From Betaproteobacteria bacterium (GTDB lineage: Bacteria; Pseudomonadota; Gammaproteobacteria; Burkholderiales; SG8-39): DNA of 64,000 bases. The DNA is taken from positions 7,634-71,633 of the forward strand of contig CANKMT010000008.1 of NCBI GenBank assembly GCA_947482825.1, read 5' to 3'. The position numbers were made by a program, and so were the translations under genes. The notes under the pieces are model-generated. The model was not told where the DNA came from, ran no database searches, and saw only the letters and a list, made by a program, of their open reading frames with translations. Positions 1 through 64,000 of this stretch are shown one piece after another. Position 1 is the first letter of the stretch. Every line of letters begins with the position of its first letter.

Positions 1-542
1 TGCATCGCGGATTCGTCGCGGACCAGGCGCATGCCCCGTCCGCCGCCGCCGGCCGAGGCCTTGAGCAGCATCGGGTACCCGATGGATTTCGCTACCTCGG
101 CTGCGGCGCGCCAATCGGCCAGAATCCCCCCCGAGCCGGGCGTCGTGCGCAGCCCCGCCGCAGCCGCGGCGGCGATTGCGGCGGCCTTGTTCCCCATCAG
201 ATCGATCACGTCGGCGCTGGGCCCCACCCACACCAGGCCGCTCGAGGCGCACAACCGCGCGAATGCCGCGTTTTCGGAAAGAAAGCCGTACCCGGGATGA
301 ATGGCGTCGGCCTTGAAAGCCGTGGCTGCGCTGACCAACAAAGGCCCGTTCAAATAGCTTTCCGAGGACCGCGGCTTGCCGATGCAAACGGCGCGATCGG
401 CCAACTTTACGGCGAGCGAGTCGCGGTCCGCGTCGGAGTAGACCTGGACGGTCTCGATGCCCAGATCGCGGCAGGTCCGATTGATGCGGACCGCGATTTC
501 GCCGCGATTCGCGATAAGGATGCGTTTTATCGGTTTAGACAT
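1..542 (-). CDS. biotin carboxylase (ATP-grasp), 5' part only; the gene runs off the left edge
   Basis: Not in the ORF track because it is truncated by the window. The reverse complement from ATG (540-542) reads MSKPIKRILIANRGEIAVRINRTCRDLGIETVQVYSDADRDS...HPGYGFLSENAAFA...GYPMLLKASAGGGGRGMRLV. This is the canonical biotin carboxylase N-domain plus the glycine-rich ATP-grasp loop. It starts 12 nt after the stop of the upstream gene. Confidence 0.9.
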   Translation of the reverse strand, partial: MSKPIKRILIANRGEIAVRINRTCRDLGIETVQVYSDADRDSLAVKLADRAVCIGKPRSSESYLNGPLLVSAATAFKADAIHPGYGFLSENAAFARLCASSGLVWVGPSADVIDLMGNKAAAIAAAAAAGLRTTPGSGGILADWRAAAEVAKSIGYPMLLKASAGGGGRGMRLVRDESAM

Positions 543-554
543 GGTCGGCGCGCT

Positions 555-2666
555 CTATTCATCGCATTCGAGTTTGAAATCGACGATCTGCGCCCCAGAG
601 CTGGTCATGATCACCGGATTCAGGTCGATCGAAAGAATCGAGGTCTCTGCAATCGAAAGCAATGCGACCTTCGAAACGAGGATCGCAAGGGCGTCGACGT
701 TCAGCGGCGCGCGCCCTCTTGCCCCGGCAAGCAAAGGAAAAAATTTCGCGCGCTCTAGCAGGCGCTTGGCCTGCGCCGCGTCGAACGGCGCCAGGCGCAT
801 GACGGTTTCCTTCATGATTTCGACGTAAATGCCGCCCAGTCCGACCACGACCAGCGGACCGAAAATCGGGTCCCGTTTCATTCCCACGAACACTTCCAGA
901 GATCCCCGGGTCATTTTCTGCACCAGGATTCCCTCCTTGTCGGCGATCACTATCGCGTCGAGCGCGGCGCAGCATCGGTCCAGCTGAGGGTCTGATTCGA
1001 TATCCAGGTGCACGCCCCCGATGTCGCTCTTGTGCGCGAGGTTCCGCGCGATGAGCTTGACCGCAACCGGATAGCCGAGGCTGGCCGCCGCGCGCTTCGC
1101 TTCCGCCGCGTTACTCGCCAGAATGCCCGGCGCGAGATCGAGCTCATAACCGCGCAGCAAGTCGATCTGAGCCTGGTATCGGCCCAAGTCGTCAAACGCC
1201 CGAGCCTTCGACCGAGCCTGAGCCGCATCGGCAGGCGGGCTGTAGTCCAATGCCACGCGCTCGCGTCCGGCCTCCCAGCGTAGCCGCACGGCAATGACCT
1301 TCGCGCATCGGACCGGGTCGGAAAAAACCGGAATCCCGCTTTTCCTGAGTTGATCGAGCGCGTCCTGTTTTGCCGCGATCCACGCGACTCCGAACAAACA
1401 CTTCGATTCGTCGGCGAGGCGGCTCAATTCCTCGGCAAGCGCACTTCCTTGCCGCCAAATCAAGTTGACGCACAGCATGACGGCATCGTACTCGCCGCTA
1501 TGCAGGACATCGCGCACGGTGTCCGTCATCAAGACCGGGTTGAAGATCACGTTCGCCGTCATGTCGATCGGGTTTTGCAACGAGGCGAACGCGGGCAGAC
1601 GTTGCGCCAGCGCCGCGCGCAAGGTATCCGAAGGCGGCGCGACGTCCATTCCTTCGCTCGTGCAGGTATCGGCCATCAGGACGCCGGCGCCTCCGGAGTG
1701 ACTCAGGATGGCCACGCGCGGGCGGCGAGGGGCGTCCATCGCCAGCGCGGGCGCCGAAAATATCTTCAATAGATCGATCAACTCCTCGATGCTCTGAGCC
1801 CGGATCAAGCCGGATTCGTCGAACGCCGCTCGGTACACCTCGTCCGCACCCGCCAAGGCACCCGTGTGCGACTGCACCGCCCGCCCGCCCGCTTCGCTTG
1901 CGCCGACTTTGATCAGGACCACCGGCTTTCCGGCGAGCGCCGCCTTGATTGCCGCAGCGCGGAATTTTTGTCCGTCGCGGATGCTCTCCACATATCCGGC
2001 GATGATTCGGATCTCCGGATCCTCGGCAAAATAGTCGCAGAAGTCGCCGAACTCCAGATCCCCTTCGTTGCCGGTGCTGGCGAAATAGCCGATTCCGATT
2101 TTCTCCGCGTGCGCAAGCGCCGTGATCGCGGTGCCGACCGCGCCGCTCTGGCTCACGAATCCAACCGGACCGCCGACGAGGCCTTCCTGATCGTAGACCT
2201 GGCTGATGGAGGGAAAGATCTTTTCCCAGGCGTTCGCGCTGCCAACTGAATTCGGGCCGACGAAGCGGATGCCTTTCTCCAGGGCTTTCAGCCTGAGCCT
2301 TTCCTGCAGCCGGACGCCCTCGGGACCGATTTCCGCGAAGCCCGACGAGATGACCACCGCGGACTTGACCTGCCCCTTTCGGCACTCATTAAAAAGATCT
2401 TCGACACGCGCCGCTCCGATGGCCACCACCAGCAGGTCGACCTCCCCCGGAATATCCGCCATCGATCGGACGCAGGCGATGCCGCCGATCTGCTCGAGCG
2501 TGGGATGGACGAGATAGATCTTTCCCGCGTAGGCGTGCCTGGTCAGAAAGGCCAGCGGCAGCGAGCCGAGCTTTGCCCGATCGGCTGAAGCGCCTGCGAT
2601 TGCAATGCTCTTGGGACGCAGCATCGCGGCTATCGATGCCCGGGTTGCATCCGCGCCGATCGTCAT
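555..2666 (-). CDS. ADP/NDP-forming acyl-CoA synthetase (acetate--CoA ligase family, CoA-binding + ATP-grasp fusion)
   Basis: 703-aa ORF. The N-terminus (KSIAIAGAS...) is a CoA-binding Rossmann domain, the middle is succinyl-CoA-ligase-like and the C-terminus is an ATP-grasp. The length is typical for fused alpha/beta ACD enzymes. Confidence 0.85.
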   Translation of the reverse strand: MTIGADATRASIAAMLRPKSIAIAGASADRAKLGSLPLAFLTRHAYAGKIYLVHPTLEQIGGIACVRSMADIPGEVDLLVVAIGAARVEDLFNECRKGQVKSAVVISSGFAEIGPEGVRLQERLRLKALEKGIRFVGPNSVGSANAWEKIFPSISQVYDQEGLVGGPVGFVSQSGAVGTAITALAHAEKIGIGYFASTGNEGDLEFGDFCDYFAEDPEIRIIAGYVESIRDGQKFRAAAIKAALAGKPVVLIKVGASEAGGRAVQSHTGALAGADEVYRAAFDESGLIRAQSIEELIDLLKIFSAPALAMDAPRRPRVAILSHSGGAGVLMADTCTSEGMDVAPPSDTLRAALAQRLPAFASLQNPIDMTANVIFNPVLMTDTVRDVLHSGEYDAVMLCVNLIWRQGSALAEELSRLADESKCLFGVAWIAAKQDALDQLRKSGIPVFSDPVRCAKVIAVRLRWEAGRERVALDYSPPADAAQARSKARAFDDLGRYQAQIDLLRGYELDLAPGILASNAAEAKRAAASLGYPVAVKLIARNLAHKSDIGGVHLDIESDPQLDRCCAALDAIVIADKEGILVQKMTRGSLEVFVGMKRDPIFGPLVVVGLGGIYVEIMKETVMRLAPFDAAQAKRLLERAKFFPLLAGARGRAPLNVDALAILVSKVALLSIAETSILSIDLNPVIMTSSGAQIVDFKLECDE

Positions 2667-2858
2667 TGGCTCCTCCTTGACGTGCCGCGATTTTTGAATT
2701 CGACGCGGACCCGAAATGCTAGCTGAATTCGCCTACAATAGTGCAGACCGGTTCGCAGGCAATGCTCGTGGGGTGGATCTTTCGCGAGAGTGGTGGAGTT
2801 CGATTCGGTTGGGTCTGGCAAGCGGCATCCGATCTATTCGCGCTAAGGACATTCGCCG

Positions 2859-4145
2859 ATGGAACTCTCGATCCTGATGGGCGCCCTGCTGGTGATGATC
2901 TTCATCGGTGCGCCGATTGCCGTGACGATGGCGGTGCTGCCCGCCATCTACATTCTGGTCACCGGCGAATTGCCGCTCAGCACGGTCCCCTACCAGATGT
3001 ATGAAGCGATCTCCAGCGCGCCGCTGATCGCGATCCCGTTCTTTCTGCTCACCGGAGCGCTGATGAATTCCGGCCAGATCACCGAGCGGCTGCTGCTGCT
3101 CAGCCGGGAACTGGTCGGCCGCGTACGCGGCGGTCTTGCGCAGACCACGGTGCTGGTGAGCATGATGTTCGCCGGAATGAGCGGCTCGGCGGTGGCCGAC
3201 ACCGCTGCGGTTGGCGGCGTCCTGATCCCGGCCATGAAAAAAGCCGGATATCACGGCCCTTTTTGTGCCGCGCTGGCCGCCGTCTCCGGAACGATCGGCG
3301 GAATCGTCCCCCCGAGCATAGTCATGATCCTGCTTGCCAGCACCATGGGGCTGTCCACGGGCGGCCTGTTCATGGCGGGCATCCTGCCAGGCGTCCTGAT
3401 CGGGCTCATGCTGATGGGCGTCGCGTATGTGATTTCAGTCCGGCGGAACTATCCGCGCTACGAGGAGCCTTTCCGTTGGCGCGCGCTGGGCGCGGCGTTC
3501 GTCGGCGCCCTGCCGCCGCTGCTCATACCGCTTGTGATCATTCTAGGCATCGTCTTCGGCGTGTTTACCGCAACCGAAGCGGGCGCAATGACGGTGATCG
3601 TCGCAGCGATGATCGGGTTGTTTCTATATCGAACGCTGACGTTCCGCGAACTTGGCGCGACCGTGTCGCACACGGTCAAGATCACTTCTTCGGTCTTTTT
3701 CATCCTCGCCGCGTCGGGTCCGTTTTCCTGGCTGTTGAACCGCATCGGCGCCCTCAAGGGACTCGAAGGCTGGTTCATGGGGTTCGCCGGCTCGCCTTTC
3801 ACATTCACGCTGCTCTTGATCGGCTTCATTCTGCTCGTGGGCACGGTCATCGAGACGATTCCCGCCATCGTGGTGCTGGCGCCGACCTTGATCAAGGTCT
3901 GCGTGGCCGCCGGCTTTCATGAAATCCAGGCCGCCCTCGTCCTGGTGGTCGGGTTCATCATGGGTGCGGTCACGCCACCGGTGGGGATCGTCTACTTCAC
4001 CGCGGCTTTCATCGCCGAAGAGCCGCTCGAAAAAGTTGCCGTCGCCTTGATTCCATTCATGCTCGTCGAAGTGGTGGCGATGTTCCTGATTCTGTACTTT
4101 CCCGCGCTGACCCTGTGGATGCCGAAGTTGCTGGGGTTCGTGTGA
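2859..4145 (+). CDS. dctM: TRAP transporter large permease (DctM family)
   Basis: 428 aa, polytopic, with DctM-typical motifs (IPFFLLTGALMN, MFAGMSGSAVAD). Confidence 0.92.
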   Translation: MELSILMGALLVMIFIGAPIAVTMAVLPAIYILVTGELPLSTVPYQMYEAISSAPLIAIPFFLLTGALMNSGQITERLLLLSRELVGRVRGGLAQTTVLVSMMFAGMSGSAVADTAAVGGVLIPAMKKAGYHGPFCAALAAVSGTIGGIVPPSIVMILLASTMGLSTGGLFMAGILPGVLIGLMLMGVAYVISVRRNYPRYEEPFRWRALGAAFVGALPPLLIPLVIILGIVFGVFTATEAGAMTVIVAAMIGLFLYRTLTFRELGATVSHTVKITSSVFFILAASGPFSWLLNRIGALKGLEGWFMGFAGSPFTFTLLLIGFILLVGTVIETIPAIVVLAPTLIKVCVAAGFHEIQAALVLVVGFIMGAVTPPVGIVYFTAAFIAEEPLEKVAVALIPFMLVEVVAMFLILYFPALTLWMPKLLGFV

Positions 4146-4162
4146 GTGCAGGGGGGCGCATC

Positions 4163-4693
4163 ATGCCTCTTATGAAGATCGAACGCGCGAATCTGGCGGT
4201 CACTTCGGCCGTCAGGACGGTCTGCAGCATCCTGCTCGTGTCGATGGTGGTGTTCACCGTCTATACAGTGGTGATGCGATACGTGTTCAGCAATCCGCCG
4301 TTCTGGGGGGACACTGTGTCGGTATTCTGCAATATCTGGGTCACGTTGCTCGGCTACAGCCTCGCGGTGCGCGACCGGGAAGATATCGCCCTGCGCGGGT
4401 TCTACAAACTCCTGTCCCCGAGAGCGGGCTTTCTGCTCGACATGTTCTGGAACGCGATGGTGTTTTCTTTCGGCCTGTACCTGCTGTGGTATGGATGGGC
4501 GGCCGCCGGAAACGTGCCCGGCATGTATTGGGAACTCGGCGGATTGCCGAAGTTGTATCCGATGCTGGTCTTGCCGATCGCCGGGTTCCTGATCGCAATG
4601 TCCGCGTCGATGGTGATTCTGGAAGACGCTTTGATCCTGCTGGGCAGGCGCCCGTCGCGCGATCTTACGTCGGCCGCTCAGGAGATGATCTGA
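4163..4693 (+). CDS. dctQ: TRAP transporter small permease (DctQ family)
   Basis: The ORF track starts at GTG 4115 inside dctM. I prefer ATG 4163 (MPLMKIERANL...), which is preceded by AGGGGGG. Four predicted TM segments and typical DctQ size. It is unusual in lying downstream of dctM. Confidence 0.8.
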   Translation: MPLMKIERANLAVTSAVRTVCSILLVSMVVFTVYTVVMRYVFSNPPFWGDTVSVFCNIWVTLLGYSLAVRDREDIALRGFYKLLSPRAGFLLDMFWNAMVFSFGLYLLWYGWAAAGNVPGMYWELGGLPKLYPMLVLPIAGFLIAMSASMVILEDALILLGRRPSRDLTSAAQEMI

Positions 4694-5478
4694 GGATCGG
4701 CCGTGTGCTGCGCGGGCTCTGTGCCGAAATTCTGCTGCCGTAGCCAGACCTTCACCTCCGCCGCGAGACGCACCATGGCCGGGTTAGTCGGGTCGCGCGG
4801 CCGCTCGAAATCGACCACCTTGATCTCTTCGACGCGTCCGGGCCGCGGCGCCATGATCGCGATGCGGTCCGAAAGCTTGATCGCCTCGTCGATGCTGTGC
4901 GTCACGAAGATCACCGTTTTGGGTTCGCGCTGCCAGATCTTGAGCAACTCGTCCTGCATGTATTCGCGCGTCTGGATATCGAGCGAGGCGAACGGCTCGT
5001 CCATCAGCAGGATGGAGGGATTGACCGCAAGCGCGCGCGCGATGCTGACGCGTTGGCGCATGCCTCCGGAGAGTTCCCTCGGGTAGCGTGATTCGAAACC
5101 CTGGAGGCCGACCAGCGCAATGTAGTGCTCGACCAGTCGCGATTGTTCGCTTTGCGACAGGCGCTTGCGCTGCAGTCCGTAGCGCACGTTCTGTGCAACC
5201 GTGTACCAGGGAAAAAGCGCGAACTCCTGGAACACGACCGCGCGCTCCCAACCGGGCTTGGAGATCAGTTCTCCCCCGACCCGCAGCTCACCGCGCGAAG
5301 GCTGCTCGAATCCGGCGAGCAGGTTGAGCAAGGTCGTCTTGCCGCAACCGCTCGGGCCGACGATCGAGAAGAATTCGTTTTTCTCCACTTCGAGATTGAC
5401 GTCGTGCAAGGCGAGCAAGGGCTCGCCCTTCATCGACACGTGCACTTTGCTCACATTGGAAACGCTGACCTGGGACAT
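4678..5478 (-). CDS. ABC transporter ATP-binding protein (NitT/TauT family)
   Basis: Walker A GPSGCGKTT, signature LSGGMRQR, Walker B LLMDEPF. Its 3' end overlaps the dctQ 3' end by 16 nt (convergent). Confidence 0.93.
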   Translation of the reverse strand: MSQVSVSNVSKVHVSMKGEPLLALHDVNLEVEKNEFFSIVGPSGCGKTTLLNLLAGFEQPSRGELRVGGELISKPGWERAVVFQEFALFPWYTVAQNVRYGLQRKRLSQSEQSRLVEHYIALVGLQGFESRYPRELSGGMRQRVSIARALAVNPSILLMDEPFASLDIQTREYMQDELLKIWQREPKTVIFVTHSIDEAIKLSDRIAIMAPRPGRVEEIKVVDFERPRDPTNPAMVRLAAEVKVWLRQQNFGTEPAQHTADPQIIS

Positions 5479-5500
5479 GATTTCTACCGAAGGTGGGCCG

Positions 5501-6364
5501 CTACTGGCCGCGGTGCCAGGGCATGACCAGCAACGCGGCCTTGCGCATCAGAAAGTCCAGCACCAGCCCCAGCACGCCGATCAGGACCATGCCCAGAAGA
5601 ATGTAGTCGCTGCGAAAAACGGTTCGCGCGTTGTTGATCATGAAGCCCAGTCCGCTCGGCGCGGCGACCAATTCGCCGGCGACGAGGGCCATCCACCCTA
5701 TGCCCAGGCCGATGCGCATGCCGGTGAATATGTTCGGAAGGGCGCCCGGGAGGACGACGGTGAAAAACAATTCTCCGGGGCGCGCACCGAGGCTGAGTCC
5801 CGCGCGCACCAGATAAGGCTCGACATCGCGCGCCCCGGCCATCGAGTTGAGGACGATCGGAAAGAACGCCGCAAGAAAAATAATGTAGACGATCTGAGTG
5901 TCGCCAATGCCGAACCAGAGAATGCTCAATGGAATCCAGGCCAGCGGCGGGATCGGACGGATGAATTCGATCAACGGATCGACCGCCTTGCGGAACTTCG
6001 GGGACCATCCCATCGCCAATCCCAGGGGTACGCCGATCAACGTGGCCGTACCCACCGCAGTGAGGACTCTTGAAAGACTGGCCAGCACGTGCGTGTGGAG
6101 TACTCCGCGTTCGATCAAATCCATCGCCGCGGAGAACACCGCCGTGGGCGGCGGCAGCATCACGTCAAGCTGCGGGTTGAAGCGCACGCCCAGCACGCTG
6201 ACGGTTTGCCAGACCGCGATGAACAGCACGAGCAGCCAAAAATCGCCGACCCGGGAAAGGACTCGCCGCCATCCCCCCGGCGGTGGCGGCACCATCGATG
6301 CCGCCAACTGCGCCAACTGCTCCGGGGTCGCCTTGATTCGTGTGGGGGAGACGGCCTCCGTCAT
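5501..6364 (-). CDS. ABC transporter permease (NitT/TauT family, BPD_transp_1)
   Basis: 287 aa, six TM segments, EAA-like loop. ATGA overlap with the upstream receptor gene. Confidence 0.9.
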   Translation of the reverse strand: MTEAVSPTRIKATPEQLAQLAASMVPPPPGGWRRVLSRVGDFWLLVLFIAVWQTVSVLGVRFNPQLDVMLPPPTAVFSAAMDLIERGVLHTHVLASLSRVLTAVGTATLIGVPLGLAMGWSPKFRKAVDPLIEFIRPIPPLAWIPLSILWFGIGDTQIVYIIFLAAFFPIVLNSMAGARDVEPYLVRAGLSLGARPGELFFTVVLPGALPNIFTGMRIGLGIGWMALVAGELVAAPSGLGFMINNARTVFRSDYILLGMVLIGVLGLVLDFLMRKAALLVMPWHRGQ

Positions 6365-7722
6365 GCCTTGTGGGTCTTTCCCATGAACGTCCAGGGCTTG
6401 GTGAGTTCACCCGCCTCTGGAAACGGCGCCGGTCCGCTCAACAGGCTTGCGCCGTAGGGTTTGTACGGCAGATTGCCCACGCCGCCAAAGTCCCGCGGCA
6501 GGAAAGGCGGCTTGTCGGGAACTTTCCAGCCCAGTTTCTCGAAAGTCCCGGCCATGTAGCGGGTGCGCCGCACATTGCGCCAATCTTCGTTGCTGACCTT
6601 ATTCTTCGAGGCCCCGGTCGAGTGGGCCCATTCGCTGATCCGCGTTTCTTCTTTAGGCCACAATCCGTTGGGATCGTCGAACGGGTAGTACACCGTCGGC
6701 TTGGGCCAGAACAGGTTGCGCTCGGACATCTTCTTGATCAGGTCGCGGCTCAGGCGCCCGTAGGCCGGCAGCGCCATCAGGGACGTGATCGCCTGTTCCT
6801 GATTGGCTTTGTTCCACAGCACGGCCTCCACGAACGCGTCGGTCATCGCCTGGGCCACGTCCGGTGCGTTTTCCTCGAGTTCGCGGCGCGTGTAGTAGTA
6901 CCCGCTGTAAATATAGTAAGGATCCAGCGCCTCGAGCATCCGGGTCGACTTGAGCACTTCGGTCGAATAGGAGACGTGCGGCTCCCAGATCGTGTACACG
7001 TCGAGGCCTTTCGGACCCGTGGCAAGATCGCCAGGCGGCGAGCTGCGCAGCGTGAAATCCTGGTTTTCCTTGAGGCCCAGGTAGTTCGCCGCAGCAATGA
7101 AGCCGAAATGGTTCGTCGACCCGGTGGTTGTGCCGACGATCGCCGGCCGTTTCAGCACCCTGGCGTCCTTGAGATCGGCCAGGCTTTTCAGCGGGGAGTC
7201 GAGCGGTACGGTCGCAGCGTGCGTGATTCCGGGCGAGTGCACGGCCAGCGCGCTGGTGGGCACCTTGTTGCTGATCAGGGCGAGGACGCCAAGACCGCCC
7301 GTACTCGCGAGCTGGATGCGTCCGGGAATGAAGGCTTCATTGGAAAATCCGGCGGCGACGAAGGTCTGCCACTTGACCTCGATGCCGCGCTTTTCCAGCA
7401 GCTTTTGGCTCTGCAGCGTGTGGTTGATCAGTTCCTGACCCGACCAAACCACGATCCAGGCCGCACTGATCGGCCACCAGCCTTTGCTTTCCAGCCATTG
7501 CCTGGATTTCGCCGAAATCTGTTCATAGGGGGTCGGCCATCCCCACTCGGTGAATTGCTGCGCCCCGGCCTGCGCTTGGGCGTTCCCAGTGCCCAGGAGA
7601 TTGCCCGCAATAAGGCCGCCCGCGGCTTTTGCCGCGTGGCCGAGGAATTTCCTCCGATCCACTCCGGCTTTCGTTTCAACGGGCACTGCGGGGCGATCGT
7701 CGTCTGACTCGAATGAGCTCAT
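6361..7722 (-). CDS. ABC transporter periplasmic substrate-binding protein (NMT1/THI5-like), Tat signal
   Basis: 453 aa. Twin-arginine signal (VDRRKFLGHAAKAAGG). AAGGAGAAGG Shine-Dalgarno upstream of the ATG. Confidence 0.85.
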   Translation of the reverse strand: MSSFESDDDRPAVPVETKAGVDRRKFLGHAAKAAGGLIAGNLLGTGNAQAQAGAQQFTEWGWPTPYEQISAKSRQWLESKGWWPISAAWIVVWSGQELINHTLQSQKLLEKRGIEVKWQTFVAAGFSNEAFIPGRIQLASTGGLGVLALISNKVPTSALAVHSPGITHAATVPLDSPLKSLADLKDARVLKRPAIVGTTTGSTNHFGFIAAANYLGLKENQDFTLRSSPPGDLATGPKGLDVYTIWEPHVSYSTEVLKSTRMLEALDPYYIYSGYYYTRRELEENAPDVAQAMTDAFVEAVLWNKANQEQAITSLMALPAYGRLSRDLIKKMSERNLFWPKPTVYYPFDDPNGLWPKEETRISEWAHSTGASKNKVSNEDWRNVRRTRYMAGTFEKLGWKVPDKPPFLPRDFGGVGNLPYKPYGASLLSGPAPFPEAGELTKPWTFMGKTHKA

Positions 7723-7888
7723 TGCGCCTTCTCCTTGGTCGAATTGAGATCCTTATTTCCGCTTTTTGACGGGCGCCCGCGAGTCTTTGCGGAGCCAGCT
7801 TCCGGCGCCGCTGTCACGGTTCTTTTTTTCCGCGGACCGGCGGGAAGTATCGCGGGAGGTTTCTTCCAGTGTCAATCGGCATTGCGAA

Positions 7889-9229
7889 TCATCGGGACCG
7901 CACCACCAATCCCGCGTGCTCCAGAAATGCCGCGAACCCCAGAACGTCGGCGTCGCCAAGGCGCCTGGCGTTGACCTGCACGCCGATGGGCAGGCCGCGA
8001 GCGCCGGTCAATGCCGGCACCGACAGCGCCGGCGCGCCGGTGAACGTCCAGATCGTCTGCATGACCGGATCGCCGGTCATTGCGAGCGTGGCCGGCGCCT
8101 CCCCGGTGGCCGCAAGGCCGACGGTTACATCCAGTGAGTCGAACACCTTGTCCATCGAGGCTTGCGCCCAGGACTGAAACTGGCGTGCTTCGGCGATTCG
8201 GGACTGTGTGAGCGCGTGTCCGCGTCTAATATTCTCGCTCAGCGAGACACTGAAATTTTCGGGGTTCCGGGCCGCGCTCTCATATAGGTGCGCTGCAACA
8301 CCGGCATCCTGGAGAACCATATGGTGACCGTGAAGCAATTCGAATCCGGAAGGCAATTCGAGATCGACGACTTCGACGAAACCTTTTAACCGGGATACGA
8401 AGTCTTCCATGCGCCCTCGCGCATCGTCATCGCAACGTCCCCAGACGGGCGTGCGGCAAAAGCCGACGCGCCAGCGCCGCTGCGGCCCGTGCCGCACCGC
8501 ATCCTGCAATCCACCCATGCGAATTCCGAGACTGCCGGGATCTTCGGGATCGGGTCCGATCAAGGTTTCCAATGCAATCGCCAGACCTTCCAGATCGCGG
8601 CAAAACAGGCCCGGCGTGTCGACTTCCGCAGCGATCGGCTGCAACCCGGTGCGCGACAACAGACCGTAGGTCGGCTTAACGCCGTACACGCCGCAATAGG
8701 ACGCCGGACGCAGCATCGAACCGTTGGTCTGCGACCCGAACGCGAGCGGGACCATGAACGCCGCGACTGCAGCGGCCGAACCCGAGGAACTGCCTCCCGG
8801 TGTATGGGCCGGATTGTGCGGATTGCGGGTGGCGCCGGGATGCAAAAGAGCATATTCGGTCGTCACCGTCTTTCCCATTACGATCGCGCCTGCCTTACGC
8901 GCCAGTTCGACCAGTCGTGCGTCGTGGGCGGGACGCCGACCACGCCAATGAAGGCCGCCCCATTCGGTGGGAAAATCCGCCGTGTCGTACGTGTCTTTTA
9001 CCCCCAGCGGCAAACCATGCAACGGCCCGCGCGAAGTTCGGGGCGCCGCGTCCGCCTGTTCTGCCAGATGCATGGCACGCGATTCATCCAGCGCCGCCCA
9101 CGCTTTCAACTCCGGTTCACGCGAACGAATGTGCGCCAGCATCGCGCGCATCAGTTCCGCGCAAGTGAGGCTGCCGTCCCGGATTCGGCGCAACGCGTCG
9201 CCGGCATCCAGGCGATTTGCGCCGTTCAC
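7889..9229 (-). CDS. amidase (amidase-signature family)
   Basis: GGSSSGSAAAV signature with GVKD and TNGS catalytic motifs. The ORF-track start (9304) overlaps the upstream gene by 79 nt. A GTG at 9229 gives a GTGA start/stop overlap and a normal AS-family N-terminus (VNGANRLDAGDALRRIRDGSLTCAEL). Confidence 0.88.
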   Translation of the reverse strand: MNGANRLDAGDALRRIRDGSLTCAELMRAMLAHIRSREPELKAWAALDESRAMHLAEQADAAPRTSRGPLHGLPLGVKDTYDTADFPTEWGGLHWRGRRPAHDARLVELARKAGAIVMGKTVTTEYALLHPGATRNPHNPAHTPGGSSSGSAAAVAAFMVPLAFGSQTNGSMLRPASYCGVYGVKPTYGLLSRTGLQPIAAEVDTPGLFCRDLEGLAIALETLIGPDPEDPGSLGIRMGGLQDAVRHGPQRRWRVGFCRTPVWGRCDDDARGRMEDFVSRLKGFVEVVDLELPSGFELLHGHHMVLQDAGVAAHLYESAARNPENFSVSLSENIRRGHALTQSRIAEARQFQSWAQASMDKVFDSLDVTVGLAATGEAPATLAMTGDPVMQTIWTFTGAPALSVPALTGARGLPIGVQVNARRLGDADVLGFAAFLEHAGLVVRSR

Positions 9230-9735
9230 GTCGATACTCGCCTGAGCAGTGCGCGCGTGAACGCGCCGTCGAACCAGGCATTTTTCGCCAGCCGCGCGAA
9301 CCACGCCGTGGACCGGGAGAATTTTCGCTCCGCGCTATCGAGCGCACTCTTGTCCGACATCTGGTGCATGGCGTAGAACTGGCACCCGTTCGCGACTTTC
9401 CGCTCCACGAACCGGCACCCGCTCCAGATCGGGCATTCGAGCAGGATGGGCATGTGCTCGATCTTGTACCAGGCGAGAAACTCCTCCCTGAAATCCTGCG
9501 GCGTCCATAGGCCCACGTAGAAAAGCCAGTCGCCGCCCGACGCCCCGAAGTCACCGCCCGTGAACAGGATGCTTGCGTCGAATTCCGCGCTCGCACCCGC
9601 CGGCTTCGCGCTTTCGCTCACCACCATGCCGCCTTTGGCGTCATCGCGCAAATAGGGCTCGGCATCGCTGCCGAGCCCGATCGCATGGCGACGAATTTCC
9701 ACCGCATCCGCCGTCGATAAATCCCGGATCAGCAC
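9226..9735 (-). CDS. hypothetical protein, EthD/DUF4286-like dimeric alpha/beta-barrel C-terminal domain (paralogue of 12358-12858)
   Basis: 169 aa with a GTG start. The C-terminal ~100 aa (FREEFLAWYKIEHMPILLECPIWSGCRF...WFARLAKNAWFD) align with the 12358-12858 product. The F-x2-WY-x2-EH-x-P-x-LL pattern resembles EthD-type barrels. Confidence 0.6.
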   Translation of the reverse strand: MLIRDLSTADAVEIRRHAIGLGSDAEPYLRDDAKGGMVVSESAKPAGASAEFDASILFTGGDFGASGGDWLFYVGLWTPQDFREEFLAWYKIEHMPILLECPIWSGCRFVERKVANGCQFYAMHQMSDKSALDSAERKFSRSTAWFARLAKNAWFDGAFTRALLRRVST

Positions 9736-9770
9736 GCGGCCACCCGTTCTGATTCGCGCGCCACGGGGCC

Positions 9771-10820
9771 TTACAAGGCGCCCACCGTCTGAAGTTTCTT
9801 GATCAGTTCATCCTGCCCCTGTTCCTGGAGCACGCGGCGCGCAAGCGCGGGATCATAGGTTCCTTTGACGGAGAGCCAAGCCGCCGGCGCACCGCCATAC
9901 CAAAGCTGCAGTTCGGCCGCGGTCGGTTTGTAGATCTTTACCTTCCCATCGAGAATCTTGGTATTGCGTGCGGTCCACTCGGCATCGATCTTGAAGCTGT
10001 CCGCGCGGATTTCCTTACCGATCCGATCGAGTATCTGCTTTGCCGCCGGAGGAAGCTTGTCGTAGCGCTTGTTGTCGATAAACAGGATGTGCGCGTTCCA
10101 GGCCCCGCCGGTCTGTGTGATGAATTTCGACACTTCGTAGAATTTTTGTGCCGCCACATAAGCGTCGGGAATATACATTCCGTCCACCACGCCGTTCTGC
10201 AGGCCTTCGTATAGCTGCGCCCAGTCGTAGGGCACGGCCACGCCGCCCCAGGTCTTGACGAGATTCAATTCCACCGGCGACTTGGTCACCCGGAACTTGA
10301 TGCCCTTGGTATCGGCGGGCACGCGGATCTCGCGCTTCGAATTGTCGAGATTGCGAAAACCGTAGGAGGGGATGATGGCGATGAAACGCAATCCGAGTTC
10401 CTTTTCGGCGCGCTTGGTCAATTCCTCGCCCAGCCAGCCGTTGACCAGTTTTTCCGCCGCCGCGTCGTCTTTGAATATGTAGGGCAGATTGAGAATATCC
10501 ACGGTCGGGCCGAACGCGCCGATATTGGCGCCCGAGACCGAGCCGATGTCAATCTGCCCCAACTTCGCCTGCTCTACGCACTTGTGCTCCGAACAAAGCG
10601 TATTTGCGCCCTGATGATTCGCCGTAATGCTGCCCTTCGAGTACTCCTCGAGTTTGGCGGACAGGTAGTTGAACCAATGGGTGGTGGGAATGGTCGGAGG
10701 ATTTCCGTGCGCCAGCGTAAGACGCATCTTGTCCTGACCCCAGGCACTCGGTGCGAGTGCGGCCGCAAGAGCGCATGCGGCAAGCAAACAATGCATTCGA
10801 ATGTGAATTTTAGTTTTCAT
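9771..10820 (-). CDS. dctP: TRAP transporter substrate-binding protein (DctP family)
   Basis: Start moved to ATG 10820 (MKTKIHIRMHCLLAACALAAALAPSAWG signal peptide), preceded by GAGGAGG. DctP-family body. Confidence 0.88.
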   Translation of the reverse strand: MKTKIHIRMHCLLAACALAAALAPSAWGQDKMRLTLAHGNPPTIPTTHWFNYLSAKLEEYSKGSITANHQGANTLCSEHKCVEQAKLGQIDIGSVSGANIGAFGPTVDILNLPYIFKDDAAAEKLVNGWLGEELTKRAEKELGLRFIAIIPSYGFRNLDNSKREIRVPADTKGIKFRVTKSPVELNLVKTWGGVAVPYDWAQLYEGLQNGVVDGMYIPDAYVAAQKFYEVSKFITQTGGAWNAHILFIDNKRYDKLPPAAKQILDRIGKEIRADSFKIDAEWTARNTKILDGKVKIYKPTAAELQLWYGGAPAAWLSVKGTYDPALARRVLQEQGQDELIKKLQTVGAL

Positions 10821-10879
10821 CCTTGCCTCCTCAGTCAAACGAAAAAACCCGCACGCCTCCAAGCGGCGGGATCCGAAAC

Positions 10880-12349
10880 TCAGGCTGTCATTTCGATCTT
10901 GAACTGACCCCGACCGCGCAGACCCAGGTAGCCGATATGGCGATGACGGGTGGCTTCGGCCAGCAGTTCGTACAAAGGATTGTAGGCGTGATAAAAGCGC
11001 GTGTAGTCCGCTGCGTCCCGGGCCGCAAACAGCGGCTTGAGGATGTCGTCCCCATAGAATGCGGCATTGAGCAAGTCGTCGTCCGACTTGAACGGCCCGC
11101 GGGTGCTTCTAAGCCGGTCAAGCGCCGGGGCAATGTGATCGCCGGAACGGCCTTCGACGAATTTGTCGCCCTTGCGCACCGCGCGGTCCATCAATTCCGG
11201 AGCGATCGGCGCCGGCGGCGTGCCGTAATAGCCCAGCACGTATCTGCGCAACTGGTCCGGCACGGTCTTGTAGCGTTCGCCTTGCATGACGTTCAGAACG
11301 GCCTGCGTCACCATGAACTGCGCGGTCGGGCTGACTACCGGCACATAGCCCATGTCCTTGCGGACCTGCGCGGTTTCCTCGAGGATCTCTTCGAGCCGGT
11401 GCTCGATGCCGGTCTCGCGCAACTGATTGCGCAAATTCGAGATCATGCCGCCCGGCATCTGGTGTTCCAGCACCCGCGCATCGAATGCGACGGGTTCGCC
11501 GCGCGGCTTGTTCCAGCGGTGGCACATATAGCGGAAATAGCCGGCCATGTCCTCGAGGGCTTCCCGGTCCAGTCCCGTGGTGTACCCCTTTTCGAGCAGG
11601 CGATCGTGGATCCACTCGGTGGGCGGATGCGAGGCGCCGTGGGCCAAAGGTGAGATCGCCGTGTGCAACTTGTCGGCGCCTGCGTCGGCGGCGGCGAGCA
11701 GCACTTCGGGTGCGCGTCCCGTCATGCAATGCGAATGGATATTGATCGGCACTGCTGCGATGGCGGCGCGCAACGCCGGGATCAACGTCCGGATCCGCTC
11801 CACTGACAGCATTCCGCTGGGATCCTTGACCGTGATCTCGTCGGCGCCGATACGCACGAAATGCGCGGCCTTTTGCGCATAGTACTCATCGGTATGCACC
11901 GGGCTCCAGCTGAACACGAGGTTTCCGAGCACCCTCAAACCGAGCGCATTCGCCTTGGCCGTGCAAACCTCGACGTTCTTTAAATCGTTGAACTGATCGT
12001 AGAGCGCGACCTGCGAAATGCCGTTGGCCTTGAGACGCTCCATGGCCAGCTCGACCACGTCGTTCGGAAATACCTCGAACGTCCACAGGCTCTGGCCGCG
12101 CACGATCGCGTTGAGCGGCGTCTTGGTGACGAGTTTTCTGACGTGGCGGATGCGCTCCCAGGGATCTTCACGCAGGAACCGCACCGAAACGTCCCACACG
12201 GCGCCGCCGATCAGGTCGATCGAATCGAATCCGATCCTGTCCATGCGCTCGGCGATCGGCAGCATCATTTCATTGGTCATCCGCGTCGACCACAGGCACT
12301 GGTGCGCGTCGCGCAGCGTTTCGTCGGAGATCGGAATCAGCCGGGACAT
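10880..12349 (-). CDS. 5S-type carboxyltransferase subunit (HMGL-like/PYC_OADA; pyruvate-carboxylase-B / oxaloacetate-decarboxylase-alpha-like, no BCCP domain), paralogue 1
   Basis: ISDETLRDAHQCLWSTRM, VKDPSGML and IHSHCMTG motifs (metal-ligand Asp, Lys, HxH). Start moved to ATG 12349 (MSRLIPISDETLRD), 8 nt after the upstream stop. About 489 aa, with no C-terminal biotinyl domain. Confidence 0.85.
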   Translation of the reverse strand: MSRLIPISDETLRDAHQCLWSTRMTNEMMLPIAERMDRIGFDSIDLIGGAVWDVSVRFLREDPWERIRHVRKLVTKTPLNAIVRGQSLWTFEVFPNDVVELAMERLKANGISQVALYDQFNDLKNVEVCTAKANALGLRVLGNLVFSWSPVHTDEYYAQKAAHFVRIGADEITVKDPSGMLSVERIRTLIPALRAAIAAVPINIHSHCMTGRAPEVLLAAADAGADKLHTAISPLAHGASHPPTEWIHDRLLEKGYTTGLDREALEDMAGYFRYMCHRWNKPRGEPVAFDARVLEHQMPGGMISNLRNQLRETGIEHRLEEILEETAQVRKDMGYVPVVSPTAQFMVTQAVLNVMQGERYKTVPDQLRRYVLGYYGTPPAPIAPELMDRAVRKGDKFVEGRSGDHIAPALDRLRSTRGPFKSDDDLLNAAFYGDDILKPLFAARDAADYTRFYHAYNPLYELLAEATRHRHIGYLGLRGRGQFKIEMTA

Positions 12350-12357
12350 GATGGCCT

Positions 12358-12858
12358 CTAGAGCGGTTTCATCAGCGTGCGAACGAACTGTTTGTCGAAC
12401 CAGGCGTGCTGCTTGAGGCGGTGCCACCAGGGTGTGTCGACCGAGCGGTTGCGCGCATCCGACTTGAGTGCCTGGGGTTCGAGATAATGCAACGCGGCGA
12501 AGCTATACGACGAGGCGCCCAGCGCGCGAAAGAATTCGCAGCCGTACCAGGTGGGCTCCTCCAGCAGCATCGGCATGTGCTCGTACTGGAACCAGGCGTC
12601 GAATTCGTAGTGGTAGTCGAACGGCACCGGATACTTAAGCATGTAGACGATCGGGCCGCGCTGCTCCGATCCGCAGCGATAGATCCGAACGCCTTGCCAG
12701 GTGGTCGCGAGAGGTCCGGCCTTTTGGCGCGGTGCCGCGAGGGCGGCTTCGCCCCGAACGAGCAGCACGCTGCCTTCGCGGCCTTCCGGTGCGTACCACT
12801 CTCCTTTGCCGGGACTTTCCGGTCGGCCCGGAAATTCCGAAATTCGAACATAACTCAT
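12358..12858 (-). CDS. hypothetical protein, EthD/DUF4286-like (paralogue of 9226-9735)
   Basis: Start at ATG 12858 (MSYVRISEF...) forms an ATGA overlap with the ligase stop. The C-terminus reads YEFDAWFQYEHMPMLLEEPTWYGCEFF...WWHRLKQHAWFD. The longer track ORF (to 13266) is an R-rich extension that overlaps the ligase gene. Confidence 0.65.
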   Translation of the reverse strand: MSYVRISEFPGRPESPGKGEWYAPEGREGSVLLVRGEAALAAPRQKAGPLATTWQGVRIYRCGSEQRGPIVYMLKYPVPFDYHYEFDAWFQYEHMPMLLEEPTWYGCEFFRALGASSYSFAALHYLEPQALKSDARNRSVDTPWWHRLKQHAWFDKQFVRTLMKPL

Positions 12859-14438
12859 ACGGTGGTCTCCGGTAGCTTGTCCTGCCTCGCCGCGGCGGCC
12901 AGTTCCGCGCGCAGTTGCTTCTTGTCGATCTTGCCGTTGGCGGTCTTCGGCAATGCCGGTACGAAAGTGAACTTGCGCGGCTTTTTGTAGCCTGCCATCG
13001 ACTGGGCGCAATGGCGCGAGATCGACTCGGGATCCTCCTCGGCGTCCGACCGAATCACGATTACGGCTTGCACGGTCTCGCCCCAAACCGGATCGGCGCT
13101 CCCGATCACCGCGCACTCCGCCACTGCGGGATGCCGGTACAGAACGTCCTCGACTTCGCGTGGATAAACGTTGTATCCGCCGGAAATGATCATGTCTTTC
13201 TTCCGGTCGACGATGTAATAGAACCCCTGAGCATCGATTCGCGCCATGTCTCCGGTGTAACACCAATCTTCGCGCAGCGTCAGTTCAGTCGCCAACGGAT
13301 CGCCCCAATAGCCTGTCATCACATGCTCGCCCGCGATGATGATTTCGCCAACTTCGCCCGGCTTTACGTCCGCACCTTCCTCGTCGACCAGCCGCATGCG
13401 CACGCCCGTGGCCAATCGGCCCGCGGCGCCGACGGCCTTGCGCTTGCCGGTGACGGGGTCCGGCAGGTGATCTTCCTTGGCGAGCACCAGGTCCGGCTGC
13501 GGCGCCTCGGTCAGTCCGTAGATCTGCACAAATATTGGACCAAAGGCCGCCAGCGCGCGCTCGAGCACCGGCTCGGGCATCGGCGCCCCTCCGTAGATGA
13601 TGGTTCGCAGGCTGCTCAAATCGTAAGCGACGCGATCCTCGGCGTCGCAAAGCATGGCGACGATCGTGGGCACCATCCAACTGATGCTGACGCGATGCGT
13701 TTGCACAAGACGGAAGAATTCGCCCGGCGAAAATTTCGGCATCAGAACGTTCTTCGCGCCCTTCACGTAAAGCGGCAGCACCTTGGTTCCGCTGCCGTGC
13801 GCCAACGAGGCCACGTGCAACATGACGTCGCCCTCGGCGACGAACATCTCGTTGGCAAGCGTATGGAACAACATCGCCCAACGCGAGCGAACGTTGGTCA
13901 AAGCGCCCTTCGGCCGCCCCGTCGTTCCCGAGGTATACCCCAGCATGTAGCCGTCTGAAGCCTCTGTGTCGGTGGCGAAGGTTTTCTCCGCGCCCTGTTC
14001 GAGCACGTCGCGCCAGAGCAACGCATCCGAAACGCCGGGCAAGGCATCGACGGCGATGATGGGCCTCGGCCCGGCGATGAGTGAGCGGCTCGACTGCAAT
14101 GCCCCGGCGTAAGCGCTGCACGTGATCAATGCCGCCGCCGAGCAGTGCGTGACGATGAACTCGATTTCCGCGCCGGTAAATCGGGGATTCACCGGCACCC
14201 GGATCAGACCCGCCTTGATCAGGGCAAAATCGGCGATCACGAATTCCGCGCAATTGGGTAGCAGCACCGCGACCCGATCGCCTTTTTTCAGGCCGTACAC
14301 GAGGCAGAGCGCGGAGGCCAGGCGATTGCTGGCGGCCTCCACCTGGGCGAATGTGAACGAGCGCTCCGCGTCGATCACCGCCACGCGAGCGGCGTGCTCG
14401 CGCCCGGCGCGAGAAATCAGTTCGGCCAGAGCGTTCAT
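12855..14438 (-). CDS. AMP-dependent acyl-CoA synthetase/ligase (ANL superfamily)
   Basis: YTSGTTGRPKG (A3), GYWGD, YTGD and SGGYNVYP motifs, plus the terminal PKTANGKIDK lysine. Confidence 0.92.
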   Translation of the reverse strand: MNALAELISRAGREHAARVAVIDAERSFTFAQVEAASNRLASALCLVYGLKKGDRVAVLLPNCAEFVIADFALIKAGLIRVPVNPRFTGAEIEFIVTHCSAAALITCSAYAGALQSSRSLIAGPRPIIAVDALPGVSDALLWRDVLEQGAEKTFATDTEASDGYMLGYTSGTTGRPKGALTNVRSRWAMLFHTLANEMFVAEGDVMLHVASLAHGSGTKVLPLYVKGAKNVLMPKFSPGEFFRLVQTHRVSISWMVPTIVAMLCDAEDRVAYDLSSLRTIIYGGAPMPEPVLERALAAFGPIFVQIYGLTEAPQPDLVLAKEDHLPDPVTGKRKAVGAAGRLATGVRMRLVDEEGADVKPGEVGEIIIAGEHVMTGYWGDPLATELTLREDWCYTGDMARIDAQGFYYIVDRKKDMIISGGYNVYPREVEDVLYRHPAVAECAVIGSADPVWGETVQAVIVIRSDAEEDPESISRHCAQSMAGYKKPRKFTFVPALPKTANGKIDKKQLRAELAAAARQDKLPETTV

Positions 14439-14459
14439 CGCGCGCGCCGGCCCGCGAAC

Positions 14460-15605
14460 TCAGCCGTCCCGGCCGAGGATCACGGTGGCATTGCCGGCGA
14501 CCACACCGCCAAAGCCATGCACCAACGCTCGCCGCGTGTTTTCCACTTGGCGTTTGCCGCACTCGTTGCGCAGTTGCCTCACCGCCTCGACCAGAAGGAA
14601 GATGCCGAACATGCCTGGATGGCAATATCGTAGACCCCCGCCCGAGGTGTTCACCGGCAGCTTGGAGCCCGGACCGATGCCGCGATCGACCATCCGCCCG
14701 CCCTCGCCCTTGGCGCAAAAGCCCAGATCTTCGAGACCGAGCAGGACCATGATCGTAAAAGCATCGTAGATCTGCACCACATCCATGTCTTTCGGTCCGA
14801 GACCGGCCATTTCATAGGCGGCGCGGCCGGACTCGACACCCGCGGTCGCCGTGTAGCTTCTCATGTTGCTCACGTAGCAATGGCTGTGGCTCTCCCCGGT
14901 GCCGAGCACGCTGATGGCGGGTTTGCGCAGTTTCTTCGCGCGATCCCGGCTGGTCAGAACGATGGCGCCGCCGCCGTTGGTGACGAGGCAGATATCCAGC
15001 TTGCGCAACGGGTCGCTGATCAGCGGCGAGGCGAGCACGTCGGCAACGCTAATCGCCTCAGGTTTGAGCGCGTCCGGATTGAGCGAGGCCCACTGGCTCG
15101 CGCTGACCGCCACCTGCGCGAGCTGCTCGCGCGTGGTGCCGTGCTCGTACATATGGCGCTGCATCAGCATCGCATATCCGGAAATCGGAAACAGCGCGCC
15201 ATAGGGACGCTCGAACGGAAGGATGTCGGCGCCGGTGACCAGTTTGCCGCCATCGGAGCGTTGCGTGCTTGCGTACGCGATCACCGCCACTTCGCATTGC
15301 CCAGACACGATCGCGCGCACTGCATGACCCACATGGGCCACTACCGATGCGCCGCCGATGTTGGTCGAATCGGTGACCTTGGGTTGGATGCCCAATTGAT
15401 CGGCAAGCGTAGCCGAAGGCATCCAGTAGTAGGGCGTCACGGCGAACACCCCGTCCACGTCGCGCACGCTCAGGCCAGCCTCGTCCAGGGCGCTCAATAC
15501 GGCTTCGGCCATGATTTCCGAAACGCTGTTGCCGGTCTCCCACCCGATCCCCGCGGTGGCCGCGCCGACGATCGATACCTGCCCGGAAAGATGCGTCTGG
15601 CTCAT
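14460..15605 (-). CDS. thiolase-fold protein (SCP-x/Ltp2-like) lacking the nucleophilic cysteine
   Basis: 381 aa thiolase-like fold. The position of the Cys nucleophile reads TNIGGASVV (Gly instead of Cys). The C-terminal CHPG is present, but the terminal C-x-G motif reads HGFGG. 4-nt overlap with the DUF35 gene. Confidence 0.8.
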   Translation of the reverse strand: MSQTHLSGQVSIVGAATAGIGWETGNSVSEIMAEAVLSALDEAGLSVRDVDGVFAVTPYYWMPSATLADQLGIQPKVTDSTNIGGASVVAHVGHAVRAIVSGQCEVAVIAYASTQRSDGGKLVTGADILPFERPYGALFPISGYAMLMQRHMYEHGTTREQLAQVAVSASQWASLNPDALKPEAISVADVLASPLISDPLRKLDICLVTNGGGAIVLTSRDRAKKLRKPAISVLGTGESHSHCYVSNMRSYTATAGVESGRAAYEMAGLGPKDMDVVQIYDAFTIMVLLGLEDLGFCAKGEGGRMVDRGIGPGSKLPVNTSGGGLRYCHPGMFGIFLLVEAVRQLRNECGKRQVENTRRALVHGFGGVVAGNATVILGRDG

Positions 15606-16027
15606 TTCGCGCTCCCCGCCGGCCGAAACATTGGAATCGCGAGGTTTTCGCCTGCCGCTTCGAACACGACCTCGACCCGCATTCCGATTTTCACCGAGTC
15701 GACCGGACAGTCCACGACGTTGGTCATCATCCGCGGCCCTTCGTCGAGCTCAACCATCGCCACCGCATAGGGAACCCGGGTCTTGAAAAAAGGATCTCCC
15801 GACTGCCTGACCACCGTGAAGGTATGCACCGTACCGCCGCCCGAACCCTTGATCCAGTCGACCCGATTCGAGCCGCAATGCGGGCAACGCGGGCGCGGAT
15901 GCCAGAAAGTGCGTGCGCAGGCCGTGCATTTGGGGACCAGCAAGCTACCTTCGGCGGCGGCCTTCCAGAACTTTTCCCCCGCATTCCTGGTTTCGGGAAG
16001 CGGGCGCGACGGAGTTTTCTCAGACAT
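15602..16027 (-). CDS. DUF35 Zn-ribbon/OB-fold protein
   Basis: 141 aa with CTAC...CPHC rubredoxin-like knuckles followed by an OB-fold. This is the classic partner of SCP-x-type thiolase-like proteins. Confidence 0.85.
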   Translation of the reverse strand: MSEKTPSRPLPETRNAGEKFWKAAAEGSLLVPKCTACARTFWHPRPRCPHCGSNRVDWIKGSGGGTVHTFTVVRQSGDPFFKTRVPYAVAMVELDEGPRMMTNVVDCPVDSVKIGMRVEVVFEAAGENLAIPMFRPAGSAK

Positions 16028-16104
16028 CGAACGACCTTTGGCGGTGCGGTGGACGCGTGCCGTCAGGCTGCATCCGTGTCGCGTTCGGGGATTGGATCAT
16101 TTGC

Positions 16105-17553
16105 TTATCGGCCGACCATGAGTTCGGTCCCCGCAAACCGCAGCTTCATGCGGCCCAGGCCGGTCTGACTGCCCAGGTAATGGACCAACTCGTTCAGCGG
16201 GGTCGTCCGATGCGCGTGGGGCTTTTCCGCGCGCACGCGAAGCGGCGCAAGCAGCCCCTTTTCGTAGAAAGCCGCCAGCAGGATGTCTTCGTCATCCGCC
16301 CCGGCGCCCAACTCTTTGCGCAAACGAGGGATCCACGGCTCGACGTGGGCGCCCGCTCGCCCGTGCGCCAAAGCACCCGGCTCGACTTGCGCGCGCTCCA
16401 GAAACTCCTTGCACGGCGTCGCGGCCAGGCGGCCGTAGTAGCCCATCGCGTACTTGCGAACTTCGTCGGGGATGGTTTTGTAGCGCTCGCCGGAAACGAC
16501 GTTAATCACCGCCTGGGTGACGACGTACTGCGCAAACGGGCTCACCAGGATCGGGTAACCGAGATCCTCACGCACCCGCCCCACCTCTTCGAGGATCTCG
16601 GGCAGGCGATGTCCCATGCTCATGGTCTCGAGTTGGGATTTCAGATTCGAGATCATGCCGCCCGGAACTTGATGGGAATACAGCGCCGGGTCGTAGGCCA
16701 CCGCCTTGCCGCGGGGCTTGTCTTCCCGCACGCACAGCCAGTTGAAGTAACCGCTGATTTCCGCGATCGCCTCCATGTTCAGGCCGGTTTCCACGCCAAG
16801 TTCGGCCGCGCGCCGGGCGATGTCTTCCACCGCCGGCAAGGACGCTCCGTTGGCCAGCGGCATGACCGCCGTATGCACGTAATGAAATCCCGCCTTGATC
16901 GCCTCGCTATAGACTTCCGGCGCGAGCGTGGACTGACAGTGCGAATGCAATTCGACGTGCTTGCCGCCCGCGGCCTGCATCACCACGGGAAAGAGCGTCT
17001 TCGCACGCTCCGGGGTCAACAAGCCCGTCGGATCCTTTACGCCGACGCGGTCCGCGCCCAGCGCGACCAACTCCCGAATGCGCTCGGCATAGTAGGCGTC
17101 CGTGTGCACCGGGCTGACCGTGTACACGGTGACCGCGGTTACGTTCATGCCGACGGCTTTGGCCGATGAAATCGGCACCTCGACGTTGCGGTTGTCGTTG
17201 ATCGCGTCGTAGACGGTGACGCTTTTCATCCCGTTGCGGGCGAGGACCTTGGAATTGAGCTCGACGATGTCGTCCGGAAAGAGCTCGAACGTATAGAGAC
17301 TCTGCCCTCTCAGAAACGTATCGGCGGGTGTGCGCAGATTCGCGCAGAGAGCTTCCACGCGACGCCAGGGGTTTTCATGCAAAAATCGCACGCAGACGTC
17401 GAATACCGCTCCACCCAGGACATTCACATAGTCATAGCCGGCCCGGTCGATGGCCGGCAGGATCGGCGCCATCATCGCCGAGGTCATCCGCGTCGCCCAC
17501 AGGCACTGATGGCCGTCCCGGAGCGTCACGTCGATGAAGCCCAGCCGCGGCAC
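16105..17553 (-). CDS. 5S-type carboxyltransferase subunit, paralogue 2
   Basis: IDVTLRDGHQCLWATRM, VKDPTGLL, LHSHCQS. 482 aa with no BCCP domain. Starts 3 nt after the BCCP stop. Confidence 0.87.
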   Translation of the reverse strand: MPRLGFIDVTLRDGHQCLWATRMTSAMMAPILPAIDRAGYDYVNVLGGAVFDVCVRFLHENPWRRVEALCANLRTPADTFLRGQSLYTFELFPDDIVELNSKVLARNGMKSVTVYDAINDNRNVEVPISSAKAVGMNVTAVTVYTVSPVHTDAYYAERIRELVALGADRVGVKDPTGLLTPERAKTLFPVVMQAAGGKHVELHSHCQSTLAPEVYSEAIKAGFHYVHTAVMPLANGASLPAVEDIARRAAELGVETGLNMEAIAEISGYFNWLCVREDKPRGKAVAYDPALYSHQVPGGMISNLKSQLETMSMGHRLPEILEEVGRVREDLGYPILVSPFAQYVVTQAVINVVSGERYKTIPDEVRKYAMGYYGRLAATPCKEFLERAQVEPGALAHGRAGAHVEPWIPRLRKELGAGADDEDILLAAFYEKGLLAPLRVRAEKPHAHRTTPLNELVHYLGSQTGLGRMKLRFAGTELMVGR

Positions 17554-17556
17554 GAA

Positions 17557-18078
17557 TCATCCCTTCGGGTCGATGACGATCAAGGCCTGTCCCACGTCGA
17601 CCGGCTCTGCGTCGCCGACCAGAATATGGGTCACCCGGCCGGCGCAGCCGGCGGGCATCGAGTTCATCAGTTTCATGACCTCGATAATGCAAACGATCGC
17701 ATCGGCCTCGACTTTCTGCCCAACCTCGACGAACGGCTTGGCGCCCGGTTCCGGCGAACGATAAAACGTGCCCACCATGGGCGATCTGACTACCGTCGAG
17801 CCGGCCGGGAAATCGATTGCTGCGGCGCGGGGCGCGCCTTTCGGCGTTGCAGGCACCGAGGCCGCAGTTGCGGGTGCGAGTGCGGGTGTGGTTGAGGGTG
17901 CGATCGTAGCCATCGGCGGCGCAACCGGCACCGTCGCGGCATTCGCCCCGGCCCCGGACTTGCGCAAATCGAGTTCGATCTCACCGACTTTCAGGTGGAA
18001 TTCGGAAAACGACTCCGCGGATTTGATCAGTTCGACGATCTGCAACAGGTCGTCGTAGCTCAGGATTTCCTTTCCCAC
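17557..18078 (-). CDS. accB: biotin carboxyl carrier protein (AccB architecture)
   Basis: 173 aa: N-terminal domain, Ala/Pro-rich linker and a biotinyl domain with the CIIEVMKLMN (E-x-MK-x-M) biotinylation motif. Confidence 0.9.
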   Translation of the reverse strand: MGKEILSYDDLLQIVELIKSAESFSEFHLKVGEIELDLRKSGAGANAATVPVAPPMATIAPSTTPALAPATAASVPATPKGAPRAAAIDFPAGSTVVRSPMVGTFYRSPEPGAKPFVEVGQKVEADAIVCIIEVMKLMNSMPAGCAGRVTHILVGDAEPVDVGQALIVIDPKG

Positions 18079-18329
18079 CGGACGGTCTCCCTGGTTTTAT
18101 GGTCGTTACACCGTGCGCGCCGGCTTTGACGCCGCACGCGAATGCAGGCTCGCTCTCTATTGTGCGAGCGATGCATTCTAAGCATAAACCGCCCGCGTGC
18201 CCCGGCCCGTGAAACCGGTCCGGTTCCGGCAATCACCGGCCGATAGAGTAAACACGCAATCTACAATAAGCTTGTACTGTTTCGCATTCGTCCTTCTCCC
18301 GTGCGGCGGCCCATGGAAGGCACATAAAC

Positions 18330-19775
18330 ATGAACAGTCAAAGCGCCGGCAGCGACTTCGGACTGATCGACGTCACGCTGCGCGACGCCCATCAATGCCT
18401 CTGGTCGACGCGGATGACCACGGCGATGATGACGCCCATCCTCGCCGCGCTCGACAAAGTCGGCTACGCGTACCTCAACATCATGGGCGGCGCGGTGTTC
18501 GACGTGTCCGTGAGGTTTCTACACGAGGATCCGTACGAGCGCGTGCGGCTTTTGTGCAGCCGTCTGGCCACGCCGTGCGATGCGCTCACTCGCGGCCAGA
18601 GTCTGTACACGTTCGAACTGTTTCCGGACGACATCGTCGCGCTGAACTCCGAGGTGCTGGGCAGGCTCGGCGTGAAGGTGCTGACGGTCTACGACGCGCT
18701 CAACGACAACCGGAACATCGAGTCCTCCCTGCGCTCGGGTCATGCCGCCGGCATGAAGGTCAACGCCATGATGACCTACACCTTGAGCCCGGTGCATACC
18801 GACGCCTACTACGTGGAGCGCACGATCGAATTGCGCACGATGGGCAGCGATTTCATTTCGATCAAAGATCCCACCGGACTGCTGACTCCCGAGCGCGCGC
18901 GCACGCTTTTCCCGGCAGTCGTCCAGGCCGCGGGCGCAATTCCGGTGAAGCTGCATTCTCATTGCCAGTCGGGCCTGGCGCCGCAGGTCTATCAGATCGC
19001 CATCGAGTCGGGGTTTCGTTACGCCTACACCGCGTCGGAGCCCCTCGCCAATGGCGCTTCGCTCCCCGCCAGCGAGGACATCGATACGCGCGCCACCCGC
19101 ATCGACCGCGGCCGCCTGGCGGAAGTCTCCGGGTACTTCGCCTGGCTGGCCGAGCGCGAAGGCAAGCCGCTCGGACGCGTCGCCAAATTCGACCCGGCGC
19201 TCTACGAGCACCAGGTGCCGGGCGGGATGATCTCCAATTTGCGCTCGCAACTTCAGGTCATGGGCATCGAGCATCGCCTTCCGGAAATTCTCGAGGAAGC
19301 GGCTCAGGTCCGCCGAGACCTGGGATACCCGATCCTCGTGAGCCCCTTCGCGCAGTACATCATCACCCAGGCCGTGCTCAATGTCGTGCAGGGCGAGCGT
19401 TACAAGACAATTCCGGACGAGGTCCGCAAGTACGCAATGGGCTATTACGGCCGTCTGGCCGCGCAGCCTGCGGCCACGTTTCTCGAGCGGGCCAATTTCC
19501 GGCCCGACGAGTTCGTGACGGAGCGGTCCGCGGAGCATCTCGCGCCCTGGCTGCCTCGGCCGCGCGCCGAGTTGGGCTCCAGTGCGCGGGACGAGGACCT
19601 TTTGCTTGCCGCGTTTTACGACAAGGCACTGCTCGCGCCGCTGAAAAAACCCGCCCCCGCATACCAGTTCCGAACCTGGCCTCTGTATGAACTGATCCGC
19701 TATGTGGGAACCCGTTCCGACATCGACCGGGCGACCCTGCGTTTCGCGGGAACAGAGATGACGTTTACCGCGTGA
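18330..19775 (+). CDS. 5S-type carboxyltransferase subunit, paralogue 3 (divergently transcribed)
   Basis: IDVTLRDAHQCLWSTRM, IKDPTGLL, LHSHCQS. Closest to paralogue 2 by eye. Confidence 0.87.
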   Translation: MNSQSAGSDFGLIDVTLRDAHQCLWSTRMTTAMMTPILAALDKVGYAYLNIMGGAVFDVSVRFLHEDPYERVRLLCSRLATPCDALTRGQSLYTFELFPDDIVALNSEVLGRLGVKVLTVYDALNDNRNIESSLRSGHAAGMKVNAMMTYTLSPVHTDAYYVERTIELRTMGSDFISIKDPTGLLTPERARTLFPAVVQAAGAIPVKLHSHCQSGLAPQVYQIAIESGFRYAYTASEPLANGASLPASEDIDTRATRIDRGRLAEVSGYFAWLAEREGKPLGRVAKFDPALYEHQVPGGMISNLRSQLQVMGIEHRLPEILEEAAQVRRDLGYPILVSPFAQYIITQAVLNVVQGERYKTIPDEVRKYAMGYYGRLAAQPAATFLERANFRPDEFVTERSAEHLAPWLPRPRAELGSSARDEDLLLAAFYDKALLAPLKKPAPAYQFRTWPLYELIRYVGTRSDIDRATLRFAGTEMTFTA

Positions 19776-19817
19776 TCCTCGCGCCACGACGAACCGCGTG
19801 AACGCGCTTAAAGGGCC

Positions 19818-20552
19818 GTGGACGATTCGCTGATTTCCGCCCGGTTTTGGATTGCCGTGGCGATCGCGGGCGCGGCCGGCGTCATACGCGGCATCACCGG
19901 CTTTGGCGGCGCGTTGGTCATGACACCGCCGCTCGCTCTCCTGTACGGGCCGCAGATGGCCGTACCGGTGGTGCTTTTGCTCGAAGCCTTCGCCGCGACG
20001 CCGATGATGCGGGACATCGCGCGCGCCGTGCAGTGGCGCACGATCATGCCGATTTCCCTTGCGGCCTGTTGCATGGTTCCGTTCGGCGGCTATCTGCTCG
20101 TCACCGCCGACCCGCAAGATCTGCGCCGTGCTATGGCGGCGATCGTGATCATTTTTTCGCTGCTCCTTCTTGCTGGCTGGCGTTACTCTGGAGCGCGCGG
20201 CCTGCCTGCAAGGCTGGGCCTGGGCATGATCGGCGGCGGAATGCTCGGCGCCACGGGCATGGGCGGGCCGCCCGTGATCCTGTACCTGATGTCGGGCCCC
20301 GATCCGGTCAGCACAACCCGCGCCAACATGAACGTGCACGTGGTCGTGACTTCGCTTGGCGCGCTCGCGATGCTGGGCTGGCGCGGGATCCTGGATGAGA
20401 AATGCGCGCTGACCGCGCTGCTGCTTGCGCCGGTTTTCTACGTCGGGGCGATTGTCGGCACTCGACTATTTTCTCGTTTCAGCGAACGGGGCTTCAGGCA
20501 ATTCGCCCTGATCCTGATGCTCGCCGTGTCCACCGGAATACTCCTAGCCTGA
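19818..20552 (+). CDS. TauE/SafE (TSUP) family membrane transporter
   Basis: 244 aa, about 7-8 TM segments, with duplicated G-x-G-G motifs (ITGFGGALV / GATGMGGPPV). Confidence 0.8.
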   Translation: MDDSLISARFWIAVAIAGAAGVIRGITGFGGALVMTPPLALLYGPQMAVPVVLLLEAFAATPMMRDIARAVQWRTIMPISLAACCMVPFGGYLLVTADPQDLRRAMAAIVIIFSLLLLAGWRYSGARGLPARLGLGMIGGGMLGATGMGGPPVILYLMSGPDPVSTTRANMNVHVVVTSLGALAMLGWRGILDEKCALTALLLAPVFYVGAIVGTRLFSRFSERGFRQFALILMLAVSTGILLA

Positions 20553-20577
20553 GAGGCACGCATCCCAACCGGCTGGG

Positions 20578-21327
20578 TCAGGTGCGCAGGAACCCGCCGT
20601 CGACCGCCAGGGTTTCTCCGGTGACGAATGCCGACGCGTCGGAGGCGAGATACACCACGGCCAGCGCAATGTCCTGCGTGCTGGCGAAGCGCCCCAGCGG
20701 AAAGCGCGAGAGTACCCGCGCCCGCACTTCCGGGGTCATCAAGCCCCGAGTCATGTCGGTTTCGACCACGCCGGGCGAAATGGCGTTGACGCGAATGCCT
20801 TCCGGACCCAGGTCGCGCCCGAGTCCTTTGGTGATCGCGACCACCGCCGCCTTGGTGGTGCCGTACCAGACATTGCCGAAGGCGCCGCCACCTTTTTCTG
20901 CCGACACCGAGGCGATGTTGACGATTGCGGCTCCGGCGCGGCCCCGCATCGCCGGAACTGCAGCCTGCACGCAATTGAAGACGCCTGTCACATTGATGCC
21001 GATCAAGCGGTCCCACTCGGTGCGCGAAACCGCGTCGAACGGCCCGGTGCATACGATGCCGGCGTTATTGACCAGGATGTCCAGTCCGCCGTGGATGCGA
21101 ACGATCTCGGCGACCACGCGCTTGGCCGCTTCCTCGTCACGCACGTCCAGTCCAACGCCCGCGCATTGCGGGCCTTGTCGCGCAGCGCACGCGCGCGCGC
21201 CTTGCACATCGACATCGCCGACAAATACGATGCATCCGTTCTCGGCCAAGCCTTGCGCGATGCCTTCGCCGATTCCACGCGCGGCGCCGGTCACGAGCGC
21301 AACACGTCCGGTAAGGTCTGTGTTCAT
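20578..21327 (-). CDS. SDR family oxidoreductase (FabG-like)
   Basis: VTGAARGIGEG cofactor motif, NNAG, and S...YxxxK (YGTTKAA). I prefer the ATG at 21327 (MNTDLTGRVALVTG) over the track start at 21384. Confidence 0.88.
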   Translation of the reverse strand: MNTDLTGRVALVTGAARGIGEGIAQGLAENGCIVFVGDVDVQGARACAARQGPQCAGVGLDVRDEEAAKRVVAEIVRIHGGLDILVNNAGIVCTGPFDAVSRTEWDRLIGINVTGVFNCVQAAVPAMRGRAGAAIVNIASVSAEKGGGAFGNVWYGTTKAAVVAITKGLGRDLGPEGIRVNAISPGVVETDMTRGLMTPEVRARVLSRFPLGRFASTQDIALAVVYLASDASAFVTGETLAVDGGFLRT

Positions 21328-21421
21328 GGCTGCAATATCCTGTGAAGGCGGTCCGGTGGTCGAGGCCGTTGCGCGCGCGGACACGGTTCAGCCGCTGCCC
21401 CGCGCAATCGGGAAGTGCTTT

Positions 21422-21682
21422 CTATTGCACGGTGATGTTCGCGTCGCTCACGATCTTGCGGAATTTGGCGATTTCCGCGCGCAGGTAGGCGCCGAATTGC
21501 GCCGGCGCCAGGCCCGAGGTTTCCGCCCCCAGCTTCGCCATGTTGGCGCGGATATCGGGCATGCGAATGACCTCGGCCACGTCCGCATGGATCTTCGCCA
21601 CGATGTCCGGCGAGGTGACCGGTCGAACCTGAATGGACAGCGCAGTCACGGTTGCGGTCATCGATCTCCTCCTGGAATTCAA
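21422..21682 (-). pseudogene. C-terminal fragment (~65 aa) of a TTT/Bug-family solute receptor
   Basis: SPDIVAKIHADVAEVIRMPDIRANMAKLGAETSGLAPAQFGAYLRAEIAKFRKIV matches only the last ~20% of the five full-length Bug receptors in this window. There is no signal peptide and no N-domain. Confidence 0.6.
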
Positions 21683-21709
21683 AGCATCATGGCATTCTAG
21701 TGCGACCGA

Positions 21710-21928
21710 TCATCCCCGTTCCTCGTAAACCGCCTTAGCAACCTTCGCCGCGATGATGCCGTTCGGCCAGGCCGCGTAGAAGGCACGGTGCTCAAAGAGT
21801 TCCGAGAGTTCGTCGCGAGTCACGACGTTGAAGAGTACTGGGACGATCTCCTTGAGCGCAAGCCTCCAAGGCTTGTTGGTCTGCTCCGGCGCCATGTACA
21901 ACACCAACTCAGATGCGGTAACTCCCAC
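21710..21928 (-). pseudogene. carboxymuconolactone-decarboxylase (CMD/AhpD-like) family C-terminal fragment
   Basis: TRDELSELFEHRAFYAAWPNGIIAA resembles the last CMD helix pair. A GTG start and an in-frame TAG seven codons upstream limit it to fewer than 80 aa, which is shorter than a CMD domain protein. Confidence 0.45.
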
Positions 21929-22118
21929 TCCATGGACCGTGGCGCTCCTCTATGGTTCTCCCTCTTTTCCCGGTTGAGAAAAAAGCCACGAAAGGTTAAC
22001 GCCCGCGGCCTCACATAGGATCTTTGCGCTTTAGCCTTAGGCAAATGGCAGCAATTCGGCTGGTGGACCAATAGGGACGCGGGGGTCAGGCCAAAAATGG
22101 CAGTAATGAGGCTGCGGC

Positions 22119-23849
22119 TCAGGCCGCATCCTTCAACAGCGTCTGCCCCGGCTTCACGCGCGTGAACGCCACCGGTTTCATCGCAATCCCGAGCTTGCCG
22201 CCCTCCGCCATCGTCACGCTGGTATAGGCCGAAGTCTCCAGCGGACCTGCGGCCGGGAAGTCCGCGCGGAAATGCGCGCCGCGCGAATCCTCGCGCGCGA
22301 TCGCCGCCTCGGTGATGACCTTGCTCACCTGCACCAGGCTCTTCAGGTTCATCCAGTCGTGCCACGAGAGGTTGAAGCCGCGCTGGTGGTCGACCAGCGT
22401 GTGCGCATCCAGTTCATCGTCGATCCCCTTCAGCGCAGCAACCGCTTCGGCCAGCGGGGCGGCATCGCGGATGATGCCGACCTTGTCCCACATGAGGTCG
22501 AACAAGCCTTCGCGCAGCGGCTCGATGCTTCCGTGCGAAGCGCCTTTCGAGCGCAGCGGACGCTCGCACTGACCAACGGCTGCATCGATCGCCGCGCGGT
22601 CCGGGTCGCGGTGTCCGCCTTCGGTCTTGAGCCACGCGGCCATCGCCTCGCCGGCCACCCCGCCGAACACGGTCGAGTTCGCGACGCCGTTGCCGCCGAG
22701 GCGGTTGGCGCCATGCACGCCGCCCGAGTCCTCGCCCGCCGTGAACAAGCCCGGCAGCGCCGTAGTGCAATCGAGATTGAATTCCACGCCGCCCATCATG
22801 TAGTGAGCGGTCGGCACGACTTCCACGAGCCCACCAGCAAGATCAAAGCCCGAATCCGCACAACGTTCGACCATGCCCTTGAACATCTTCGTCACATTGG
22901 CCGGCCCGAGGTGCGCCATCGAGATATAGAGCCCGCCGTGCGGGCTGGTGCGTCCTGCGCGCATCTCGCTGTACATCGAACGCGACACGATGTCGCGCGT
23001 GGCGCGCTCGAGCTTGGCGTCGTACTTGTGCATGAAGCGCTCGCGATTGCCGTCGAGCAGGTAACCGCCGGAACCGCGGAGCCCTTCCTCGATCACGGTG
23101 CCCGTCATGCGCGTGTGGGTGCCGGCGAGCAATCCCGTCGGATGGAACTGCACCATCTCCATGTCGCGCACAGCGAGCCCCGCGCGCAGTGCCATCGCAA
23201 GGCCGTCGCAACTCTTGTCGCCCGAGGGCGTGTGGTACTTGTACATCGTCGGCCCGCCGCCGGTGGCGAGCAGCACGGCGCGCGCCCTGACGAACACATA
23301 CTCGCCGGTGCGCATGTCGATCATGAGCACGCCGGCCAGCGCATCGCCCGATGCGGTCTTCACAAGCTCGACGGCGCGGTGCTCTTCCAGCCGGCCGATG
23401 TCGCGCGCCCACACCTGTTCGGCCAGTCGGTTGATGATCTCGATGCCGGTGAGGTCGCCTTTATGCACCGTGCGATCGAACGTCTGGCCCGCAAAGGCTT
23501 TCTGGTGGACGGTGCCGTCGGGATTGCGGTCGAAGAAGCAGCCCAGTTCGTTTTCCAGCTCGTGGATGCGCTCTACCGCCAGCACGACGAGCTTCCACGC
23601 TAGGTCCTGGTCGGGTAGCCATTTGCCGCCCTCGATCGTGTCCATGAAGTGCCGCTCGATCGAATCGCCGGCGGCAAGCGCTACGTTGTAGCCGCCCTGG
23701 ACCATTCGCGTGCAGCCGCACTTGCCGAGGAGTCCTTTGACCGCCACGGTGATTTTGAGGTCGGGCGAGGCCTGGTGCGCATGCAGTGCGGCAAACAGGC
23801 CCGCGCCGCCGGAGCCCAGGATCAGGATGTCGGTATTCAATTCGCGCAT
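22119..23849 (-). CDS. FAD flavoprotein of the succinate dehydrogenase/fumarate reductase/L-aspartate oxidase family (stand-alone)
   Basis: GSGGAGL dinucleotide fold, FHPTG, LRGSGGYLL, HYMMGG, HGANRLGGN. The covalent-FAD His position reads GCTRMVQGG (no His). Starts 1 nt after the glmE-like stop. No Fe-S or membrane-anchor subunit genes are nearby. Confidence 0.88.
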   Translation of the reverse strand: MRELNTDILILGSGGAGLFAALHAHQASPDLKITVAVKGLLGKCGCTRMVQGGYNVALAAGDSIERHFMDTIEGGKWLPDQDLAWKLVVLAVERIHELENELGCFFDRNPDGTVHQKAFAGQTFDRTVHKGDLTGIEIINRLAEQVWARDIGRLEEHRAVELVKTASGDALAGVLMIDMRTGEYVFVRARAVLLATGGGPTMYKYHTPSGDKSCDGLAMALRAGLAVRDMEMVQFHPTGLLAGTHTRMTGTVIEEGLRGSGGYLLDGNRERFMHKYDAKLERATRDIVSRSMYSEMRAGRTSPHGGLYISMAHLGPANVTKMFKGMVERCADSGFDLAGGLVEVVPTAHYMMGGVEFNLDCTTALPGLFTAGEDSGGVHGANRLGGNGVANSTVFGGVAGEAMAAWLKTEGGHRDPDRAAIDAAVGQCERPLRSKGASHGSIEPLREGLFDLMWDKVGIIRDAAPLAEAVAALKGIDDELDAHTLVDHQRGFNLSWHDWMNLKSLVQVSKVITEAAIAREDSRGAHFRADFPAAGPLETSAYTSVTMAEGGKLGIAMKPVAFTRVKPGQTLLKDAA

Positions 23850-23850
23850 T

Positions 23851-25344
23851 TCAGGCAGCCCTCTTGTCCGACATCAGTTTTGCAATCGGTTCCGATATTT
23901 CGTAGACGCTCTGCACCGCGAGGTCGACGCCGAAAGGCACGTTCTCCCGCGTCGCGCGGCGGCGCAGCTTCTCTTCGTGGATTTCCATCACGTCCTTCGG
24001 GAAAGGCATCAGGCCCGGGTCGAAAATCCGCAGGCACCCGTCGGCATCACGCGCCGGCATCACGCGGCTCTTGACCCAGCGGTTCGGCGACCAGGGGATG
24101 TCGAGAACGCCGGCTTCGCATGCGCGCACCGTGCCGACGGCCGCGTCGCCGTCGCCCATCTCGAGCACTTTGTCCACCACCGGACGTACTTCGCGCTTGA
24201 TCAGGTCGACCTCGTCCTTGAATTCCTGCATCGAATCGAGCCGGATATGGCGCGCAAGGTAAACCGCGGTGCGCGTGATGCGCAGGCCTTCTGCGTTCGC
24301 CTTGGGCGTCGGGATGCCGAAGGCCTCATGGGTGCTCTTGGTCGTCACCGAATCGGCACCGGCGATCGCCGCGAGCGTGCCGCCATACGAAACCAGCGCC
24401 GCGCACTGCGCCTCGTCCTGAGGCCAGGCACCCATCCAGTGCAACAGCGTGATGGGGGTGTACACGTCCTTGTAGCCCTTGCGCGCGAGATACTCCTGGC
24501 AAAGTTCACGACAGGCTTTGACCGCAGCGGCATCCTGCACGAGGTGCAAGGTCTCGCCCATTTCGAGCCCGTAGTTGCGCACGCCTTGCGCCGCCGCGAG
24601 CAGCATGTCCAGGATCGCAACGATGATCGCCACCGAGGGCGGGATGTTCGTTCCCGTGAGGAATCCCGGCTGCCGGCGATGCAACTCGATGCCACGGTCC
24701 TGGTAGAGCGCCGTCAGCCGGTCGAGGTACTGGTAGTTGCGGATCCCGTCCTCAATCGAAAGCTCCTTGGTGTAGGAGGACGTATACGCGATGCCCGAGC
24801 CGAGATACCCGGTATAGCCGCCGGCAAAAGAGATCTCGCCGGTCAGCTTTGGCATCGCGGTGCCGGTCAGCATGATGGCCGGCTTGTCGATCGCGTCGAT
24901 CAGCTCGGCGGCCTTGGCCACGCCGTAGTTCACCATCGGATACCCGTTAAGGAGAGAGCGCCCCAGCCGCTCGGACTCTTCGACGCCTTTTTGCGCGAGG
25001 TGGAACTGCTCGTTGCGCGTATAGCTGTCGGTCGTGGTCGGCACCACGTCGGCCAGGCCTTCGCGGTCGAGCACCTGCATGAGTTCCTTCTGCAATTCGA
25101 ACGTGCCGAACCCGCCGCGCGGCTGGGTCAGGCAACGGCCCTCGGCGGACGCGGCGCGCATGACGGCGCTCAGCCGCTTGTGCGCGGGCAGGCGCTCATG
25201 GCGTTCGATCGCTTCGTCGAGGTTCACCCCGGCCCCGGTGGGCCAGCGCGCAAGGTTGCGCACGCGCATGCGCCCGAAGAGGTCTTCGTCGATGCGCGCC
25301 TCGGACAGCGCGGCCGCGAAATCGGGATCAGAGGGAGCGTTCAA
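23851..25344 (-). CDS. glmE: methylaspartate (glutamate) mutase E-subunit homologue
   Basis: WPTG..., TQPRGGFGT, TTDSYTRNEQ and RSLLNGYPMVNYGV match GlmE/MutE. The track start (25386) overlaps glmL by 59 nt. A TTG at 25344 preceded by GAGGAG (7-nt spacer) is the more likely start. See the findings for the atypical active-site positions. Confidence 0.85.
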   Translation of the reverse strand: MNAPSDPDFAAALSEARIDEDLFGRMRVRNLARWPTGAGVNLDEAIERHERLPAHKRLSAVMRAASAEGRCLTQPRGGFGTFELQKELMQVLDREGLADVVPTTTDSYTRNEQFHLAQKGVEESERLGRSLLNGYPMVNYGVAKAAELIDAIDKPAIMLTGTAMPKLTGEISFAGGYTGYLGSGIAYTSSYTKELSIEDGIRNYQYLDRLTALYQDRGIELHRRQPGFLTGTNIPPSVAIIVAILDMLLAAAQGVRNYGLEMGETLHLVQDAAAVKACRELCQEYLARKGYKDVYTPITLLHWMGAWPQDEAQCAALVSYGGTLAAIAGADSVTTKSTHEAFGIPTPKANAEGLRITRTAVYLARHIRLDSMQEFKDEVDLIKREVRPVVDKVLEMGDGDAAVGTVRACEAGVLDIPWSPNRWVKSRVMPARDADGCLRIFDPGLMPFPKDVMEIHEEKLRRRATRENVPFGVDLAVQSVYEISEPIAKLMSDKRAA

Positions 25345-26740
25345 GGGAGGACTCCTCGCGTGGGCTGTGCAGGTGGCCGAGCGCAAGTTCGAGCGCCGCT
25401 TCGGGCTCGACCTGGCTCAGCAATCCGCAAGCGTAAAGGATATAGCTGCGATCGATGAGGATGCGCGGCGCCTTCGGGCGCAGCGACCCCGGTTCCGCCG
25501 GATCGAACAGCGCCACCGAAAGCAGGTCTTGCGGGTCTGCGTCGTGCGCGATGACGCCGCCGGTGCCGATGAGCGTGCCGGCTGCGGACAGGTCCTTGCC
25601 GTCCTGCGCAGCGACTGGCCCATTGGCCGTGTACACAGTCTGCACACGACCGCAATGGCGGCGCATCGCGATCCGCAACGCAGCCCTCGCCAGCGCCCGG
25701 TCGAGCCTCGTTTCCTCAGTGCCGTTTGGCAGGCTTTCCACGTTGCGGGAGAGTTCGCCGACCAGGGCTTGCAGGCGCGCTTCGCTCAAGTCCGCGTCGG
25801 CCGCGACGGATGTGGCGCCCGCCGCCTCGACGATCGCGGCCGCGTTGTGGCGCATGCCGAGGTCGCCTTCGACCGTGCGCTTCACGCGCGGCTCCGGCAG
25901 CCCGCGCTGGATCACGCCGGGCGTGGCCGGCGCGCCGCTGGCCACCGAATGCACGTCGGTCGTGGCGCCGCCGGGATCGATGACGACGAGGTCGCCCAGC
26001 CCCGCAAAGCCTTTGCAGCCATCCGCAATCAACCGCGCGCCTTCCATGACCGCGGCGGGCGTCGGCATCAGGACCGCGTCGAACTCGGCCGCCGCGCGGT
26101 CGATGCCCTTGGCGTGGACGATGCGCTCGATGAACACGCTGCGGATCGCCGCGCGCGCCGGCTCGATGTTGAGTTCACCCAATTCGGGCATCACGTTTTC
26201 GGTCACCTGCGCCTGCTTGCGCGCAAGCAGCGCGTGCGCTTCGTCCGCCACCACCCGGTTGCCGGCGTAGATCAACGGACACACCAGGGCGCTCTCGCCG
26301 AGCATCCCGGCGTTGTGGAGGATCACTTCGCTGTTGCCCCCGTCGGTCCCGCCGGCAAGCAGCACGATGTCGGGCTGGATTTCGACGATGCGCGCGAGAT
26401 CTTTCGCCGTCAGCCGGTTGGCGTACGTCCCGACCAGCCTTGCTCCCGCGCCGAGCGCCGCCCAACGCGCCGCCTCGAGCGTGAGCTCGCGCACCAGCCC
26501 GATGGCCACCATGCGCAGGCCGCCCGCGGCGCTGCTCGATGCGAGCCGATGCCGAAACACCGGCAACCCGCCGAGCCTGCGCCCAAGATCGGCCAGCGCG
26601 GCATTCATACCGAGCGTGATGTCGGTCGTCACGGTGGAGGGCCCCTGCCCCGACCCGAGGAGCTTGCGCCGGTCGAGGTCGACCGCCCGCAGCTTGGTGT
26701 AGGTGCTGCCGAAGTCGATCAGGAGCGCTGCGCGGCTCAT
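25328..26740 (-). CDS. glmL: glutamate mutase L component (MutL/GlmL, ASKHA-fold reactivase/chaperone)
   Basis: 470 aa with an N-terminal LLIDFGSTYTK (actin-like ATPase phosphate-1 motif). It sits between the S and E genes as in clostridial mut/glm operons. 4-nt overlap with glmS. Confidence 0.82.
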   Translation of the reverse strand: MSRAALLIDFGSTYTKLRAVDLDRRKLLGSGQGPSTVTTDITLGMNAALADLGRRLGGLPVFRHRLASSSAAGGLRMVAIGLVRELTLEAARWAALGAGARLVGTYANRLTAKDLARIVEIQPDIVLLAGGTDGGNSEVILHNAGMLGESALVCPLIYAGNRVVADEAHALLARKQAQVTENVMPELGELNIEPARAAIRSVFIERIVHAKGIDRAAAEFDAVLMPTPAAVMEGARLIADGCKGFAGLGDLVVIDPGGATTDVHSVASGAPATPGVIQRGLPEPRVKRTVEGDLGMRHNAAAIVEAAGATSVAADADLSEARLQALVGELSRNVESLPNGTEETRLDRALARAALRIAMRRHCGRVQTVYTANGPVAAQDGKDLSAAGTLIGTGGVIAHDADPQDLLSVALFDPAEPGSLRPKAPRILIDRSYILYACGLLSQVEPEAALELALGHLHSPREESSLERSL

Positions 26741-27177
26741 GCGGGCTTGCCGATCCGCTCGCGCTCACCCAGGTCCTGCGCCAGCCACTCGAGCACCGCC
26801 TCGACGCGTGTGCCGGGCGCGGCCGCGCGATCGAATCCCATGTCGAGGAAAATCTTCTCGACCTGCTCCCAAGGGTGCTTGCCGACGACGAGGTTGCCGC
26901 CGACATACAGAAGCATGTTTTCGAGTCCGGCCTCCACGCACAGGTCGCGAAACCCCCGGCAGTCGAGCTCACCCTGCCCATAGAGCGAAGATACGAGAAT
27001 CGCGTCGGCATTCGTCTCGATGGCCGCGCGGATGAAGTCAGCGGCCGGCGTCAGCGCGCCAAGCGAGACCAGCTTGTAGCCAGCCTTTTCCAAAGCCATC
27101 GAGAGGATACGGTTGCCAACGATATGCGTGTCGGAGCCGATCACGCCCGTGACTATGGTTTTCTGGGTCATGGCCAA
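26737..27177 (-). CDS. glmS: methylaspartate mutase S subunit (cobalamin-binding)
   Basis: 146 aa. TIVTGVIGSDTHIVGNRIL carries the DxHxxG base-off/His-on motif. SSLYGQGELDC and LYVGGNLVVGK are nearly identical to clostridial GlmS/MutS as I remember it. Confidence 0.92.
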   Translation of the reverse strand: MAMTQKTIVTGVIGSDTHIVGNRILSMALEKAGYKLVSLGALTPAADFIRAAIETNADAILVSSLYGQGELDCRGFRDLCVEAGLENMLLYVGGNLVVGKHPWEQVEKIFLDMGFDRAAAPGTRVEAVLEWLAQDLGERERIGKPA

Positions 27178-27205
27178 CCCGTTGCGCGCGATTGGTTAGC
27201 CAAGA

Positions 27206-28171
27206 TCACTTGGGCGGACCGCTCTTCATGAGCGTCTGGAACGCGCTGATCTCGCCCTCGAGGAAGCGCTGCGCGTCCCTGATCGGAATGTAGCTGTCGG
27301 GCAGGGCGTACTGGTCGCGCAGGTAGTTGGCGAATTCCGGGGTCGCCGCGTATCGGCCGAGCGATGTCGCAAGCGCCTCCAGGCGCCGCGGGTCTGCGCC
27401 GGCCTTGGCGACGATCGCGCGCATTTGCGGCAGCAGGATGTCGTACCCGAGCTCGGCCGAAACCGGCACATCGGCGAACGGGGCGCCCAAGCGTTGCGTG
27501 GCGAAGAAAATCAGCGGCCGCATGGCCTTCGAGTCGAGGTGGCCCTTGACGTCGCCCGCTTGTTCGTAGAGCAGTTCCACGTGGCCGCCGAGCACCGAGG
27601 TGTACCTTTCGGCCGGCCGGCTGAACGGCACGCTGACGAGCTTGATCCCTTTGCTGGCAAGGTAGTTCACCGTCGTTTCGTCCGGGCTGTTCGGGCCGGT
27701 GATCGCGACCGAGATGCTGCCGGGCTTGGCCTTGTCGGCGGCGACCACGTCCGCCCAGCTCTGGAAGCGCCCATCGCCCTTGGCGAACAGGCCCGAGGGT
27801 TGCCGGATCATCACGCCGAGCGCGACGACGTCGTTCAGCTTGAACGGCGAATTGGGAAACGCCGCCATGGTCAGCGTATCGCCGGTCAGCACGGCGATTG
27901 CATGCGCATCGCCGCCGTTTGCGACCATTCTCTGCAGGCCGATGGTCCCCGTTGCGCCGGGCTGATTGATGACCGGGAACGAGCCCTTGAGGTCGGCTTC
28001 CAGCCACTTGGCGACGAAGCGGCCGAGGATATCGGCGCCGCCGCCCGGCCCCCACGGGACCACGACCTCGACCGGCTTCGAGGGGAAGCGGTCCTGCGCG
28101 GTTGCCGGCGCGGTCACCGAAGCGCACGCCACGGCCAGCACGCCAATCACTGCATTTTTCCAGTTTTTCAT
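27206..28171 (-). CDS. tripartite tricarboxylate transporter (TTT) substrate-binding protein, Bug/TctC family
   Basis: Start at ATG 28171 (MKNWKNAVIGVLAVACASVTAPATAQ signal peptide), preceded by AAGGAGA. The track ORF (to 28630) is an extension that overlaps the upstream gene. Confidence 0.9.
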   Translation of the reverse strand: MKNWKNAVIGVLAVACASVTAPATAQDRFPSKPVEVVVPWGPGGGADILGRFVAKWLEADLKGSFPVINQPGATGTIGLQRMVANGGDAHAIAVLTGDTLTMAAFPNSPFKLNDVVALGVMIRQPSGLFAKGDGRFQSWADVVAADKAKPGSISVAITGPNSPDETTVNYLASKGIKLVSVPFSRPAERYTSVLGGHVELLYEQAGDVKGHLDSKAMRPLIFFATQRLGAPFADVPVSAELGYDILLPQMRAIVAKAGADPRRLEALATSLGRYAATPEFANYLRDQYALPDSYIPIRDAQRFLEGEISAFQTLMKSGPPK

Positions 28172-28191
28172 TGTCGTCTCCTTTGTCATTG

Positions 28192-29271
28192 TCATCGGCC
28201 AGCGTAACTCGCTTCGCCGACTCTGAAACGCTTTACCGCATCCGCATCCAGCCGCGGGCTGAATCCCGGTTCGAGCACGATCGCACCTTGCGAAAACTGC
28301 AACGGCGACGCGAGCAAAGGCGCAACCGGCTTGAGGAACCCGTTCATCTCGCCCGCGTTCGTGATCCCGGTCCGGGCGGCGAGCCCCTCCATCCAGCAGC
28401 CCACCTCGCACGCTACACCGTTGCCGAGGACCGGCTCCATGCCAAGCGATCGGATCAGGGCCAGGCCCGCGGCGAGCCTTTGCATCGTGCCCATCTTCAT
28501 TAGCTTGAGCTTGATGAAGCGGGCCGCCTTCAGTTCGGCGGCCCGCTCGATGTCGGCCAATCCGTAGATCGACTCGTCGAGCATCATCGGCACCGGAGCG
28601 ACACGCGCCACCGCGACCGCCGATTCCCAATCGCCCGCCGCGCAGGGCTGCTCCAGCAGTTCGATGCCTTCGGGGCTCATGCGGGAAACGAATCGCAGCG
28701 CCTCGTCCCGGCTGTAGCCCTGGTTGCCGTCCACGCGGATCGCGGCACGGCCGTCGACGATGCGCTGTACCTCGCCAAGCTTTGCCAGGTCTTTTTCGAC
28801 ATCGAACCCGACCTTGACCTTGAACGTGCCGAATCCCTGCGCGAGCAGCGCATCGGCCTCGTTCTCGAGCGCGGCCCCGGATTCCGCGCTGACGATGCCG
28901 AGCAAAGGGGCGCGGGCCGGGGCGCGCACCTTCAGCGACTCGGCGTCTTCGAGCATTTCGATCGCGGTAGCGAGCGCCGTGACCGTGAACGGCGCGTGGT
29001 CCACCTGCTTCAGGAGCAACTCGACCGCCTCTTCACCCCGCAGGCCCGGCAAGCCGGCGGCCAGTTGCTGCATCAGCGTCCAGCTGCCTTCGACCGTCTC
29101 TTCGGTGTAGCCGGTGAGCACGGTCGCCTCGCCCAGGCCGATGCGTCCATCCGCGTCGCGCACTTCGGCGAGCAACGTGTCGAAGTGGCGCACGATGCCG
29201 AACGCGAGCTTGTACGGCACGCGCAAAGGCACCTCGACCCGGTGCAGTGAAATGGCCTCGATGCGGCTCAT
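28192..29271 (-). CDS. enolase-superfamily enzyme, MR/MLE subgroup (dipeptide-epimerase/cycloisomerase-like)
   Basis: 359 aa. KxK motif (FKVKVG), metal ligands in IRVDGNQGY / LLEQP / MMLDES, and a second Lys in KLKLMKMG. Confidence 0.85.
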   Translation of the reverse strand: MSRIEAISLHRVEVPLRVPYKLAFGIVRHFDTLLAEVRDADGRIGLGEATVLTGYTEETVEGSWTLMQQLAAGLPGLRGEEAVELLLKQVDHAPFTVTALATAIEMLEDAESLKVRAPARAPLLGIVSAESGAALENEADALLAQGFGTFKVKVGFDVEKDLAKLGEVQRIVDGRAAIRVDGNQGYSRDEALRFVSRMSPEGIELLEQPCAAGDWESAVAVARVAPVPMMLDESIYGLADIERAAELKAARFIKLKLMKMGTMQRLAAGLALIRSLGMEPVLGNGVACEVGCWMEGLAARTGITNAGEMNGFLKPVAPLLASPLQFSQGAIVLEPGFSPRLDADAVKRFRVGEASYAGR

Positions 29272-29293
29272 CGCTGAGGAGACTGACTGGCGC

Positions 29294-31330
29294 TCAAGGT
29301 GCGTGCGCCGGACCTCTTCGTCGTAGCACCTGCAGCACCAACGCGAGCACTACGCCCCCGAATCCGATGAAGTCGGCGATCGCCGACGGATAGACGAGCG
29401 CGAACCCGGCGATGATGAACAGGGCCCGCTCAATGACATTGGTCTTGATCAGCGCCCAGCCCTGGAACCCGGCCGCAAGCGCGGCGATGCCCACTGCGGC
29501 GGTCAGCGTGACCTCGGCAATCATCCACCAGTTGGCAGCCGCAAGCGCCTTGGTCGAGCCCATGAGCAGGAGGCCAAGCCCGCTTGGGTCGAGCACGAAC
29601 ATGAACGGCACGAGAAATGCGGGCGTGGTGTACTTCCAGCACTGCAGCGTGGTCTTGTAAGGGTCCCCGCCGGTGATCGCCGCCGCGGCGAAGGGCGACA
29701 GCGCGGTCGGCGGCGAGACTTCCGAGAGCACCGCGTAATAGAAGATGAACATGTGCGCCGCGTACTCGGGCACCTTGAGCGCGATCAGGGCCGGCGCCGC
29801 GATCACGGCGCAGATGATGTAGGAGGCCGTCACCGGCACCGCCAACCCGACGATCCAGACAATGAGCGCGGTGTAAATCGCGGTCAACAGAAGCGAGTTG
29901 CCGGCGTAGGCGAGCACGATGGAGCTGAACTTGAGCCCGAGGCCCGTCAGCGTCACGACGCCGACGATGAGCCCCGCGCCTGCGCAGGTCGCCGCCACGT
30001 TGAGCACGGCGCGCGAGCCGCCGTCGAGCGCCTTGACCAGCCCCGACTCGGCGATGCCCCGCCACGGCGAGATCTTTCCCTGGAAGATGTCGTAGGAGAG
30101 CAGCGTCGTGTCGCGCCGCAGGAAGCTGGTGGCCAGCGCCACAATCGTCGCCCAGAACACCGACAGCTCGGGCGAGAAGCCCATCATCATGAAAGCGACG
30201 ATCGAGACCAGCGAAAGGAAATGGAACCAGTACTTCTTCGCCAGGCTCCAGGCCGACTCGACCTGCTCGAACACCACGTCTTTCATGCCGAACTTGCGCA
30301 CGTCGATCTCGACCATGATGAACAGCGCCATGTAGTACAGGCAGGTGGGAATCACCGCCATCAGGATCACGTCGAGGTACGAAATCTTGAGGAACTCGGC
30401 GATCAGGAAGGCCGCCGCGCCGAGCACCGGCGGCGAGATGATCGCGCCCAGGCCGCCGGCGGCGAGCAGGCCGCCGGCTTCCTCCTTGTTGTAGCCGACC
30501 TTGGCGAGCATCGGCGCGGCCACCGCGCCCAGCGTCACGGTGGTCGCCACCCCGGACCCGGAAGGGCCGCCGAGCAGGAAGGAGGCGAGCGTCACCGTGC
30601 GCCCGGCGCTGGAGGGCTTGCCGCCCATCGCCGAGAAGGAGAAATCGATGAAGAACTTGCCCGCGCCCGAGAACTGCAGGAACGCCCCGTAGAGGGTGAA
30701 CAGGATGATCAGCGTCGAGGACACGTTGATCGCGGTGCCGAAAATGCCTTCGAGGGTCATGTACATGTGGCCGATCAGGCGCGGCACCTCGTAACCCTTG
30801 TGGGTCCAGGGCGCGGGCAGGTACGCCCCGAAGAACGCATACGCGAGAAAGCAGCCGGTGATGAACGGCAGGATCCAGCCCGTGGTGCGCCGCATCGCCT
30901 CGAGCACCAGCAGCACCAGCAGCACGCCGAAGGCGATGTCCCAGTCGTTCGGCACGATCGAGCGGTCGAAGAACTCGTCGCCCCCGGCGATCAGGTAGGC
31001 CGCGGTCGCGATGCCCGCCAGCGCAAGCAGCCAATCCCACCACATGACGCGGTGGCGAAAGCGCCGCGCGACCGGAAAGATCAGGAACGACAGGAACAGC
31101 ACGAAGGCGACGTGGATCGCGCGCAGGTGCTCGGGGCGCACGATGGCGTAGGCGGTGTAGAGGTGGAACAGCGACATCGCCACCGCCACCGTCGTCACGA
31201 AGGCGGCGAGCCAGCCGACAAGCTTGTTCTGGACGCCCTCCTCGCGCTCGATCATTTCCTCGGCGCGCGCGAGCGCGGCCTCGCTGACCTCCTTGGAGGG
31301 CTGGTGCAGCCTCGTGATCTCTTCGCTCAT
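29294..31330 (-). CDS. TAXI-type TRAP transporter fused (4TM/12TM) permease
   Basis: About 678 aa from ATG 31330 (MSEEITRLHQ...), highly polytopic. It lies downstream of a TAXI receptor. The track N-terminal extension is R/P-rich. Confidence 0.88.
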   Translation of the reverse strand: MSEEITRLHQPSKEVSEAALARAEEMIEREEGVQNKLVGWLAAFVTTVAVAMSLFHLYTAYAIVRPEHLRAIHVAFVLFLSFLIFPVARRFRHRVMWWDWLLALAGIATAAYLIAGGDEFFDRSIVPNDWDIAFGVLLVLLVLEAMRRTTGWILPFITGCFLAYAFFGAYLPAPWTHKGYEVPRLIGHMYMTLEGIFGTAINVSSTLIILFTLYGAFLQFSGAGKFFIDFSFSAMGGKPSSAGRTVTLASFLLGGPSGSGVATTVTLGAVAAPMLAKVGYNKEEAGGLLAAGGLGAIISPPVLGAAAFLIAEFLKISYLDVILMAVIPTCLYYMALFIMVEIDVRKFGMKDVVFEQVESAWSLAKKYWFHFLSLVSIVAFMMMGFSPELSVFWATIVALATSFLRRDTTLLSYDIFQGKISPWRGIAESGLVKALDGGSRAVLNVAATCAGAGLIVGVVTLTGLGLKFSSIVLAYAGNSLLLTAIYTALIVWIVGLAVPVTASYIICAVIAAPALIALKVPEYAAHMFIFYYAVLSEVSPPTALSPFAAAAITGGDPYKTTLQCWKYTTPAFLVPFMFVLDPSGLGLLLMGSTKALAAANWWMIAEVTLTAAVGIAALAAGFQGWALIKTNVIERALFIIAGFALVYPSAIADFIGFGGVVLALVLQVLRRRGPAHAP

Positions 31331-31403
31331 CTCTCTGTCCCCAGAATGAAAAGCCCCGCCAGAAGCCTGGACGGGGTCCGGGGTCCCGGGTCCGCGCGTC
31401 CGG

Positions 31404-32426
31404 CTACTTCTTCGCGGCCTTGTCCACCTTCTTGGCGCCCGTGTCAGTAACCTTCGCGGCGGCGGCACCCGCGCCCATCACGTTGATGCCCTGCTCGGCG
31501 AAATACTTGAGCGCCGCCGGATGCCAGGGGATCGACGAATTCGCGGCGCGCTGGTTCTCGGGCTTGATGTTCACCGCCTCGGCGTGTACGCGCACCAGGT
31601 CGACGCGATGCTCCCAGAGGGTCTTGATGATCGTGTACGCGGTCTTGTCGTCCATGCTCGCGTGCACGGCGAGCAGGTTGGTCACCGTTGCGGCCTGATT
31701 GTCGGCGGTCATGCCGTTATACATCCGCTGCGGGATCACGTCCTTCACGTAGATGTTGCCGTACTTCTTCTCCATCTCCGGCACCAGGTGGGCGATGTCG
31801 ATCATCCTGATCTTCACCCCGGGCGAGTTGGCGAGATCCGTCACCGCCGCCGTCGGCAGGCCGCCGACCCAGAAGAACGCGTCGATCTTGCGGTCCTTGA
31901 GCGCGTTGACGGATTCGGCGACGCCGAGTCTTTCCCTGCGCATGTCCTTGTCCTTATCAAGGCCGGCCGCCTCGATGACACGGAATCCAAACACCTCGGT
32001 CGCACTGCCGCCCGAGCCGGTGGACACGCGCTTGCCCTTCAGGTCCGTAATCTTCGTGACGCCGGTGCCCTCGATCGACACCACGTGCATGCGGTTCGGA
32101 TAAAGCACCGCGATAGTGCGCACGGGAATCGGCTTGCCCGCGAATTTGTCCTCGCCCTTGAGCGCATCGATCGCCGCGTCGGCCTGCGTGAACGCGATGT
32201 AGGGCTTGCCGGTGCCGATGAGCTGCATGTTCGCAACCGAGCCGCCGGTGACTTCGGCGGTGGCCTGCATGCCAGGCACTTTGGACAGCACTGCGGCCAC
32301 GCCGCCGCCGAGCGGGTAATACACCCCGCCGGTGCCACCGGTGGCGATGGAGATGTTCTGCGCTCCGGCAAGTGCCGAAAACGCGACGCCCACTGCAAGG
32401 GCTATGAGGCCGCTGAGTTTTTTCAT
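31404..32426 (-). CDS. TAXI-family TRAP transporter solute receptor
   Basis: ATG 32426 (MKKLSGLIALAVGVAFSALAGAQ) preceded by AAGGAGA. ATGGTGGVYYPLGGG is the TAXI (TIGR02122-type) hallmark. Confidence 0.9.
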   Translation of the reverse strand: MKKLSGLIALAVGVAFSALAGAQNISIATGGTGGVYYPLGGGVAAVLSKVPGMQATAEVTGGSVANMQLIGTGKPYIAFTQADAAIDALKGEDKFAGKPIPVRTIAVLYPNRMHVVSIEGTGVTKITDLKGKRVSTGSGGSATEVFGFRVIEAAGLDKDKDMRRERLGVAESVNALKDRKIDAFFWVGGLPTAAVTDLANSPGVKIRMIDIAHLVPEMEKKYGNIYVKDVIPQRMYNGMTADNQAATVTNLLAVHASMDDKTAYTIIKTLWEHRVDLVRVHAEAVNIKPENQRAANSSIPWHPAALKYFAEQGINVMGAGAAAAKVTDTGAKKVDKAAKK

Positions 32427-32548
32427 ACTGTCTCCTTGGGGAAGTGCGCTCTGGGTGGCACTCAATGAAGCCGGGATTCTACCTTTACTTGCCTCGTACG
32501 GCTCCAGCCCGGGCCGCGGGAGGCGGCGGTCCGGCGGGGGGCGCGGAA

Positions 32549-33556
32549 CTATTTTTCCTTCAGCTGGGCGGCGTTTACCACACGTTGGTTGGCGGCAAGC
32601 TCTTCCCGAATGAAGCCGTCGAACTCTTCAGGCTTCATCGCCGAGGCCCGAGCGCCGAGCGTTTCGAACCTCGCCTTGACGTCGGCGGACTCGAGGACCT
32701 TGGCCACCTCCGCGTTCAGTCTTTCGACGATCGCGCGCGGCGTCTTGCTCGGAGCGAGCAACCCCACCCAGAACACGTAATCCGCAACCCCCGCCTCGGC
32801 CGTCGTCGGCACGATTGGCCATTGCGGCAGTCGGGTCGGGGAACCGACCGCTAGCGCCTTGAGCTTGCCGCTTTGGATGAACGGCATGGTCGCCGCGAGC
32901 GGCGCGAACATGTAATCGACGCGTCCGCCGACGATTTCCGCCATGCCGTCGGAAGTGCCCTTAAAAGGAATATGCACCGCCTCGAATGCGGCCTGCACCC
33001 TGAACTTCTCCGCGTTCAGGTGCGTGGAACTCCCATTGCCCGCCGATGCATAGTTGAGCTTGCCTGGATTCGATCGACCGAAGGCGATCAGTTCACCGAC
33101 TGAGCCGAAACGAGCCTGCGCCGAGGCCACGAGGACCACGGGCATCACGACAAGCATGGTGACTCCTGAAAAATCCCGCAGCGTGTCGAACGGGAGATTC
33201 GACATCATCGCCGGACTGATCGTGTGGTTGGAGGATGAAACGAGCAGAGTGTGGCCGTCCGGACTTGCGCTTGCGACAAGCCCGGCGCCAAGCGTCCCAC
33301 CCGCACCAGCTCGATTCTCGACGAGGACGGGCTGGCCGAGAGCGGCGCTGAGCTTGTCCGAAATCGAACGCGCGACGATATCGTTGGTGCTGCCTGCGGA
33401 AAACGAAACGATCAGCCTGATCGGCTTCGACGGGAAAGGCTGCGCGAAGACGGCGGCTGCGCTCGACCCCAAGACGAGCGCGGTGACCAGACCCGCGGCG
33501 CCCCTTAGTAGCCGCTCCCGGGCAAGCACTCCGATGTGACAATGGATATGGTTCAT
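32549..33556 (-). CDS. TTT substrate-binding protein, Bug/TctC family
   Basis: QPFPSKPIRLIVSFSAGS start of the mature protein. ATGA overlap with the upstream LLM gene. Confidence 0.9.
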   Translation of the reverse strand: MNHIHCHIGVLARERLLRGAAGLVTALVLGSSAAAVFAQPFPSKPIRLIVSFSAGSTNDIVARSISDKLSAALGQPVLVENRAGAGGTLGAGLVASASPDGHTLLVSSSNHTISPAMMSNLPFDTLRDFSGVTMLVVMPVVLVASAQARFGSVGELIAFGRSNPGKLNYASAGNGSSTHLNAEKFRVQAAFEAVHIPFKGTSDGMAEIVGGRVDYMFAPLAATMPFIQSGKLKALAVGSPTRLPQWPIVPTTAEAGVADYVFWVGLLAPSKTPRAIVERLNAEVAKVLESADVKARFETLGARASAMKPEEFDGFIREELAANQRVVNAAQLKEK

Positions 33557-34536
33557 GACTTCCTCACCTTGGGCAGAACGTCGCGCGCGATCATTTCCAG
33601 CTGGTCCAACTGCCAGTTGACCGGATTCAGGATGATATGTTCAACCGACTCCCCAAGAGCGTGCACCTTCTTGCTTATCTGCTCTGCGACTTCCTCGGCC
33701 TCTCCCACAAGGTAATACGTGCGCCAGAAATCCAGATCGAGTCCCGATATCGTGGAGAAGTGGGGGATCGCGGCCTCGGGCTTTTCACCTTTCTTCAAGA
33801 CGTAGACAAAGTTCGAATAGGCCTTTGTGAGCTCGCTGGGACGACGCCCTTCTTTCACCATGAGTCCTTGAATGCGCTCCCAATCCTGCGCAACCATTTC
33901 AGGGGTGGAAGCCGAGTGAGGAACCCATGTCTGCGCATACTTCGCTATGCGGCGCAAAACCGGAGTCATGTCGGGCATGGCCTGCGCGTAAACCTTTTCG
34001 AACGGCTGAGTTCCTCCGCCGATCCAGATTTCCGGCAGTTTCAGCGGCTTCGGCTCGATCGTAACGTCCTCGAAGCGGTAGTGCCTGCCTTGAAAGCTGA
34101 CCCGATCACCCGTCCAGAGGCCGATCAGGATTTCCAGCATCTCGTCCATGCGACGCCCGCGCTCGTTTCGCGGGATATTCATCGCGGCGAATTCCTGCTC
34201 GTGCCAGCCCACTCCCACCCCGAAGATCGACCTGCCTCCGGCGAGAACGTCGAATGTTCCCCACTCCTTGGCCATCAGCACGGGGTTCCGAAGCGGGAGG
34301 GCGATTACCATCGGGCCGAGCTTGATCGTGCGGGTGACGCCTGCCAGTGCGGAAAGCAGAACCATCGGCTCGAGCCACGTTCGAACTGTCGTCGGCGGCA
34401 CCACGAGCAGGTGATCGATGCAAACGGCGCTCTCGAAACCGAGATCCTCGGCATGACGCAGGTACGCGCCCATCTCCGCCAAGGTGGCGGTCTTCGGCCC
34501 AAGGGCGAAACTGGGCAGTCGTAGTCCGAATTTCAT
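33553..34536 (-). CDS. LLM-class (luciferase-like) flavin/F420-dependent oxidoreductase
   Basis: MKFGLRLPSF... N-terminus, 327 aa, TIM-barrel LLM pattern. Confidence 0.82.
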   Translation of the reverse strand: MKFGLRLPSFALGPKTATLAEMGAYLRHAEDLGFESAVCIDHLLVVPPTTVRTWLEPMVLLSALAGVTRTIKLGPMVIALPLRNPVLMAKEWGTFDVLAGGRSIFGVGVGWHEQEFAAMNIPRNERGRRMDEMLEILIGLWTGDRVSFQGRHYRFEDVTIEPKPLKLPEIWIGGGTQPFEKVYAQAMPDMTPVLRRIAKYAQTWVPHSASTPEMVAQDWERIQGLMVKEGRRPSELTKAYSNFVYVLKKGEKPEAAIPHFSTISGLDLDFWRTYYLVGEAEEVAEQISKKVHALGESVEHIILNPVNWQLDQLEMIARDVLPKVRKS

Positions 34537-34598
34537 TTGATGGACCTTCCGGGATCGTCGATGCGCCCTAGGTTATCCTCGCAGGACCGGAGTAGATA

Positions 34599-34625
34599 CC
34601 GTGGATTGTGAAACTCACACCACGG
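34599..34625. promoter_or_regulatory. imperfect 27-bp palindrome, candidate TetR-type operator
   Basis: CCGTGGATTGTGAAACTCACACCACGG has perfect 6-bp arms (CCGTGG/CCACGG) and an inner GTGA-N3-TCAC. It lies about 90 nt upstream of the NIPSNAP-TetR-ligase operon, in the divergent intergenic region. Confidence 0.3.
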
Positions 34626-34716
34626 AGGTTGCCCGGCAACCCGTGTGTCCGTGCCGATGATGCGGATGCGCCGCCTTGGCGAAGCCTGTTGAGGCCTAAA
34701 GAGCGAGGAGTTTTCC

Positions 34717-35043
34717 ATGCTGTATGAAATGCGTATCTATCATTCCATGCCGGGGCGCCTCCCGGACGTGAGCAAACGCTTCGAAACGATCGCGAAGAAA
34801 TACTGGGACAAACACGGGGTTCGTCCGATCGGCTTTTGGACCGTGATGATCGGTCCGAGCAATCAGGATATTTACTACATCCTCGAATGGAAGGATCTCG
34901 CGGAGCGCGAAAGGGTCTGGGGCGCTTTTACCTCGGATCCTGGCTGGCTGGAAGAAAAGGCCGCATCCGAAAAGGACGGACAGCTTGTTGCCAGCATCGA
35001 GAACATCATGCTTACGCCGACGGCCTATTCGAAGCTCAAATGA
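34717..35043 (+). CDS. NIPSNAP family protein
   Basis: 108 aa. MLYEMRIYH...IYYILEWKDLAERE is the typical NIPSNAP dimeric alpha-beta barrel. GAGGAG Shine-Dalgarno. Confidence 0.85.
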   Translation: MLYEMRIYHSMPGRLPDVSKRFETIAKKYWDKHGVRPIGFWTVMIGPSNQDIYYILEWKDLAERERVWGAFTSDPGWLEEKAASEKDGQLVASIENIMLTPTAYSKLK

Positions 35044-35660
35044 ACGGGGCGAAGGTCGCAGCCGTCCCGCCCAAATCCGAGCGCACGAAATCGCGTGTAC
35101 TGCGCGAAGCCCTTGCCCTCGCAAGCCGGGTTGGATTCTCGGGACTCACGTTCGGGACCCTGGCCGAACAGGCCGGCATCTCAAAAAGCGGCCTGTTCGC
35201 CCATTTCGAGTCCAAGGAAGACCTGCAGATCCAGACCCTGCATGTAGCCGAGGCAATGTTCGTCGAACGCGTCCTGCGCCCGGCGGTGAAAGAGCCGCGC
35301 GGCACGCCGCGCCTGAGGCGCCTCTTCGACGGCTGGATGGACTGGATTCATTCGGGGACGGTGCCGCGCGGCGACATCCTGACTGCGGCGGCCTTCGAGT
35401 TCGACGATGCGCCCGACGGGCCGATGCGCGCTGCGGTGGTCGAGGGGCACGGCAAGATGCATGGCACGATCGAGCGCATGGCCCGCCAGGCGATCGAGGC
35501 GGGACAGTTCAGGAAGAAACTCGACCCGGCCCAGTTCGCCTTCGAATTCCTCGGCATCGTGCACGCACACCATCACGTGCGCCGGCTGCTGCGCACCGAC
35601 CTACATGCCCGCCGCGCGCGGGCCGCATTCGAGCGCCTTCTCGAGTCCAACGCGCCTTGA
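35040..35660 (+). CDS. TetR/AcrR family transcriptional regulator
   Basis: ATGA overlap with the NIPSNAP stop. The HTH reads FSGLTFGTLAEQAGISKSGLFAHFESKEDL. Confidence 0.9.
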   Translation: MNGAKVAAVPPKSERTKSRVLREALALASRVGFSGLTFGTLAEQAGISKSGLFAHFESKEDLQIQTLHVAEAMFVERVLRPAVKEPRGTPRLRRLFDGWMDWIHSGTVPRGDILTAAAFEFDDAPDGPMRAAVVEGHGKMHGTIERMARQAIEAGQFRKKLDPAQFAFEFLGIVHAHHHVRRLLRTDLHARRARAAFERLLESNAP

Positions 35661-37324
35661 TCCTCGCGCCGCTCGACAGGATCGCCGACTACACCGCAAG
35701 AGGCTGGTGGGGAACGCGCCGAATTCAAGACTGGCTAGACGATGCCGTCCGCACCCGACCTGATGCGGAGGCGCTCGTCGATGCGCCGAACCGCGCCGAG
35801 TTCATCGATGGCGCGCCGATGCGGCTCACCTGGCGGCAGGTCGAAAACGAAGTGGAGCGCCTTGCGACGCGTCTGCTCGACCTTGGCCTGGGCAAGGACG
35901 ACATCGTGTGCGTCCAGTTGCCGAATTGCGTCGAGCTTCCGATCCTGTATCTCGCATGCGCAAAGCTCGGCGTCATCGTGACGCCGGTGCCGGTGCAGTA
36001 CCGCGAGCATGAGCTCGAGCACATCTTGGAGCTGACGAAGCCGCGCGTCGTCGTGACGGCGCAAAGGATCCTGCGCCACCGGCACGCGGACATGTTTCGA
36101 AGCCTTGCGCGGACGCAGCCGTCCGTGCAAGCAGTGATTGCAATTGACGAGGCGCGGGCCGTCCCGATTGACGCGGCGCGAATCGCCCTGCATGAGCGCG
36201 AGCACCCGGTGGACGCCAACGACATCTTCACCATCTGCTGGACTTCGGGCACCGAGGGCGTGCCCAAGGGCGTGCCGCGCAGCCACAACGAATGGCTCGC
36301 GATCCCCGAGAACATCATCCTGTCCGGGGGGCTCACACCGGGATGCCACCTGCTGAACGCGTTCCCTCTGGTCAATATGGCGGGCATCGCGGGGCAGTTC
36401 CTGCCGTGGCTGCTGACCGCGGCCAAGCTCGTCATGCACCATCCTTTCATCCTGTCGGTGTTTCTCGATCAGGTGCGCCGCGAACAGATCGACTACACGG
36501 TCGCGGCGCCCACGATCCTCGCCACGCTGGCCCAGAACCCGGAGCTGATGCGCGGCATCGAAGGCTCGCGGCTGCGCGCGATCGGTTCGGGGGGCGGACC
36601 GCTCGCCGAGTGGACGGTCAGGGTCTTCACCGAGCGCTACAAGATCGACGTGATCAATTATTTCGGCACCAACGAGGGCGCCTCGCTCACAGCAAGCGCG
36701 CTCGACCTGCCGGACCCGGGCTTGCGCGCGAGTTGCTTCCCGCGATTCGGCGTCGTGGGATTCGACTGGAAGCTGCCGGTGGCCAAGCGCGTTTCGACCC
36801 GTCTGGTCGATCCGGACACCGGCCTGGACATCGAGGCGCCGGGCCGGCCGGGCGAACTGCGCGCCAAAGGCCCGGCCATTTTCTCCGGCTACTACCTGTC
36901 GCCTGAAATGACCGCGCGCTCGTTCGATGAGCGCGGCTACTACTGCACCGGCGACCTTTTCGAGATCGTGGGCGAGCGCGCCGAGCTCTATCGCTTCGTC
37001 GGCCGGCTCAAGGACATCATCGTGCGCGGCGGTTTCAACATCTCTTCCGAGGAACTGGAAGCGCTGCTGCTCGCCCATCCGAAAGTGCGCGAAGCCGCGA
37101 TCGTCGGTTACCCGGACGACATGCTCGGGGAACGCGTATGCGCGGTGGTCGCAGTCAAAGACGGCATGTCACTGGATCTTGCCGAACTGGTGGCGTTCCT
37201 GCGCACGGAGAAGAAGATGGCGTCCTACAAGCTGCCGGAAAAGCTTCTTGTTCTGGAGGCATTGCCGCGCAACCCCGTTGGCAAAGTGCTCAAGCGCGAC
37301 CTTCGCGTTGCAGCGGCCGACTGA
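35657..37324 (+). CDS. AMP-dependent acyl-CoA synthetase/ligase
   Basis: No ATG is available. TTG 35657 gives a TTGA overlap with the tetR stop and the N-terminus LILAPLDRIADYTARGWWG. ANL motifs present: WTSGTEGVPKG, YCTGD, RGGFNISS, PRNPVGKVLK. Confidence 0.85.
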   Translation: MILAPLDRIADYTARGWWGTRRIQDWLDDAVRTRPDAEALVDAPNRAEFIDGAPMRLTWRQVENEVERLATRLLDLGLGKDDIVCVQLPNCVELPILYLACAKLGVIVTPVPVQYREHELEHILELTKPRVVVTAQRILRHRHADMFRSLARTQPSVQAVIAIDEARAVPIDAARIALHEREHPVDANDIFTICWTSGTEGVPKGVPRSHNEWLAIPENIILSGGLTPGCHLLNAFPLVNMAGIAGQFLPWLLTAAKLVMHHPFILSVFLDQVRREQIDYTVAAPTILATLAQNPELMRGIEGSRLRAIGSGGGPLAEWTVRVFTERYKIDVINYFGTNEGASLTASALDLPDPGLRASCFPRFGVVGFDWKLPVAKRVSTRLVDPDTGLDIEAPGRPGELRAKGPAIFSGYYLSPEMTARSFDERGYYCTGDLFEIVGERAELYRFVGRLKDIIVRGGFNISSEELEALLLAHPKVREAAIVGYPDDMLGERVCAVVAVKDGMSLDLAELVAFLRTEKKMASYKLPEKLLVLEALPRNPVGKVLKRDLRVAAAD

Positions 37325-37413
37325 CGGCAACTCAACCGCACAGCCTGCGGGCACTGGACGCCGTTAGAATCCATGGCTCAAAACCCGCCATCCCTACCCG
37401 GAAGAATCCCAAC

Positions 37414-38388
37414 ATGAAATACAAGCCCCTCGGCCGCACCGGCGTGCAAGTCTCCGAATTGTGCTTCGGCACCATGTCCTTCGGCGGCGATGCCGACGAA
37501 GCCGCATCGGCCGTCATGTACAAGGCGTGCCGCGACGCCGGCATCAACTTCTACGACTGTGCCGACCAGTACAACAAGGGCAAGGCCGAGGAGATCCTCG
37601 GCCGCCTGATGAAAGGCCACCGCGAGGACCTGGTCATCACCACCAAGTGCTACAACCAGTCGGGCGACGACATCAACGCCCGCGGCACCTCGCGCCGGCA
37701 TGTCACGCGCGCGGTCGAGGCGAGCCTGAAGCGGTTGCAGACCGATCGCGTCGACGTGCTCTTCCTGCACCAGTACGACACGCAAACGCCACTCGAGGAA
37801 TCGGTGCGCGCGCTGGAAGAACTGGTGCGCTCCGGCAAGGTGCTGTACCCCGCGCTCAGCAACTGGTCAGCCTGGCAGACGCAGCGGGCCGTCGACCTGC
37901 AGGAGCGCAACGACTGGGCGCGCGTTCAGGTGATCCAGCCGATGTACAACCTGGTGAAGCGCCAGGCCGAAGTCGAAGTGCTGCCGATGGCGGCAGCCAA
38001 CGGCATCGGCGTCATCCCCTACAGCCCGGCCGCGGCCGGCCTGCTGTCGGGCAAGTATTCGGGCGAGGCGAGCGGGCGGATCAAGACCAACAAGCAATAC
38101 ACGGCCCGGTACGGAGAGCCGTGGGTGTTCGAGGTTGCGGACAAGTTCGTGGCGCTCTGCAAACAGCGCGGCCTTCACCCGGTAAGTGCGGCCGTGGCCT
38201 GGACCGGGGCGCATCCGGCCGTCACCGCACCGATCATCGGCGCGCGCAACATCGAGCAACTTCAGGCCTCGCTCGATTCGGTCAAGATCGATATGAACAA
38301 GGCGCTGCGCGACGAATTCACCGCCCTGTCGCGCACCCCGCCGCCGGCCACGGACCGGCTCGAAGAGCAGACGATGCCTCGGGCGTAG
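37414..38388 (+). CDS. aldo/keto reductase
   Basis: MKYKPLGRTGVQVSELCFGTMSFGG, DCADQYNKGKAEEILG; Asp-Tyr-Lys-His tetrad region. Confidence 0.9.
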   Translation: MKYKPLGRTGVQVSELCFGTMSFGGDADEAASAVMYKACRDAGINFYDCADQYNKGKAEEILGRLMKGHREDLVITTKCYNQSGDDINARGTSRRHVTRAVEASLKRLQTDRVDVLFLHQYDTQTPLEESVRALEELVRSGKVLYPALSNWSAWQTQRAVDLQERNDWARVQVIQPMYNLVKRQAEVEVLPMAAANGIGVIPYSPAAAGLLSGKYSGEASGRIKTNKQYTARYGEPWVFEVADKFVALCKQRGLHPVSAAVAWTGAHPAVTAPIIGARNIEQLQASLDSVKIDMNKALRDEFTALSRTPPPATDRLEEQTMPRA

Positions 38389-38394
38389 TGACAA

Positions 38395-38414
38395 CGCGGG
38401 CCGCCGGGCCCGCG
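38395..38414 (+). terminator. GC-rich hairpin after the AKR gene (weak intrinsic-terminator candidate)
   Basis: CGCGGGCC-GCCG-GGCCCGCG is an 8-bp stem, but only a short CTT follows rather than a U-tract. Confidence 0.25.
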
Positions 38415-38415
38415 C

Positions 38416-38444
38416 TTGCAAAATAGCACGATCGGTCGTATCTT
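38416..38444 (+). promoter_or_regulatory. sigma70-like promoter candidate for the thiolase-NMO-hydrolase genes
   Basis: TTGCAA-N17-TATCTT, about 50 nt upstream of ATG 38493. Confidence 0.3.
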
Positions 38445-38492
38445 CGCTGCCGGCTTCGATGCACCGCGCATCGGCACGTCACGGGGGCAGGC

Positions 38493-39731
38493 ATGGCAAC
38501 GCCGAAGGTCTATGTGCTCGGAGGGTTCCAGACCGATTTCGCGAAGAACTGGTCGCGCAGCGGCGAAGACATTTCCACTATCGTTCGTGATGCGACGCTC
38601 GGTGCAATGGCGGCGTGCGACATGCAGCCCAACGAGATCGACACCATCCACGTCGGCAACGCATTCGGCGAACTGCACCGCAACCAGGCGCATCTCGGCG
38701 CGATGGTCGCTTCGACGATTCCCGAATTCTACGGCACGCCGGCTTCGCGGCATGAGGCTGCCTGCGCCTCTTCCAGCATCGCAGTGCTTGCGGCGATGGC
38801 CGAGATCGAGGCCGGGCGCTACGCCTCGGCGTTGGTGCTCGGGGCCGAAGAAGAACGCAACGTGCATGGCGACCAGGCGGCAAAAAACCAGGCCGCAGCG
38901 GCGTGGGTCGGCCACGAAGGCGAGAATGCGAAGTTCATGTGGCCGCACATGTTCAGCACGCTGGGCGACGAGTACGACCGCCGCTTCGGCCTCAAGTACG
39001 AGCACCTCGGGCGGATTGCCGAAATCAACCTCGGCAACGCCAAGCGCAATCCCAATTCGCAGACCCGCGCCTGGAAATTCACCGACGCGAGCTTTCGCGA
39101 GGACGAAGAAGCCAATCCGGTGATCGAGGGCCGGATCCGCCGCCAGGATTGCGGGCAGATCACCGACGGCGGCGCGGCGGTGATCCTGGCTTCGGCTGAG
39201 TTCGCGGCTGCTTACGCCAAGCGCCGCGGCGGGACGCTCGAGCAACTCCCCTACATCGCCGGCTGGGGTCACCGCACAGCGAGCCTGTTGATGAGCGAAA
39301 AGCTCGAGCGCAGCCGTGGCCAACCCTATGTGCTGCCGCACGTCCGCGAGGCGATCGCGGCGGCATGGAAGCGCGCCGGGATCGCCGGGCACGAATCGCT
39401 GGACGGGATCGAGACGCACGACTGCTTCACGACCACCGAGTACATGGCGATCGACCATTTCGGCCTCACCGCGCCGGGCGAGTCGTGGAAGGCCATCGAG
39501 TCCGGCGCCATCGCGCATGACGGCAAGCTGCCGATCAATCCGAGCGGCGGCCTGATCGGCACCGGGCACCCGGTGGGGGCGACCGGCGCGCGTATGCTGC
39601 TCGACGCCGCGAAACAGGTCACCGGCACGGCGGGCAGCTACCAGGTCGAAGGTGCGAAAACATTTCAGACGCTGAACATCGGCGGCAGCTGCACCACGGT
39701 CGTCAGTTTCGTGGTCACGCGCGAGGGCTGA
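38493..39731 (+). CDS. thiolase (SCP-x type acetyl-CoA acyltransferase), catalytic Cys retained
   Basis: RHEAACASSS (nucleophile Cys), ETHDCF, GHPVGATG. Confidence 0.88.
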   Translation: MATPKVYVLGGFQTDFAKNWSRSGEDISTIVRDATLGAMAACDMQPNEIDTIHVGNAFGELHRNQAHLGAMVASTIPEFYGTPASRHEAACASSSIAVLAAMAEIEAGRYASALVLGAEEERNVHGDQAAKNQAAAAWVGHEGENAKFMWPHMFSTLGDEYDRRFGLKYEHLGRIAEINLGNAKRNPNSQTRAWKFTDASFREDEEANPVIEGRIRRQDCGQITDGGAAVILASAEFAAAYAKRRGGTLEQLPYIAGWGHRTASLLMSEKLERSRGQPYVLPHVREAIAAAWKRAGIAGHESLDGIETHDCFTTTEYMAIDHFGLTAPGESWKAIESGAIAHDGKLPINPSGGLIGTGHPVGATGARMLLDAAKQVTGTAGSYQVEGAKTFQTLNIGGSCTTVVSFVVTREG

Positions 39732-40675
39732 TGGGAACGCGCAAGAACTTCCCTTACCCGGTCACGCTGCCGCTGATCGCAGCGCCGATGTTCCTCATTT
39801 CCGGGCCGGACCTGGTGCTCGCGGCCTGCCGCGAGGGCGTGATCGGCGCTTTCCCGACCTCGAATTGCCGCACTTGCGAGGCTCTCGAGGACTGGCTGCA
39901 GAAGATCGCCGCGGGGGTCGAGAAGCTCAAGGCGGAAAATCCCGCCCGCACGATCGGCCCCTGGGCAGCCACCGTCGTTACGCATCGAACCAACGACCGG
40001 TTCGAGGCCGACCTCGATCTTTGCATCAAGTATCGCGCGCCGATCGTCATCACCGCGCTCGGCAGCCCGGCGCGCGTCGTGGACAAGGTGCACGCCTATG
40101 GCGGCGTGGTGTTCGCCGACGTCAACAGCGTCAAGCTCGCGAAGAAGGCCGCCGACTGCGGCGTGGATGGTCTCGTCCTGGTGTCCTCGGGCGCCGGCGG
40201 GCACACAGGCGAGATGGCGGGCTTTTCCTTCGTGCCGGCGGTTCGCCAATGGTGGGACGGGTTCATCGTCTATGCGGGCGGCGTGTGCAATGGCAATGGC
40301 ATCCGCGCGGCCGAAGTGCTCGGCGCGGACTTCGCCTACGCGGGCACACTTTTCATCGCAACCGAGGAAAGCCTGGCCGATGACGCCTACAAGAAACTCC
40401 TCGTCGATTACGGCCCGGAGGATCTCGTCGTCACCAAGGCATTCACAGGCGCGAATGCGAGCATGCTGCGTCCGACCATCGTCGCGGCGGGACTCGACCC
40501 CGACACTTTGCCGCCGCGCAAGGACATGGAGTTCCGCGGGCAGAACAGCGACAGCAAGCCGTGGAAGAACATCCGCTCGGCCGGCCAGGGCATCGGCATG
40601 ATCGACCGGGTCAAGAGCGCGGCCACGCTGATCGGCGAACTGCGCGCTCAGTACGCCGCGGCATCCGGCATCTGA
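39731..40675 (+). CDS. nitronate monooxygenase / FabK-like FMN oxidoreductase (NMO family)
   Basis: PLIAAPMFLISGPDLV, SSGAGGHTG. TGATG junction with the thiolase gene. Confidence 0.85.
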   Translation: MGTRKNFPYPVTLPLIAAPMFLISGPDLVLAACREGVIGAFPTSNCRTCEALEDWLQKIAAGVEKLKAENPARTIGPWAATVVTHRTNDRFEADLDLCIKYRAPIVITALGSPARVVDKVHAYGGVVFADVNSVKLAKKAADCGVDGLVLVSSGAGGHTGEMAGFSFVPAVRQWWDGFIVYAGGVCNGNGIRAAEVLGADFAYAGTLFIATEESLADDAYKKLLVDYGPEDLVVTKAFTGANASMLRPTIVAAGLDPDTLPPRKDMEFRGQNSDSKPWKNIRSAGQGIGMIDRVKSAATLIGELRAQYAAASGI

Positions 40676-40682
40676 AGACTTT

Positions 40683-41372
40683 ATGGCTCCTCTCCTGCTG
40701 CTGCCCGGGCTGTCCAGCACCCCCGAACTCTGGGATGCGGTCCGCGCCGCCCTGCCCGTAGGCATCTCGGCGCGGGCCCTCGAGAATGCAGCCCTCGAGG
40801 ACATCGATGCGATTGCCGCCGAAATCCTTGCAGCCGCTCCGCCCCGATTCGCGCTCGCAGGGTTCTCGTTCGGCGGCTACGTGGCTCTTGCGATTGCGGC
40901 GAAGGCGGCCGATCGCATCGAGCGCCTCGCGCTGATCGCCACGGGATCCAACGCGGATTCGCCCGAGACCGCGGCCGGCCGCAAGCGGCTGATCGAAATT
41001 GCGCAGTCGGACTATGGCTCGATCGACGGCCGGATGACGAAATTCCTGCTGCACCCGGACCGTATCGAAGATGCCGCAATCCACGAAAAGCGCGTCCGCA
41101 TGTCTCGCGACTACGGTGTAGCGCGCTTCGTTGCGCAACAGCGCGCAGCCATGGGCCGCCCGGCGCGCGACGCGGTCCTGGCTTCGATCCGAGTGCCGAC
41201 CCTGATCGCCGTCGGCCGTGAAGACCGCATCACGCCCCTCGCCCAGCACGAAGAGATGGCGCGCCGGGTCCCCGCAGCCGACCTCGTGGTGTTCGAGCGT
41301 TGCGGGCATCTGGTCCCGCTCGAAGCACCGCGGGAACTGGCACAAGCGCTCGAAAAATGGATGGTGCAGTGA
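40683..41372 (+). CDS. alpha/beta hydrolase
   Basis: Nucleophile elbow GFSFGG and C-terminal CGHLVPLE His motif. Confidence 0.85.
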   Translation: MAPLLLLPGLSSTPELWDAVRAALPVGISARALENAALEDIDAIAAEILAAAPPRFALAGFSFGGYVALAIAAKAADRIERLALIATGSNADSPETAAGRKRLIEIAQSDYGSIDGRMTKFLLHPDRIEDAAIHEKRVRMSRDYGVARFVAQQRAAMGRPARDAVLASIRVPTLIAVGREDRITPLAQHEEMARRVPAADLVVFERCGHLVPLEAPRELAQALEKWMVQ

Positions 41373-41407
41373 TACCAAAAACAGCAGGGACAACAAGGAG
41401 GAATGCA

Positions 41408-42394
41408 ATGACCCACGGAGGATCCCGATTGGCGCGGAATTTCGGGCTGGCGGCCGGATTGCTCGCAGCGCTCGCGACGGCGCCGCTTTCGGCGCAGGAG
41501 TTTCCCAACAAGCCGATCCGCATGATCTCGCCTTTCCCGGCCGGCAACGTGAACGAGATGGTCGTGCGCACCGTCGGCGACCGTCTCAAGGAAACGACTG
41601 GGCAGCCCTTCGTCTACGACTACAAGCCCGGCGGCGCGGGCGTGATCGCAGCGCAGGCGCTGATGGCCTCGCCGCCCGATGGCTACACGGTGCTGCTCTG
41701 CACTTCGGGCATGACATCGATCAACCCGCATGCCTTCGCCAGGCTGCCCTACGACCCGGCAAAGGACTTCACACCGATCACCGCGGCGATCCGCACGCAA
41801 CTGGTGTTTGCGGCGCACCCGGCCACCCCGGGCGGCACGCTGGCCGAGTTCATCGCCTACGCCAAGGCGAATCCGGGCAAGACCAACTTCGCTTCGTTCA
41901 CCCCGGGCAACCCCTCGCATTTCGCCGGCGTGATCCTTAACCAGCTGGCCGGCATCGACATGCTGCATGTCGCTTACAAGGGCACGCCGCCTGCGGTGCA
42001 GGATCTTCTCGGCGGGCAGGTGATGACGGCCTTCGTGCCGATCATCTCCGCCAAGCCGCACGTCGAAGCAGGCAAGCTCAAGGCCTATGCTTTGAGCGGG
42101 GCGCGCTCCCCGTTGATGCCGAACCTGCCGACCTTCAAGGAACTCGGCTACCCGCAGATGGAGATCTACGCCTGGACAGGGTTCCTCGCGCCGGCCGGCA
42201 CGCCACCGGCCATCGTGCAGAAACTCAATCGCGAATTCACGGCCGCGCTGCGGCAACCCGACGCGCAGGCCAGGATGCGCGCCATCGACCTCGAGCCGAT
42301 ACCGAATTCGCCCGAGGAATTCGCCGCGATGATGAAGGCCGACACCGAGCGCTGGCGCGACACGGTGAAGGCTTCGGGGTTCAAGGCCGACTAA
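41408..42394 (+). CDS. TTT substrate-binding protein, Bug/TctC family
   Basis: ATG 41408 preceded by AAGGAGG. Signal peptide, then QEFPNKPIRMISPFPAG. Confidence 0.9.
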   Translation: MTHGGSRLARNFGLAAGLLAALATAPLSAQEFPNKPIRMISPFPAGNVNEMVVRTVGDRLKETTGQPFVYDYKPGGAGVIAAQALMASPPDGYTVLLCTSGMTSINPHAFARLPYDPAKDFTPITAAIRTQLVFAAHPATPGGTLAEFIAYAKANPGKTNFASFTPGNPSHFAGVILNQLAGIDMLHVAYKGTPPAVQDLLGGQVMTAFVPIISAKPHVEAGKLKAYALSGARSPLMPNLPTFKELGYPQMEIYAWTGFLAPAGTPPAIVQKLNREFTAALRQPDAQARMRAIDLEPIPNSPEEFAAMMKADTERWRDTVKASGFKAD

Positions 42395-42425
42395 CTGCAC
42401 CGACTGATTTTCGAAGGAGAACGTC

Positions 42426-43880
42426 ATGAAACTTGCGGACCTGCCGGTTCACGACATCCCGGGCCTCAACGGGCCGAACGCGCCGGTCGAAAATGAGATC
42501 GTCGCCACCGACCTCGAAGTGATCGGCGAGATGCCCAAGGATCTCAACGGCATCCACGTCAGGAACGGGCCGAACCCGTGGTTCCCGCCCGACTGGCGCT
42601 ATCACGTGTACGACGGCGACGGCATGCTGCACGCCGCGTACTTCGACCACGGCAAGGTCAGCTACCGCAACCGCTGGATCCGCACCACCAGCCTGGCCGA
42701 GGAGATCGAGGCCGGCCACCCGCTTTGGCGCGGCCTCAAGGAGCCGCCGCGGCGCGACCGCCCGGACGAGCCGCAGAAGAACAACTCGAACACCGACGTG
42801 AAATTCCACGCCGGCAAGCTGCTCACGATGTTCTACCTGACCGGCAAACCCTACCATCTCGACATCAACACGCTGGAGACGATCGGCAAGGCCGACTACG
42901 ACGGGGCGTTTGACAAGATCTCCGCGCACTCGCGTCCCGACGAGAACACCGGCGAGCTGCTCTTCTTCGACTACGACAAGCAACCGCCGTATATGACTTA
43001 CGGCGTCATCGGCGCAGACGGCAGGCTCAAGCACAAGATCGATATCGACCTGCCTGGCCCCCGGTTGCCGCACGACATGGCGATCACCGAGCACTACACG
43101 ATCCTGCACGACTTCCCCCTGCATCCGGACCCCGAAGCACTCAAGGCCGGGCGCCACAAGCTGGTGTTCCACCCGGAGATCCCCTCGCGCTTCGGCATCG
43201 TGCCGCGCTACGGCAAGGCTACGGATCTCCGCTGGTTCGAGGCGAGCCCGGGCTATATGCTGCACGCGGTCAATGCATGGGAGGAACAGGGTGAAAACGG
43301 CGTCGAGATCGTCATGATCGGCACGCCCTACCGCATCCACCAGACCGAAGAGGGCAAGCCGGATGTGCAGCGCCTCATCAAGACGATCCGCAACCGGCGG
43401 CGCGATTTCCTGCTGAAGGAGTGGCGGTTCGACCTGAGCACCGGCAAGACGAAGGAGCGCGTGATCGACGACGTGCTCAACACCGAGTTCCCGGTCATCA
43501 ACACGGCGTACCAGGGCAGGAAGAACCGCTGGACCTACAACATCATCTTCCCGCAGGGCGGCAACGAAGAGCCGCGCTTCACCGGGCTGGTGAAGTACGA
43601 CCTGGAAACGGGCGGCTACCAGGCCTGGAGCGAAGGACCGGACTTCTACTACAACGAGCCCGGCTTTGCGCCCGCCGACAACCCGAAGTCGGAGGACGAC
43701 GGGTACCTCGTCACCTTCGTGTGGAATCCGCGCGAAGTGCGCTCCGAGATCCAGGTTTTCAACTGCCGTGGCACCGAGTTCGGACGCGGGCCGGTCGCGC
43801 GCGTGCTGCTGCCCCAGCGCGTGCCGAACGGGTTTCACGCGACTTATGTGAGCGCCGCGCGACTGAAAAGCGGAAAATAA
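42426..43880 (+). CDS. carotenoid cleavage oxygenase family (lignostilbene-alpha,beta-dioxygenase-like)
   Basis: 484 aa. RPE65/CCO pattern (NGPNPWF, HDMAITEHY, FHAT at the C-terminus), consistent with a four-His iron site. GAAGGAGA Shine-Dalgarno. Confidence 0.88.
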   Translation: MKLADLPVHDIPGLNGPNAPVENEIVATDLEVIGEMPKDLNGIHVRNGPNPWFPPDWRYHVYDGDGMLHAAYFDHGKVSYRNRWIRTTSLAEEIEAGHPLWRGLKEPPRRDRPDEPQKNNSNTDVKFHAGKLLTMFYLTGKPYHLDINTLETIGKADYDGAFDKISAHSRPDENTGELLFFDYDKQPPYMTYGVIGADGRLKHKIDIDLPGPRLPHDMAITEHYTILHDFPLHPDPEALKAGRHKLVFHPEIPSRFGIVPRYGKATDLRWFEASPGYMLHAVNAWEEQGENGVEIVMIGTPYRIHQTEEGKPDVQRLIKTIRNRRRDFLLKEWRFDLSTGKTKERVIDDVLNTEFPVINTAYQGRKNRWTYNIIFPQGGNEEPRFTGLVKYDLETGGYQAWSEGPDFYYNEPGFAPADNPKSEDDGYLVTFVWNPREVRSEIQVFNCRGTEFGRGPVARVLLPQRVPNGFHATYVSAARLKSGK

Positions 43881-43971
43881 GCGTCGACCTTCCCCAGGGA
43901 CCCACCTGAACGCGCGCCAAGCCCCGGACCTGCCGACACGCCTGCTCGAATGGCTGGTCCTTGCCGCAGGG

Positions 43972-44391
43972 GTGCTGCTGTTCGGCATGATGCTGCTCAC
44001 CACGCTCGACGTGGTCGGCCGCTACTTCTTCAACCTGCCTCTTAAAGGCTCGGCGGAAGCGACCGAACTCCTGTTGGCGGTGATCGTGTTCGCCGGCATC
44101 CCGGCGGCTGCGGTGCGCGGCGAGCATATCTCGATCGACCTCCTCGAACACGTCCTTAGCGCGCGTGCCCGGCGAATCCAGGCGATTCTCGGCGGCGGCT
44201 TTGCGGCCCTTGTAATGGCCGTTGTCGCCTGGCGCCTGTGGCTGCGGGCGATGGAACTCGCCGGCTATGACGAGCGCTCTTCGCACCTGAACGTGCCGCT
44301 GGCCTGGCTCGCGGGGTTACTTGCCTGCTGCGCGGTTCTGAGCGTCGTCGGTTTCCTTTGGCGCGCCTGGCTCAGCCTGCGCCGCGACTGA
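43972..44391 (+). CDS. dctQ: TRAP transporter small permease (DctQ family); N-terminus uncertain
   Basis: The GTG at 43972 gives 139 aa, which is short for DctQ. The in-frame open region extends back to 43867 with CTG codons at 43906 and 43930, so the true start may lie upstream. Confidence 0.75.
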   Translation: MLLFGMMLLTTLDVVGRYFFNLPLKGSAEATELLLAVIVFAGIPAAAVRGEHISIDLLEHVLSARARRIQAILGGGFAALVMAVVAWRLWLRAMELAGYDERSSHLNVPLAWLAGLLACCAVLSVVGFLWRAWLSLRRD

Positions 44392-44398
44392 AGCGCCT

Positions 44399-45691
44399 GT
44401 GTTCGCCGGCATCCTCGGATTTCTTGCGCTGATCGGCATCTCGCTGGCCGGTGCGCCCATGGCCTTTGCCATGCTGGCGATCGGGCTGGTGGGCTTCGCG
44501 GTGTTCAAGGACCTGAACGCCGCGCTCTACATGGCGGGGCAGATCGCCTACGAAACCGCGCAGAACTACGGCTTGTCGGTGGTGCCGATGTTCGTGTTGA
44601 TGGGCAACCTCATCAACCATTCGCGCCTGTCCAAGGAGCTCTACGACGCCGCCAACGCTTTCCTCGGCCACCGGCGCGGCGGCCTGGCGATGGCGACGAT
44701 CGCGGCCTGCGGCGGGTTCGCCGCCGTCTGCGGATCGAGCGTCGCGACTGCGGCCACGTTGGGAAAGGTGGCCATCCCGGAGATGCGCCGGTACGGGTAC
44801 GCAGATACGCTGGCGGCAGGCTCGGTGGCCGCCGGCGGCACGCTCGGCATCCTGATACCGCCGTCGGTCGTGATGGTGATCTACGGCATCCTCACCTCGA
44901 CCGATATCGGCAAGCTGTTCGCCGCCGGGATTCTTCCCGGGATCCTGGGCATCCTGCTCTACATGGCGGCGGTGCGCTGGGTCGTCTGGCGCGATCCGGC
45001 CGCGGGTCCGCCGGGGCCGCTCACCGCATGGCCCGCCAGATGGATCGCTCTGCGCAACGTATGGGCCGTGGCCGGCCTGTTCCTCATGGTGATCGGCGGC
45101 ATCTATGCCGGTATCTTCACGCCGACCGAAGCCGCCGGCATCGGCGCCTTCGGGGCGTTCGTGATCGCTCTGATGCGCGGCACGCTCAGCGTGCCAGTCA
45201 TGCTGCAGGTGTTGTCGGAGACCGTGCGCACGACGGCGGTGCTCTTCATGGTGCTGATCGGCGGGCTGGTGTTCTCGAATTTCGTCAACATCGCGGGCAT
45301 GCCGGCGGCCATTTCCGCCTGGGTCGGCGGCCTCGATGTGCCGCCGGCCGCGATTCTCGTCACCATCATCTGCATCTATGTGCTGCTCGGTTGCGTGCTC
45401 GAGAGCATGACCATGATCCTGCTGACCATCCCGGTGTTCTTTCCCATCGTGCAGCAGCTGGGCTACGATCCGGTCTGGTTCGGCATCATCGTGGTGGTGG
45501 TGACCGAAGTCAGCCTGATCACGCCGCCGGTGGGGCTGAATGTTTTTGTGATCAGCGGAATGTTCCGGGACATCGGCACTGCCAACGTGTTTCGAGGCAT
45601 CGCCCCGTTCATCGTTGCCGATATCGTCAGAATCGCCATCCTCGTGATGGTGCCGTGGATCGTTCTGGTTTTGCCTTCGATGATGCGTTGA
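44399..45691 (+). CDS. dctM: TRAP transporter large permease (DctM family)
   Basis: 430 aa with a GTG start. DctM motifs present (VPMFVLMGNL, CGSSVATAAT). Confidence 0.92.
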   Translation: MFAGILGFLALIGISLAGAPMAFAMLAIGLVGFAVFKDLNAALYMAGQIAYETAQNYGLSVVPMFVLMGNLINHSRLSKELYDAANAFLGHRRGGLAMATIAACGGFAAVCGSSVATAATLGKVAIPEMRRYGYADTLAAGSVAAGGTLGILIPPSVVMVIYGILTSTDIGKLFAAGILPGILGILLYMAAVRWVVWRDPAAGPPGPLTAWPARWIALRNVWAVAGLFLMVIGGIYAGIFTPTEAAGIGAFGAFVIALMRGTLSVPVMLQVLSETVRTTAVLFMVLIGGLVFSNFVNIAGMPAAISAWVGGLDVPPAAILVTIICIYVLLGCVLESMTMILLTIPVFFPIVQQLGYDPVWFGIIVVVVTEVSLITPPVGLNVFVISGMFRDIGTANVFRGIAPFIVADIVRIAILVMVPWIVLVLPSMMR

Positions 45692-45704
45692 CAGGAGAAT
45701 CGTG

Positions 45705-46724
45705 ATGAAAAAGATCGGCGTTTGTTGGGTCTTGCTGGCAGCCGCGTTGTCCGGGCCTGCGGCGGCGCAAGCTCCCATGGTCTGGAAGTTTTCCAACTGG
45801 CTGCCCCCAACGCACCCTGCGAGCGAACACGTAATCAAGGTATGGGCCAAGCAGGTGGAAGAGGCCACGCAGGGCCGCGTCAAGGTCGATGTCATTTCAC
45901 CGCTTGGCGCACCGCCCGCGCACCTGGACCTGGTGAAGAACGGCGTGGCCGATGCAGCCGGCATCACGACCGCCTACACCGCGGGACGCTTCGCATTGCT
46001 CAAAGGCCTCGAGCTGCCTTTCATGTCCGACCAGAACTCGGCGATGTCGATCGCCGCGCAGCGCACCCAGGATCAGTTTTTCGCCAAGGCGAACGAATTC
46101 GACGGCCTCAAGCTGGGCGGCCTGTCGATGGTGGGGCCCTACCAGATCTACACCACGAAGAAAGCGATCGTCACGCTGGAGGACTTCAAGGGCCAGAAGA
46201 TCCGCGAAGCCGGCGGGCTGACCAAGGAGGTGGTCGAGGCGCTCGGCGCCACGCCTTTCTTCGCGCCCGCCCCGCAGACCTACGACGTGCTCTCCAAAGG
46301 CGTCGGCGACGGCGTGCTGTTCCCGCCGGAGTCGATTCCCGGCTTCAAGGTCACGACCGCGGTTCGCCACGGGCTGCACGTGCCGGGCGGATTCAACCAG
46401 GCCGCCTTTGCGCTCATCATCAATGACGCGAAATGGAAAGCGCTGTCCCCGGCGGACCAGGCCGCGGTGGGCAAGCTCCTGGGTGAGCACTGGTCGCGGC
46501 TTTGGGGAGAGCTGTGGGATCGCACCAATGCGGCCGCGATCGAGCAGATGAAGAAGGAAGGCGTGCAGATCGCGCAGGCTTCGCCCGCCGTGCTGGCCGA
46601 AGTCCAGAAGCGATTTGCCGGCTTCGAGACCGCCTGGCTGGCCGACGCGCAGAAAAAAGGCGTGGACGGCAAGGCGGCGCTGGCGTTCTACCGCGCCGAG
46701 ATCAGGAAGCTGGAGAAGAAGTAA
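45705..46724 (+). CDS. dctP: TRAP transporter substrate-binding protein (DctP family)
   Basis: ATG 45705 lies 7 nt after AGGAG. The signal peptide ends AAAQA. Confidence 0.88.
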   Translation: MKKIGVCWVLLAAALSGPAAAQAPMVWKFSNWLPPTHPASEHVIKVWAKQVEEATQGRVKVDVISPLGAPPAHLDLVKNGVADAAGITTAYTAGRFALLKGLELPFMSDQNSAMSIAAQRTQDQFFAKANEFDGLKLGGLSMVGPYQIYTTKKAIVTLEDFKGQKIREAGGLTKEVVEALGATPFFAPAPQTYDVLSKGVGDGVLFPPESIPGFKVTTAVRHGLHVPGGFNQAAFALIINDAKWKALSPADQAAVGKLLGEHWSRLWGELWDRTNAAAIEQMKKEGVQIAQASPAVLAEVQKRFAGFETAWLADAQKKGVDGKAALAFYRAEIRKLEKK

Positions 46725-47803
46725 TGCGCATCGCGGTGCTCGGCGGCGGCAATGGTTGCTACGCCGCGGCCGCGGACCTCGCCGAGCAGGGCCACGAAGT
46801 GCGGCTGTGGCGGCGCGACGCGGAAGCGTTCGCACCGGTGCTCGCGAGCCAGTCGATCAAGCTCAAGGACCTGCGCGGCGCGCGCACCGTGCGCCTCACG
46901 TTGGCAACCCCGGACATCGGTGCCGCGGTGCGCGGTGCGAAGCTGCTGCTCATGCCCGGGCCCGCCGACTCCCAGGTCGATATCGCGCGAGCCATCGCGC
47001 CGCACACGCAATCCGGCCAGGTGGTGTTCTGCCCGCCCGGCACCTTCGGGAGCTATGTCATTGCCAAGGTGCTGCGCGATGCCGGAAGCAAAGCCGACCT
47101 GACCTTCGCCGAGACCGGCACCCTGCCCTACCTCACGCGTAAGCACGCTGCCGACGAAGTAGCCATCACGATTCGCGCCAAGCACCTGCCCACGGGTGTG
47201 TTCCCGGCACGCCGCGCGGAAGAAACGCTCGCTGTCCTGCGCGAAGCCTATGCATCGGTGGAACCGGCGGACAATGCGCTTTCCGGTGCGCTCATGAACG
47301 CCGGCCCCGTGATTCACCCGCCGCTGATCCTGATGAACGCCGGACCGCTCGAGCATTTCGATCGCTGGGACATCCACAACGAAGGCACGCAGCCCTCGAT
47401 CCGCGCCGTCACCGACGCGCTGGACAACGAGCGGATCGCTCTTAGAACGGCGCTCGGGCATGCGCCGCCGCATTTCCCGCTCAAGGACCACTACACCAGC
47501 GATCGCTGGATGTACGGCGACGCCCATGACCGGCTCACCGAATCGGGCGACTGGCGCGAGCACATCGACCTGAAGACACATCGCTACATGACCGAGGACG
47601 TGGTGTACGGACTGGCCTTCCTCGTGTCTGTCGGCCGCTGGGCGCGTGTGCCCACGCCGGTGGCCGCTGGATTGCTCGCGATAGCCTCGGCGGTGATCGG
47701 CAAGGACATCGCATCGAGCAGCCCGCGCACGCTCGAAGCGTTGGGGCTCGCGACACTGACGCCCGGTGCGATGCATCGCATGCTGGACCAGGGCCTGGCC
47801 TGA
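46724..47803 (+). CDS. NAD/NADP octopine/nopaline (opine) dehydrogenase family protein
   Basis: MRIAVLGGGNGCYAAAADLA Rossmann start, about 359 aa. TAATG junction with dctP. Confidence 0.8.
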   Translation: MRIAVLGGGNGCYAAAADLAEQGHEVRLWRRDAEAFAPVLASQSIKLKDLRGARTVRLTLATPDIGAAVRGAKLLLMPGPADSQVDIARAIAPHTQSGQVVFCPPGTFGSYVIAKVLRDAGSKADLTFAETGTLPYLTRKHAADEVAITIRAKHLPTGVFPARRAEETLAVLREAYASVEPADNALSGALMNAGPVIHPPLILMNAGPLEHFDRWDIHNEGTQPSIRAVTDALDNERIALRTALGHAPPHFPLKDHYTSDRWMYGDAHDRLTESGDWREHIDLKTHRYMTEDVVYGLAFLVSVGRWARVPTPVAAGLLAIASAVIGKDIASSSPRTLEALGLATLTPGAMHRMLDQGLA

Positions 47804-48795
47804 TGCCGCCCCCGGCCGTGATCGGCGCGCTCGGCGCCGGCCGCATGGGTCGCGGTATCGCGCACGCCTTTGCATATGCCGGCCACGAAGTCGTGCTGCT
47901 CGACATGAAGCCGCGCGACGCCGCCGCGGCGGCGGCCCTGCGCGAGGCCGGGATGAAGGAAATCGGCGCGAGCCTCGCTGCGCTGGCCGAACTCGGCGCA
48001 TTTTCAGCGGACGAAATACCCGCAATGCTCGCGCGTATCCGGTTTGCGGCCCGGGATGAAGCGCCCGCCGCGCTGGCCGGGATCGATGTCCTGTTCGAAG
48101 GCGTGCCTGAAGTGCTCGAGGCCAAGCGCGAAGCGTTTGCCTTTGCCTGCGCGCATCTTCCATCGCACTCGATCGTTGCCTCGACCACCTCGACTATGCT
48201 GTCGACCGAGCTCGCGGCGTTCGTTACGAATCCCGGGCGATTCCTCAATTGCCATTGGCTCAATCCTGCGTACCTGATCCCGCTGGTTGAACTCTCGCCG
48301 CATCCCGGCACCGAACCGGCCGTCCTCGCGCGCATGAAGGCAATGCTGGAGAAAATCGGCAAGAAACCGGTGGTCTGCAAGGCCGCGCCCGGCTACATCG
48401 TGCCGCGCTTCCAGGCGCTGATCATGAACGAAGCGGCGCGCATGCTCGAGCAGGGCGTTGCCACGCCCGAGGACATCGATCGTGCGGTCCGTTACGGTTT
48501 CGGGCTGCGCTACGCGACGATGGGCGTGGTCGAGTTCATCGACTACGGCGGGCTCGACATCCTCTACTACGCCAGCCGCTACATGTCCGGGGCGCTGGGC
48601 GATGCGCGCTTCGCCCCGCCCGAAATCGTCGAGCGCTACATGGCGCAAGGCCGCGTAGGCCTGCGCAGCGGCCAGGGATTTTTCGACTGGGGAACCACGG
48701 ATGTCGCGGCCTATCGCAAGGACGTGCTCGCGCGGCAGCTGGATTTGTTCGGCCATCTGGGCCTCGTGCCGGCGCCCGGCGCGGCGCTCGGTTGA
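47803..48795 (+). CDS. 3-hydroxyacyl-CoA dehydrogenase family protein
   Basis: IGALGAGRMGRGIAHAFA NAD fold, HWLNPAYLIPLVE, and a C-terminal 3HCDH domain. TGATG junction. Confidence 0.88.
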   Translation: MPPPAVIGALGAGRMGRGIAHAFAYAGHEVVLLDMKPRDAAAAAALREAGMKEIGASLAALAELGAFSADEIPAMLARIRFAARDEAPAALAGIDVLFEGVPEVLEAKREAFAFACAHLPSHSIVASTTSTMLSTELAAFVTNPGRFLNCHWLNPAYLIPLVELSPHPGTEPAVLARMKAMLEKIGKKPVVCKAAPGYIVPRFQALIMNEAARMLEQGVATPEDIDRAVRYGFGLRYATMGVVEFIDYGGLDILYYASRYMSGALGDARFAPPEIVERYMAQGRVGLRSGQGFFDWGTTDVAAYRKDVLARQLDLFGHLGLVPAPGAALG

Positions 48796-48808
48796 GCACT
48801 CGCGGCCC

Positions 48809-49615
48809 TCAGCTCATCACCAACCCACCTTCCACGTTGTAGGACTGCCCGGTAATGTAGTCCGAGCCCGGACCGGCGAGGAAAACCGCCATGCCGGTGA
48901 GATCCTCGGGCGTTTGCGGGCGCCCCATCGGAATGCTGCGGATGCGGTCCGCCCACGCCTCGCCGGGTGCGCGGCCGTCGGAAGCCGTCCATTCGCGATC
49001 GATCTTGCGCCACATTTCGGTATCCACGATGCCCGGGCAGATGGCGTTTACCGTGATCTCGGGCGCGAGCGCGCCCGCCGCCGATTGCGTAATGCTGATC
49101 GCGGCCGCCTTGCTCGCGGCATAGGCCACGAACATCGGGCGCCCTATGCGTCCTGCAATCGACGCGATGTTGATGATCTTCCCGCGCAGACCCGCGCCCT
49201 GCCCAGACCCGCGCAGTGGTTGCGACTGCATCTGGCGAGCACCGGCCTGCAGCGCAAAGAACAACCCGCGCGCGTTGATGTCGTTGTTGTAGTCCCAGTC
49301 CTCGGGGGTCAGGTCGAGCAGGGTCGCCACGCGGATCACCCCCGCGTTGTTGACCATGACGTCGATCCGCCCGAACCGGTCCGCCGCGCGGGCAACCATC
49401 GCTGCGCTCTCCTTCGGCTCGCCGATATCGGTGCGGCACGCCTCCGCGCTCCCGCCGGAGGCGCGGATCTGCGCCGCAACGGCCTCGGCGCCTTCAAGGT
49501 CGAGGTCGGCGATGAAAACCGCCGCGCCCTCCTGCGCGTAGCGCAGCGCGATTGCACGGCCGATGCCGCGTGATGCTCCCGTCACGAGTGTGACCGAATC
49601 TTTCAAGCTGCCCAT
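48809..49615 (-). CDS. SDR family oxidoreductase
   Basis: ATG 49615 (MGSLKDSVTLVTGASRGIGRAIA), NNAG, YAASKAA. Confidence 0.9.
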   Translation of the reverse strand: MGSLKDSVTLVTGASRGIGRAIALRYAQEGAAVFIADLDLEGAEAVAAQIRASGGSAEACRTDIGEPKESAAMVARAADRFGRIDVMVNNAGVIRVATLLDLTPEDWDYNNDINARGLFFALQAGARQMQSQPLRGSGQGAGLRGKIINIASIAGRIGRPMFVAYAASKAAAISITQSAAGALAPEITVNAICPGIVDTEMWRKIDREWTASDGRAPGEAWADRIRSIPMGRPQTPEDLTGMAVFLAGPGSDYITGQSYNVEGGLVMS

Positions 49616-49710
49616 GTCATTGCCTCCCTTGCAGCGCGTCGCACCCGGCGGCAACGCGCTTCGCCTACACTAACATCGACCGGGATCTCTCCGACACAAC
49701 AGGAGCACAC

Positions 49711-49800
49711 ATGAACGACGAATCACGGATGGCGGTGGTGACCGGTGCGGGATCCGGCCTTGGCCGCGCGATTGCGATGCGCCTCGCGCGGCGAGCCCAC
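49711..49800 (+). pseudogene. N-terminal remnant (~30 codons) of an SDR gene
   Basis: MNDESRMAVVTGAGSGLGRAIAMRLARR is a perfect SDR TGxxxGxG start. All SDR similarity is then lost. The frame happens to stay open into the downstream receptor gene. Confidence 0.5.
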
Positions 49801-50010
49801 GCGCATGTGCTTGCCTGGGAGAGCCCCGCCACGCTCACCGGCGCGGCTGCCGCCCCCTTCAGCGTCAAGCAATCATCGGCTGGGGCGGGCGATCGCCCGT
49901 GCGCCTTCCGTCGTGCCCCTGCTGCCGCGAACCTCGGCTTGCGCGGCAGAGGCACCGCATGCATCCTTCGCCATGCCGACAGACCTGATCCTTCCAAGGG
50001 GGTACCAACC

Positions 50011-51216
50011 ATGAAGCCTGTTTCGATTCGTTCGTTCGCCTGCGCGTCGTTTGCTGCGTGGGCTGCACTGCTCTCCGCCGGAGCCGTGGCGCAGGATGTG
50101 ATCCGCATCGGCGCACCGCTGCCGATTACCGGCGCGCTCTCGCCGGAGGCGAAGAAGCTGCAGAACGGCATGAACCTGTGGATGGAAACCGCCAACAAGG
50201 CCGGCGGCATCAAGGTCGGCGCGAAGCGCATGAAGATCGAGATCGTGCCGGTCGACTACCAATCGAACACGCCGCGCGCCGTGCAGGCCACGGAGAAGCT
50301 GGTCACGCAGGACAAGGTGGACTTCATGTTCTCGCCGATGGGCTCGGGCGCCACCAAGGCCGCCTCCAGCGTATCGGAGAAGTATCAGATACCGACCATC
50401 GCCGCGACCGCCTCCTCCGAGCAAGTTTACGACCAGGGCTACAAGTACCTGTTCGGCGTGTACACGCCCAACCAGACGCTGACCGAGCCGCTGGCCGACC
50501 TGGTGAAGAAGCAGGCGGCAGGGGTGCAGCGCGTCGCGATCCTTGCGCGGAACGACCTGTTTCCGCTGGCCATCGCGCAGGAAATGGAGAAGTCGGCCAA
50601 GAAGCGCGGCATGAACGTAATGTATTTCGAGAAGTACGCGATCGGCACGCTCGATCACGCCTCGGCACTCAGCCAGATAAAGTCCTTGGCGCCGCACTGG
50701 ATCTTCGCCACCGGCTACATGAACGACCTGATCCTGATCAAGAAGCAGATGGCGGACCTCGGCATCGAGGCGCCGGTGGTGACCATGATCGCCGGACCGG
50801 CCTACAAGGAATTCGTCTCGGCGCTCGGCAAAGGCGCGGAGAACGTCACCAGCGCCGCGTGGTGGCACCCGGCCGTGCGCTACAAGGGCAAGGACGTGTT
50901 CGGCACGACGGAAAACTTCAACAAGCTGTTCCGCGACAAGTACGGCCTCGACCCCGACTACGGCGAAGCGTCCGCAGCGGCCTCGGGGGTGGTGCTGCAG
51001 CTGGCCATCGAGGCTGCCGGCACCACGGACAAGAAGGCGGTGCGCGAGCAGCTGGCGAAGATGAACACCATGACGTTCTTCGGCCCGATCAAGTTCGGCC
51101 CGAACGGCCAGGTCGACTCGCTCGACCCGCCAGTGTTCCAGGTGCAGAAAGGCACCCAGGTGGTGATCCTTCCTGCCGCGATCAAGCAGGGCAACCTGCA
51201 ACTCGGCGTGAAGTAG
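50011..51216 (+). CDS. branched-chain-amino-acid-type ABC transporter substrate-binding protein (LivJ/K-like, Peripla_BP_6)
   Basis: ATG 50011 gives the signal peptide MKPVSIRSFACASFAAWAALLSAGAVAQ, then DVIRIGAPLPITGAL. Confidence 0.88.
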   Translation: MKPVSIRSFACASFAAWAALLSAGAVAQDVIRIGAPLPITGALSPEAKKLQNGMNLWMETANKAGGIKVGAKRMKIEIVPVDYQSNTPRAVQATEKLVTQDKVDFMFSPMGSGATKAASSVSEKYQIPTIAATASSEQVYDQGYKYLFGVYTPNQTLTEPLADLVKKQAAGVQRVAILARNDLFPLAIAQEMEKSAKKRGMNVMYFEKYAIGTLDHASALSQIKSLAPHWIFATGYMNDLILIKKQMADLGIEAPVVTMIAGPAYKEFVSALGKGAENVTSAAWWHPAVRYKGKDVFGTTENFNKLFRDKYGLDPDYGEASAAASGVVLQLAIEAAGTTDKKAVREQLAKMNTMTFFGPIKFGPNGQVDSLDPPVFQVQKGTQVVILPAAIKQGNLQLGVK

Positions 51217-51265
51217 CTCCGCCCCCCGCGAGCGCCCGGCGACGCGCCAGCACGGCGCGGCAACC

Positions 51266-52132
51266 ATGCTTACCCTGCAAATTCTCGCCAATGGACTGGT
51301 GCTCGGCGGCCTGTACGCCTGCATCGCCTCCGGCTTCTCGCTGGTCTGGGGCGTGCTCAACGTCATCAACATCCTCCACGGGTCGTTCATCGTGCTGGGC
51401 GGCTACCTCGCGTTCTATGCCTACGGGCTGCTGGGCATACACCCGTTCCTGTCGATCCTGATTGCGGCGCCGCTGTTCTTCGCGCTCGGCTACGCCATGC
51501 AGCACACTCTCATCAACCGCATGATCGCCGCGCCGGTGCTGCTGACGCTGACGCTCACCTTTGGCCTGGACCTGATGCTCTCGAACGCCATGCTCGCGAC
51601 GTTCACGGCGGATTTCAGGAAGCTGACCCTGGACCCGCCGCTGGGCACGCTGGCGTTCGGCACGATCGTGCTCCCGGTGGACCGGCTGATCGCGATGGTG
51701 CTCGCGCTCGGCCTGACGGGGCTCCTGTACCTGGTGCTGTCGCGCTCGCGTATCGGCCGCGCCATCGTCGCGGTTCGCATGGACCGCGAGGCCGCGGCGC
51801 TGATGGGCGTCAACGTGAAGCGCGTATATGCGATCACGTTCGGCCTGGGCACGTTGATGGCCGGCGCCTCGGGACCCCTGCTGGCGATGATCTTCCCGAT
51901 TTCGCCGCTGACCGGACCAGCGTACCTCGGCAAGGCTTTTGTCATCTGCGTGCTCGGCGGCCTGGGCAGCGTGCCGGGCGCGATGATCGGCGGACTAGCG
52001 CTCGGCGTCGTCGAGAGCTTCGGCTCCTTGTGGTTCGGGCCCGAGCATGCGACCACCCTCTCCTTCGTGCTGCTGATCCTGATCCTGCTGGTGCGCCCCG
52101 AGGGCTTGCTCGGCCGCAAAGGGTACGCATGA
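51266..52132 (+). CDS. livH: branched-chain amino acid ABC transporter permease (LivH family)
   Basis: 288 aa. MLTLQILANGLVLGGLYACIASGFSLVWG is the typical LivH N-terminus. Confidence 0.9.
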   Translation: MLTLQILANGLVLGGLYACIASGFSLVWGVLNVINILHGSFIVLGGYLAFYAYGLLGIHPFLSILIAAPLFFALGYAMQHTLINRMIAAPVLLTLTLTFGLDLMLSNAMLATFTADFRKLTLDPPLGTLAFGTIVLPVDRLIAMVLALGLTGLLYLVLSRSRIGRAIVAVRMDREAAALMGVNVKRVYAITFGLGTLMAGASGPLLAMIFPISPLTGPAYLGKAFVICVLGGLGSVPGAMIGGLALGVVESFGSLWFGPEHATTLSFVLLILILLVRPEGLLGRKGYA

Positions 52133-53061
52133 GGCGCGAGGCCCTCGTCGCCGCCACACTGTTCGCCCTGGTGGGGCTGTTTCCGCTCGTCGGCGAGGCC
52201 TACTGGCTGCGGCTCGGCACCACCATGCTGATGTACGGCGTGCTGGCGATGTCCTGGAACTTCATCGGCGGCATGGCCGGCTATCCCTCGTTTGCAGTCG
52301 CGGCGTTCTTCGGGCTCGGCGCGTACTCCGGCGCGGTGGCGCAGAAGTTCGGCGCGCCGGCCGGCCTCGCATGGTGTATCGCGGCCGCGAGCGCGCTCGT
52401 CTTCGCGACGCTTCTCGGTCTTGCGCTCCTGCGCCTGCGCGGGCACTACTTCGCCATCGCAAGTTTGGTGGTGGCCGACGTGCTGCGCGAACTGGTGAAT
52501 TCGGCCACCGACCTGACCGGCGGCGGAATGGGGCTCAACCTGCCCGTCCCGGCGATGAGTTCGATCGATGCACAGGCGGCGTTCTTCTTTTACGCCATGC
52601 TGGCCCTCGCGACGATCACCTTCGCCGCCACGCTCCTCGCGGCCAGGTCGAAGCTCGGCTTCGGCCTGCGCTGCATCCAGCAGAACGAGTCGGCGGCAGA
52701 CATGCTCGGCGTGGACACCACGCTGTACAAGGTCTGCGCCTTCGCGCTCTCCGCCGTCTTCGTCGGGGCGGCCGGCGCGATCTACGCGTCCTGGGTGCAC
52801 TACATCGAACCGCCGGACGTGTTCGACGTGCTGTACTCGGTGAAGGCCATCGTCATGGTCCTGCTGGGCGGCGCGGGGTCGCTGTTCGGCCCGTTGCTTG
52901 GCGCGGCGGTGTTCCTCTCGCTCGAGGAACTGGTGTGGCGCAAGTTTATCGACGTGCACACCGGCGTGCTCGGCTTGCTGATCGTGCTGCTGGTCATGTT
53001 CCTGCCCAAGGGCCTGCTTTCGCTCTCCCAGCGCCTGCCGTGGGCGGGGAAGCGTCCATGA
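52129..53061 (+). CDS. livM: branched-chain amino acid ABC transporter permease (LivM family)
   Basis: ATGA overlap with livH. Polytopic. Confidence 0.88.
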   Translation: MRREALVAATLFALVGLFPLVGEAYWLRLGTTMLMYGVLAMSWNFIGGMAGYPSFAVAAFFGLGAYSGAVAQKFGAPAGLAWCIAAASALVFATLLGLALLRLRGHYFAIASLVVADVLRELVNSATDLTGGGMGLNLPVPAMSSIDAQAAFFFYAMLALATITFAATLLAARSKLGFGLRCIQQNESAADMLGVDTTLYKVCAFALSAVFVGAAGAIYASWVHYIEPPDVFDVLYSVKAIVMVLLGGAGSLFGPLLGAAVFLSLEELVWRKFIDVHTGVLGLLIVLLVMFLPKGLLSLSQRLPWAGKRP

Positions 53062-53834
53062 GCGCGGACGGCCCGGCTCTGCTCGAGTTGTCCGGCGTGA
53101 CGCGCCAGTTCGGCGGCCTGCGCGCGGTGTCCAACGTCGACCTGTCGATAGCGCGCGGCGAGGTCATCGGCCTGATCGGGCCGAACGGCGCCGGCAAGAC
53201 CACGCTGGTGAACGTCATCACCGGCGTGCACCGTGCAAGCTCCGGCACGGTGCGTTTCGACGGCACCGACATCACGCGGCTGAAGCCCTACCAGGCGGCG
53301 CGGCGCGGCATCGCCCGCACGTTCCAGATCGTGCAGCCGTTTCCGGAGATGACGGTGGCGGAGAACGTCGCCGCCGCGGCGATGTTCGCGGGCGCGGCGG
53401 CCTACGGCAGCGAGGCGAATGCGCAGGCGCTGGAGCACCTGCGTTTCGTCGGCCTGGCGGACATTGCGCACAGCCGCGCCGCCTCGCTCACGCTCGCCAT
53501 GCGCAAGCGGCTCGAACTCGCCAAGGGCCTCGCGATGCGGCCCAAGCTCCTGCTGCTCGACGAAGTCAACGCCGGGCTCAACGCGACCGAAGTGGACCAT
53601 GCACTGCACCTGATTCGGGCCATCGCCGCGCGCGGCATCACCGTCCTGATCATCGAGCACCTGATGAAAGTAGTGCTCTCCATCTGCACACGCGTCGTCG
53701 TACTGCACCACGGGGAACTGATTGCCACGGGCGACACGAAGAGCATCGTCAAGGACCCGCGCGTGGTGGCGGCTTACCTCGGCCGGCGCTACGGCGCCGC
53801 CGACAGCGCGCTCAGGGGCGTGCCCAATGGATGA
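53058..53834 (+). CDS. livG: ABC transporter ATP-binding protein (LivG family)
   Basis: ATGA overlap with livM. GPNGAGKTT and LLLDEV motifs. Confidence 0.9.
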   Translation: MSADGPALLELSGVTRQFGGLRAVSNVDLSIARGEVIGLIGPNGAGKTTLVNVITGVHRASSGTVRFDGTDITRLKPYQAARRGIARTFQIVQPFPEMTVAENVAAAAMFAGAAAYGSEANAQALEHLRFVGLADIAHSRAASLTLAMRKRLELAKGLAMRPKLLLLDEVNAGLNATEVDHALHLIRAIAARGITVLIIEHLMKVVLSICTRVVVLHHGELIATGDTKSIVKDPRVVAAYLGRRYGAADSALRGVPNG

Positions 53835-54543
53835 ACCCCTGCTGCGCATATCAGGCGTGCATGCCGGGTATGGCGACGTGCCCGTTCTGTGGGGCATAGA
53901 CCTCGAGGTGGCGCGCGGCGAGATCGCCTGCCTGGTAGGTTCGAACGGCGCCGGCAAGACCACGCTGATGCGCACCATCTCCGGCCTCCTGGCGGCGACC
54001 CGGGGGTCGGTCAGGTTCGACGGCCGCGAACTCGCCGGCGCGCCGCCGGAGCAGACGCTGGCGTCAGGCATCGCGCAGGTGCCCGAAGGCAGGCGGCTGT
54101 TTTCCGCGATGAGCATCCGCGACAACCTGCTGATGGGCGCATACCTGCGCACCGACACGGGGGTCGCCGCGGACCTTGAACGCATGTACGCCCTGTTCCC
54201 GATCCTCGGCGAGCGCCGCCACCAGCACGCCGGCACGCTCTCCGGCGGGGAGCAGCAGATGTGCGCGATCGCGCGCGGGCTGATGAGCGCGCCGAGGATG
54301 CTGCTGATCGACGAACTCTCCCTCGGGCTCGCCCCGGCGATCGTCGACCAGCTCTGCGATACGTTGCGCGAGTTAAACCGCGCCGGACTCACGCTCCTCG
54401 TCGTCGAGCAGGACGTCGCCATCGCGCTGGAACTGGCGCAGCGCGCGTTCGTCATGGACACCGGCAGGATCACGCGCGCGGGCGACGCGGGCACTCTTGC
54501 CAACGACCCGGCGATCCGGGAGGCTTACCTGGGAGCCCTCTAA
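53827..54543 (+). CDS. livF: ABC transporter ATP-binding protein (LivF family)
   Basis: ATG 53827 overlaps the livG end by 8 nt. GSNGAGKTT, LSGGEQQM, LLIDELS. Confidence 0.9.
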   Translation: MDEPLLRISGVHAGYGDVPVLWGIDLEVARGEIACLVGSNGAGKTTLMRTISGLLAATRGSVRFDGRELAGAPPEQTLASGIAQVPEGRRLFSAMSIRDNLLMGAYLRTDTGVAADLERMYALFPILGERRHQHAGTLSGGEQQMCAIARGLMSAPRMLLIDELSLGLAPAIVDQLCDTLRELNRAGLTLLVVEQDVAIALELAQRAFVMDTGRITRAGDAGTLANDPAIREAYLGAL

Positions 54544-54598
54544 GGCGGGTTCCCGCGTTCGCACCAACTTCAGCAGACCCAAGGATGGAGAACCGGCA

Positions 54599-55348
54599 AT
54601 GGCCAACGCAATCGTGTTTGCACCAGGCGGATACCGCTACATCAGCGCGGTATTCCAGTACTCGGGAGGCGTCGCCGCCGAACCCGGCTTCGAGATCGAG
54701 CGCGCGCGGCTGGCGAAACCGGTTCCGATCGCCGACGGCTTCCGCCTGGTCGAGGCCCACCTCAAGGCGATCGGTCGGCCAAGCACGGCATTCGCTGCCT
54801 GCGAGCTGCGCTCGCCGGCGCCCTTCACAGACCAGGGTTTCGTCGAGTTCAACCGCCACTATGTGCAGACCCTGGAGCGCTGGGGCATCTACAAGGACGA
54901 GGTCAACCCGGTGGCGCGCACCAACGTATGCCCGGAGCACGACAAGCCGCCCTCCTCGTCGCTCTACGCGTTTTCGTACACGGTTCCCGCCAGGTCCGGG
55001 CTGGGCAGCTTCATTGTCGCCGGGGGCGGCGAGGCCCCGGAAGGCCAGGGTCCGTACCGCAACCTCATCGTGCGGCTCGGCGAGACCAGCATCGACGCGA
55101 TGCGCGAGAAAGTGCGCTTCGTCATGGCGGAAATGCAGCGGCGCCTCGCGGCGCTCGGCTTTGGCTGGCAGGACGCGATCTCCACGCAGGCCTACACGGT
55201 GCGCGACATCGGCGCGCTGGTGGCCGATGAAATCGTCAAGCACGGCGCGGTGCCCGGCGGGCTCGAGTGGCACTACTGCCGCCCGCCGATCGTCGACCTG
55301 GAGTACGAGATGGACGTGCGCGGCGCGGCCAGCGAAATCGTCCTCTAA
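54599..55348 (+). CDS. hypothetical protein, tandem paralogue A (possible YjgF/RidA-like C-terminal half)
   Basis: ATG 54599 (MANAIVFAPGGYRYISAVFQYSGG...), 249 aa. Paralogous to the next gene. The C-terminus ...RPPIVDLEYEMDVRG is reminiscent of RidA-fold ends. I cannot assign a family with confidence. Confidence 0.7.
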   Translation: MANAIVFAPGGYRYISAVFQYSGGVAAEPGFEIERARLAKPVPIADGFRLVEAHLKAIGRPSTAFAACELRSPAPFTDQGFVEFNRHYVQTLERWGIYKDEVNPVARTNVCPEHDKPPSSSLYAFSYTVPARSGLGSFIVAGGGEAPEGQGPYRNLIVRLGETSIDAMREKVRFVMAEMQRRLAALGFGWQDAISTQAYTVRDIGALVADEIVKHGAVPGGLEWHYCRPPIVDLEYEMDVRGAASEIVL

Positions 55349-55375
55349 CCGATCCACAGCAAGGGAGCAGCCAAC

Positions 55376-56137
55376 ATGTCCAATGTCATCGTCTTCGCAC
55401 CCGGCGGCTACCGCTACATCAGCGCGGTGTTCCAGTACTCGGGAGGCGTCGCCGCCGAACCCGGCTTCGAAATCGAGCGCGCGCGGCTGGCGAAACCGGT
55501 TCCGATTGCCGACGGTTTCCGCCTGGTCGAGGCCCACCTCAAGTCGATCGGCCGGCCGAGCACGGCGTTCGCCGCGTGCGAGCTGCGCTCGCCGGCGCCT
55601 TTCACCGAGCAGGGCTTCATCGACTTCAACCGCCACTACGTGCAGACCCTGGAGCGCTGGGGCATCTACAAGGACGAGGTCAACCCGGTGGCGCGCACCA
55701 ACGTATGCCCCGAGCACCACAAACCGCCCTCGCCGTCGCTGTACGCGTTCTCATACACGGTGCCCGCGCGCTCCGGCAGGGGCAGCTTCATCATCGCCGG
55801 CGGCGCCGACGCGGTCGAGGTCGGCCCCGGCCCGCTGAACAGCCGTATCGTGCGCTACGGCGAGACCTCCACGGACGCGATGCGCGAGAAAGTGCGATTC
55901 ACCGTCGCCTTGATGGAGGAGCGGGTCAAGGCGCTCGGCTTCGGCTGGGCGGACGCATCGCACACCGAAGCCTATACCGTGCAGGACATCGGCGCCGTAG
56001 TCGGAGAGGAGGTGTTCGCCAAGGGCGCAGCGCCCGGTGGGCTGACCTGGACCTACTGCCGCCCGCCGGTGCTCGGCCTGGAATACGAGATGGACGTGCG
56101 CAGCGCCGCGCGGGAGATCGTCATCCGCCAGTCCTGA
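55376..56137 (+). CDS. hypothetical protein, tandem paralogue B
   Basis: 253 aa, MSNVIVFAPGGYRYISAVFQYSGG... The first ~135 aa are about 93% identical to paralogue A and the rest about 60%. Confidence 0.7.
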   Translation: MSNVIVFAPGGYRYISAVFQYSGGVAAEPGFEIERARLAKPVPIADGFRLVEAHLKSIGRPSTAFAACELRSPAPFTEQGFIDFNRHYVQTLERWGIYKDEVNPVARTNVCPEHHKPPSPSLYAFSYTVPARSGRGSFIIAGGADAVEVGPGPLNSRIVRYGETSTDAMREKVRFTVALMEERVKALGFGWADASHTEAYTVQDIGAVVGEEVFAKGAAPGGLTWTYCRPPVLGLEYEMDVRSAAREIVIRQS

Positions 56138-56200
56138 CCTTCAGGCGGCCTGCAGCAATTCCCGGATGCGGGGCAGGTGCTCGCGCGGCAATAGGCCGTT

Positions 56201-57643
56201 TCAATCCGACGGTCGGCGCGCCAGCAAATCCGCCGCCAGCGCCTCGTAGCCGGCGGCAGCACTCAACAGTTCGGCATCACCGCGCGGACGCCCGATCAGT
56301 TGCAATCCCATCGGCAAGCGCCCGGCCGGATCGAACCCGGCCGGCACGCTGATGGCCGGCAGGCCGGCGAAGGTTGCATAGAGCGTCACTTCCATCCAGC
56401 GGTGGTAAGTGTCCATCGTGCGCCCGGCCACTTCGCGCGGCCAGGTTTTCTCGAGAGCAAAGGGCCAGACCTGCGCCACCGGCAGCGCGAGCAGGTCGTG
56501 CTTTTCGAACAGGCCCAGAAGATGGGTTTGGAATTGGCTGCGCACGACGCTGGCGACCATGAACTCGGCGAAGGACAGGCCCTGCGCGCCGTCATGCTCC
56601 CAGAGTGCCTCGGGCTTGATGCGCTCGCGCGCGCCGGGCGTAACCATCGCCGCGGCAACATTGGGCGCCACAAGGGCCCGCCGCCAGACCAACCAGGCCT
56701 CCCACAGTCGTGCCGGGTCAAAGCCAAGCGAGGCTTGAATCACGTGCGCACCGGCGCTCCCCATGCGGGCCAGCGCCTGCTCACACACTTCGAGGATCCC
56801 CGCCTCGAAGGGCAAGTGGCCGCCGAGATCGCCGAGCCAGGCGATGCGAAGGTTGCGTACGTCGGCCTGCGGCCCGGGTACGAAGTTCGCTCCCCGCTCG
56901 CCCACGGACAGCGGTGCGCGCGGGTCGTACCCGGCCTGGATCGACAGCAGGCGGGCAAGATCGCGCACAGAGCGCGCCATCGGACCATCCGTGCTGAGCT
57001 GGCTGACCCACAGGTCGGGTCGCGGCCAGTTCGGCACCAGCCCCTGGCTCGGGCGCAGGCCGAAGACATGGTTCCAGCCGGCGGGATTGCGCAGCGACCC
57101 CATGAAGTCCGAGCCGTCCGCCAGCGGCAATAGGCGCCGGGCCAACGCCACAGCAGCCCCGCCGCTGCTGCCTCCAGCGCTCAACGCCGGATCCCAGGCG
57201 TTACCAGTGGCGCCGAACAGGGTGTTGTAAGTGTGCGAGCCGAGACCGAACTCGGGCATGTTGGTCTTGCCGATGACGATGCATCCGGCCGCCTTCATGC
57301 GCTCGACATAGAGGCTGTCCCGCGTCGCGATGGCATCCTTGAGCAGCGGCGAACCGAAGGTCGTGGCAAAGCCAACCGCGTGTCCGGTGTCCTTGATCGC
57401 CTGCGGAATGCCATGCAGCCAGCCTCGCGAAGCACCGCGCGCGAGTTCGGCGTCACGCTCGTCGGCCTGCCGCAAGAGCGCTTCCTCGGGCGCGAGGTTG
57501 ACGATCGCGTTGAAGCGCGGGTTCTGGAGCCGGATGCTGGCAAGGAAAGCCTGCATCACCTCCCGGCAAGAGACTCTGCGCGCATGAATGAGCGAGGACA
57601 GTGCGCCTGCGTCGAGCGCGGTCAGGTCGTGGCCATCGATCAT
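56201..57643 (-). CDS. amidase (amidase-signature family)
   Basis: GGSSGGAAVA signature with IKDT and GSLRNPA catalytic motifs. 480 aa. Confidence 0.9.
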   Translation of the reverse strand: MIDGHDLTALDAGALSSLIHARRVSCREVMQAFLASIRLQNPRFNAIVNLAPEEALLRQADERDAELARGASRGWLHGIPQAIKDTGHAVGFATTFGSPLLKDAIATRDSLYVERMKAAGCIVIGKTNMPEFGLGSHTYNTLFGATGNAWDPALSAGGSSGGAAVALARRLLPLADGSDFMGSLRNPAGWNHVFGLRPSQGLVPNWPRPDLWVSQLSTDGPMARSVRDLARLLSIQAGYDPRAPLSVGERGANFVPGPQADVRNLRIAWLGDLGGHLPFEAGILEVCEQALARMGSAGAHVIQASLGFDPARLWEAWLVWRRALVAPNVAAAMVTPGARERIKPEALWEHDGAQGLSFAEFMVASVVRSQFQTHLLGLFEKHDLLALPVAQVWPFALEKTWPREVAGRTMDTYHRWMEVTLYATFAGLPAISVPAGFDPAGRLPMGLQLIGRPRGDAELLSAAAGYEALAADLLARRPSD

Positions 57644-57755
57644 GAGTTGATCGTGCGTTTTTCGATTGCTGCCATTTTTTCTATGAGCCCCGCGTGGATA
57701 TTAGCTTCGCAGGCGAAATGCTGCCATCGCCTTGCGCACGGCCTGCGGGGCGGCA
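57642..57755. repeat. 114-bp direct repeat, copy R1 (abuts and includes the amidase start codon)
   Basis: Hand alignment with 61000-61113 gives the same length, no indels and 11 mismatches (about 90% identity). Confidence 0.85.
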
Positions 57756-57854
57756 ATTTCAAAAGATTCCGTCAAGCAACACAAGAACCAGAGCCGCTCT
57801 CCGGTCGGTCTGGCGTAGCGGCACCGGTTCACTCCACATAGGATCCGGACCCGG

Positions 57855-58817
57855 TCAATTCAGTTTGATGTTCCCTTCGCGCGCAACGCGCCCGTAAGCC
57901 TCGTACTCCTCTGCGGTCATCTGCCCCAGCCTCTCGGCCGTGACCGCCTTGGTAACGGCGTCCGTAGCCGCGATCCGTGCGATCACGTCGGGGCGCCTGA
58001 GGATCTTCTCAGTTTCAGCGCGCAGCCGTGCGACGATCGGCGCCGGCGTTCCAGCCTTCACATACAAAGCGTTCCACGAGCCAATCACGATGCCCGACAC
58101 GCCCGCTTCCTTCAGGGTCGGTACATCGGGCAGCGACGCGACGCGCTCCTCGTCGCCGGTGGCGAGCGCCCTTAGCTGCCCGTTCCGGATGAAGGCCAGC
58201 ACCGTCGGCAGAACCGCAAAGTACGCTTGCACCCTTCCCGTGAGGAGGTCCGCATTGACGGCTGCCGCCCCCTTGTACGGGACGTGCGTCATTGCACTGC
58301 CCGTGATCTTGTTGAACTGGACGCACGCGAGGTGGTTGAAGCTGCCTTCGCCGTGGGATGCGCAGGAAACCTTCGGGCCCCGGGCCTTGGCGTAGGCGGC
58401 GAACTCAAGGAGCGTCTTTCCCGGCACCGAAGGATGGACCACGAGCATGGACGGCAGCGCCGCGACGAACGCGATGGCCTCGAAATTCCTGGGACCGTAG
58501 TTCACATTGGGGTTCAGCGACGGCACGATCGCGGACGGCCCGTTGCCGCCCATCGCCAGCGCGTACCCATCTGCCGGCTGCGAGAGCACGTAGTTCAGCC
58601 CGACCGCGCCGCCGGCCCCGGCGCGGTTCTCGACCACGGCCGGCTGGCCGAGGGACTTTCCGAGCTCGTCGGCCATGATGCGGGTGAGCAGATCCGTGAT
58701 GCCACCGGCCGTGAATGGCGCGACCAGGGTCAGGCCCTTGCGCGGCCAGTCCTGCGCCGACGCCTTTCCCGGCAGCGCCAACAGGCAGGACACCAGCAGG
58801 GCGATCGGCGCCCTCAT
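57855..58817 (-). CDS. TTT substrate-binding protein, Bug/TctC family
   Basis: ATG 58817 (MRAPIALLVSCLLALPGKASAQ) forms an ATGA overlap with the DUF1028 gene stop. Confidence 0.9.
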   Translation of the reverse strand: MRAPIALLVSCLLALPGKASAQDWPRKGLTLVAPFTAGGITDLLTRIMADELGKSLGQPAVVENRAGAGGAVGLNYVLSQPADGYALAMGGNGPSAIVPSLNPNVNYGPRNFEAIAFVAALPSMLVVHPSVPGKTLLEFAAYAKARGPKVSCASHGEGSFNHLACVQFNKITGSAMTHVPYKGAAAVNADLLTGRVQAYFAVLPTVLAFIRNGQLRALATGDEERVASLPDVPTLKEAGVSGIVIGSWNALYVKAGTPAPIVARLRAETEKILRRPDVIARIAATDAVTKAVTAERLGQMTAEEYEAYGRVAREGNIKLN

Positions 58818-59524
58818 TTCGGTTCGTCCTGGAACGGCTCCAGCGGCCAGTTGATGCTGCGCAGGTGGTCCTTGTACAGCGCCGGGATGCCCTTTTGGTA
58901 GCAGTCGTCGTAGTAGGGCGCGAGGGGCTTGTACCACTCGTAGGCTTTGCGCAACTCGCTCGTCGGCTCCAGTGCCACGTCCACGCGCAGGTCGAACAGG
59001 GGGTGCGGGTTGGCGCCGGTGACGAAGAGCGCAGCCGACCGCTCCCCGCCCTGCTGCCCGCCGGCATCGCGGCCGGCTTCGAGCGCGAGGAGCAGGCGCT
59101 CCTCGAGTTCCTTTGCGCTGCTGCCGCGGAAGGCCGCCGCCATGTCGGTGACGACCTTCTGTCCTGCAAGGACGTTGCCGGCGATGGCGAAATCCTCCCC
59201 CTCGACGTGCCCCTTCCAGGGACGCGCGTCACTGCCGGTCACTGCCACGCCGCCCCCGGTCTGCCCGAGGTACATGTACTGGCGCTGGGACGAAAACGGG
59301 TCGGAATGGGTCACCGCATCGAAAATCCGCTTCGCCCCGAAACCCGCTTTCGCGAGTTCCACGGCAACCTCGAGCAGGTAGTTGTTGTGGCCCGCCTGGA
59401 CGACGACCACCGCCTTGCCGGGGATGATGCGGACGGCGCGGCGCCCGATGGCGGGCGTGCCCGTGGCCTGCGCAAATCCCAGCTTGCCGGTGCGTCCGCA
59501 CCGGCCTATGACCGTGAATGTCAT
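58814..59524 (-). CDS. DUF1028 family (Ntn-hydrolase-fold) protein
   Basis: MTFTVIGRCGRTGKLGFAQATG... is the typical DUF1028 N-terminus (Thr2 after Met). 236 aa. Confidence 0.75.
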   Translation of the reverse strand: MTFTVIGRCGRTGKLGFAQATGTPAIGRRAVRIIPGKAVVVVQAGHNNYLLEVAVELAKAGFGAKRIFDAVTHSDPFSSQRQYMYLGQTGGGVAVTGSDARPWKGHVEGEDFAIAGNVLAGQKVVTDMAAAFRGSSAKELEERLLLALEAGRDAGGQQGGERSAALFVTGANPHPLFDLRVDVALEPTSELRKAYEWYKPLAPYYDDCYQKGIPALYKDHLRSINWPLEPFQDEPK

Positions 59525-59527
59525 TCT

Positions 59528-60634
59528 CTATGCCCCCTTCGGATCAGGAAATTTGTAAAGCTCCGCCGCCGTCCCGCACAGGATGCGGTCCTTGTCGAGC
59601 GGCGACAGGAAGTCGCAGTGCTTGCGGATGTAGTCGAGCGACTGCGGGTAGGTCGCCGCGCGTTCCGAGGTCGGGTAGTCAGATCCCCACAGCAGTTTCG
59701 AGGCGCCCAGCCGCTTGTGGAAATCCCGGATCAGCGCCTGCGCTTCCGGGAATGGATAGTCCCAGCGGTTGCCCTGCATGACGGGGAACAGCAGTTCGAG
59801 CGTGATGTTGTCGGCTTCCAGCGTTTCCCAGAATTCCTCCGGGATCACGACGCGGCCGCCCGCGTCCATCAGCAGGCCCACATGCACGCCGTGGGTGAAC
59901 ACGCTCGGGATGTCCTTCCACCGCCGCGCCCACTTGCCCAGCCGCGCAACCTGCTCGACATAGTTGCGCTCGCGCGGAGCGCCCAGCGGCCGGACGTTCC
60001 AGAGCACGGGGATGCCGAGGCGCCGCACCTCCTCCCAGAACGGGTCGAACTTGGCGTCGTCGAACTTGTCGCGGAAATCGTAGCGAAAGAAGCCTTCGAT
60101 CTGGAAATGCAGGGCGGTGAGCCCGAGCACCTCGACGGCTCGCGTCAGCTCGCCGATCTGCTCCGGCTTGTCGCAATCGGCCTCGTGGATCTGCGCGGAG
60201 GCGGCAAACCGATGCGGGTACTTGCGGATGACCTCGCCGTAGTAGTCGTTGAGCATGCCGTACATGTGCGCGTTGTGCAGCATGGCCTTCTCGACGCCGG
60301 CGTAGTCCATCAACGCAATCATCTTCTCCGGCGCGAGGCTCTCCGGGAAGTTCGGCGCGAACATCTGCAGGTGGTGGTCCTTACCGTCGCGCGTCCATTC
60401 CATCCTGCCGAACTCGCCGTAGCGGAAATTCACCTCGACCATGTTCGACCACCCCATGCCCTTGCCGTCGCTGAGCGTCTGCTCGGTCACCACCCGGCCG
60501 GTCGCCGTCTCGATCACGGGCTGCGAGGGCGCAACCACGTGCACCTGCGCTGCGCGCATGTGCTCCTCGGGCGAAGCGTAGCCGACATGGTCGTGCAGCG
60601 AGGGAAAGGCATGGGCATGGGCGTCGATGATCAT
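59528..60634 (-). CDS. amidohydrolase-2 family metal-dependent hydrolase/decarboxylase
   Basis: MIIDAHAHAF start and the WGSDYP motif near the C-terminus. Confidence 0.82.
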   Translation of the reverse strand: MIIDAHAHAFPSLHDHVGYASPEEHMRAAQVHVVAPSQPVIETATGRVVTEQTLSDGKGMGWSNMVEVNFRYGEFGRMEWTRDGKDHHLQMFAPNFPESLAPEKMIALMDYAGVEKAMLHNAHMYGMLNDYYGEVIRKYPHRFAASAQIHEADCDKPEQIGELTRAVEVLGLTALHFQIEGFFRYDFRDKFDDAKFDPFWEEVRRLGIPVLWNVRPLGAPRERNYVEQVARLGKWARRWKDIPSVFTHGVHVGLLMDAGGRVVIPEEFWETLEADNITLELLFPVMQGNRWDYPFPEAQALIRDFHKRLGASKLLWGSDYPTSERAATYPQSLDYIRKHCDFLSPLDKDRILCGTAAELYKFPDPKGA

Positions 60635-60719
60635 TTGCGTATCTCATTTTTTCGTGTGCCGGAAAGGCGCTGCTGGATATGGGTGCCTTCCGACTTGAGC
60701 AGGGCAACCATCCGCTCGC

Positions 60720-60740
60720 GGTGTATAGGAAACTCAAACC
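60720..60740 (-). mobile_element. IS91/ISCR-family oriIS-like terminal sequence
   Basis: The minus strand reads GGTTTGAGTTTCCTATACACC, about 70 nt downstream of the transposase-fragment stop. It resembles the conserved ...TTCCTATAC(C/A)C oriIS ends of ISCR/IS91 elements as I recall them. Confidence 0.55.
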
Positions 60741-60776
60741 ACCTTTTTCTCCACGCACGACTGTATCACCAGGCCG

Positions 60777-60796
60777 AGAAGCGATCAGAAGCGATC
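60777..60796. repeat. perfect tandem 10-mer (AGAAGCGATC x2) between the transposase-fragment stop and the oriIS-like end
   Basis: Read directly from the sequence: agaagcgatcagaagcgatc. Confidence 0.9.
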
Positions 60797-60811
60797 AATT
60801 TGCGCGGTGTT

Positions 60812-61018
60812 TCATGGATCCCCTCTCTCGCACGGGTTTATCGGTCGCCGCGCCGGTGAGCGCGGCGGCGCTCTCGCCGGCAAGCCAAGGTGCGTGAGGA
60901 TCCTGACGATCACCGCAGGCTCTTCGATGGCGGCGATGATCTTGAACTCACCTCCACACTGCGGGCAGTGTTCGAGATCGATGTCGAACACCCGCTTTAA
61001 TGAGTTGATCGCGTGCTT
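60812..61018 (-). pseudogene. IS91-family (Y2 HUH rolling-circle) transposase, C-terminal 68-codon fragment
   Basis: The minus-strand frame reads KHAINSLKRVFDIDLEHCPQCGGEFKIIAAIEEPAVIVRILTHLGLPARAPPRSPARRP...*. The CPxCGG-x-hKIIAxI...ILxHLGLPxRAPPxxPAR tail is characteristic of IS91/IS801/ISCR transposases. The frame is closed by TAA at 61019-61021, exactly where repeat R2 begins. Confidence 0.7.
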
Positions 61019-61113
61019 TTAGATTGCTGCCATTTTTTCGATAGACCCCGCGTGGATATTAGCTTTGCGGGCGAAATGCTGCCATCGCCTTGCGCACGGC
61101 TTGCGGGGCGGCA
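61000..61113. repeat. 114-bp direct repeat, copy R2
   Basis: See R1. The position equivalent to the amidase ATG is ATT here. Confidence 0.85.
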
Positions 61114-61131
61114 GGGGTACACGCATCGCGC

Positions 61132-62106
61132 TCAGTTGGGCTTGGCGCCGGTTTGTTTCACGATCCGGGCCCATTTCGCGACATCGGCGCGCACGATCGC
61201 GGCAAACTCTTCCGGCGTGTCGGTCGCGGGTTCGGCGCCCTGCTTGAACAAGGCGTCACGAATTTCGGCGCCGGCGACGACGCGACGGATCTCGGTGTTC
61301 AGGCGGTCGACGATGTTCTTCGGGGTTCCTGCCGTCGCGAATACGCCGTACCAAGCCACCGCTTCATAACCGGGCAGGCCCGACTCGGCCACGGTCGGGT
61401 AGTCCGGCGCCACCGGGCTCCGCTTTGCGCTTGTGATCGCAAGCGCGCGCACCTTGCCACCTTTGAGCAGCGCCTGCGAACTGAACACCTGCACGATCGA
61501 GACTTGCACGTCGTTGTTGGTCACAGCGGTCATCATCGGTGCGACCCCGCCGAAGGGCACGCTCAGCATGTCGACCCCCGCCATGCTCGTAAACAGCGCT
61601 CCGCTCAATAGCGTCAGGCTGCCGAAGGAGGCATAGGCGAGCTTGCCGGGCTGCGCCTTGGCCAACGCAATCAGTTCCTGGATGTTCTTTGCGGGGACCG
61701 AGTTGTGCACCAGGATCAGGTTCGGGAACTCGGCCATGCGCGTGATCGCCGCAAAATCCTTGACCGGGTCGTAGGACGGCTTGTCGTACAGGCTGAAATT
61801 GATCCCGTGCGTGCCGGTGGTGCCCATTTCGAGCGTGTAGCCGTCGGGCGCCGCTCGGGCGACCACCTCCGAGCCTATCGTCCCGTTGGCGCCTGCACGG
61901 TTCTCCACATACACCTGCTGGCCGAGCACCTCGGTGAGTTTTTGCGTCAGCAGGCGCGCCGCGACATCGGTCGGTCCGCCCGGCGCGAACGGGACGACCA
62001 TGCGCACCGGTTTGGACGGCCACGCTTCCTGGGATTGCGCGGCGACGGGCGCAAGCAGCGAAGCGATCGCCAGCAGGCAGATTGTTGCGATTCCGGGCTT
62101 CTTCAT
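61132..62106 (-). CDS. TTT substrate-binding protein, Bug/TctC family
   Basis: ATG 62106 (MKKPGIATICLLAIASLLAPVAAQS) preceded by AAGGAG. Confidence 0.9.
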   Translation of the reverse strand: MKKPGIATICLLAIASLLAPVAAQSQEAWPSKPVRMVVPFAPGGPTDVAARLLTQKLTEVLGQQVYVENRAGANGTIGSEVVARAAPDGYTLEMGTTGTHGINFSLYDKPSYDPVKDFAAITRMAEFPNLILVHNSVPAKNIQELIALAKAQPGKLAYASFGSLTLLSGALFTSMAGVDMLSVPFGGVAPMMTAVTNNDVQVSIVQVFSSQALLKGGKVRALAITSAKRSPVAPDYPTVAESGLPGYEAVAWYGVFATAGTPKNIVDRLNTEIRRVVAGAEIRDALFKQGAEPATDTPEEFAAIVRADVAKWARIVKQTGAKPN

Positions 62107-62116
62107 GTTTGACTCC

Positions 62117-63901
62117 TTATGCAAGTTTCGATTCTTCGATCAGCGTGGGCAGCCAGACCCCGATGACCGCAGGCGATCCGTTGCGAACCGCGGCCAGGCC
62201 TCGCTTCAGCGCAGGCACCAGATCCTCGGACTCGCGCACGTTTTCACCATAGCCATTGGCCGCTTCCGCCACTTTCGCGTAATCCGGCGGCGGGTCGAAC
62301 TGGCCGCCAGCGTAGCCGCCGTCCTTCACCGCGTAGCCTTCAGGATAGGTTTTTCTCAGGACCGTGGTGCCGGTCGAGTACGAACGGTTGACGAACACCA
62401 CGGTGAGGAACGGCGCCTTGTGGTGCGCAGCCGACCAAAGTGCAGCGATCGGGTTGTCGAACATGAAGTAACCGTCGCCGGTCGCAAGGACCACATCCTG
62501 GTCGGGCCGGGCCAGCTTGGCGCCAAACGCGGCACCCGCCCCCCAACCGCCGGAAGAGCTGCCGACCTTGAAGAACGTGCCGGGCTGGTTGCGAGCGCTG
62601 TAATTCATCACGGCGTCCGAGTTGCTGATCGCGTCATCGAGCAGGATCGCTTCAGGCTCCAGAAGCTGGCCGATCTGGTAGGCGACCCACAGCGGATGGA
62701 TCGGGCGGCGCTGTCCCGCGCGCTGCGCGAGGTCGTTGGCCTGCGCTACTTGCTTTCGCTTGGCATCCGCGAGCCGTGCGCGGCGGGCCGCAATCCGGGT
62801 GAGATCGCTTTTGTCGAGCAAACTCGTGGCCGCTTCGAAAATCGCCCGGGCTGCAGACGCTGCATCCGCAGGCAACCACAGGTCGGCCTGCCAGGCCATG
62901 GTCTTGAACCGCGACATCACCGGATCGACATCGACGAAAGCGACCTTGGCCTGCGGCGATGGCTCGTCGTTCGGCGGCATCCAGGGCACCGGGCTCTCAA
63001 TGACCAGCAGCACATCCGCATCCTTGGGCGACGGGCCTGTGCCGAACAGGTCGTGCGAGCGCGGGAAAGTGAGCGCGCTCGCAAGCCGGTCTTGCATGAC
63101 CGGGACGGCGAGCAGTTCGGCCAGCCGCACGAGTTCGGGGACCGATGCGGGGTTGCGGCCCGAGTTGGAGGTATAGATGCAGGGATTGTCGGCCTTGATC
63201 AGCCATCCCGCGATGCGTTTTGCGTCGTCCGGGTCCGGCCAGGCCGGCCGTGCGACGCCAAGCTGATCGCGGGTCGGAAATCGGATCGTGCCGCCGGGCA
63301 CCGGCGTCAGTACCGCCTCGCGCGGCAACGCGAGGTACACCGGGCCTTTGGGCTCGCTCACCGCCACCTGCAAGAGGCGGCTGATCATCAGCCCCGGGTT
63401 GTCCTGGCTCTCCAGCCGATGATCCATCTTGGTGTACTGGCGAACGATTTCGCCTTGGTCGCGCGGTTCCTGGTACCACTGGATCGGGTGATCTCGCCCT
63501 CCCGCCATCGTGCCCGGATACGCGCGCGGGCCGGTGCCCGAAGTCATCAGCACCGGATAAGACCCTTTCCATGCTGTGTGAAGAGCCGCTCCTTTGTTCA
63601 GCAGGCCTACGTCCACGTGCGCCGCTGTCGCGGAAGGCTTTCCGGTGACCATCGCGTTGCCCATCGCCGCATTCAGAGCAACGCCTTCGTGCATCATGGT
63701 GACGAGGCGCGGCGCAAGACGCCCGAGCGCCGCGGCCTTGGCGATCGCTTCCTGGTAGAAGCCGATCTCGGAGCCGGAGGTGAAGAACAGGTTGTCGATG
63801 CCGCCCGCCTTCATGGCCGCGACGATCGCGTCGGACCATTGTTCGGCCGGGTATTCCCCCCACGCCCTGCCTGCCGTTGCGCTGCCTTCCTCCGACGCCA
63901 T
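62117..63901 (-). CDS. thiamine-diphosphate-dependent enzyme (acetolactate-synthase-large-subunit-like)
   Basis: ThDP motif TGDGYFMF...VVFVNRSY and an N-terminal Pyr domain (FFTSGSEIGFYQE). I prefer the ATG at 63901 (MASEEGSATAG...) over the track start at 63988. Confidence 0.85.
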   Translation of the reverse strand: MASEEGSATAGRAWGEYPAEQWSDAIVAAMKAGGIDNLFFTSGSEIGFYQEAIAKAAALGRLAPRLVTMMHEGVALNAAMGNAMVTGKPSATAAHVDVGLLNKGAALHTAWKGSYPVLMTSGTGPRAYPGTMAGGRDHPIQWYQEPRDQGEIVRQYTKMDHRLESQDNPGLMISRLLQVAVSEPKGPVYLALPREAVLTPVPGGTIRFPTRDQLGVARPAWPDPDDAKRIAGWLIKADNPCIYTSNSGRNPASVPELVRLAELLAVPVMQDRLASALTFPRSHDLFGTGPSPKDADVLLVIESPVPWMPPNDEPSPQAKVAFVDVDPVMSRFKTMAWQADLWLPADAASAARAIFEAATSLLDKSDLTRIAARRARLADAKRKQVAQANDLAQRAGQRRPIHPLWVAYQIGQLLEPEAILLDDAISNSDAVMNYSARNQPGTFFKVGSSSGGWGAGAAFGAKLARPDQDVVLATGDGYFMFDNPIAALWSAAHHKAPFLTVVFVNRSYSTGTTVLRKTYPEGYAVKDGGYAGGQFDPPPDYAKVAEAANGYGENVRESEDLVPALKRGLAAVRNGSPAVIGVWLPTLIEESKLA

Positions 63902-64000
63902 GGTGCGATTCCTCGGTGTTGTTAACGGGATTTCGCCACGCGCGACACGCTCGCGGCCGTCCTCACGATACCGGCCGCGGCTCGACACGCATAGCGCCCG

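Follow-up and report, generated by a model that had tools for sequence, protein, structure and literature searches.

A split biotin-dependent carboxylase with carbon-chain-cutting partners in an uncultured betaproteobacterium: probably part of an undescribed route for the breakdown of a small sulfonated ketone

The locus lies in a 64-kb window, which is the whole stretch of DNA that was analyzed (64,000 nucleotides), and consists of 13 co-directional genes at 4678-18078, all on the minus strand, with two genes diverging from them on the plus strand. Reading downwards from the divergent end, the block encodes a free-standing biotin carboxyl carrier protein (BCCP; 17557-18078; Biotin_lipoyl), the carboxyltransferase CT2 (16105-17553), a DUF35 protein (15602-16027; zf-ChsH2 and OB_ChsH2_C), a Cys-less thiolase-fold protein (14460-15605; Thiolase_C_1), an AMP-forming acyl-CoA ligase (12855-14438; AMP-binding and AMP-binding_C), the 166-aa protein X2 (12358-12858), a further carboxyltransferase, CT1 (10880-12349), the TRAP solute-binding protein DctP (9771-10820; Pfam DctP, E = 2e-54), X1, a small ferredoxin-like (Dabb-fold) paralogue of X2 (9226-9735), an amidase-signature amidase (7889-9229; Pfam Amidase, E = 1e-77), and an ABC importer. 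The importer comprises a solute-binding protein with a Tat signal (6361-7722), a permease (5501-6364), and an ATPase (4678-5478), whose best family matches are SsuA_fam, TauC-like, and TauB/SaoA-like, respectively. From BCCP downwards, the junctions computed from the coordinates are 3, 77, -4, 21, -4, 8, 59, 35, -4, 166, -4, and 22 nt. The divergent pair, CT3 (18330-19775) and a TauE/SafE-family (TSUP) anion permease (19818-20552; Pfam TauE, E = 5e-29), is separated from BCCP by a 251-bp intergenic region (18079-18329). These coordinates bear out the original prediction of a 13-gene minus-strand block with junctions of -4 to 77 nt, a single 166-nt gap, and CT3 and TauE diverging from a 251-bp region. 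Comparison with Pfam and NCBIfam profiles recovered the domains it had named and, in agreement with it, detected neither a Carboxyl_trans (12S) nor a KipI/KipA domain, and no regulator gene, within the block; OadB- or OadG-type membrane subunits were likewise not found with these profiles.

Approximately 15 independent loci keep this gene order, with DUF35, the thiolase-like protein, the ligase, X2, CT1, X1, and the ABC genes following one another at X2 identities of 49-78%. With the order kept at such modest X2 identities, the arrangement is well beyond chance. What did not hold is the idea of the block as one ancestral unit. Judging from the gene neighborhoods, it is a composite, in which a rare module running from DUF35 to X1 (Module B: DUF35, the Cys-less thiolase-like protein, the AMP-forming ligase, X2, CT1, and X1) has been inserted into a widespread one (Module A: BKACE, divergent from BCCP-(BC)-CT3-SsuA/TauA-like ABC-TauE-SDR, with an IclR regulator). 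Module B is found in 1/30 CT3-type metagenomic loci, and all loci that carry it come from uncultured organisms. Within Module A, BCCP lies directly upstream of CT3 in 58/66 loci, a divergent BKACE is present in 26/31, and TauE and an SDR lie downstream of CT3 in 17/28 and 16/28 loci, respectively. The window's SDR of this module, SDR_R (20578-21384, minus strand; Pfam adh_short_C2), has orthologues of 53-82% identity in L023, L028, and many metagenomic loci. Unlike most of its Module A relatives, the window has no BKACE, having lost it.

The carboxylase is assembled from separate subunits. CT1-3 are all PycB/5S-type carboxyltransferases with HMGL-like and PYC_OADA domains and, as had been predicted, none contains a fused BCCP (Biotin_lipoyl) domain. 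Each keeps the LRDxHQ, RGQ, KD(P), HxH, and PGGMxSN motifs, with the metal- and pyruvate-binding motifs complete in CT1. They score below every PycB, OadA, and 5S equivalog threshold in NCBIfam, with only the domain-level PRK09282 passing. BCCP passes TIGR00531 (134 bits, cutoff 115) and carries the biotinylation motif EVMKLM. The biotin carboxylase (BC), overlooked in the original prediction, starts at 542 on the minus strand; its N-terminal 180 residues (MSKPIKRILIANRGEIAVRI...GGGGRGM) are encoded at 1-542, with the gene continuing past the window's left edge. The complete gene, on the same contig (L001), specifies a 450-aa protein containing Biotin_carb_N, CPSase_L_D2, and Biotin_carb_C, and is followed by an SDR gene whose product clears the threshold for the 3-hydroxybutyrate dehydrogenase subfamily (311 bits, cutoff 258). 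Directly upstream of BC is a 703-aa ADP-forming acyl-CoA synthetase (555-2666, minus strand; CoA_binding_2, Succ_CoA_lig, and ATP-grasp_5), with homologues in the related carboxylase clusters L024, L025, L027, and L067. BC is ~17 kb from the BCCP gene, 4 kb past the far end of the block, and in a separate operon, while two thirds of Module A operons contain no BC. In L007, L027, L028, and 13/39 metagenomic loci, BC is positioned between BCCP and CT3, and on the basis of this order BC belongs to the carboxylase system with BCCP and CT3. The earlier description of a split biotin-dependent carboxylase therefore stands, with separate BC, BCCP, and PycB/5S-type carboxyltransferases, though its coordinates had left out BC, two SDR genes, and the link to the sulfonate genes SauS and Xsc described below.

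The three carboxyltransferases differ in distribution. CT3, with more than 120 protein clusters at 73% identity or above and at least 509 metagenomic relatives, is the ancestral carboxylase partner, while CT1 is a second, rarer carboxyltransferase that invariably lies between X2 and X1, both of ferredoxin fold. Identity between CT1 and its orthologues is 72-83% in X2-type loci and 64-66% in marine Gammaproteobacteria. CT2 is 64% identical to CT3 and, among the loci compared, is restricted to the window, L005, L011, L014, and L030; it is a recent duplicate of CT3 and a variable component.

In Module B, the thiolase-like protein has NIGGAS in place of the C-A-S-G nucleophile motif, confirming its prediction as Cys-less, along with YDAF and YCHPGM motifs. 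By alignment, it has Tyr at both Ltp2 catalytic positions, Tyr294 and Tyr344. A C-x2-C-x10-C-x2-C zinc ribbon is present in the DUF35 protein, and L005 carries the two genes as a fusion. Together, these features mark the pair as a putative retro-aldolase. The AMP-forming ligase reaches no NCBIfam equivalog threshold. X1 and X2 are 43% identical across their C-terminal 88 residues, and in relatives X1 always follows CT1 (or DctP). X2 is the marker of Module B, with 69 homologues among 5.8 billion proteins and 14 representatives at E<=1e-30 in a profile search of 1.84 billion proteins. Its AlphaFold model (pLDDT 92.5) is a tandem ferredoxin-like barrel, with Foldseek matches to ABM/Dabb proteins at TM 0.6-0.7. 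The predicted "EthD-like" character of the X proteins thus holds at the level of the fold but not of the family, where Pfam gave no EthD match and only a weak one to DUF4286 (E about 0.01).

The importer is conserved among relatives (72-88% identity). In the PDB, the window's ABC solute-binding protein has structural matches to TauA and SsuA only, and these are also the only matches of the Module A solute-binding proteins. DctP is a variable component of the block, whose nearest solved structures are DctP proteins with uncharacterized ligands and an isethionate-binding DctP. Genes for the TRAP membrane subunits DctM (2859-4145) and DctQ (4163-4693), identified by Pfam on the plus strand, are convergent with the block, a position kept in L005 and L023. 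The amidase, whose best NCBIfam match is the AtzE family (223 bits, under the cutoff of 461), is confined to the window lineage and L023. The gene is present as predicted, but since most relatives lack it, it is accessory and outside the core genes. Possibly linked, on Pfam assignments, are minus-strand genes for an FrdA/NadB-like flavoprotein (22119-23849) and the glutamate-mutase-like MutE (23851-25386), MutL (25328-26740), and MutS (26737-27177). Orthologues of these genes (64-76% identity) adjoin CT1-type carboxylase genes and Xsc-Pta in the marine loci L022, L025, and L026. Near such loci, a glutamate-mutase-like B12 enzyme is found repeatedly, its substrate claw altered; in the window's mutase, Leu stands at both positions equivalent to glutamate mutase Arg149 and Glu171.

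The relatives link Module A to sulfonates. SauS, an acylating sulfoacetaldehyde dehydrogenase, is encoded immediately downstream of BKACE in L027, L052, L073, and L101, and passes its NCBIfam equivalog (775-777 bits, cutoff 600). Xsc, present in L043, L045, L081, L093, and L097, does likewise (919-935 bits, cutoff 676), and occurs together with Pta in the marine CT1-type locus L022. No SauS or Xsc was found in the 64-kb window, nor in X2-type (Module B) loci up to 10 kb on either side. We give roughly even weight, for and against, to the reading that the block belongs to an island for the catabolism of a small anionic carbonyl compound, most probably a sulfonated one, in a sulfoacetone pathway; no description of sulfoacetone catabolism was found in the literature searched. 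From the chemistry of its family, the carboxyltransferase would carboxylate the carbon beside a carbonyl group to give a beta-keto acid. In relatives, the neighborhood suggests that the divergent BKACE would convert this acid and acetyl-CoA to an acyl-CoA and acetoacetate. Since BKACE shares an operon with SauS and has Xsc and TauE in its vicinity, this acyl-CoA is probably sulfoacetyl-CoA, in which case the beta-keto acid would be 3-oxo-4-sulfobutanoate and the carboxylase substrate sulfoacetone (2-oxopropane-1-sulfonate). The ATP/biotin-dependent carboxylase would thus convert the candidate substrate sulfoacetone, itself made by one of the SDRs from the matching alcohol, to 3-oxo-4-sulfobutanoate. 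In the window, the 3-hydroxybutyrate-dehydrogenase-like SDR would reduce the beta-keto acid to the 3-hydroxy acid, the AMP-forming ligase would form its CoA ester, and the thiolase-like/DUF35 enzyme would carry out an Ltp2-type retro-aldol cleavage to acetyl-CoA and sulfoacetaldehyde. The latter would be desulfonated by Xsc, encoded outside the window, with the sulfite exported by TauE. The substrate would be imported by the SsuA/TauA-like ABC and TRAP systems. This route gives no part to CT1, X1, X2, CT2, the amidase, or the mutase.

Partial precedents exist. The statement that a CoA ligase and a DUF35/thiolase module accompany such a carboxylase in no characterized pathway is outdated, as characterized analogues exist in three aryl-methyl-ketone carboxylases (Xcc, Hpe, and Acv), which have CoA-ligase/thiolase or BKACE partners. 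It remains the case that this carboxylase block itself has no characterized member. AcvCDE with VceA/VceB (Sphingobium sp. SYK-6), like the block, uses a separate BCCP, BC, and PycB-like carboxyltransferase without a fused BCCP, and forms a beta-keto acid by carboxylation of a methyl ketone. In the matching annotated plasmid cluster of Sphingomonas bisphenolicum (L020; thioesterase-BKACE...BCCP-BC-CT), the products of the adjacent BKACE-family and thioesterase genes would together yield an acyl-CoA from the beta-keto acid and then release the free acid. However, the Acv substrate, acetovanillone, is aromatic and needs the kinase AcvAB and HAD phosphatase AcvF, both absent from the block. Its carboxyltransferase type is 31-35% identical to those of the window and has lost RGQ. 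Sulfonate genes, X proteins, an aldolase-type thiolase, and an ABC importer are all missing from the Acv system. Two further three-subunit biotin enzymes, the 4-hydroxyacetophenone/acetovanillone carboxylases HpeCBA (Rhodococcus) and XccACB (Aromatoleum aromaticum EbN1), are succeeded in their pathways by a beta-ketoacyl-CoA synthetase, after which a hydrolase or thiolase acts; a related Rhodococcus oxybenzonivorans plasmid cluster (L021) has the order AMP-ligase...BCCP-BC-CT-DUF35-thiolase. Here, too, the substrates are aromatic and require phenol phosphorylation, the carboxyltransferases are 35-37% identical to the window's, and the Rhodococcus thiolase retains its catalytic Cys (ENACASG, HDAF), while that of the window is Cys-less. 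Without the Cys nucleophile, the window protein instead resembles the thiolase-fold steroid side-chain retro-aldolases Ltp2-ChsH2(DUF35) and Sal-Shy(DUF35), with which it shares a YDxF motif with the catalytic Tyr and a zinc-ribbon DUF35 partner. It differs in having no MaoC hydratase partner or steroid genes, and in the third motif residue (Ala, versus His in Ltp2 and Cys in Sal); its closest structure is the uncharacterized 4u4e. The sulfoacetate pathway of Cupriavidus necator H16 comprises SauS(T,U) and Xsc/Pta/TauE. Module A relatives carry equivalog-level SauS and Xsc, plus TauE, and the proposed route would meet this pathway at sulfoacetyl-CoA and sulfoacetaldehyde, with sulfoacetyl-CoA arising by BKACE cleavage of the carboxylation product rather than from a sulfoacetate-CoA ligase.

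Several observations count against the sulfoacetone reading. The window, like the X2-type loci, has no SauS or Xsc; BC is distant here and missing from two thirds of Module A operons; CT1, X1, X2, CT2, the amidase, and the mutase have no place in the route; the carboxyltransferases keep the residues that bind the pyruvate carboxylate, so that a 2-oxo acid fits equally or better; and the relatives' BKACE passes the 3-oxoadipate:acetyl-CoA acetyltransferase equivalog (454-468 bits, cutoff 350). The last of these would suit a carboxylase that makes 3-oxoadipate from levulinate (4-oxopentanoate) or a comparable 4-oxo acid, with BKACE yielding succinyl-CoA and acetoacetate and the sulfonate genes being chance or parallel-substrate neighbors. 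PcaR/BhcR-type IclR regulators accompany Module A, and a 3-oxoacid CoA-transferase lies nearby in L027, as would be expected on this account. We consider it unlikely, as SauS shares an operon with BKACE in at least four loci and, like the recurrent Xsc, TauE, and SsuA/TauA-like solute-binding proteins, has no role in levulinate breakdown. The equivalog name, moreover, presumably derives from an in-vitro panel without any sulfonated beta-keto acid.

The pyruvate-binding residues raise the possibility, which we judge quite unlikely, of a 2-oxo-acid carboxylase acting on, for example, pyruvate or 2-oxobutyrate, whose oxaloacetate-type product the SDR would reduce and a CoA ligase would activate before a malyl-CoA-lyase-like cleavage by the thiolase-fold aldolase to glyoxylate and an acyl-CoA. 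Such a pathway may join the glutamate-mutase-like and NadB-like enzymes via methylaspartate or methyloxaloacetate. Two-subunit pyruvate carboxylase (PycA/PycB), the oxaloacetate decarboxylase OadA, and transcarboxylase 5S share their fold and every catalytic and pyruvate-binding motif with CT1-3, while the aryl-ketone carboxyltransferases have lost RGQ, and the best PDB matches are 5ks8_C, 2nx9, and 1rqb. An ADP-forming ligase of the succinyl-CoA-synthetase superfamily adjoins BC, and MutSLE, which recurs with CT1 orthologues, borders the block together with the FrdA/NadB-like gene. However, the scores are far under the PycB, OadA, and 5S equivalog cutoffs (389 against 734 for PRK14041, for example), there are signature changes (HQSL to HQCLW, RGQN to RGQS, and KDM to KDP), and no fused BCCP, OadB/G, or 12S partner is present. 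BKACE would yield an odd product, oxalyl-CoA, SauS, Xsc, TauE, and the SsuA-like protein would be left unaccounted for, and a mutase without Arg149 and Glu171 makes methylaspartate an unlikely substrate. Several carboxyltransferase paralogues sharing one BCCP, the many Module A operons without BC, and the absence of a 12S-type enzyme could also indicate an ATP-independent decarboxylase or transcarboxylase, where a 5S-type enzyme moves CO2 from a beta-keto acid to BCCP, for release or transfer by a second carboxyltransferase. This is very unlikely, given that most Module A loci have a single carboxyltransferase, making transcarboxylation impossible there, that a third of loci place BC between BCCP and CT3, and that OadB/OadG-type membrane subunits were not found. 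Chance juxtaposition of unrelated transporter-amidase, CoA-ligase-thiolase, and carboxylase operons is extremely improbable, being largely refuted by the synteny from DUF35 to X1 and then the ABC genes in ~15 loci. The amidase, DctP, and CT2 are indeed variable, and a promoter-like match lies in the 166-nt gap ahead of the transporter genes, but only two such matches were found against 3.2 expected from shuffling.

Taken as part of a sulfoacetone pathway, the locus of this uncultured soil betaproteobacterium, which joins a multi-part CO2-adding enzyme to carbon-chain-cutting partners, probably represents an undescribed route for the breakdown of a small sulfonated ketone.

The block of 13 co-directional genes, running on the minus strand from 18078 to 4678, was borne out by the ORF listing and by Pfam and NCBIfam searches, as were its junctions (3, 77, -4, 21, -4, 8, 59, 35, -4, 166, -4 and 22 nt) and the divergent placement of CT3 and TauE across a 251-bp spacer. 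In order, the block encodes a biotin carboxyl carrier protein with the biotinylation motif EVMKLM (BCCP, 17557-18078), the PycB/5S-type carboxyltransferase CT2 (16105-17553), a DUF35 protein (15602-16027), a thiolase-like protein (14460-15605), an AMP-ligase (12855-14438), the protein X2 (12358-12858), the carboxyltransferase CT1 (10880-12349), a DctP protein (9771-10820), the X2 paralogue X1 (9226-9735), an amidase (7889-9229), and the solute-binding protein (SBP), permease and ATPase of an ABC system (7722-4678). CT3 (18330-19775) and TauE (19818-20552) diverge from it, and a second short-chain dehydrogenase (SDR) lies at 20578-21384. Each of the three carboxyltransferases (CTs) contains HMGL-like and PYC_OADA domains and none a biotinyl domain, so that the split architecture of the original prediction also stands. 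The biotin carboxylase (BC) lies outside the block: a motif scan located GGGGRGM at the window's left edge, where translation reads the N-terminal 180 residues of a minus-strand gene starting at 542, 12 nt downstream of an ADP-forming acyl-CoA synthetase gene (555-2666). In the public assembly, the full-length BC (450 aa) is encoded on the same contig and is followed by an SDR that exceeds the 3-hydroxybutyrate-dehydrogenase subfamily threshold. An Rfam scan of the whole window matched no RNA family and thus gave no riboswitch clue, and a promoter and terminator scan of 4400-21600 returned nothing beyond shuffled expectation.

CT1-3 share their domains, metal ligands (Asp, carbamyl-Lys, His-x-His) and pyruvate-binding residues (Arg, Gln, Arg) with PycB, OadA and the transcarboxylase 5S subunit, and retain all catalytic and pyruvate-binding motifs (LRDxHQ, RGQ, K-D, HxH, PGGMxSN). 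Family-specific changes are also present (HQCLW, RGQS, KDP), and none of the three reaches an NCBIfam equivalog cutoff (for TIGR01108, 432 against 756). While PycB and OadA carry a C-terminal BCCP domain, Pfam finds no Biotin_lipoyl domain in these CTs, and no OadB/G or 12S partner genes were found near them. CT2 is a duplicate of CT3 (64% identical). CT3 itself has relatives of at least 73% identity in over 120 protein clusters, and a homologue (WP_206996637.1) occurs in the cultured Trinickia mobilis. When plasmids were searched with X2, CT1 and CT3, no orthologous locus came up, only clusters with at most 43% CT identity and distant DUF4286 proteins. One of these, on a Burkholderia sp. THE68 plasmid (L018, 11980-22845), holds another orphan PycB-type carboxylase, a CT-accB-accC operon (43% CT identity) followed by DUF485/ActP, carbonic anhydrase and the complete bioAFDB genes, with an acetoacetate decarboxylase gene upstream. 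A related cluster without X proteins (GCA_040960975.1, 1-13574) encodes an NMT1-type binding protein, two permeases, an ATPase, a BCCP, a CT, a true thiolase, an ADP-forming ligase, an AMP-ligase, a second CT, a BC and a second BCCP, suggesting that carboxylase pathways with two CTs form a wider family.

The closest characterised parallels are the three-subunit aryl methyl ketone carboxylases with PycB-like CTs, AcvCDE (bioRxiv 10.1101/2022.04.28.489975) and HpeCBA and XccACB (PMC9618137). Their defining reaction is the ATP- and bicarbonate-dependent carboxylation of a methyl ketone to a beta-keto acid. Like the present system, these consist of a separate BC, a BCCP and a PycB-like CT without fused BCCP. 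Whereas CTs of this type are approximately 42-55% identical among members (bioRxiv 10.1101/2022.04.28.489975), CT1-3 share 31-37% identity with the Acv-like and Hpe-like plasmid CTs, and the active-site motifs, canonical in CT1-3, differ. The Xcc/Hpe/Acv systems further depend on phenol activation by a phosphatase and by a kinase of the PEP-utilising or Tm-1-like type; neither was found in the block, its flanks or related loci, although both occur in the aryl-ketone plasmid clusters L020 and L021. By annotation, the Sphingomonas bisphenolicum plasmid cluster reads thioesterase-BKACE-...-BCCP-BC-CT-HAD, where BKACE is a beta-keto acid cleavage enzyme, and that of Rhodococcus oxybenzonivorans reads AMP-ligase-...-kinase-BCCP-BC-CT-DUF35-thiolase-phosphatase. 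The combination of such a carboxylase with a CoA ligase and a DUF35/thiolase pair, for which the original prediction knew of no pathway, therefore has precedents in these two clusters and in the Acv, Hpe and Xcc systems. Set against the aryl-ketone clusters, the present system alone has an aldolase-type thiolase, X1/X2, importers and TauE. In the R. oxybenzonivorans CT (L021, 6956-8455), Glu (EDAAG) occupies the carbamylated-lysine position and Pro replaces the His of RDxHQ, which could be an artefact of the alignment or point to a genuinely different metal site in aryl-ketone CTs.

In the thiolase-like protein, Gly replaces the nucleophilic Cys (NIGGAS) and YDAF replaces HDCF, a signature invariant across all CT1-linked homologues. 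The thiolases of the aryl-ketone cluster L021 and of L024 (the GCA_040960975.1 cluster) are canonical, as are those elsewhere in the window. Loss of the Cys, a YDxF motif with a Tyr base, and a second catalytic residue (Tyr344 in Ltp2, Cys304 in Sal) define the Ltp2/Sal-type retro-aldolases. Here, Tyr residues align with both catalytic tyrosines of Ltp2, Tyr294 and Tyr344 (PMC12329534), and since the third motif residue is Ala, the site is Ltp2-like, not Sal-like. As in Ltp2/Sal-type enzymes, there is a zinc-ribbon DUF35 partner (zf-ChsH2 and OB_ChsH2_C, with a Cys4 ribbon), whose gene overlaps that of the thiolase-like protein by 4 nt. In one relative (L005, 6652-8298), the two form a single 548-aa polypeptide, which supports a physical complex. 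In contrast to the Ltp2/Sal systems, which come with a MaoC-type hydratase and a steroid-degradation context, Pfam and NCBIfam searches of the window and its relatives found neither MaoC nor steroid genes. A second, separate-looking catabolic cluster on the plus strand (34985-40675) encodes an AMP-ligase, an aldo/keto reductase, a nitronate-monooxygenase-like protein and an SCP-x-type thiolase whose catalytic Cys is intact (EAACAS, HDCF).

X1 and X2 had been called EthD-like. Neither matches EthD (PF07110), and what holds is a likeness to Dabb/ABM proteins at the level of the fold; a DUF4286 match is weak (E 0.013-0.021, 16 bits against a cutoff of 26). For X2, the ORF at 12372-12851 is in the wrong frame, the real gene being 12358-12858. 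The two paralogues share 43% identity over 88 residues, and the AlphaFold model of X2 (pLDDT 92.5) is a tandem ferredoxin-like barrel of the ABM/Dabb-like kind. X2 is rare: 69 homologues were found in a collection of 5.8 billion proteins, a profile search among 1.84 billion gave 14 representatives at E<=1e-30, and 185,579 species genomes yielded eight loci, all in MAGs, seven from Burkholderiales or other Betaproteobacteria/Pseudomonadota and the eighth bearing an Alphaproteobacteria label. X1-like proteins (46-48% identity) also occur without X2 or CT1 in three loci of the widespread type described below (L056, L061 and L082), adjoining DctP or CT3, and so X1 may not be a CT1-specific subunit.

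The predicted conservation of gene order holds, with the order DUF35, thiolase-like protein, AMP-ligase, X2, CT1 and X1 retained in all X2 loci. In these loci the ABC genes usually follow X1, BCCP (with or without CT2) usually precedes DUF35, CT3-TauE is divergent, and a BKACE gene sits between CT3 and BCCP in nearly all relatives; tblastn found neither this gene nor a remnant in the 64-kb window. This synteny largely excludes a chance juxtaposition of unrelated operons. Outside the window lineage, the amidase is found in L023 alone among the X2-type loci, and its proposed role as a core enzyme, by a logic like that of urea amidolyase, was rejected because most relatives lack it. To place the block more broadly, 80 of at least 509 metagenomic CT3 loci were mapped by tblastn, with only the informative loci counted for each feature. 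BCCP lies directly upstream of CT3 in 58/66 loci, with BC between the two in 13/39; BKACE is divergent from CT3 in 26/31, TauE and an SDR are downstream of it in 17/28 and 16/28, respectively, and an SsuA/TauA-like ABC system is present in 17/30, while the X2/CT1 module appears in just 1/30. An IclR regulator is found in approximately 35 of the 80. From these frequencies, the window is a widespread set, Module A (BKACE / BCCP-(BC)-CT3-ABC-TauE-SDRs), into which a rare Module B (DUF35 to X1) is inserted, and in its own history CT3 was duplicated to give CT2, BKACE was lost and the amidase was gained. What was observed in the original prediction stands, as do a split carboxylase and a conserved order in its interpretation; the lack of precedent and the EthD-like naming do not.

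Clues to the substrate come from the neighbours of Module A. When unassigned ORFs of the 80 CT3 loci were clustered without prior bias and scanned against NCBIfam, the aldehyde dehydrogenase adjoining BKACE proved to be the acylating sulfoacetaldehyde dehydrogenase SauS (775-777 bits, cutoff 600) and a recurrent TPP enzyme to be the sulfoacetaldehyde acetyltransferase Xsc (919-935 bits, cutoff 676). SauS directly follows BKACE in L027, L052, L073 and L101, one or both enzymes are present at equivalog level in approximately 10 Module A loci, and Xsc and Pta occur in the marine CT1-type locus L022. Neither SauS nor Xsc was found in the window or in any X2-type locus, for which up to 10 kb on either side were covered, and of sulfonate-type genes the window carries only TauE and the SsuA/TauA-like ABC system. 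In PDB searches the SBPs match SsuA and TauA alone, and for this reason a CmpA/NrtA-like role in bicarbonate import was rejected; searches with the SBPs, DctP and the AMP-ligase otherwise gave remote or generic matches and no ligand assignment. L023, a Module B locus that lacks both BCCP and CT3, is flanked (871-3384 and 20313-21203) by genes for two TauD-family dioxygenases, an FMO-like protein and an ATP sulfurylase, which again hints at sulfur or sulfonate metabolism.

BKACE converts R-CO-CH2-COO- and acetyl-CoA to R-CO-SCoA and acetoacetate (PMC11961710). With SauS and Xsc as neighbours, R-CO-SCoA would be sulfoacetyl-CoA, the keto acid 3-oxo-4-sulfobutanoate and the ketone sulfoacetone, and the simplest reading of the gene neighbourhood is that sulfoacetone is the carboxylase substrate. 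An alternative is the conversion of levulinate to 3-oxoadipate, as the Module A BKACE exceeds an equivalog named 3-oxoadipate:acetyl-CoA acetyltransferase; however, this name may stem from an assay panel without sulfonated substrates. A 2-oxo acid as the substrate fits the pyruvate-binding residues retained in the CTs. The presence of more than one CT in the window could also be read as a BC-independent transcarboxylase, but this is unlikely, because most loci have a single CT and a third carry BC in the operon. Our literature searches found no study of this system; they looked for biotin in connection with BKACE and with glutamate mutase, for biotin carboxylase in connection with DUF849, for DUF35 and BCCP together, for sulfoacetyl-CoA and carboxylase together, and for sulfoacetone.

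For the sulfoacetone reading, the following scheme is proposed for the window. The ABC and TRAP systems would import the substrate, an SDR would oxidise a secondary alcohol to the ketone, and BC, BCCP and CT3/CT2 would carboxylate it. Because BKACE is missing, the 3-hydroxybutyrate-dehydrogenase-like SDR would instead reduce the beta-keto acid to a 3-hydroxy acid, which the AMP-ligase would convert to its CoA ester and the Ltp2-like/DUF35 enzyme would cleave by retro-aldol reaction to acetyl-CoA and sulfoacetaldehyde. Xsc, encoded elsewhere, would then free sulfite for export by TauE. This scheme explains the missing Cys of the thiolase and the conservation of the SDRs, but does not account for CT1, the two X proteins, the amidase or the ADP-forming ligase.

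Beyond TauE and the second SDR, an FrdA/NadB-like flavoprotein gene and the genes MutE, MutL and MutS occupy 22119-27177. The flavoprotein (FrdA/NadB/TfrA-like; window 22119-23849, minus strand; L005 1-1251; L030 12291-13994) keeps its position next to TauE in three lineages at 66-73% identity. The MutE/MutL/MutS set (window 23851-27177, minus strand; L022 3801-7187; L025 1240-4581; L026 1166-4684) has orthologues in marine Gammaproteobacteria (70-71%, 64-66% and 76% identity) a few kb from CT1 orthologues. The clusters there also carry BCCP, DUF35, an SDR, a second CT and a pair of Cys-less thiolase-like proteins, and the mutase genes of L022 directly adjoin Xsc-Pta. MutE shares 38% identity with GlmE of Clostridium cochlearium, in which the substrate is held by an "arginine claw" of Arg66, Arg100 and Arg149, together with Glu171. 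Arg66 and Arg100 are retained, and Leu occupies both the Arg149 and Glu171 positions in the window and in the three marine orthologues; therefore, MutE is probably not a glutamate mutase. Judged from these residues, MutSLE is probably a B12 mutase that acts on another substrate, possibly within the carboxylase pathway. Upstream of the mutase genes (28192-34536, minus strand) lie genes for an MR_MLE enolase-superfamily protein, a fused TRAP permease with a TAXI-type (NMT1_3) binding protein, a TctC receptor and a luciferase-like monooxygenase. In the marine clusters, too, MutS is preceded by a luciferase-like gene.

The locus is of the biotin-dependent ketone-carboxylase kind, as a variant of it, and most likely serves organosulfonate catabolism. 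A fuller reading, which we offer tentatively and as a whole consider less likely than not, is a new organosulfonate pathway that uses CO2 fixation catabolically. In it, a biotin carboxylase would convert sulfoacetone to 3-oxo-4-sulfobutanoate, from which sulfoacetaldehyde would be reached either through BKACE, sulfoacetyl-CoA and SauS, and passed to Xsc, or by the window's rarer route of reduction, CoA ligation and retro-aldol cleavage, the rare version having a second CT, the ferredoxin-fold subunits X1/X2 and an apparent link to a B12 mutase-family enzyme with a new substrate.

To our knowledge, biotin carboxylases with PycB-type transferases were long known solely for pyruvate, oxaloacetate and 2-oxoglutarate. 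Enzymes for phosphorylated aryl methyl ketones were found later (bioRxiv 10.1101/2022.04.28.489975; PMC9618137), and the substrate of the present family is probably aliphatic and sulfonated. The locus has no cultured or biochemically studied representative and several uncharacterised components. With at least 509 CT3 relatives, its family is common in metagenomes from soil and freshwater. Candidate new activities comprise a sulfonated-ketone carboxylase, a sulfoacetyl-CoA-forming BKACE, a non-steroid Ltp2-type aldolase, X1/X2, and a glutamate-mutase-like B12 enzyme with an altered substrate pocket. If the substrate is indeed of this aliphatic, sulfonated kind, the pathway would be a new entry route to the sulfoacetaldehyde hub of the sulfur cycle.

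Follow-up and report, generated by a model that had tools for sequence, protein, structure and literature searches.

Based on our findings, we propose that the GlmS/GlmE-like enzyme encoded in the window (the whole 64-kb stretch of DNA analysed) is a B12 mutase whose substrate is a sulfonated carboxylic acid, a reading to which we assign a probability of about 0.5. Its active-site residues make it improbable that the cluster's enzyme is a glutamate mutase.

An eight-gene mutase cluster and its flanks

The minus strand carries all eight genes at positions 22119-32426 of the window; profile matches and coordinates bear out the original prediction of eight co-directional genes comprising an S-L-E mutase, a flavoprotein, an MLE-type enzyme and two kinds of solute receptor. 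Families were assigned from Pfam and NCBIfam profile matches, using the NCBIfam cutoffs. First in transcription order is a TAXI-family TRAP solute-binding protein (31404..32426; PF16868, and TIGR02122 at 276 bits against a cutoff of 84), with AAGGAGA ahead of its ATG at 32426. It is followed by a fused TRAP permease of the DctQ-DctM type (29294..31330; TIGR02123 at 554 bits, cutoff 321), with ATG 31330, 73 nt past the TAXI stop, as its likely start, and by an MLE-subgroup enzyme of the enolase superfamily (28192..29271; MR_MLE_C, PF13378). The translation of the next gene, with its signal peptide and TctC fold, identifies a TctC/Bug-family (TTT) periplasmic solute receptor (27206..28195), which starts at ATG 28195 or at ATG 28171, the latter with a strong Shine-Dalgarno sequence; the overlapping ORF 27168-28127 was rejected as the TctC gene in favour of the frame at 27206. 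Then come a GlmS-like cobalamin-binding small subunit (26737..27177; PF02310, NF002612 at 190 bits, cutoff 110, with the DxHxxG motif as SDTHIVG), a GlmL/MutL-type mutase accessory (reactivase) protein (25328..26740; PF13941, NF040745 at 573 bits, cutoff 475), the catalytic large subunit of a GlmE-family AdoCbl mutase (23851..25344; PF06368, TIGR01503 at 442 bits, cutoff 390) and an SdhA/FrdA-type flavoprotein (22119..23849; FAD_binding_2, PF00890, and Succ_DH_flav_C, PF02910). The successive junctions measure 73 nt (TAXI/TRAP), 22, -4 or +20 (set by the choice of TctC start), about 28-34, -4, -17 (GlmL/GlmE) and 1 nt (GlmE/flavoprotein), so that the predicted range of -4 to 73 nt matched except at the GlmL/GlmE overlap. 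The identical eight-gene order in an independent metagenome contig, L009 (GlmE 91% and TRAP permease 77% identical), indicates that the arrangement did not arise by chance. TctC orthologues (44-84% identity) also lie within the mutase cluster of relatives.

Further genes may belong to the system. A second TctC receptor (32549-33556, minus strand; PF03401) and a luciferase-like (LLM) oxidoreductase (33553-34536, minus strand; PF00296, TIGR03619 at 186 bits) are co-directional with the cluster, 122 nt from the TAXI gene, and may be an upstream extension of its transcription unit; they are not kept in L009, where TetR abuts TAXI. The divergent TetR regulator of the window (about 35049-35657, plus strand) is likely the cluster's regulator and the acyl-CoA ligase beside it (about 35675-37324, plus strand; PF00501 and PF13193) likely an activating enzyme for it, the two being 88% and 80% identical to the proteins encoded directly beside the L009 cluster. 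At the other end, a TauE/SafE-family membrane protein (19818-20552, plus strand; PF01925 at 102 bits), about 1.6 kb from the flavoprotein gene, and an SDR (20578-21384, minus strand; adh_short) may be neighbours belonging to the cluster. The SDR is 98% identical in L011, where it adjoins the cluster; the TauE protein is only 32% identical to those encoded beside the mutase in 12 related loci.

Active site of the mutase

The S-L-E order is common to this cluster and to glutamate mutase GlmS/GlmE with GlmL (EC 5.4.99.1; C. cochlearium PDB 1CCW/1CB7/1I9C; E. coli O157 ECs_0762-0764), as are the small-subunit DxHxxG base-off/His-on motif and the PF06368 fold of the large subunit. The window GlmE aligns with C. 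cochlearium GlmE (1CB7_B) without gaps over 464 residues (HMMER E-value 2e-111) and shares about 39-41% identity with canonical sequences, namely GlmE of E. coli O157 and representatives of the family. In glutamate mutase, the glycyl moiety is held by R66, R149 and E171 and the acrylate by R100 and Y177 (PMC10947579). The window GlmE keeps R66, R100, Y177, Y181, K326 and E330, and carries R149L, H150T, N170Y and E171L, and also E214R. All 91 clade sequences, which come from Beta-, Alpha- and Gammaproteobacteria and Nitrospira, share the substituted signature without variation, position 150 being T or S. Thirteen positions alone separate the clade from 35 canonical mutases, among which Arg149, Glu171 and Glu214 are invariant: R149L, E171L, the charge reversal E214R and ten more.

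R149L and E171L take away the groups that bind the alpha-carboxylate and amino group of glutamate, making the enzyme an unlikely producer of 3-methylaspartate. The pocket retains its acrylate (-CH2-CH2-COO-) half and cofactor residues, and the half for the migrating group is rebuilt, with Leu at 149 and 171, a new Arg at 214 and hydroxyl residues at 150 and 170. This agrees with one of the two routes put forward originally, in which the mutase acts on a different acid. The surroundings also differ from those of glutamate mutase systems: methylaspartase, mesaconase and citramalate lyase are missing here, and the mutase is accompanied by an MLE-type enzyme, by TTT/TRAP receptors and, in relatives, by sulfonate genes. 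The predicted absence of methylaspartase held up, as tblastn with the E. coli O157 enzyme at E <= 1e-3 drew no match from either the window or 90 related loci. The neighbourhoods of related loci contain no glutamate, mesaconate or citramalate genes, and mesaconyl-CoA, citramalyl-CoA and methylmalyl-CoA enzymes are absent from the loci.

Partner enzymes

Our neighbourhood survey covered 80 species-level genomes, in which 43 loci with good flanks were counted. The MLE-type enzyme is the constant partner of the mutase: its gene is present at 36 of these 43 loci, and at 43 of the 49 having at least 4.5 kb of upstream flank. The conservation anticipated for the GlmE neighbourhood thus holds for the MLE gene but not for the flavoprotein gene, which occurs at 7 of the 43 and is cleanly deleted from L011, the closest relative; the flavoprotein is an accessory, dispensable member of the cluster.

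The nearest solved structures to the MLE-type enzyme are dipeptide epimerases and N-succinyl-amino-acid racemases, at an E-value of only about 1e-24. K151-x-K153, D181, E207, D232 and K256 are invariant across 53 orthologues. Like 3-methylaspartate ammonia-lyase (MAL subgroup), the enzyme belongs to the enolase superfamily and is encoded beside a GlmSE-type mutase, but no sequence similarity between the two is detectable and, unlike MAL, it shows the two-base arrangement of the MLE subgroup (KxK plus K) that racemases, epimerases and cycloisomerases typically have. It may act on the substrate or product of the mutase as a racemase/epimerase or as a beta-elimination lyase.

The flavoprotein shares with SdhA/FrdA and NadB the FAD_binding_2 plus C-terminal domain architecture and equivalents of the catalytic H242, R286, H354 and R399, and falls below every NCBIfam cutoff (TfrA, 489 against 718; NadB, 335 against 453). 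As in NadB and soluble fumarate reductases, the covalent-FAD site has no His. In contrast to NadB, it has Phe for Glu121, as do SdhA and FrdA. Thr254 is replaced by an invariant Glu. The other route originally considered, a NadB-like oxidation of 3-methylaspartate, therefore lacks support, the more so as the mutase is unlikely to make that compound. No Fe-S or membrane subunit for the flavoprotein is encoded in the window; such subunits are present at sister loci, and flavoprotein orthologues 63-79% identical adjoin SdhB-like, Sdh_cyt and fumarase-like genes. The flavoprotein may be an oxidoreductase for a succinate/fumarate-like acid, such as 3-sulfopropionate/3-sulfoacrylate.

Sulfonate genes in related genomes

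Xsc and/or SauS are encoded at 20 of the 43 well-flanked loci, and loci with either are spread over several classes and phyla; in part, these genes share a co-directional array with the mutase. The Xsc proteins score 816-1063 bits against a curated equivalog cutoff of 676, and SauS 741 and 781 bits against 600; since the Xsc copies look canonical, they lend no support to the use of 2-sulfopropanal. A Qor-like NADPH reductase, found at 26 of the 43, is a commoner companion of the mutase than the flavoprotein, and most loci have it together with neither flavoprotein nor hydratase. In L002, L003 and L022, a single co-directional array reads Xsc-MLE-reductase-GlmS-L-E-TctCBA-SDR-SauS-SauT, and in L002, L075 and L085 a type II/2-methylcitrate synthase adjoins Pta. 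Such arrays resemble the sulfoacetate clusters of C. necator H16 and Bilophila wadsworthia, with SauXYZ (TTT transporter), SauT or SauCD, SauS and Xsc (PMC10413351), in their TctCBA, SauS, AMP- or ADP-forming ligase, Xsc, Pta and TauE; the described clusters, in contrast, have no B12 mutase, MLE enzyme or Qor-like reductase. This organosulfonate context (Xsc, SauS, SauT or SucCD-like ligase, TauE) was missing from the original prediction. Genes for Xsc, SauS, SucCD-like, fumarase-like, SdhB-like or Qor-like proteins are found neither in the 64-kb window nor within about 13 kb in L009 and L011, its two closest relatives.

Other loci recall the metabolism of 3-sulfopropionate, described for HpfX/HpfYZ of Enterococcus gilvus (PMC11489063), which also states that no 3-sulfopropionate degradation genes have been published. 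A CoA-acylating aldehyde dehydrogenase, a SucCD-like ligase and TauE are encoded near the mutase in related loci, and succinyl-CoA-synthetase-like ligases are known to activate sulfoacetate and 3-sulfopropionate (PMC10413351, PMC11489063). CoA ligase genes, SauT or SucCD-like, occur at some of the loci; the SucCD-like proteins score slightly under the cutoffs for succinate-CoA ligase, and their substrate motifs are altered, with neither the HpfYZ signature (GIN / His) nor that of succinyl-CoA synthetase (GIV / Tyr). The L074 array reads FumN-MLE-GlmS-L-E-FumC-flavoprotein-2-hydroxyacid DH-Ldh_2, its sister loci have SdhB- and SdhC-like genes, and some related loci have sulfolactate-dehydrogenase-like genes beside SdhB/C and fumarase-like ones. 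These genes appear to be dedicated paralogues of the succinate dehydrogenase, fumarase and malate dehydrogenase genes, which would fit the thesis-reported route from 3-sulfopropionate via sulfoacrylate to sulfolactate in Roseovarius nubinhibens (cited in PMC11489063).

Discussion

We suggest a mechanism in which the GlmS/GlmE-like enzyme would be an adenosylcobalamin carbon-skeleton mutase whose migrating group carries the sulfonate. The simplest candidate, which leads the field and is put forward tentatively, would be the interconversion of 3-sulfopropionate and 2-sulfopropionate, by fragmentation into acrylate and a sulfite radical followed by recombination. This step would mirror the glycyl-radical/acrylate mechanism of glutamate mutase and be the sulfonate counterpart of succinyl-/methylmalonyl-CoA mutase. 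With its two invariant lysine bases, the MLE-type enzyme would either carry out an elimination or racemise the alpha-sulfo acid, in the way that methylmalonyl-CoA epimerase serves its own mutase. The SdhA-type flavoprotein in the window, or the Qor-like NADPH reductase in most relatives, would convert 3-sulfopropionate and 3-sulfoacrylate into each other. The link to sulfolactate and sulfopyruvate would be provided in relatives by 2-hydroxyacid dehydrogenases together with hydratases of the fumarase-like or AcnX type, and CoA ligase, SauS, Xsc and TauE would serve the release of sulfite. The order and direction of these steps are as we infer them.

The logic of this enzyme set seems akin to that of methylmalonyl-CoA mutase and epimerase in the succinate-propionate pathway and of the ethylmalonyl-CoA segment Ccr-epimerase-Ecm-Mcd-Mch: a B12 mutase, a proton-abstracting epimerase, an MDR-type reductase or FAD dehydrogenase, and a hydratase. 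Succinyl/methylmalonyl and the proposed 3-/2-sulfopropionate pair are isosteric. In contrast, the families are unrelated (GlmE TIM barrel versus MCM; enolase superfamily versus VOC-fold epimerase), and the substrates here would be free acids instead of CoA esters. Several points weigh against our scheme. With no Xsc or SauS in the window, nor within about 13 kb in its closest relatives, a sulfonate link for this subclade would rest on the shared active-site signature and the weakly similar TauE. We know of no natural source of 2-sulfopropionate and of no precedent for B12-dependent migration of a sulfonate, and the invariant Glu for Thr254 in the flavoprotein would be unexpected beside an anionic sulfonate. 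Since TctABC, SauS, ligase and Xsc form a self-sufficient sulfoacetate pathway (PMC10413351), the mutase module could also be a separate function, merely co-located.

A competing possibility, which we consider rather improbable, is a non-sulfonated C4-C5 acid: 2-hydroxyglutarate (yielding 3-methylmalate), 2-methyleneglutarate, 2-oxoglutarate, or free methylmalonate/succinate. The MLE-type enzyme would then be a dehydratase or epimerase; methylsuccinate, mesaconate and citramalate would be handled by the flavoprotein or Qor-like reductase and fumarase-like enzymes, and the sulfonate genes would be adjacent for another reason, such as co-regulated use of sulfoacetate C2 units. Glutamate mutase reportedly rearranges 2-hydroxyglutarate slowly, and C4/C5 dicarboxylates are common ligands of TAXI receptors. 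Class I fumarases act as mesaconases (PMC4682846), the enzyme set parallels the ethylmalonyl-CoA pathway, and the window and its closest relatives have no sulfonate-specific genes. However, Leu in place of Arg149 and Glu171 fits badly with substrates that keep an alpha-carboxylate and an OH or oxo group, and chance is an unlikely cause of Xsc or SauS recurring so widely. Dedicated Sdh, Fum and SucCD paralogues would also be superfluous if the product were succinate, and the mesaconyl-CoA, citramalyl-CoA and methylmalyl-CoA enzymes are absent.

Within the sulfonated-acid reading, and counted in its 0.5, lies an unlikely variant in which another sulfonated acid is the substrate of the mutase and sulfoacetate the end point of the pathway. 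For example, 2-sulfoglutarate would be rearranged by the mutase to 2-sulfo-3-methylsuccinate, desaturated by the Sdh-like flavoprotein to "sulfomesaconate", hydrated by a fumarase-like or AcnX enzyme to "sulfocitramalate" and split into pyruvate and sulfoacetate, which SauT/SauCD, SauS and Xsc would degrade; or 4-oxo-5-sulfopentanoate would undergo acyl migration and be split into sulfoacetyl-CoA and propionyl-CoA. The complete module around the mutase genes (TTT transporter, ligase, SauS, canonical Xsc, Pta, TauE) argues for this, as does the synthase adjoining Pta. In glutamate fermentation, acetate stems from the migrating glycyl unit, and a sulfonated migrating unit would yield sulfoacetate; loss of Glu171 and gain of Arg214 would fit an exchange of NH3+ for SO3-, and tricarboxylate-type transporters would suit a trianionic substrate. 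Against it, no lyase, hydrolase or thiolase for the C-C cleavage is conserved at the loci, and most loci have the Qor-like reductase without flavoprotein and hydratase. To our knowledge, there is no natural-product report of 2-sulfoglutarate, 4-oxo-5-sulfopentanoate or their derivatives.

A genuine glutamate mutase, its 3-methylaspartate removed by the MLE-type enzyme in place of methylaspartase or oxidised by the flavoprotein, is very improbable: each of the three subunits scores above the NCBIfam equivalog cutoff for methylaspartate mutase, the mutase and MLE genes are tightly linked and, because methylaspartase too belongs to the enolase superfamily, an analogue of the MLE type could be imagined, but two of the three glycyl-holding residues are Leu in every clade member and Glu214 is Arg, the flavoprotein is dispensable and without the NadB Glu121, and the neighbourhoods are devoid of glutamate, mesaconate and citramalate genes.

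We found no publication on such a system. Because the mutase-MLE core of relatives is embedded in organosulfonate clusters, it points to a sulfonated substrate and not to an ordinary dicarboxylate. In the explanation that we favour, TAXI-TRAP and TctC would take up an anionic organic acid other than glutamate and the remaining genes would convert it; the substrate of the B12 mutase is probably an undescribed one, likely containing sulfur.

Organization of the cluster

ORF listing and family scans confirmed the 8 co-directional minus-strand genes predicted at 22119–32426. In transcription order, these encode a TAXI receptor (31404–32426; TIGR02122), a fused TRAP permease (29294–31330), an MR/MLE-type enzyme of the enolase superfamily, hereafter the MLE enzyme (28192–29271; PF13378 match), a PF03401-type TctC receptor (27206–28195; its frame differs from that of the longest ORF there), the GlmS-like (26737–27177; SDTHIVG motif), GlmL-like (25328–26740), and GlmE-like (23851–25344; PF06368 fold) subunits of a mutase, and a 576-aa FAD_binding_2/Succ_DH_flav_C flavoprotein (22119–23849). 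By start-codon inspection, the junctions measure 73, 22, -4 (or +20), ~30, -4, -17, and 1 nt. Family profiles place periplasmic binding proteins of both the TctC and the TAXI type in the cluster. In L009, an independent metagenome contig (L-numbers denote related loci fetched from other genomes), the 8 genes recur in unchanged order with a GlmE 91% identical to ours. Upstream of the cluster lie, co-directionally, a second TctC gene and a luciferase-like oxidoreductase gene; a TetR/acyl-CoA ligase pair is divergent from the cluster and also flanks it in L009, where AcnX follows the pair.

The window has a GC content of ~65% and resembles uncultured Burkholderiales; no Rfam model, riboswitches included, matched above its gathering score in the 64 kb. 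The divergent stretch at 34717–41372 holds a small ORF (34717–35043, presumably NIPSNAP-like, as recognized by eye), the TetR and acyl-CoA ligase genes, and genes for an aldo-keto reductase, a PRK06289-type thiolase-like protein, an NMO/FabK-like protein, and an alpha/beta hydrolase. Farther along, a carotenoid/lignostilbene-type cleavage dioxygenase gene (42426–43880) is followed by a small ORF (43972–44391), placed where the small membrane component of a TRAP system would lie, and by genes for a large TRAP DctM permease (44399–45691) and a TRAP DctP-type receptor (45702–46724). On the other side, 3 paralogous OadA/PycB-type carboxyltransferase genes with HMGL-like and PYC_OADA domains (10880–12427 and 16105–17553, minus strand; 18330–19775, plus strand; 46–64% mutual identity), in 2 of which we scanned for a biotinyl domain and detected none, are interleaved with an acyl-CoA ligase gene (12855–14438) and a thiolase-like gene (14460–15605), an unusual set with no obvious pathway. 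At least 5 TctC/Bug-family receptor paralogues occur in the 64 kb (27206–28195, 32549–33556, 41300–42394, 57855–58937, and 61132–62124); expansion of these receptors is typical of Burkholderiales.

A rebuilt substrate pocket in the mutase

NCBIfam equivalog models accept all 3 subunits as methylaspartate mutase. The small subunit, in which SDTHIVG represents the DxHxxG motif, has the features of a Rossmann-type B12-binding protein and scores 190 bits against NF002612 (cutoff 110). The window GlmE aligns without gaps to the E subunit of Clostridium cochlearium (1CB7_B), whose residue numbers we use. Arg66, Arg100, Tyr177, and Tyr181 are retained, and Arg149 is replaced by Leu, His150 by Thr, Asn170 by Tyr, and Glu171 by Leu, so that the complete arginine claw (R66, R100, R149) and Glu171 of glutamate mutase are not present. 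The cofactor/ribose and acrylate-site residues R100, Y177, Y181, K326, and E330 are conserved in the window GlmE and in 91 members of the clade formed by its relatives. In glutamate mutase, R66, R149, and E171 hold the migrating glycyl moiety, E171 contacting the amine, and R100 and Y177 hold the acrylate fragment, according to a 2022 structural study (PMC10947579). Given these roles and the substitutions, the pocket retains the side that binds -CH2-CH2-COO-, and its side facing the amino-acid end has been rebuilt.

L149, T/S150, Y170, L171, and Arg214 are common to all 91 clade GlmE sequences from the fetched loci, whereas R149 and E171 are invariant in 35 canonical sequences (that of E. coli O157 and 34 family representatives, one of which is the C. 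cochlearium enzyme). The 2 groups differ at only 13 positions that are conserved inside each of them, among these R149L, E171L, and the charge reversal E214R; we found no documented role for Glu214 of glutamate mutase in the accessible literature. This pattern, as read from the alignments, indicates changed specificity under purifying selection rather than decay, and the mutase is probably not an ordinary glutamate mutase.

Conserved partners in related loci

A scan with 1 genome per species yielded 195 confirmed relatives, of which the best 80 (71–96% identity) were analyzed with flanks of up to 10 kb on each side of the mutase. These 80 are mostly Burkholderiales MAGs (Casimicrobiaceae, Polynucleobacter) and include Alpha- and Gammaproteobacteria, Acidiferrobacterales, and 1 Nitrospira bin; the clade with the changed pocket is represented in at least 80 species-level genomes and may take in as many as ~195 of the pattern matches. 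Cultured carriers include Polynucleobacter spp. and the Burkholderiaceae isolate ZE-4 (OZ248351). With the E. coli O157 methylaspartase as query, tblastn gave no match in the window or in 90 related loci, and the pairing of glutamate mutase with methylaspartate ammonia-lyase was not found there; nor does the window have the NRPS/PKS genes that accompany glutamate mutase in antibiotic clusters. The original prediction that the cluster lacks methylaspartase and departs from the usual glutamate-mutase operon is borne out.

The MLE enzyme and the flavoprotein had both been expected to be conserved neighbors of GlmE; this held for the former and failed for the latter. An MLE-type gene is present in 43 of the 49 loci having at least 4.5 kb upstream, and the residues K151, K153, D181, E207, D232, and K256 do not vary among 53 orthologues; they correspond to the MLE-subgroup KxK that closes strand 2, D/E/D metal ligands, and Lys that closes strand 6. 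The flavoprotein occurs in only 7 of 43 well-flanked loci. Its gene has been almost wholly removed by a clean deletion in the closest relative (L011; GlmE 96% identical), where L011:11661–11813 corresponds to window 21629–23684; the DNA of L011 is 86–96% identical to that of the window, the flanks of the deletion included. The MLE enzyme is a core partner and the flavoprotein an accessory. A Qor-like NADPH-dependent MDR reductase is encoded in 26 of the 43 well-flanked loci; both it and the flavoprotein are found in 2 of the 43, with ~4 expected by chance, and mutual exclusivity of the 2 cannot be claimed. Of additional note, a 487-aa protein of the saccharopine dehydrogenase family (Sacchrp_dh_NADP and Sacchrp_dh_C domains, no NCBIfam match), encoded divergently from GlmE, recurs beside the mutase and SauS in 7 loci (L010, L016, L024, L035, L041, L044, and L052); its presence might hint that the substrate is a secondary amine (N-sulfoethyl).

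The flavoprotein

Alignment to SdhA and NadB of E. coli shows that the flavoprotein keeps the FAD-binding fold and the catalytic His-Arg-His-Arg set of SdhA/FrdA (equivalents of H242, R286, H354, and R399). The site of covalent 8-alpha-N3-histidyl FAD attachment reads GCTRMVQGG and has no His; family members that act as enoate (fumarate-type) reductases typically lack covalent FAD. No SdhB- or SdhC-like gene for an Fe-S subunit or membrane anchor lies in the window; orthologues in L039, L047, L053, and L074 do have SdhB- and Sdh_cyt-like neighbors. The position of NadB Glu121, which binds the substrate amino group, is Phe in all orthologues, and the score against TIGR00551 (NadB) is 335 bits (cutoff 453). 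Because Phe replaces this amine-binding residue, we reject an enzyme of the aspartate oxidase type, and the NadB-like oxidation of 3-methylaspartate suggested earlier finds no support. In 8 orthologues (window, L009, L037, L039, L047, L053, L068, and L074), the active-site loop Thr (SdhA T254/FrdA T244) is replaced by Glu, giving an "EE" pair; Glu at this position was not seen in E. coli SdhA, FrdA, or NadB, and a more distant homologue (L063, 49% identical) has Ala.

Organosulfonate genes around the mutase in related loci

The recurrent accessory genes near the mutase in the relatives encode organosulfonate enzymes. A thiamine pyrophosphate (TPP) enzyme there is sulfoacetaldehyde acetyltransferase (Xsc; 816–1063 bits, cutoff 676) and an aldehyde dehydrogenase is SauS of sulfoacetate degradation (741 and 781 bits, cutoff 600), accompanied by an AMP-forming ligase or by a divergent SucCD-like ligase whose scores fall just short of the cutoffs for succinate-CoA ligase and whose substrate motifs are altered. 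Of the 43 well-flanked loci, 20 contain Xsc or SauS; TauE/SafE genes are found in 12 loci, and Pta and a type II/2-methylcitrate synthase in some. In L002, L003, and L022, a single co-directional array runs Xsc-MLE-reductase-GlmS-L-E-TctC-B-A-SDR-SauS-ligase. In a second set of loci, the flavoprotein orthologue is accompanied by an SdhB-like Fe-S protein, an Sdh_cyt membrane subunit, a 2-subunit class-I fumarase-like hydratase, a D-2-hydroxyacid dehydrogenase, and an Ldh_2 protein that matches L-sulfolactate dehydrogenase best; the mutase genes of L074 lie between the 2 fumarase subunit genes, and L047, L057, and L085 combine this Sdh/fumarase/Ldh_2-type set with SauS, SauT, or Xsc. Beside the mutase and Xsc of a Polynucleobacter locus (L006:14937–20248) lie CbbQ/CobT-like genes, a GntR regulator, an Ldh_2 dehydrogenase, and a dehydratase of the UxaA/GD_AH family accompanied by a small ORF; the two have a SuyAB-like architecture, although the score to galactarate dehydratase is only 150 bits, and the whole set may be a module for sulfolactate.

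Known sulfoacetate and 3-sulfopropionate metabolism already makes use of TTT transporters, SucCD-like ligases, and SauS (PMC10413351, PMC11489063), which supports a link of the mutase loci to sulfonates. The SucCD-like ligases match neither the published 3-sulfopropionate type (HpfYZ) nor the succinyl-CoA synthetase signature, and the Xsc copies score as canonical Xsc, leaving the idea of a divergent paralogue for 2-sulfopropanal unsupported. The 64-kb window itself has no Xsc, SauS, SucCD, fumarase, SdhB, or Qor-like gene, nor the combination of Xsc, SauS, and sulfoacetate-CoA ligase with a transporter that marks a Sau/Xsc cluster. A PRK08327-type TPP enzyme adjoining a TctC gene (62117–63988; 491 bits, cutoff 456) was rejected as Xsc at 24% identity. 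Since Xsc, SauS, and the ligase are found in related loci and not in the window, the window cluster is tied to the sulfonate system by homology of the mutase core. Full-text literature searches turned up no publication in which a GlmE-type mutase is linked to sulfonates, TctC, or MLE enzymes. On comparative grounds, the family context points to organosulfonate catabolism.

Discussion

Based on our findings, we put the probability that the mutase acts on a sulfonated substrate at about one half. The co-occurrence of dedicated Sdh, fumarase, malate-type dehydrogenase, and succinyl-CoA synthetase paralogues with Xsc and SauS suggests a series of sulfonates isosteric with the C4 dicarboxylates: 3-sulfopropionate would stand for succinate, 3-sulfoacrylate for fumarate, sulfolactate for malate, and sulfopyruvate for oxaloacetate. 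In this frame, the sole skeletal isomerization available would be 3-sulfopropionate to 2-sulfopropionate and back, the analogue of the succinyl-/methylmalonyl-CoA reaction; we advance this specific reaction tentatively, as the leading candidate, though in itself rather unlikely. By fragmentation-recombination of the glutamate-mutase type, the acrylate fragment would stay in the conserved R100/Y177/Y181 site, and R66, the newly gained R214, and the hydroxyl side chains of residues 150 and 170 would hold a sulfite radical. The mutase would thereby move the sulfonate to the alpha position, from which it could be expelled as sulfite by CoA ligase, SauS, and TPP (Xsc-type) chemistry. The 2-base MLE enzyme would racemize the alpha-sulfo acid, its role and that of the Qor-like reductase being assigned by analogy. 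In the window, the flavoprotein may link 3-sulfoacrylate and 3-sulfopropionate, and the TetR-linked ligase may activate an acid. Weak points of the sulfopropionate reading are the lack of Xsc and SauS in the window and the canonical nature of the relatives' Xsc copies. We know of no source of 2-sulfopropionate. Drafts for 4-sulfobutanoate, 2-sulfoglutarate, 5-sulfolevulinate, N-sulfoethyl-glutamate, and a sulfolactate eliminase would also be chemically consistent, and sequence alone singles out none.

That the substrate is a non-sulfonated C4-C5 acid and the sulfonate genes are merely co-located is rather unlikely; the window lacks sulfonate-specific genes, but in related loci Xsc and SauS lie partly in co-directional arrays with the mutase genes. 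Another sulfonated acid yielding sulfoacetate, for example 2-sulfoglutarate through a sulfo-version of the methylaspartate pathway, is rather improbable and is counted within our even estimate for sulfonates; SauS and Xsc would suit it. A genuine glutamate mutase followed by an unconventional step fits the equivalog assignments and is very improbable given the Leu residues at 149 and 171. Returning to 3-sulfopropionate, it is doubtful, if conceivable, that the mutase is the first adenosylcobalamin enzyme to move a sulfonate, a "3-sulfopropionate mutase" working by sulfite-radical/acrylate fragmentation-recombination in a retooled glutamate-mutase pocket with a paired enolase-superfamily racemase. 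There is a credible chance of radical C–S chemistry new to this kind of enzyme.

To our knowledge, very few B12-dependent carbon-skeleton mutases have been described, and every newly found one opened a pathway. Members of the changed-pocket clade occur in Beta-, Alpha-, and Gammaproteobacteria, Nitrospira, and Acidiferrobacterales, and because databases name them methylaspartate mutase, the potential for glutamate fermentation and the methylaspartate cycle is over-called in metagenomes. More widely, only 34 of 119 full-length 50%-identity PF06368 representatives keep the glutamate signature (R66/R100/R149/H150/E171/Y177/Y181, scored on GlmE family representatives P0121–P0270), and dozens of further pocket variants occur among them. 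Other substrates are probable for many proteins that carry the methylaspartate mutase annotation, and since so few keep the signature, the whole GlmE family amounts to a reservoir of mutase specificities that has scarcely been explored.

3-Sulfopropionate and 3-hydroxypropanesulfonate are end products of sulfoquinovose and DHPS fermentation. Their degradation is a stated gap, being unreported (PMC11489063); the sole 3-sulfopropionate degradation route reported, from a thesis and as far as its citation in PMC11489063 describes it, passes through sulfoacrylate and sulfolactate. If the substrate is a sulfonate, the mutase would fill this gap and add radical C–S chemistry to B12 enzymology, and a 3-sulfopropionate mutase would be the missing entry step in the aerobic breakdown of 3-sulfopropionate and 3-hydroxypropanesulfonate by widespread freshwater and soil Burkholderiales.

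Follow-up and report, generated by a model that had tools for sequence, protein, structure and literature searches.

To our knowledge, only a handful of B12 carbon-skeleton mutases are known. The set comprises the glutamate, 2-methyleneglutarate, methylmalonyl-CoA, isobutyryl-CoA, ethylmalonyl-CoA, 2-hydroxyisobutyryl-CoA, and pivalyl-CoA mutases, and each of them opened a new pathway. 2-Methyleneglutarate mutase of Eubacterium barkeri (EC 5.4.99.4) acts on a glutamate-shaped acid without the amino group; it consists of one polypeptide with the B12 domain fused at the C terminus, occurs in an anaerobic nicotinate fermenter, and is followed in its pathway by an isomerase and a hydratase. Glutamate mutase (GlmES or MutES; EC 5.4.99.1; 1CCW/1I9C; ECs_0762-0764 in Escherichia coli O157) interconverts L-glutamate and (2S,3S)-3-methylaspartate, is found in glutamate fermenters or haloarchaea, and has a separate S subunit with a DxHxxG motif, an S-L-E gene order, and the partner protein GlmL. 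The canonical cluster of E. coli O157 runs glmS-glmL-glmE-mal, with the methylaspartase gene adjoining glmE. In glutamate mutase, the glycyl half of the substrate is bound by R66, R149, and E171, while the acrylate half is bound by R100 and Y177 (PMC10947579).

Sulfoacetate catabolism has been described for Cupriavidus necator (SauR/SauSTU and Xsc) and for Bilophila wadsworthia (SauXYZ/SauCD/SauS), including SauCD and a Tct-type sulfoacetate transporter (PMC10413351). As described, sulfoacetate breakdown proceeds without a mutase, an enolase-type enzyme, or an ene-reductase. Here, we report a GlmE homolog whose relatives are often encoded among genes of these same types.

The glmE gene and its operon

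The window analyzed here, a 64-kb stretch of DNA, encodes a GlmE-like catalytic subunit of an adenosylcobalamin mutase on the reverse strand (23851..25344; 497 amino acids; PF06368, 457 bits). At its full length, the open reading frame spans 23851..25386 on the same strand (511 amino acids), with TTG 25386 as an alternative start. TTG 25344 is the likelier start since a GAGGAG ribosome-binding site lies upstream, the resulting gene shares 17 nt with the end of glmL, and this start is shared with an identical database protein (P0001). The protein scores 442 bits against TIGR01503 (cutoff 390), so it has full-length homology to the PF06368/TIGR01503 family. A phmmer search against the PDB chains 1CCW, 1CB7, and 1I9C_B gave a single ungapped alignment (query 34-497 with chain 10-473), and 1CCW_B was matched with E = 2e-111. 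Residues numbered from TTG 25344 correspond to the Clostridium cochlearium GlmE number plus 10.

The glmE gene is part of a tightly packed eight-gene operon on the reverse strand, with intergenic gaps of -65 to +28 nt. Judged from these gaps, its first gene encodes a TAXI-type TRAP solute-binding protein (31404..32465; NMT1_3, PF16868), followed by a TRAP transporter fused permease (29294..31468; TIGR02123, 554 bits), an enolase-superfamily enzyme of the muconate-lactonizing (MLE) subgroup (28192..29271; PF13378, with an alignment to 1JPM/1TKK), and a TctC/Bug-type periplasmic solute-binding protein (27206..28171; PF03401), whose start is taken at MKNWKN, with an AAGGAG site upstream. Next are a GlmS-type B12-binding subunit (26737..27177; NF002612, 190 bits against a cutoff of 110) with DTHIVG as its D-x-H-x-x-G motif, and a GlmL/MutL-type accessory (reactivating) protein (25328..26740; PF13941, 533 bits; NF040745, 573 bits against a cutoff of 475). 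One nucleotide after glmE begins the gene for a flavoprotein that resembles fumarate reductase and L-aspartate oxidase (22119..23849; PF00890 and PF02910, with an alignment to E. coli SdhA). Downstream of the operon lie a short-chain dehydrogenase gene of uncertain role (20578..21384, reverse strand; PF13561), which is kept with 96% identity in one related locus (L005), and, convergent with the operon, a gene for a putative sulfite exporter of the TauE/SafE family (19818..20552, forward strand; PF01925, 102 bits).

The window system thus has the separate S subunit with a base-off/His-on DxHxxG motif, the GlmL partner, and the S-L-E gene order of glutamate mutase, and the GlmE proteins belong to the same Pfam and TIGRFAM family, align without gaps, and share approximately 38-41% identity. 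We infer that GlmS, GlmE, and the reactivase GlmL form a complete, functional adenosylcobalamin-dependent mutase of the glutamate-mutase type. The separate S gene differs from the fused 2-methyleneglutarate mutase, and no nicotinate-pathway context was seen in the clade loci, so the system lacks the defining features of that enzyme, although a substrate without an amino group would follow the same G-CH2-CH2-COO- logic.

Substrate pocket and the Leu/Leu clade

The sequence-only reading that preceded this work had aligned the protein to GlmE by hand, placed Arg76, Arg110, and Tyr191 at a constant +10 offset to known substrate-binding residues, and reported leucines where Arg149 and Glu171 should stand. 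The ungapped phmmer alignment to the crystal chains shows that both the hand alignment and its numbering were right. It places Arg66 at R76 (TQPRGG), Arg100 at R110 (DSYTRN), Tyr177 at Y187, and Tyr181 at Y191, and it places Arg149 at L159 (AIMLTGT) and Glu171 at L181 (GYLGSGIAY). A MAFFT alignment of 118 family representatives and an alignment to E. coli O157 GlmE gave the same placement. Furthermore, the substrate-binding roles that the reading gave to Arg66, Arg100, Arg149, and Glu171 are borne out by the literature (PMC10947579).

We found that the leucine pair is invariant in 197 related sequences, which form one clade of mostly uncultured Burkholderiales and span three proteobacterial classes. 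Leu159 (codon 24868..24870, reverse strand; Leu173 in the 511-residue numbering) and Leu181 (codon 24802..24804, reverse strand; Leu195) are each leucine in 197/197 clade sequences. The arginine claw, which binds the two substrate carboxylates, therefore keeps its first two members, Arg66 and Arg100, and lacks the third, and the amino contact of Glu171 is missing as well. Beyond the two leucines noted earlier, H150T, G173S, and E214R are also fixed in the clade, so that relative to C. cochlearium GlmE the full set of changes is R149L, H150T, E171L, G173S, and E214R. Since the leucines are invariant in 197 sequences, we regard them as a fixed trait rather than as chance or decay. The remaining key positions, Arg66, Arg100, Tyr177, Tyr181, Lys326, and Glu330, are all retained in the window protein; Tyr177, Tyr181, Lys326, and Glu330 (acrylate half and adenosyl site) are invariant in the clade, and we take Lys326 and Glu330 to be the residues of the adenosyl site. 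The alignments show that the radical machinery and the site for the propionate or acrylate half are intact and that the part of the pocket receiving the glycyl half of glutamate is remodeled throughout the clade.

One of the clade-fixed changes may soften the loss of Arg149. Arg224 (codon 24673..24675, reverse strand; Arg238 in the 511-residue numbering), the equivalent of Glu214, is arginine in 197/197 sequences. In an AlphaFold2 model, strand 222-224 terminates at Arg224 (pLDDT 71 from a shallow alignment), which places this residue, with moderate confidence, at the C-terminal (catalytic) end of the barrel strand that neighbors the Leu181 strand. The model was used for strand-end positions only and not for distances from Arg224 to a substrate. 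Arg224 may partly compensate for the missing Arg149, and if it does replace it, the amine contact remains as the only clear loss.

The possibility that the Leu/Leu variant forms a group of its own, which had been put forward as a check, is confirmed by a neighbor-joining tree in which the clade is monophyletic. Identity is at least approximately 62% within the clade and at most approximately 40% to other PF06368 members. The closest relatives outside the clade, taken from pairwise identities and not from the tree, include canonical enzymes. Clade hosts are aerobic or freshwater Proteobacteria, unlike the glutamate fermenters and haloarchaea that carry glutamate mutase, and we found the clade in at least 195 species-level genomes and many more metagenome contigs.

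Conserved partner enzymes and sulfonate genes

Across related loci, the mutase gene keeps four partners: GlmS, GlmL, the MLE-subgroup enzyme, and an ene-reductase. Methylaspartate ammonia-lyase, which is linked to the mutase in Clostridia, E. coli O157, and haloarchaea, is not among them. A tblastn search with the E. coli O157 enzyme (E <= 1e-3) found no match either in the window or in any of 85 related loci, and the MLE-type enzyme itself shows no tblastn similarity to E. coli methylaspartase. The earlier claim that methylaspartase is absent thus stands by homology for 86 clade genes, but it needs a qualification, since the enolase-superfamily gene next to the mutase genes could be a functional counterpart. 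Methylaspartase is itself a mutase-adjoining member of the enolase superfamily, and the adjoining enzyme here could likewise take the alpha-proton from the mutase product and carry out a beta-elimination. The two nevertheless differ: the adjoining enzyme carries MR_MLE_C and not MAAL_N/MAAL_C, a Pfam search matched it to no methylaspartase family, and its two catalytic lysines are what racemases, epimerases, and cycloisomerases typically have.

The MLE-type gene adjoins the mutase genes in 53 of 85 loci. Its product has every catalytic residue expected of the subgroup (a KxK motif, three metal ligands in the order Asp/Glu/Asp, and a second lysine); FKVKVG, VDGNQG, ELLEQP, MLDES, and IKLKLMK align with what we take to be K160/K162, D191, E219, D244, and K268 (the second lysine, at the end of strand 6) of 1JPM, which together with 1TKK, also an L-Ala-D/L-Glu epimerase, served as the alignment reference. 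The best characterized relatives are L-Ala-D/L-Glu epimerases, N-succinylamino-acid racemases, and the N-acetyl-D-Glu racemase DgcA, and the scores for the epimerase and racemase families lie far under their cutoffs.

Two types of ene-reductase occur, and they are nearly mutually exclusive across related loci. The window flavoprotein is fumarate-reductase-like; in the alignment to E. coli SdhA it lacks the covalent-FAD histidine, keeps the dicarboxylate-binding residues H242, R286, H354, and R399, and differs from SdhA in having Glu at the position of Thr254. In most relatives the reductase instead has 2-haloacrylate reductase CAA43 (1WLY) as its best PDB match (E = 1e-70). Soluble fumarate reductases and 2-haloacrylate reductase, the best matches to the two types, both reduce free enoic acids. 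Loci with the FAD type also carry SdhB-like genes and Fe-S class-I fumarase-like genes of the mesaconase type (PMC4682846).

We found Xsc, SauS, SauCD, or SuyAB within 10 kb of the mutase in 41 of 83 related loci. This and the other neighbor counts that rest on gene calling are lower bounds since the codon-usage gene caller was noisy on these loci, fusing or splitting genes and missing the tctC gene of the window; tblastn was used as a cross-check. Xsc proteins in relatives' loci score 937-945 bits (cutoffs 676 and 620) and SauS proteins 764-793 bits (cutoff 600). In relatives, the genes around the mutase module are xsc, sauS, either sauT or sauCD, and those of a Tct-type transporter, with an IclR regulator in control, as in the sulfoacetate systems of C. 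necator and B. wadsworthia. In four loci (L001, L018, L020, and L021) the module is flanked by xsc on one side and tctCBA-sauS-sauT on the other, all on one strand, with short gaps across the xsc-mutase-sauT stretch measured in L001 only, and in other lineages a SucCD-like ligase takes the place of SauT. The window itself does not carry such a cluster: none of xsc, sauS, and sauT was found in its 64 kb, and TauE is its sole sulfonate marker.

Substrate of the mutase

The sequence-only reading had argued that the physiological substrate is not L-glutamate. No computational test refuted this and our data support it, although it remains an inference without enzymology. We consider it very likely that the window GlmE functions as a B12 carbon-skeleton mutase and that its specificity is new; its substrate is unidentified and no clade enzyme has been assayed. 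The 1,2-shift of the family would be kept, with G-CH2-CH2-COO- <-> G-CH(CH3)-COO- proceeding through hydrogen abstraction by the 5'-deoxyadenosyl radical. We infer that the migrating group G would bear one anionic group and no alpha-ammonium group, which would rule out L-glutamate as the physiological substrate. The two-lysine partner might then racemize the alpha-carbon of the branched acid or eliminate a beta leaving group as methylaspartase does, and the ene-reductase, going by the conserved neighbors, would act on a free alpha-substituted or fumarate-like enoate.

From gene context we infer, with only a slight lean in its favor, that the mutase serves sulfonate catabolism. One anionic group of the substrate would then probably be a sulfonate, and the pathway would finish by way of sulfoacetyl-CoA and then sulfoacetaldehyde with acetyl phosphate plus sulfite, or with direct elimination of sulfite, the sulfite being exported via TauE. 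Candidate reactions, none of them shown, are 2-methyl-3-sulfopropanoate <-> 4-sulfobutanoate, 3-sulfopropanoate <-> 2-sulfopropanoate, and 2-sulfoglutarate <-> 3-methyl-2-sulfosuccinate. More tentatively still, and short of an even chance in our judgment, the clade may hold the first adenosylcobalamin-dependent mutase of organosulfonate metabolism, one that shifts either a group bearing the sulfonate or, as a sulfite radical, the sulfonate itself from one carbon to its neighbor. If this is true, an otherwise inert sulfocarboxylate would be opened to beta-elimination or to a route through sulfoacetyl-CoA and Xsc, the clade would add a new type of reaction to B12 chemistry, and it would fill a gap in the aerobic sulfur cycle of Polynucleobacter and other Burkholderiales that are abundant in fresh water and soil. 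A full-text literature search found no published description of the clade or of a B12 mutase in sulfonate metabolism. A well-defined clade with a rebuilt pocket, its own partners, and a strong link to sulfonate degradation is thus a concrete and testable candidate for a new B12 reaction.

Several observations count against a sulfonate substrate. Polar or cationic ligands would be expected for it, yet two leucines were gained, and a non-captodative fragment radical such as CH2SO3- is chemically more difficult to produce than a glycyl radical. The proposed C4 and C5 sulfocarboxylates are not known natural metabolites; a literature text search found none in microbial metabolism, and 'sulfobutanoate' appeared only as a linker in antibody-drug conjugates. 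Moreover, the window offers TauE alone, and no sulfonate marker turned up in 13 of the 34 long related loci. The absence in those 13 loci also speaks for a non-sulfonated C5 dicarboxylate without an amino group as substrate of a mutase of the same type, with the sulfonate genes as mere neighbors in an acid-utilization island, a reading that we think unlikely but worth keeping in view. Examples would be methylsuccinate <-> glutarate (fed by reduction of itaconate or mesaconate), 2-methyleneglutarate <-> 3-methylitaconate, and 2-hydroxyglutarate <-> 3-methylmalate, with the enolase-type enzyme as a racemase, isomerase, or dehydratase. Glutamate mutase turns over 2-hydroxyglutarate slowly, and Arg66 and Arg100 are retained here. 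The flavoprotein keeps both of its carboxylate-binding His/Arg pairs, the 2-haloacrylate-reductase-like enzyme suits alpha-substituted acrylates such as itaconate, and the flavoprotein together with the class-I fumarase-like genes fits plain dicarboxylates such as mesaconate as well as it fits sulfonates; the SdhB-like genes of the FAD-type loci point the same way. However, a plain dicarboxylate leaves unexplained why the mutase module lies inside xsc-to-sauT operons and why half of the loci place it next to desulfonation systems of three different kinds, the loss of Arg149 would be unexpected if an alpha-carboxylate is retained, and simple, widespread pathways for such acids are already known.

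That the enzyme is still a glutamate mutase, with Arg224 standing in for Arg149, another residue meeting the amine, and the enolase-superfamily neighbor as a non-orthologous methylaspartase, strikes us as improbable. The arginine gained on the adjacent strand, the score above the NCBIfam equivalog cutoff for methylaspartate mutase E, the canonical enzymes among the closest out-of-clade relatives, and a neighbor from the superfamily of methylaspartase would all fit, but Glu171 has become an invariant leucine and none of the clade-specific changes brings in an acidic residue to replace it, the MLE-subgroup neighbor matches no methylaspartase Pfam family, and the nearby conserved genes are an ene-reductase and sulfonate genes rather than any for ammonia handling or glutamate. 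We give even less weight to N-acylated glutamate or D-glutamate as substrate. Masking of the amine, or its position on the opposite face, would then account for the hydrophobic residues in place of Glu171 and Arg149, and the neighbor would act as an N-acyl-amino-acid racemase or dipeptide epimerase. An N-acyl-glycyl radical should, on chemical grounds, be well stabilized, and the neighbor's best characterized relatives are of these kinds; still, its scores fall far short of those families' cutoffs, related loci have no conserved deacylase, acyltransferase, or amino-acid catabolic gene, and the ene-reductase and the sulfonate context would go unexplained. A decayed or non-catalytic paralog, suggested only by the two missing canonical ligands, deserves almost no credence, because neither the replacements nor any radical-machinery residue varies among the 197 sequences, which come from three proteobacterial classes, and because GlmS and GlmL are intact partners in a tight operon. 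A variant methylaspartate cycle that assimilates acetyl units from sulfoacetate was set aside since it conflicts with the loss of Glu171, as was 4-sulfocatechol/sulfomuconate chemistry for the MLE-type enzyme, the known enzyme for which belongs to a different family. The data leave room for a B12-dependent sulfolactate or isethionate lyase but do not point to one.

The NCBI equivalog model calls all clade proteins 'methylaspartate mutase subunit E', a label that probably misleads metabolic reconstruction of freshwater and soil Betaproteobacteria. Nor is a non-canonical active site confined to this clade: approximately two thirds of the PF06368 representatives at 50% identity lack the canonical Arg149/Glu171 pair. 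The window protein is therefore one among many cases of uncharacterized specificity, and the 'glutamate mutase' family is mostly of unknown specificity.

The GlmE homologue and its clade

The window protein is a GlmE homologue whose ORF (23851..25386, minus strand) contains two in-frame TTG starts. The TTG at 25344 has GAGGAG upstream, a 17-nt overlap with the stop of the upstream gene and a 497-aa product, the form used in public gene calls (P0001, 100% identical to the window protein). Opposite glmE lies an even longer antisense ORF (23710-25458, plus strand, 582 aa), which is no gene and arises as an artefact of 65% G+C. We found that a phmmer search of all PDB chains matched glutamate mutase epsilon subunits only (1CCW/1CB7/1I9C and 6H9E/6H9F, E ~2e-111), with 464 residues in a single ungapped stretch. 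The sequence-only reading had proposed a gap-free alignment at an offset of +10 with Leu at the Arg149 and Glu171 equivalents. The phmmer alignment agrees on each point; the numbering was right and the offset is exact when the 497-aa form is counted from TTG 25344. Arg66, Arg100, Tyr177 and Tyr181 of C. cochlearium GlmE correspond to Arg76, Arg110, Tyr187 and Tyr191 in the 497-aa numbering, His150 to Thr160, Arg149 to Leu159 (codon 24868-24870) and Glu171 to Leu181 (codon 24802-24804). The roles it gave to the substrate-binding residues also match the structural paper, in which R66, R149 and E171 hold the glycyl half of the substrate, with E171 as the amine contact, and R100 and Y177 hold the acrylate half (PMC10947579). 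Our data show that the pocket for the migrating group has been rebuilt. In an AlphaFold2 model of moderate confidence (pLDDT 71), R76, L159, L181, R224 and K336 each end a barrel strand C-terminally, i.e., on the catalytic face, which puts Arg224 on the strand neighbouring Leu181. Judging from this model, and without coordinates, Arg224 may partly replace Arg149 or make a new anion site.

Over 120 proteins, found by a word-indexed search, are 75-100% identical to window GlmE, and their sources are almost entirely metagenome-assembled Burkholderiales and other Betaproteobacteria (e.g., Casimicrobiaceae and Polynucleobacter). A scan of one genome per species identified 195 genomes that encode a relative, mostly Beta- with some Gamma- and Alphaproteobacteria. 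An exhaustive search of 50%-identity representatives revealed a sharp break: a single full-length representative at 64% (phmmer) or 62% (MAFFT), fragments at 59-80% and the rest at or below 41%. Across 197 aligned clade members, Leu at 149 and 171, Ser at 173 and Arg at 214 are invariant and non-canonical, while the canonical Arg66, Arg100, Tyr177, Tyr181, Lys326 and Glu330 are likewise invariant. When 33 canonical representatives were compared with 41 clade members, 48 positions were conserved and identical across both groups and only 16 were conserved within each group yet different between them, among them R149L, H150T, E171L, G173S, P180S, E214R, F216P and L223N. The possibility that the Leu/Leu variant forms a separate clade was borne out by a neighbour-joining tree of 129 family members, in which it is monophyletic. 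At the level of sequence, the Leu/Leu replacement is a fixed trait of a distinct clade, of which we found no description in the literature.

Since the canonical Arg149/Glu171 pair occurs in only 38 of approximately 118 full-length PF06368 representatives (50% identity), surprise at the window variant is tempered; for most of the "glutamate mutase E" family, specificity is unknown. Non-canonical homologues of GlmE are common, in dozens of other combinations, and Arg100, Lys326 and Glu330 are nearly universal. Among fusions of approximately 640 aa, the canonical signature is present in most forms whose B12-binding domain precedes the E domain and missing from those with the reverse order.

Window GlmE scores 442 against the NCBIfam equivalog cutoff of 390 for methylaspartate mutase subunit E, so the NCBI annotation pipeline will call it methylaspartate mutase. 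This naming of the clade is a probable systematic misannotation, and EC 5.4.99.1 should not be applied to the window protein. Relatives already carry the name in NCBI and JGI records.

Conserved partners and organosulfonate genes

In the window, glmE belongs to eight tightly packed minus-strand genes (gaps of -65 to +28 nt) encoding, in order, a TAXI-type TRAP binding protein, a fused TRAP permease, an enolase-superfamily protein, a TctC/Bug binding protein, GlmS, GlmL, GlmE and an FAD flavoprotein. GlmS and GlmL each exceed their NCBIfam equivalog cutoffs, and GlmS contains the His-on motif DTHIVG. Our data show that this B12 mutase, of the glutamate-mutase type, is complete and its radical core intact; its activity is inferred. 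The enolase-superfamily protein is a member of the muconate-lactonising subgroup (MLE-type); aligned to L-Ala-D/L-Glu epimerase (1JPM), it has KxK, the Asp/Glu/Asp metal ligands and the second catalytic Lys, and it reaches no family-specific cutoff. The flavoprotein gene (22119-23849, minus strand) starts 1 nt past glmE, and its product resembles the flavoproteins of fumarate reductase, succinate dehydrogenase and L-aspartate oxidase. In an alignment with E. coli SdhA, the window protein keeps H242, E255, R286, H354 and R399 and lacks the covalent-FAD histidine, with Cys and Gly there; in this family, such a residue set points to fumarate-like enoate reduction, not succinate oxidation. The SdhA Thr254 position is Glu. 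No Fe-S or membrane subunit gene adjoins the window flavoprotein gene, whereas relatives in three related loci (L036, L040 and L049) have them. A gene of the TauE/SafE sulfite-exporter family (19818-20552) is convergent to the operon.

Neighbours in related loci were identified by tblastn with reference proteins and by de novo gene calling and clustering. The MLE-type enzyme occurs in 53 of 85 loci, many of them truncated. The ene-reductase partner takes two nearly mutually exclusive forms: a Qor-like enzyme in 40 loci (best PDB match 2-haloacrylate reductase 1WLY, E = 1e-70) and an Frd-like flavoprotein in 10, the window among them. Some Frd-type loci also contain an SdhB-like Fe-S subunit, a small membrane anchor and an Fe-S class-I fumarase-like hydratase, in place of which Polynucleobacter loci have an AcnX-type hydratase. 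METHYLASPARTASE was absent: with the E. coli O157 glmS-glmL-glmE-mal cluster as reference, its methylaspartase gave no tblastn match at E <= 1e-3 in the 64-kb window, where its absence had been claimed from sequence alone, or in 85 related loci. In the same search the E. coli GlmE, GlmL and GlmS queries matched in 86, 82 and 70 sequences, respectively. Our data show that the conserved partners differ from those of glutamate mutase.

Genes for Xsc, SauS, SucCD-like ligase or SuyAB-like proteins lie within 10 kb of the mutase in 41 of 83 loci, and in 47 once TauE-like, SauT-like ligase and sulfolactate-dehydrogenase-like genes are added. Xsc (937-945 bits vs cutoffs of 676 and 620) and SauS (764-793 bits vs 600) of these loci score above threshold. 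In L001, a divergent IclR regulator precedes a co-directional run with short gaps: xsc, MLE-type, qor-like, glmS, glmL, glmE, tctC, tctB, tctA, sauS and an AMP-forming ligase gene; the arrangement recurs in L018, L020 and L021. Xsc, SauS, a Tct-type transporter (SauXYZ) and SauT or SauCD are exactly the components described for sulfoacetate degradation (PMC10413351). In other lineages the gene order is altered and a two-subunit ADP-forming ligase substitutes for the AMP-forming one. Since the association outlasts rearrangement and non-orthologous replacement, it argues for a functional link between the mutase module and organosulfonate genes rather than a chance neighbourhood.

Candidate substrates and reactions

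Radical chemistry like that of GlmE is almost certain for the window protein; it lacks three features by which glutamate mutase is defined, namely Arg149, Glu171 and linkage to methylaspartase. In the absence of enzymology, we consider it very probable that the enzyme is not a glutamate mutase. Glutamate could remain the substrate had the arginine been relocated, for which Arg224 is a candidate; with Leu in place of the amine contact, we regard this as improbable. N-acyl- or D-glutamate seems slightly less probable still. We infer the same 1,2-shift, G-CH2-CH2-COO- <-> G-CH(CH3)-COO-, in which the acrylate half would be held as in glutamate mutase and the migrating group G would carry one anionic group and no ammonium group. 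A plain dicarboxylate pair such as methylsuccinate/glutarate, or 2-methyleneglutarate or 2-hydroxyglutarate, could meet this description and is possible but doubtful. The sulfonate gene context makes a sulfocarboxylate the leading candidate, with no step demonstrated, and we lean slightly towards a sulfonate-linked pathway. With a sulfonate as substrate, this would be a new reaction.

The likeness to 2-haloacrylate reductase suggests that the ene-reductase would reduce an alpha-substituted acrylate to a branched acid, whose configuration the two-lysine enolase-type enzyme could adjust before the mutase would linearise it, as B12 mutases usually do in catabolism. Alternatively, the enolase-type enzyme might take the methylaspartase role, eliminating a leaving group made beta to the carboxylate by rearrangement, and the reductase would clear the enoate so formed. 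For a sulfocarboxylate, 2-methyl-3-sulfopropanoate <-> 4-sulfobutanoate could feed beta-oxidation to sulfoacetyl-CoA, followed by SauS and Xsc; this speculative scheme accounts for every module. We found no C4/C5 sulfocarboxylates as known metabolites in the literature. Alternative substrates would be 2-sulfoglutarate and 3-sulfopropanoate, the latter known as a natural product, with a degradation route still unresolved (PMC12890257).

Other genes in the window and related loci

L005, the closest genome match at 96% identity, comes from a freshwater MAG whose title, "Bordetella parapertussis", is probably wrong taxonomically; further matches, several in number, bear the title "uncultured Enterobacteriaceae". 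L070 has no MLE-type neighbour at all beside its mutase genes. In this and six other alpha-/gammaproteobacterial loci (L057, L061, L064, L072, L074 and L079), sauS precedes genes for a SucCD-like two-subunit ligase rather than an AMP-forming one; the SucCD-like ligase scores just below the succinate-CoA ligase cutoffs. A TauD/TfdA-family dioxygenase gene is found in L006, L033 and L039, directly 3' of glmE in the first two, and its product would add a third type of possible desulfonation enzyme beside the same mutase module.

In the window, an 86-aa ORF (21422-21682, minus strand) between the flavoprotein gene and an SDR gene resembles the C terminus of a TctC/Bug binding protein and has no Pfam match at 1e-5; it is probably what remains of a gene. 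Genes for a luciferase-like monooxygenase (33553-34536, minus), a second TctC (32549-33556, minus) and a TetR regulator (34836-35660, plus) lie upstream of the operon; desulfonation of alkanesulfonates is known for some monooxygenases of the luciferase-like type. Three paralogous carboxyltransferase genes with HMGL-like and PYC_OADA domains (10880-12427, 16105-17553 and 18330-19775) cluster with genes for an AMP-forming ligase (12855-14438), a thiolase-like protein and a DUF35/ChsH2-type OB-fold protein (14460-16027), a biotin-carrier protein (17557-18078) and a DctP binding protein (9771-10862). The region 10880-19775 is an unusual biotin-dependent carboxylase or decarboxylase cluster with its substrate unassigned.
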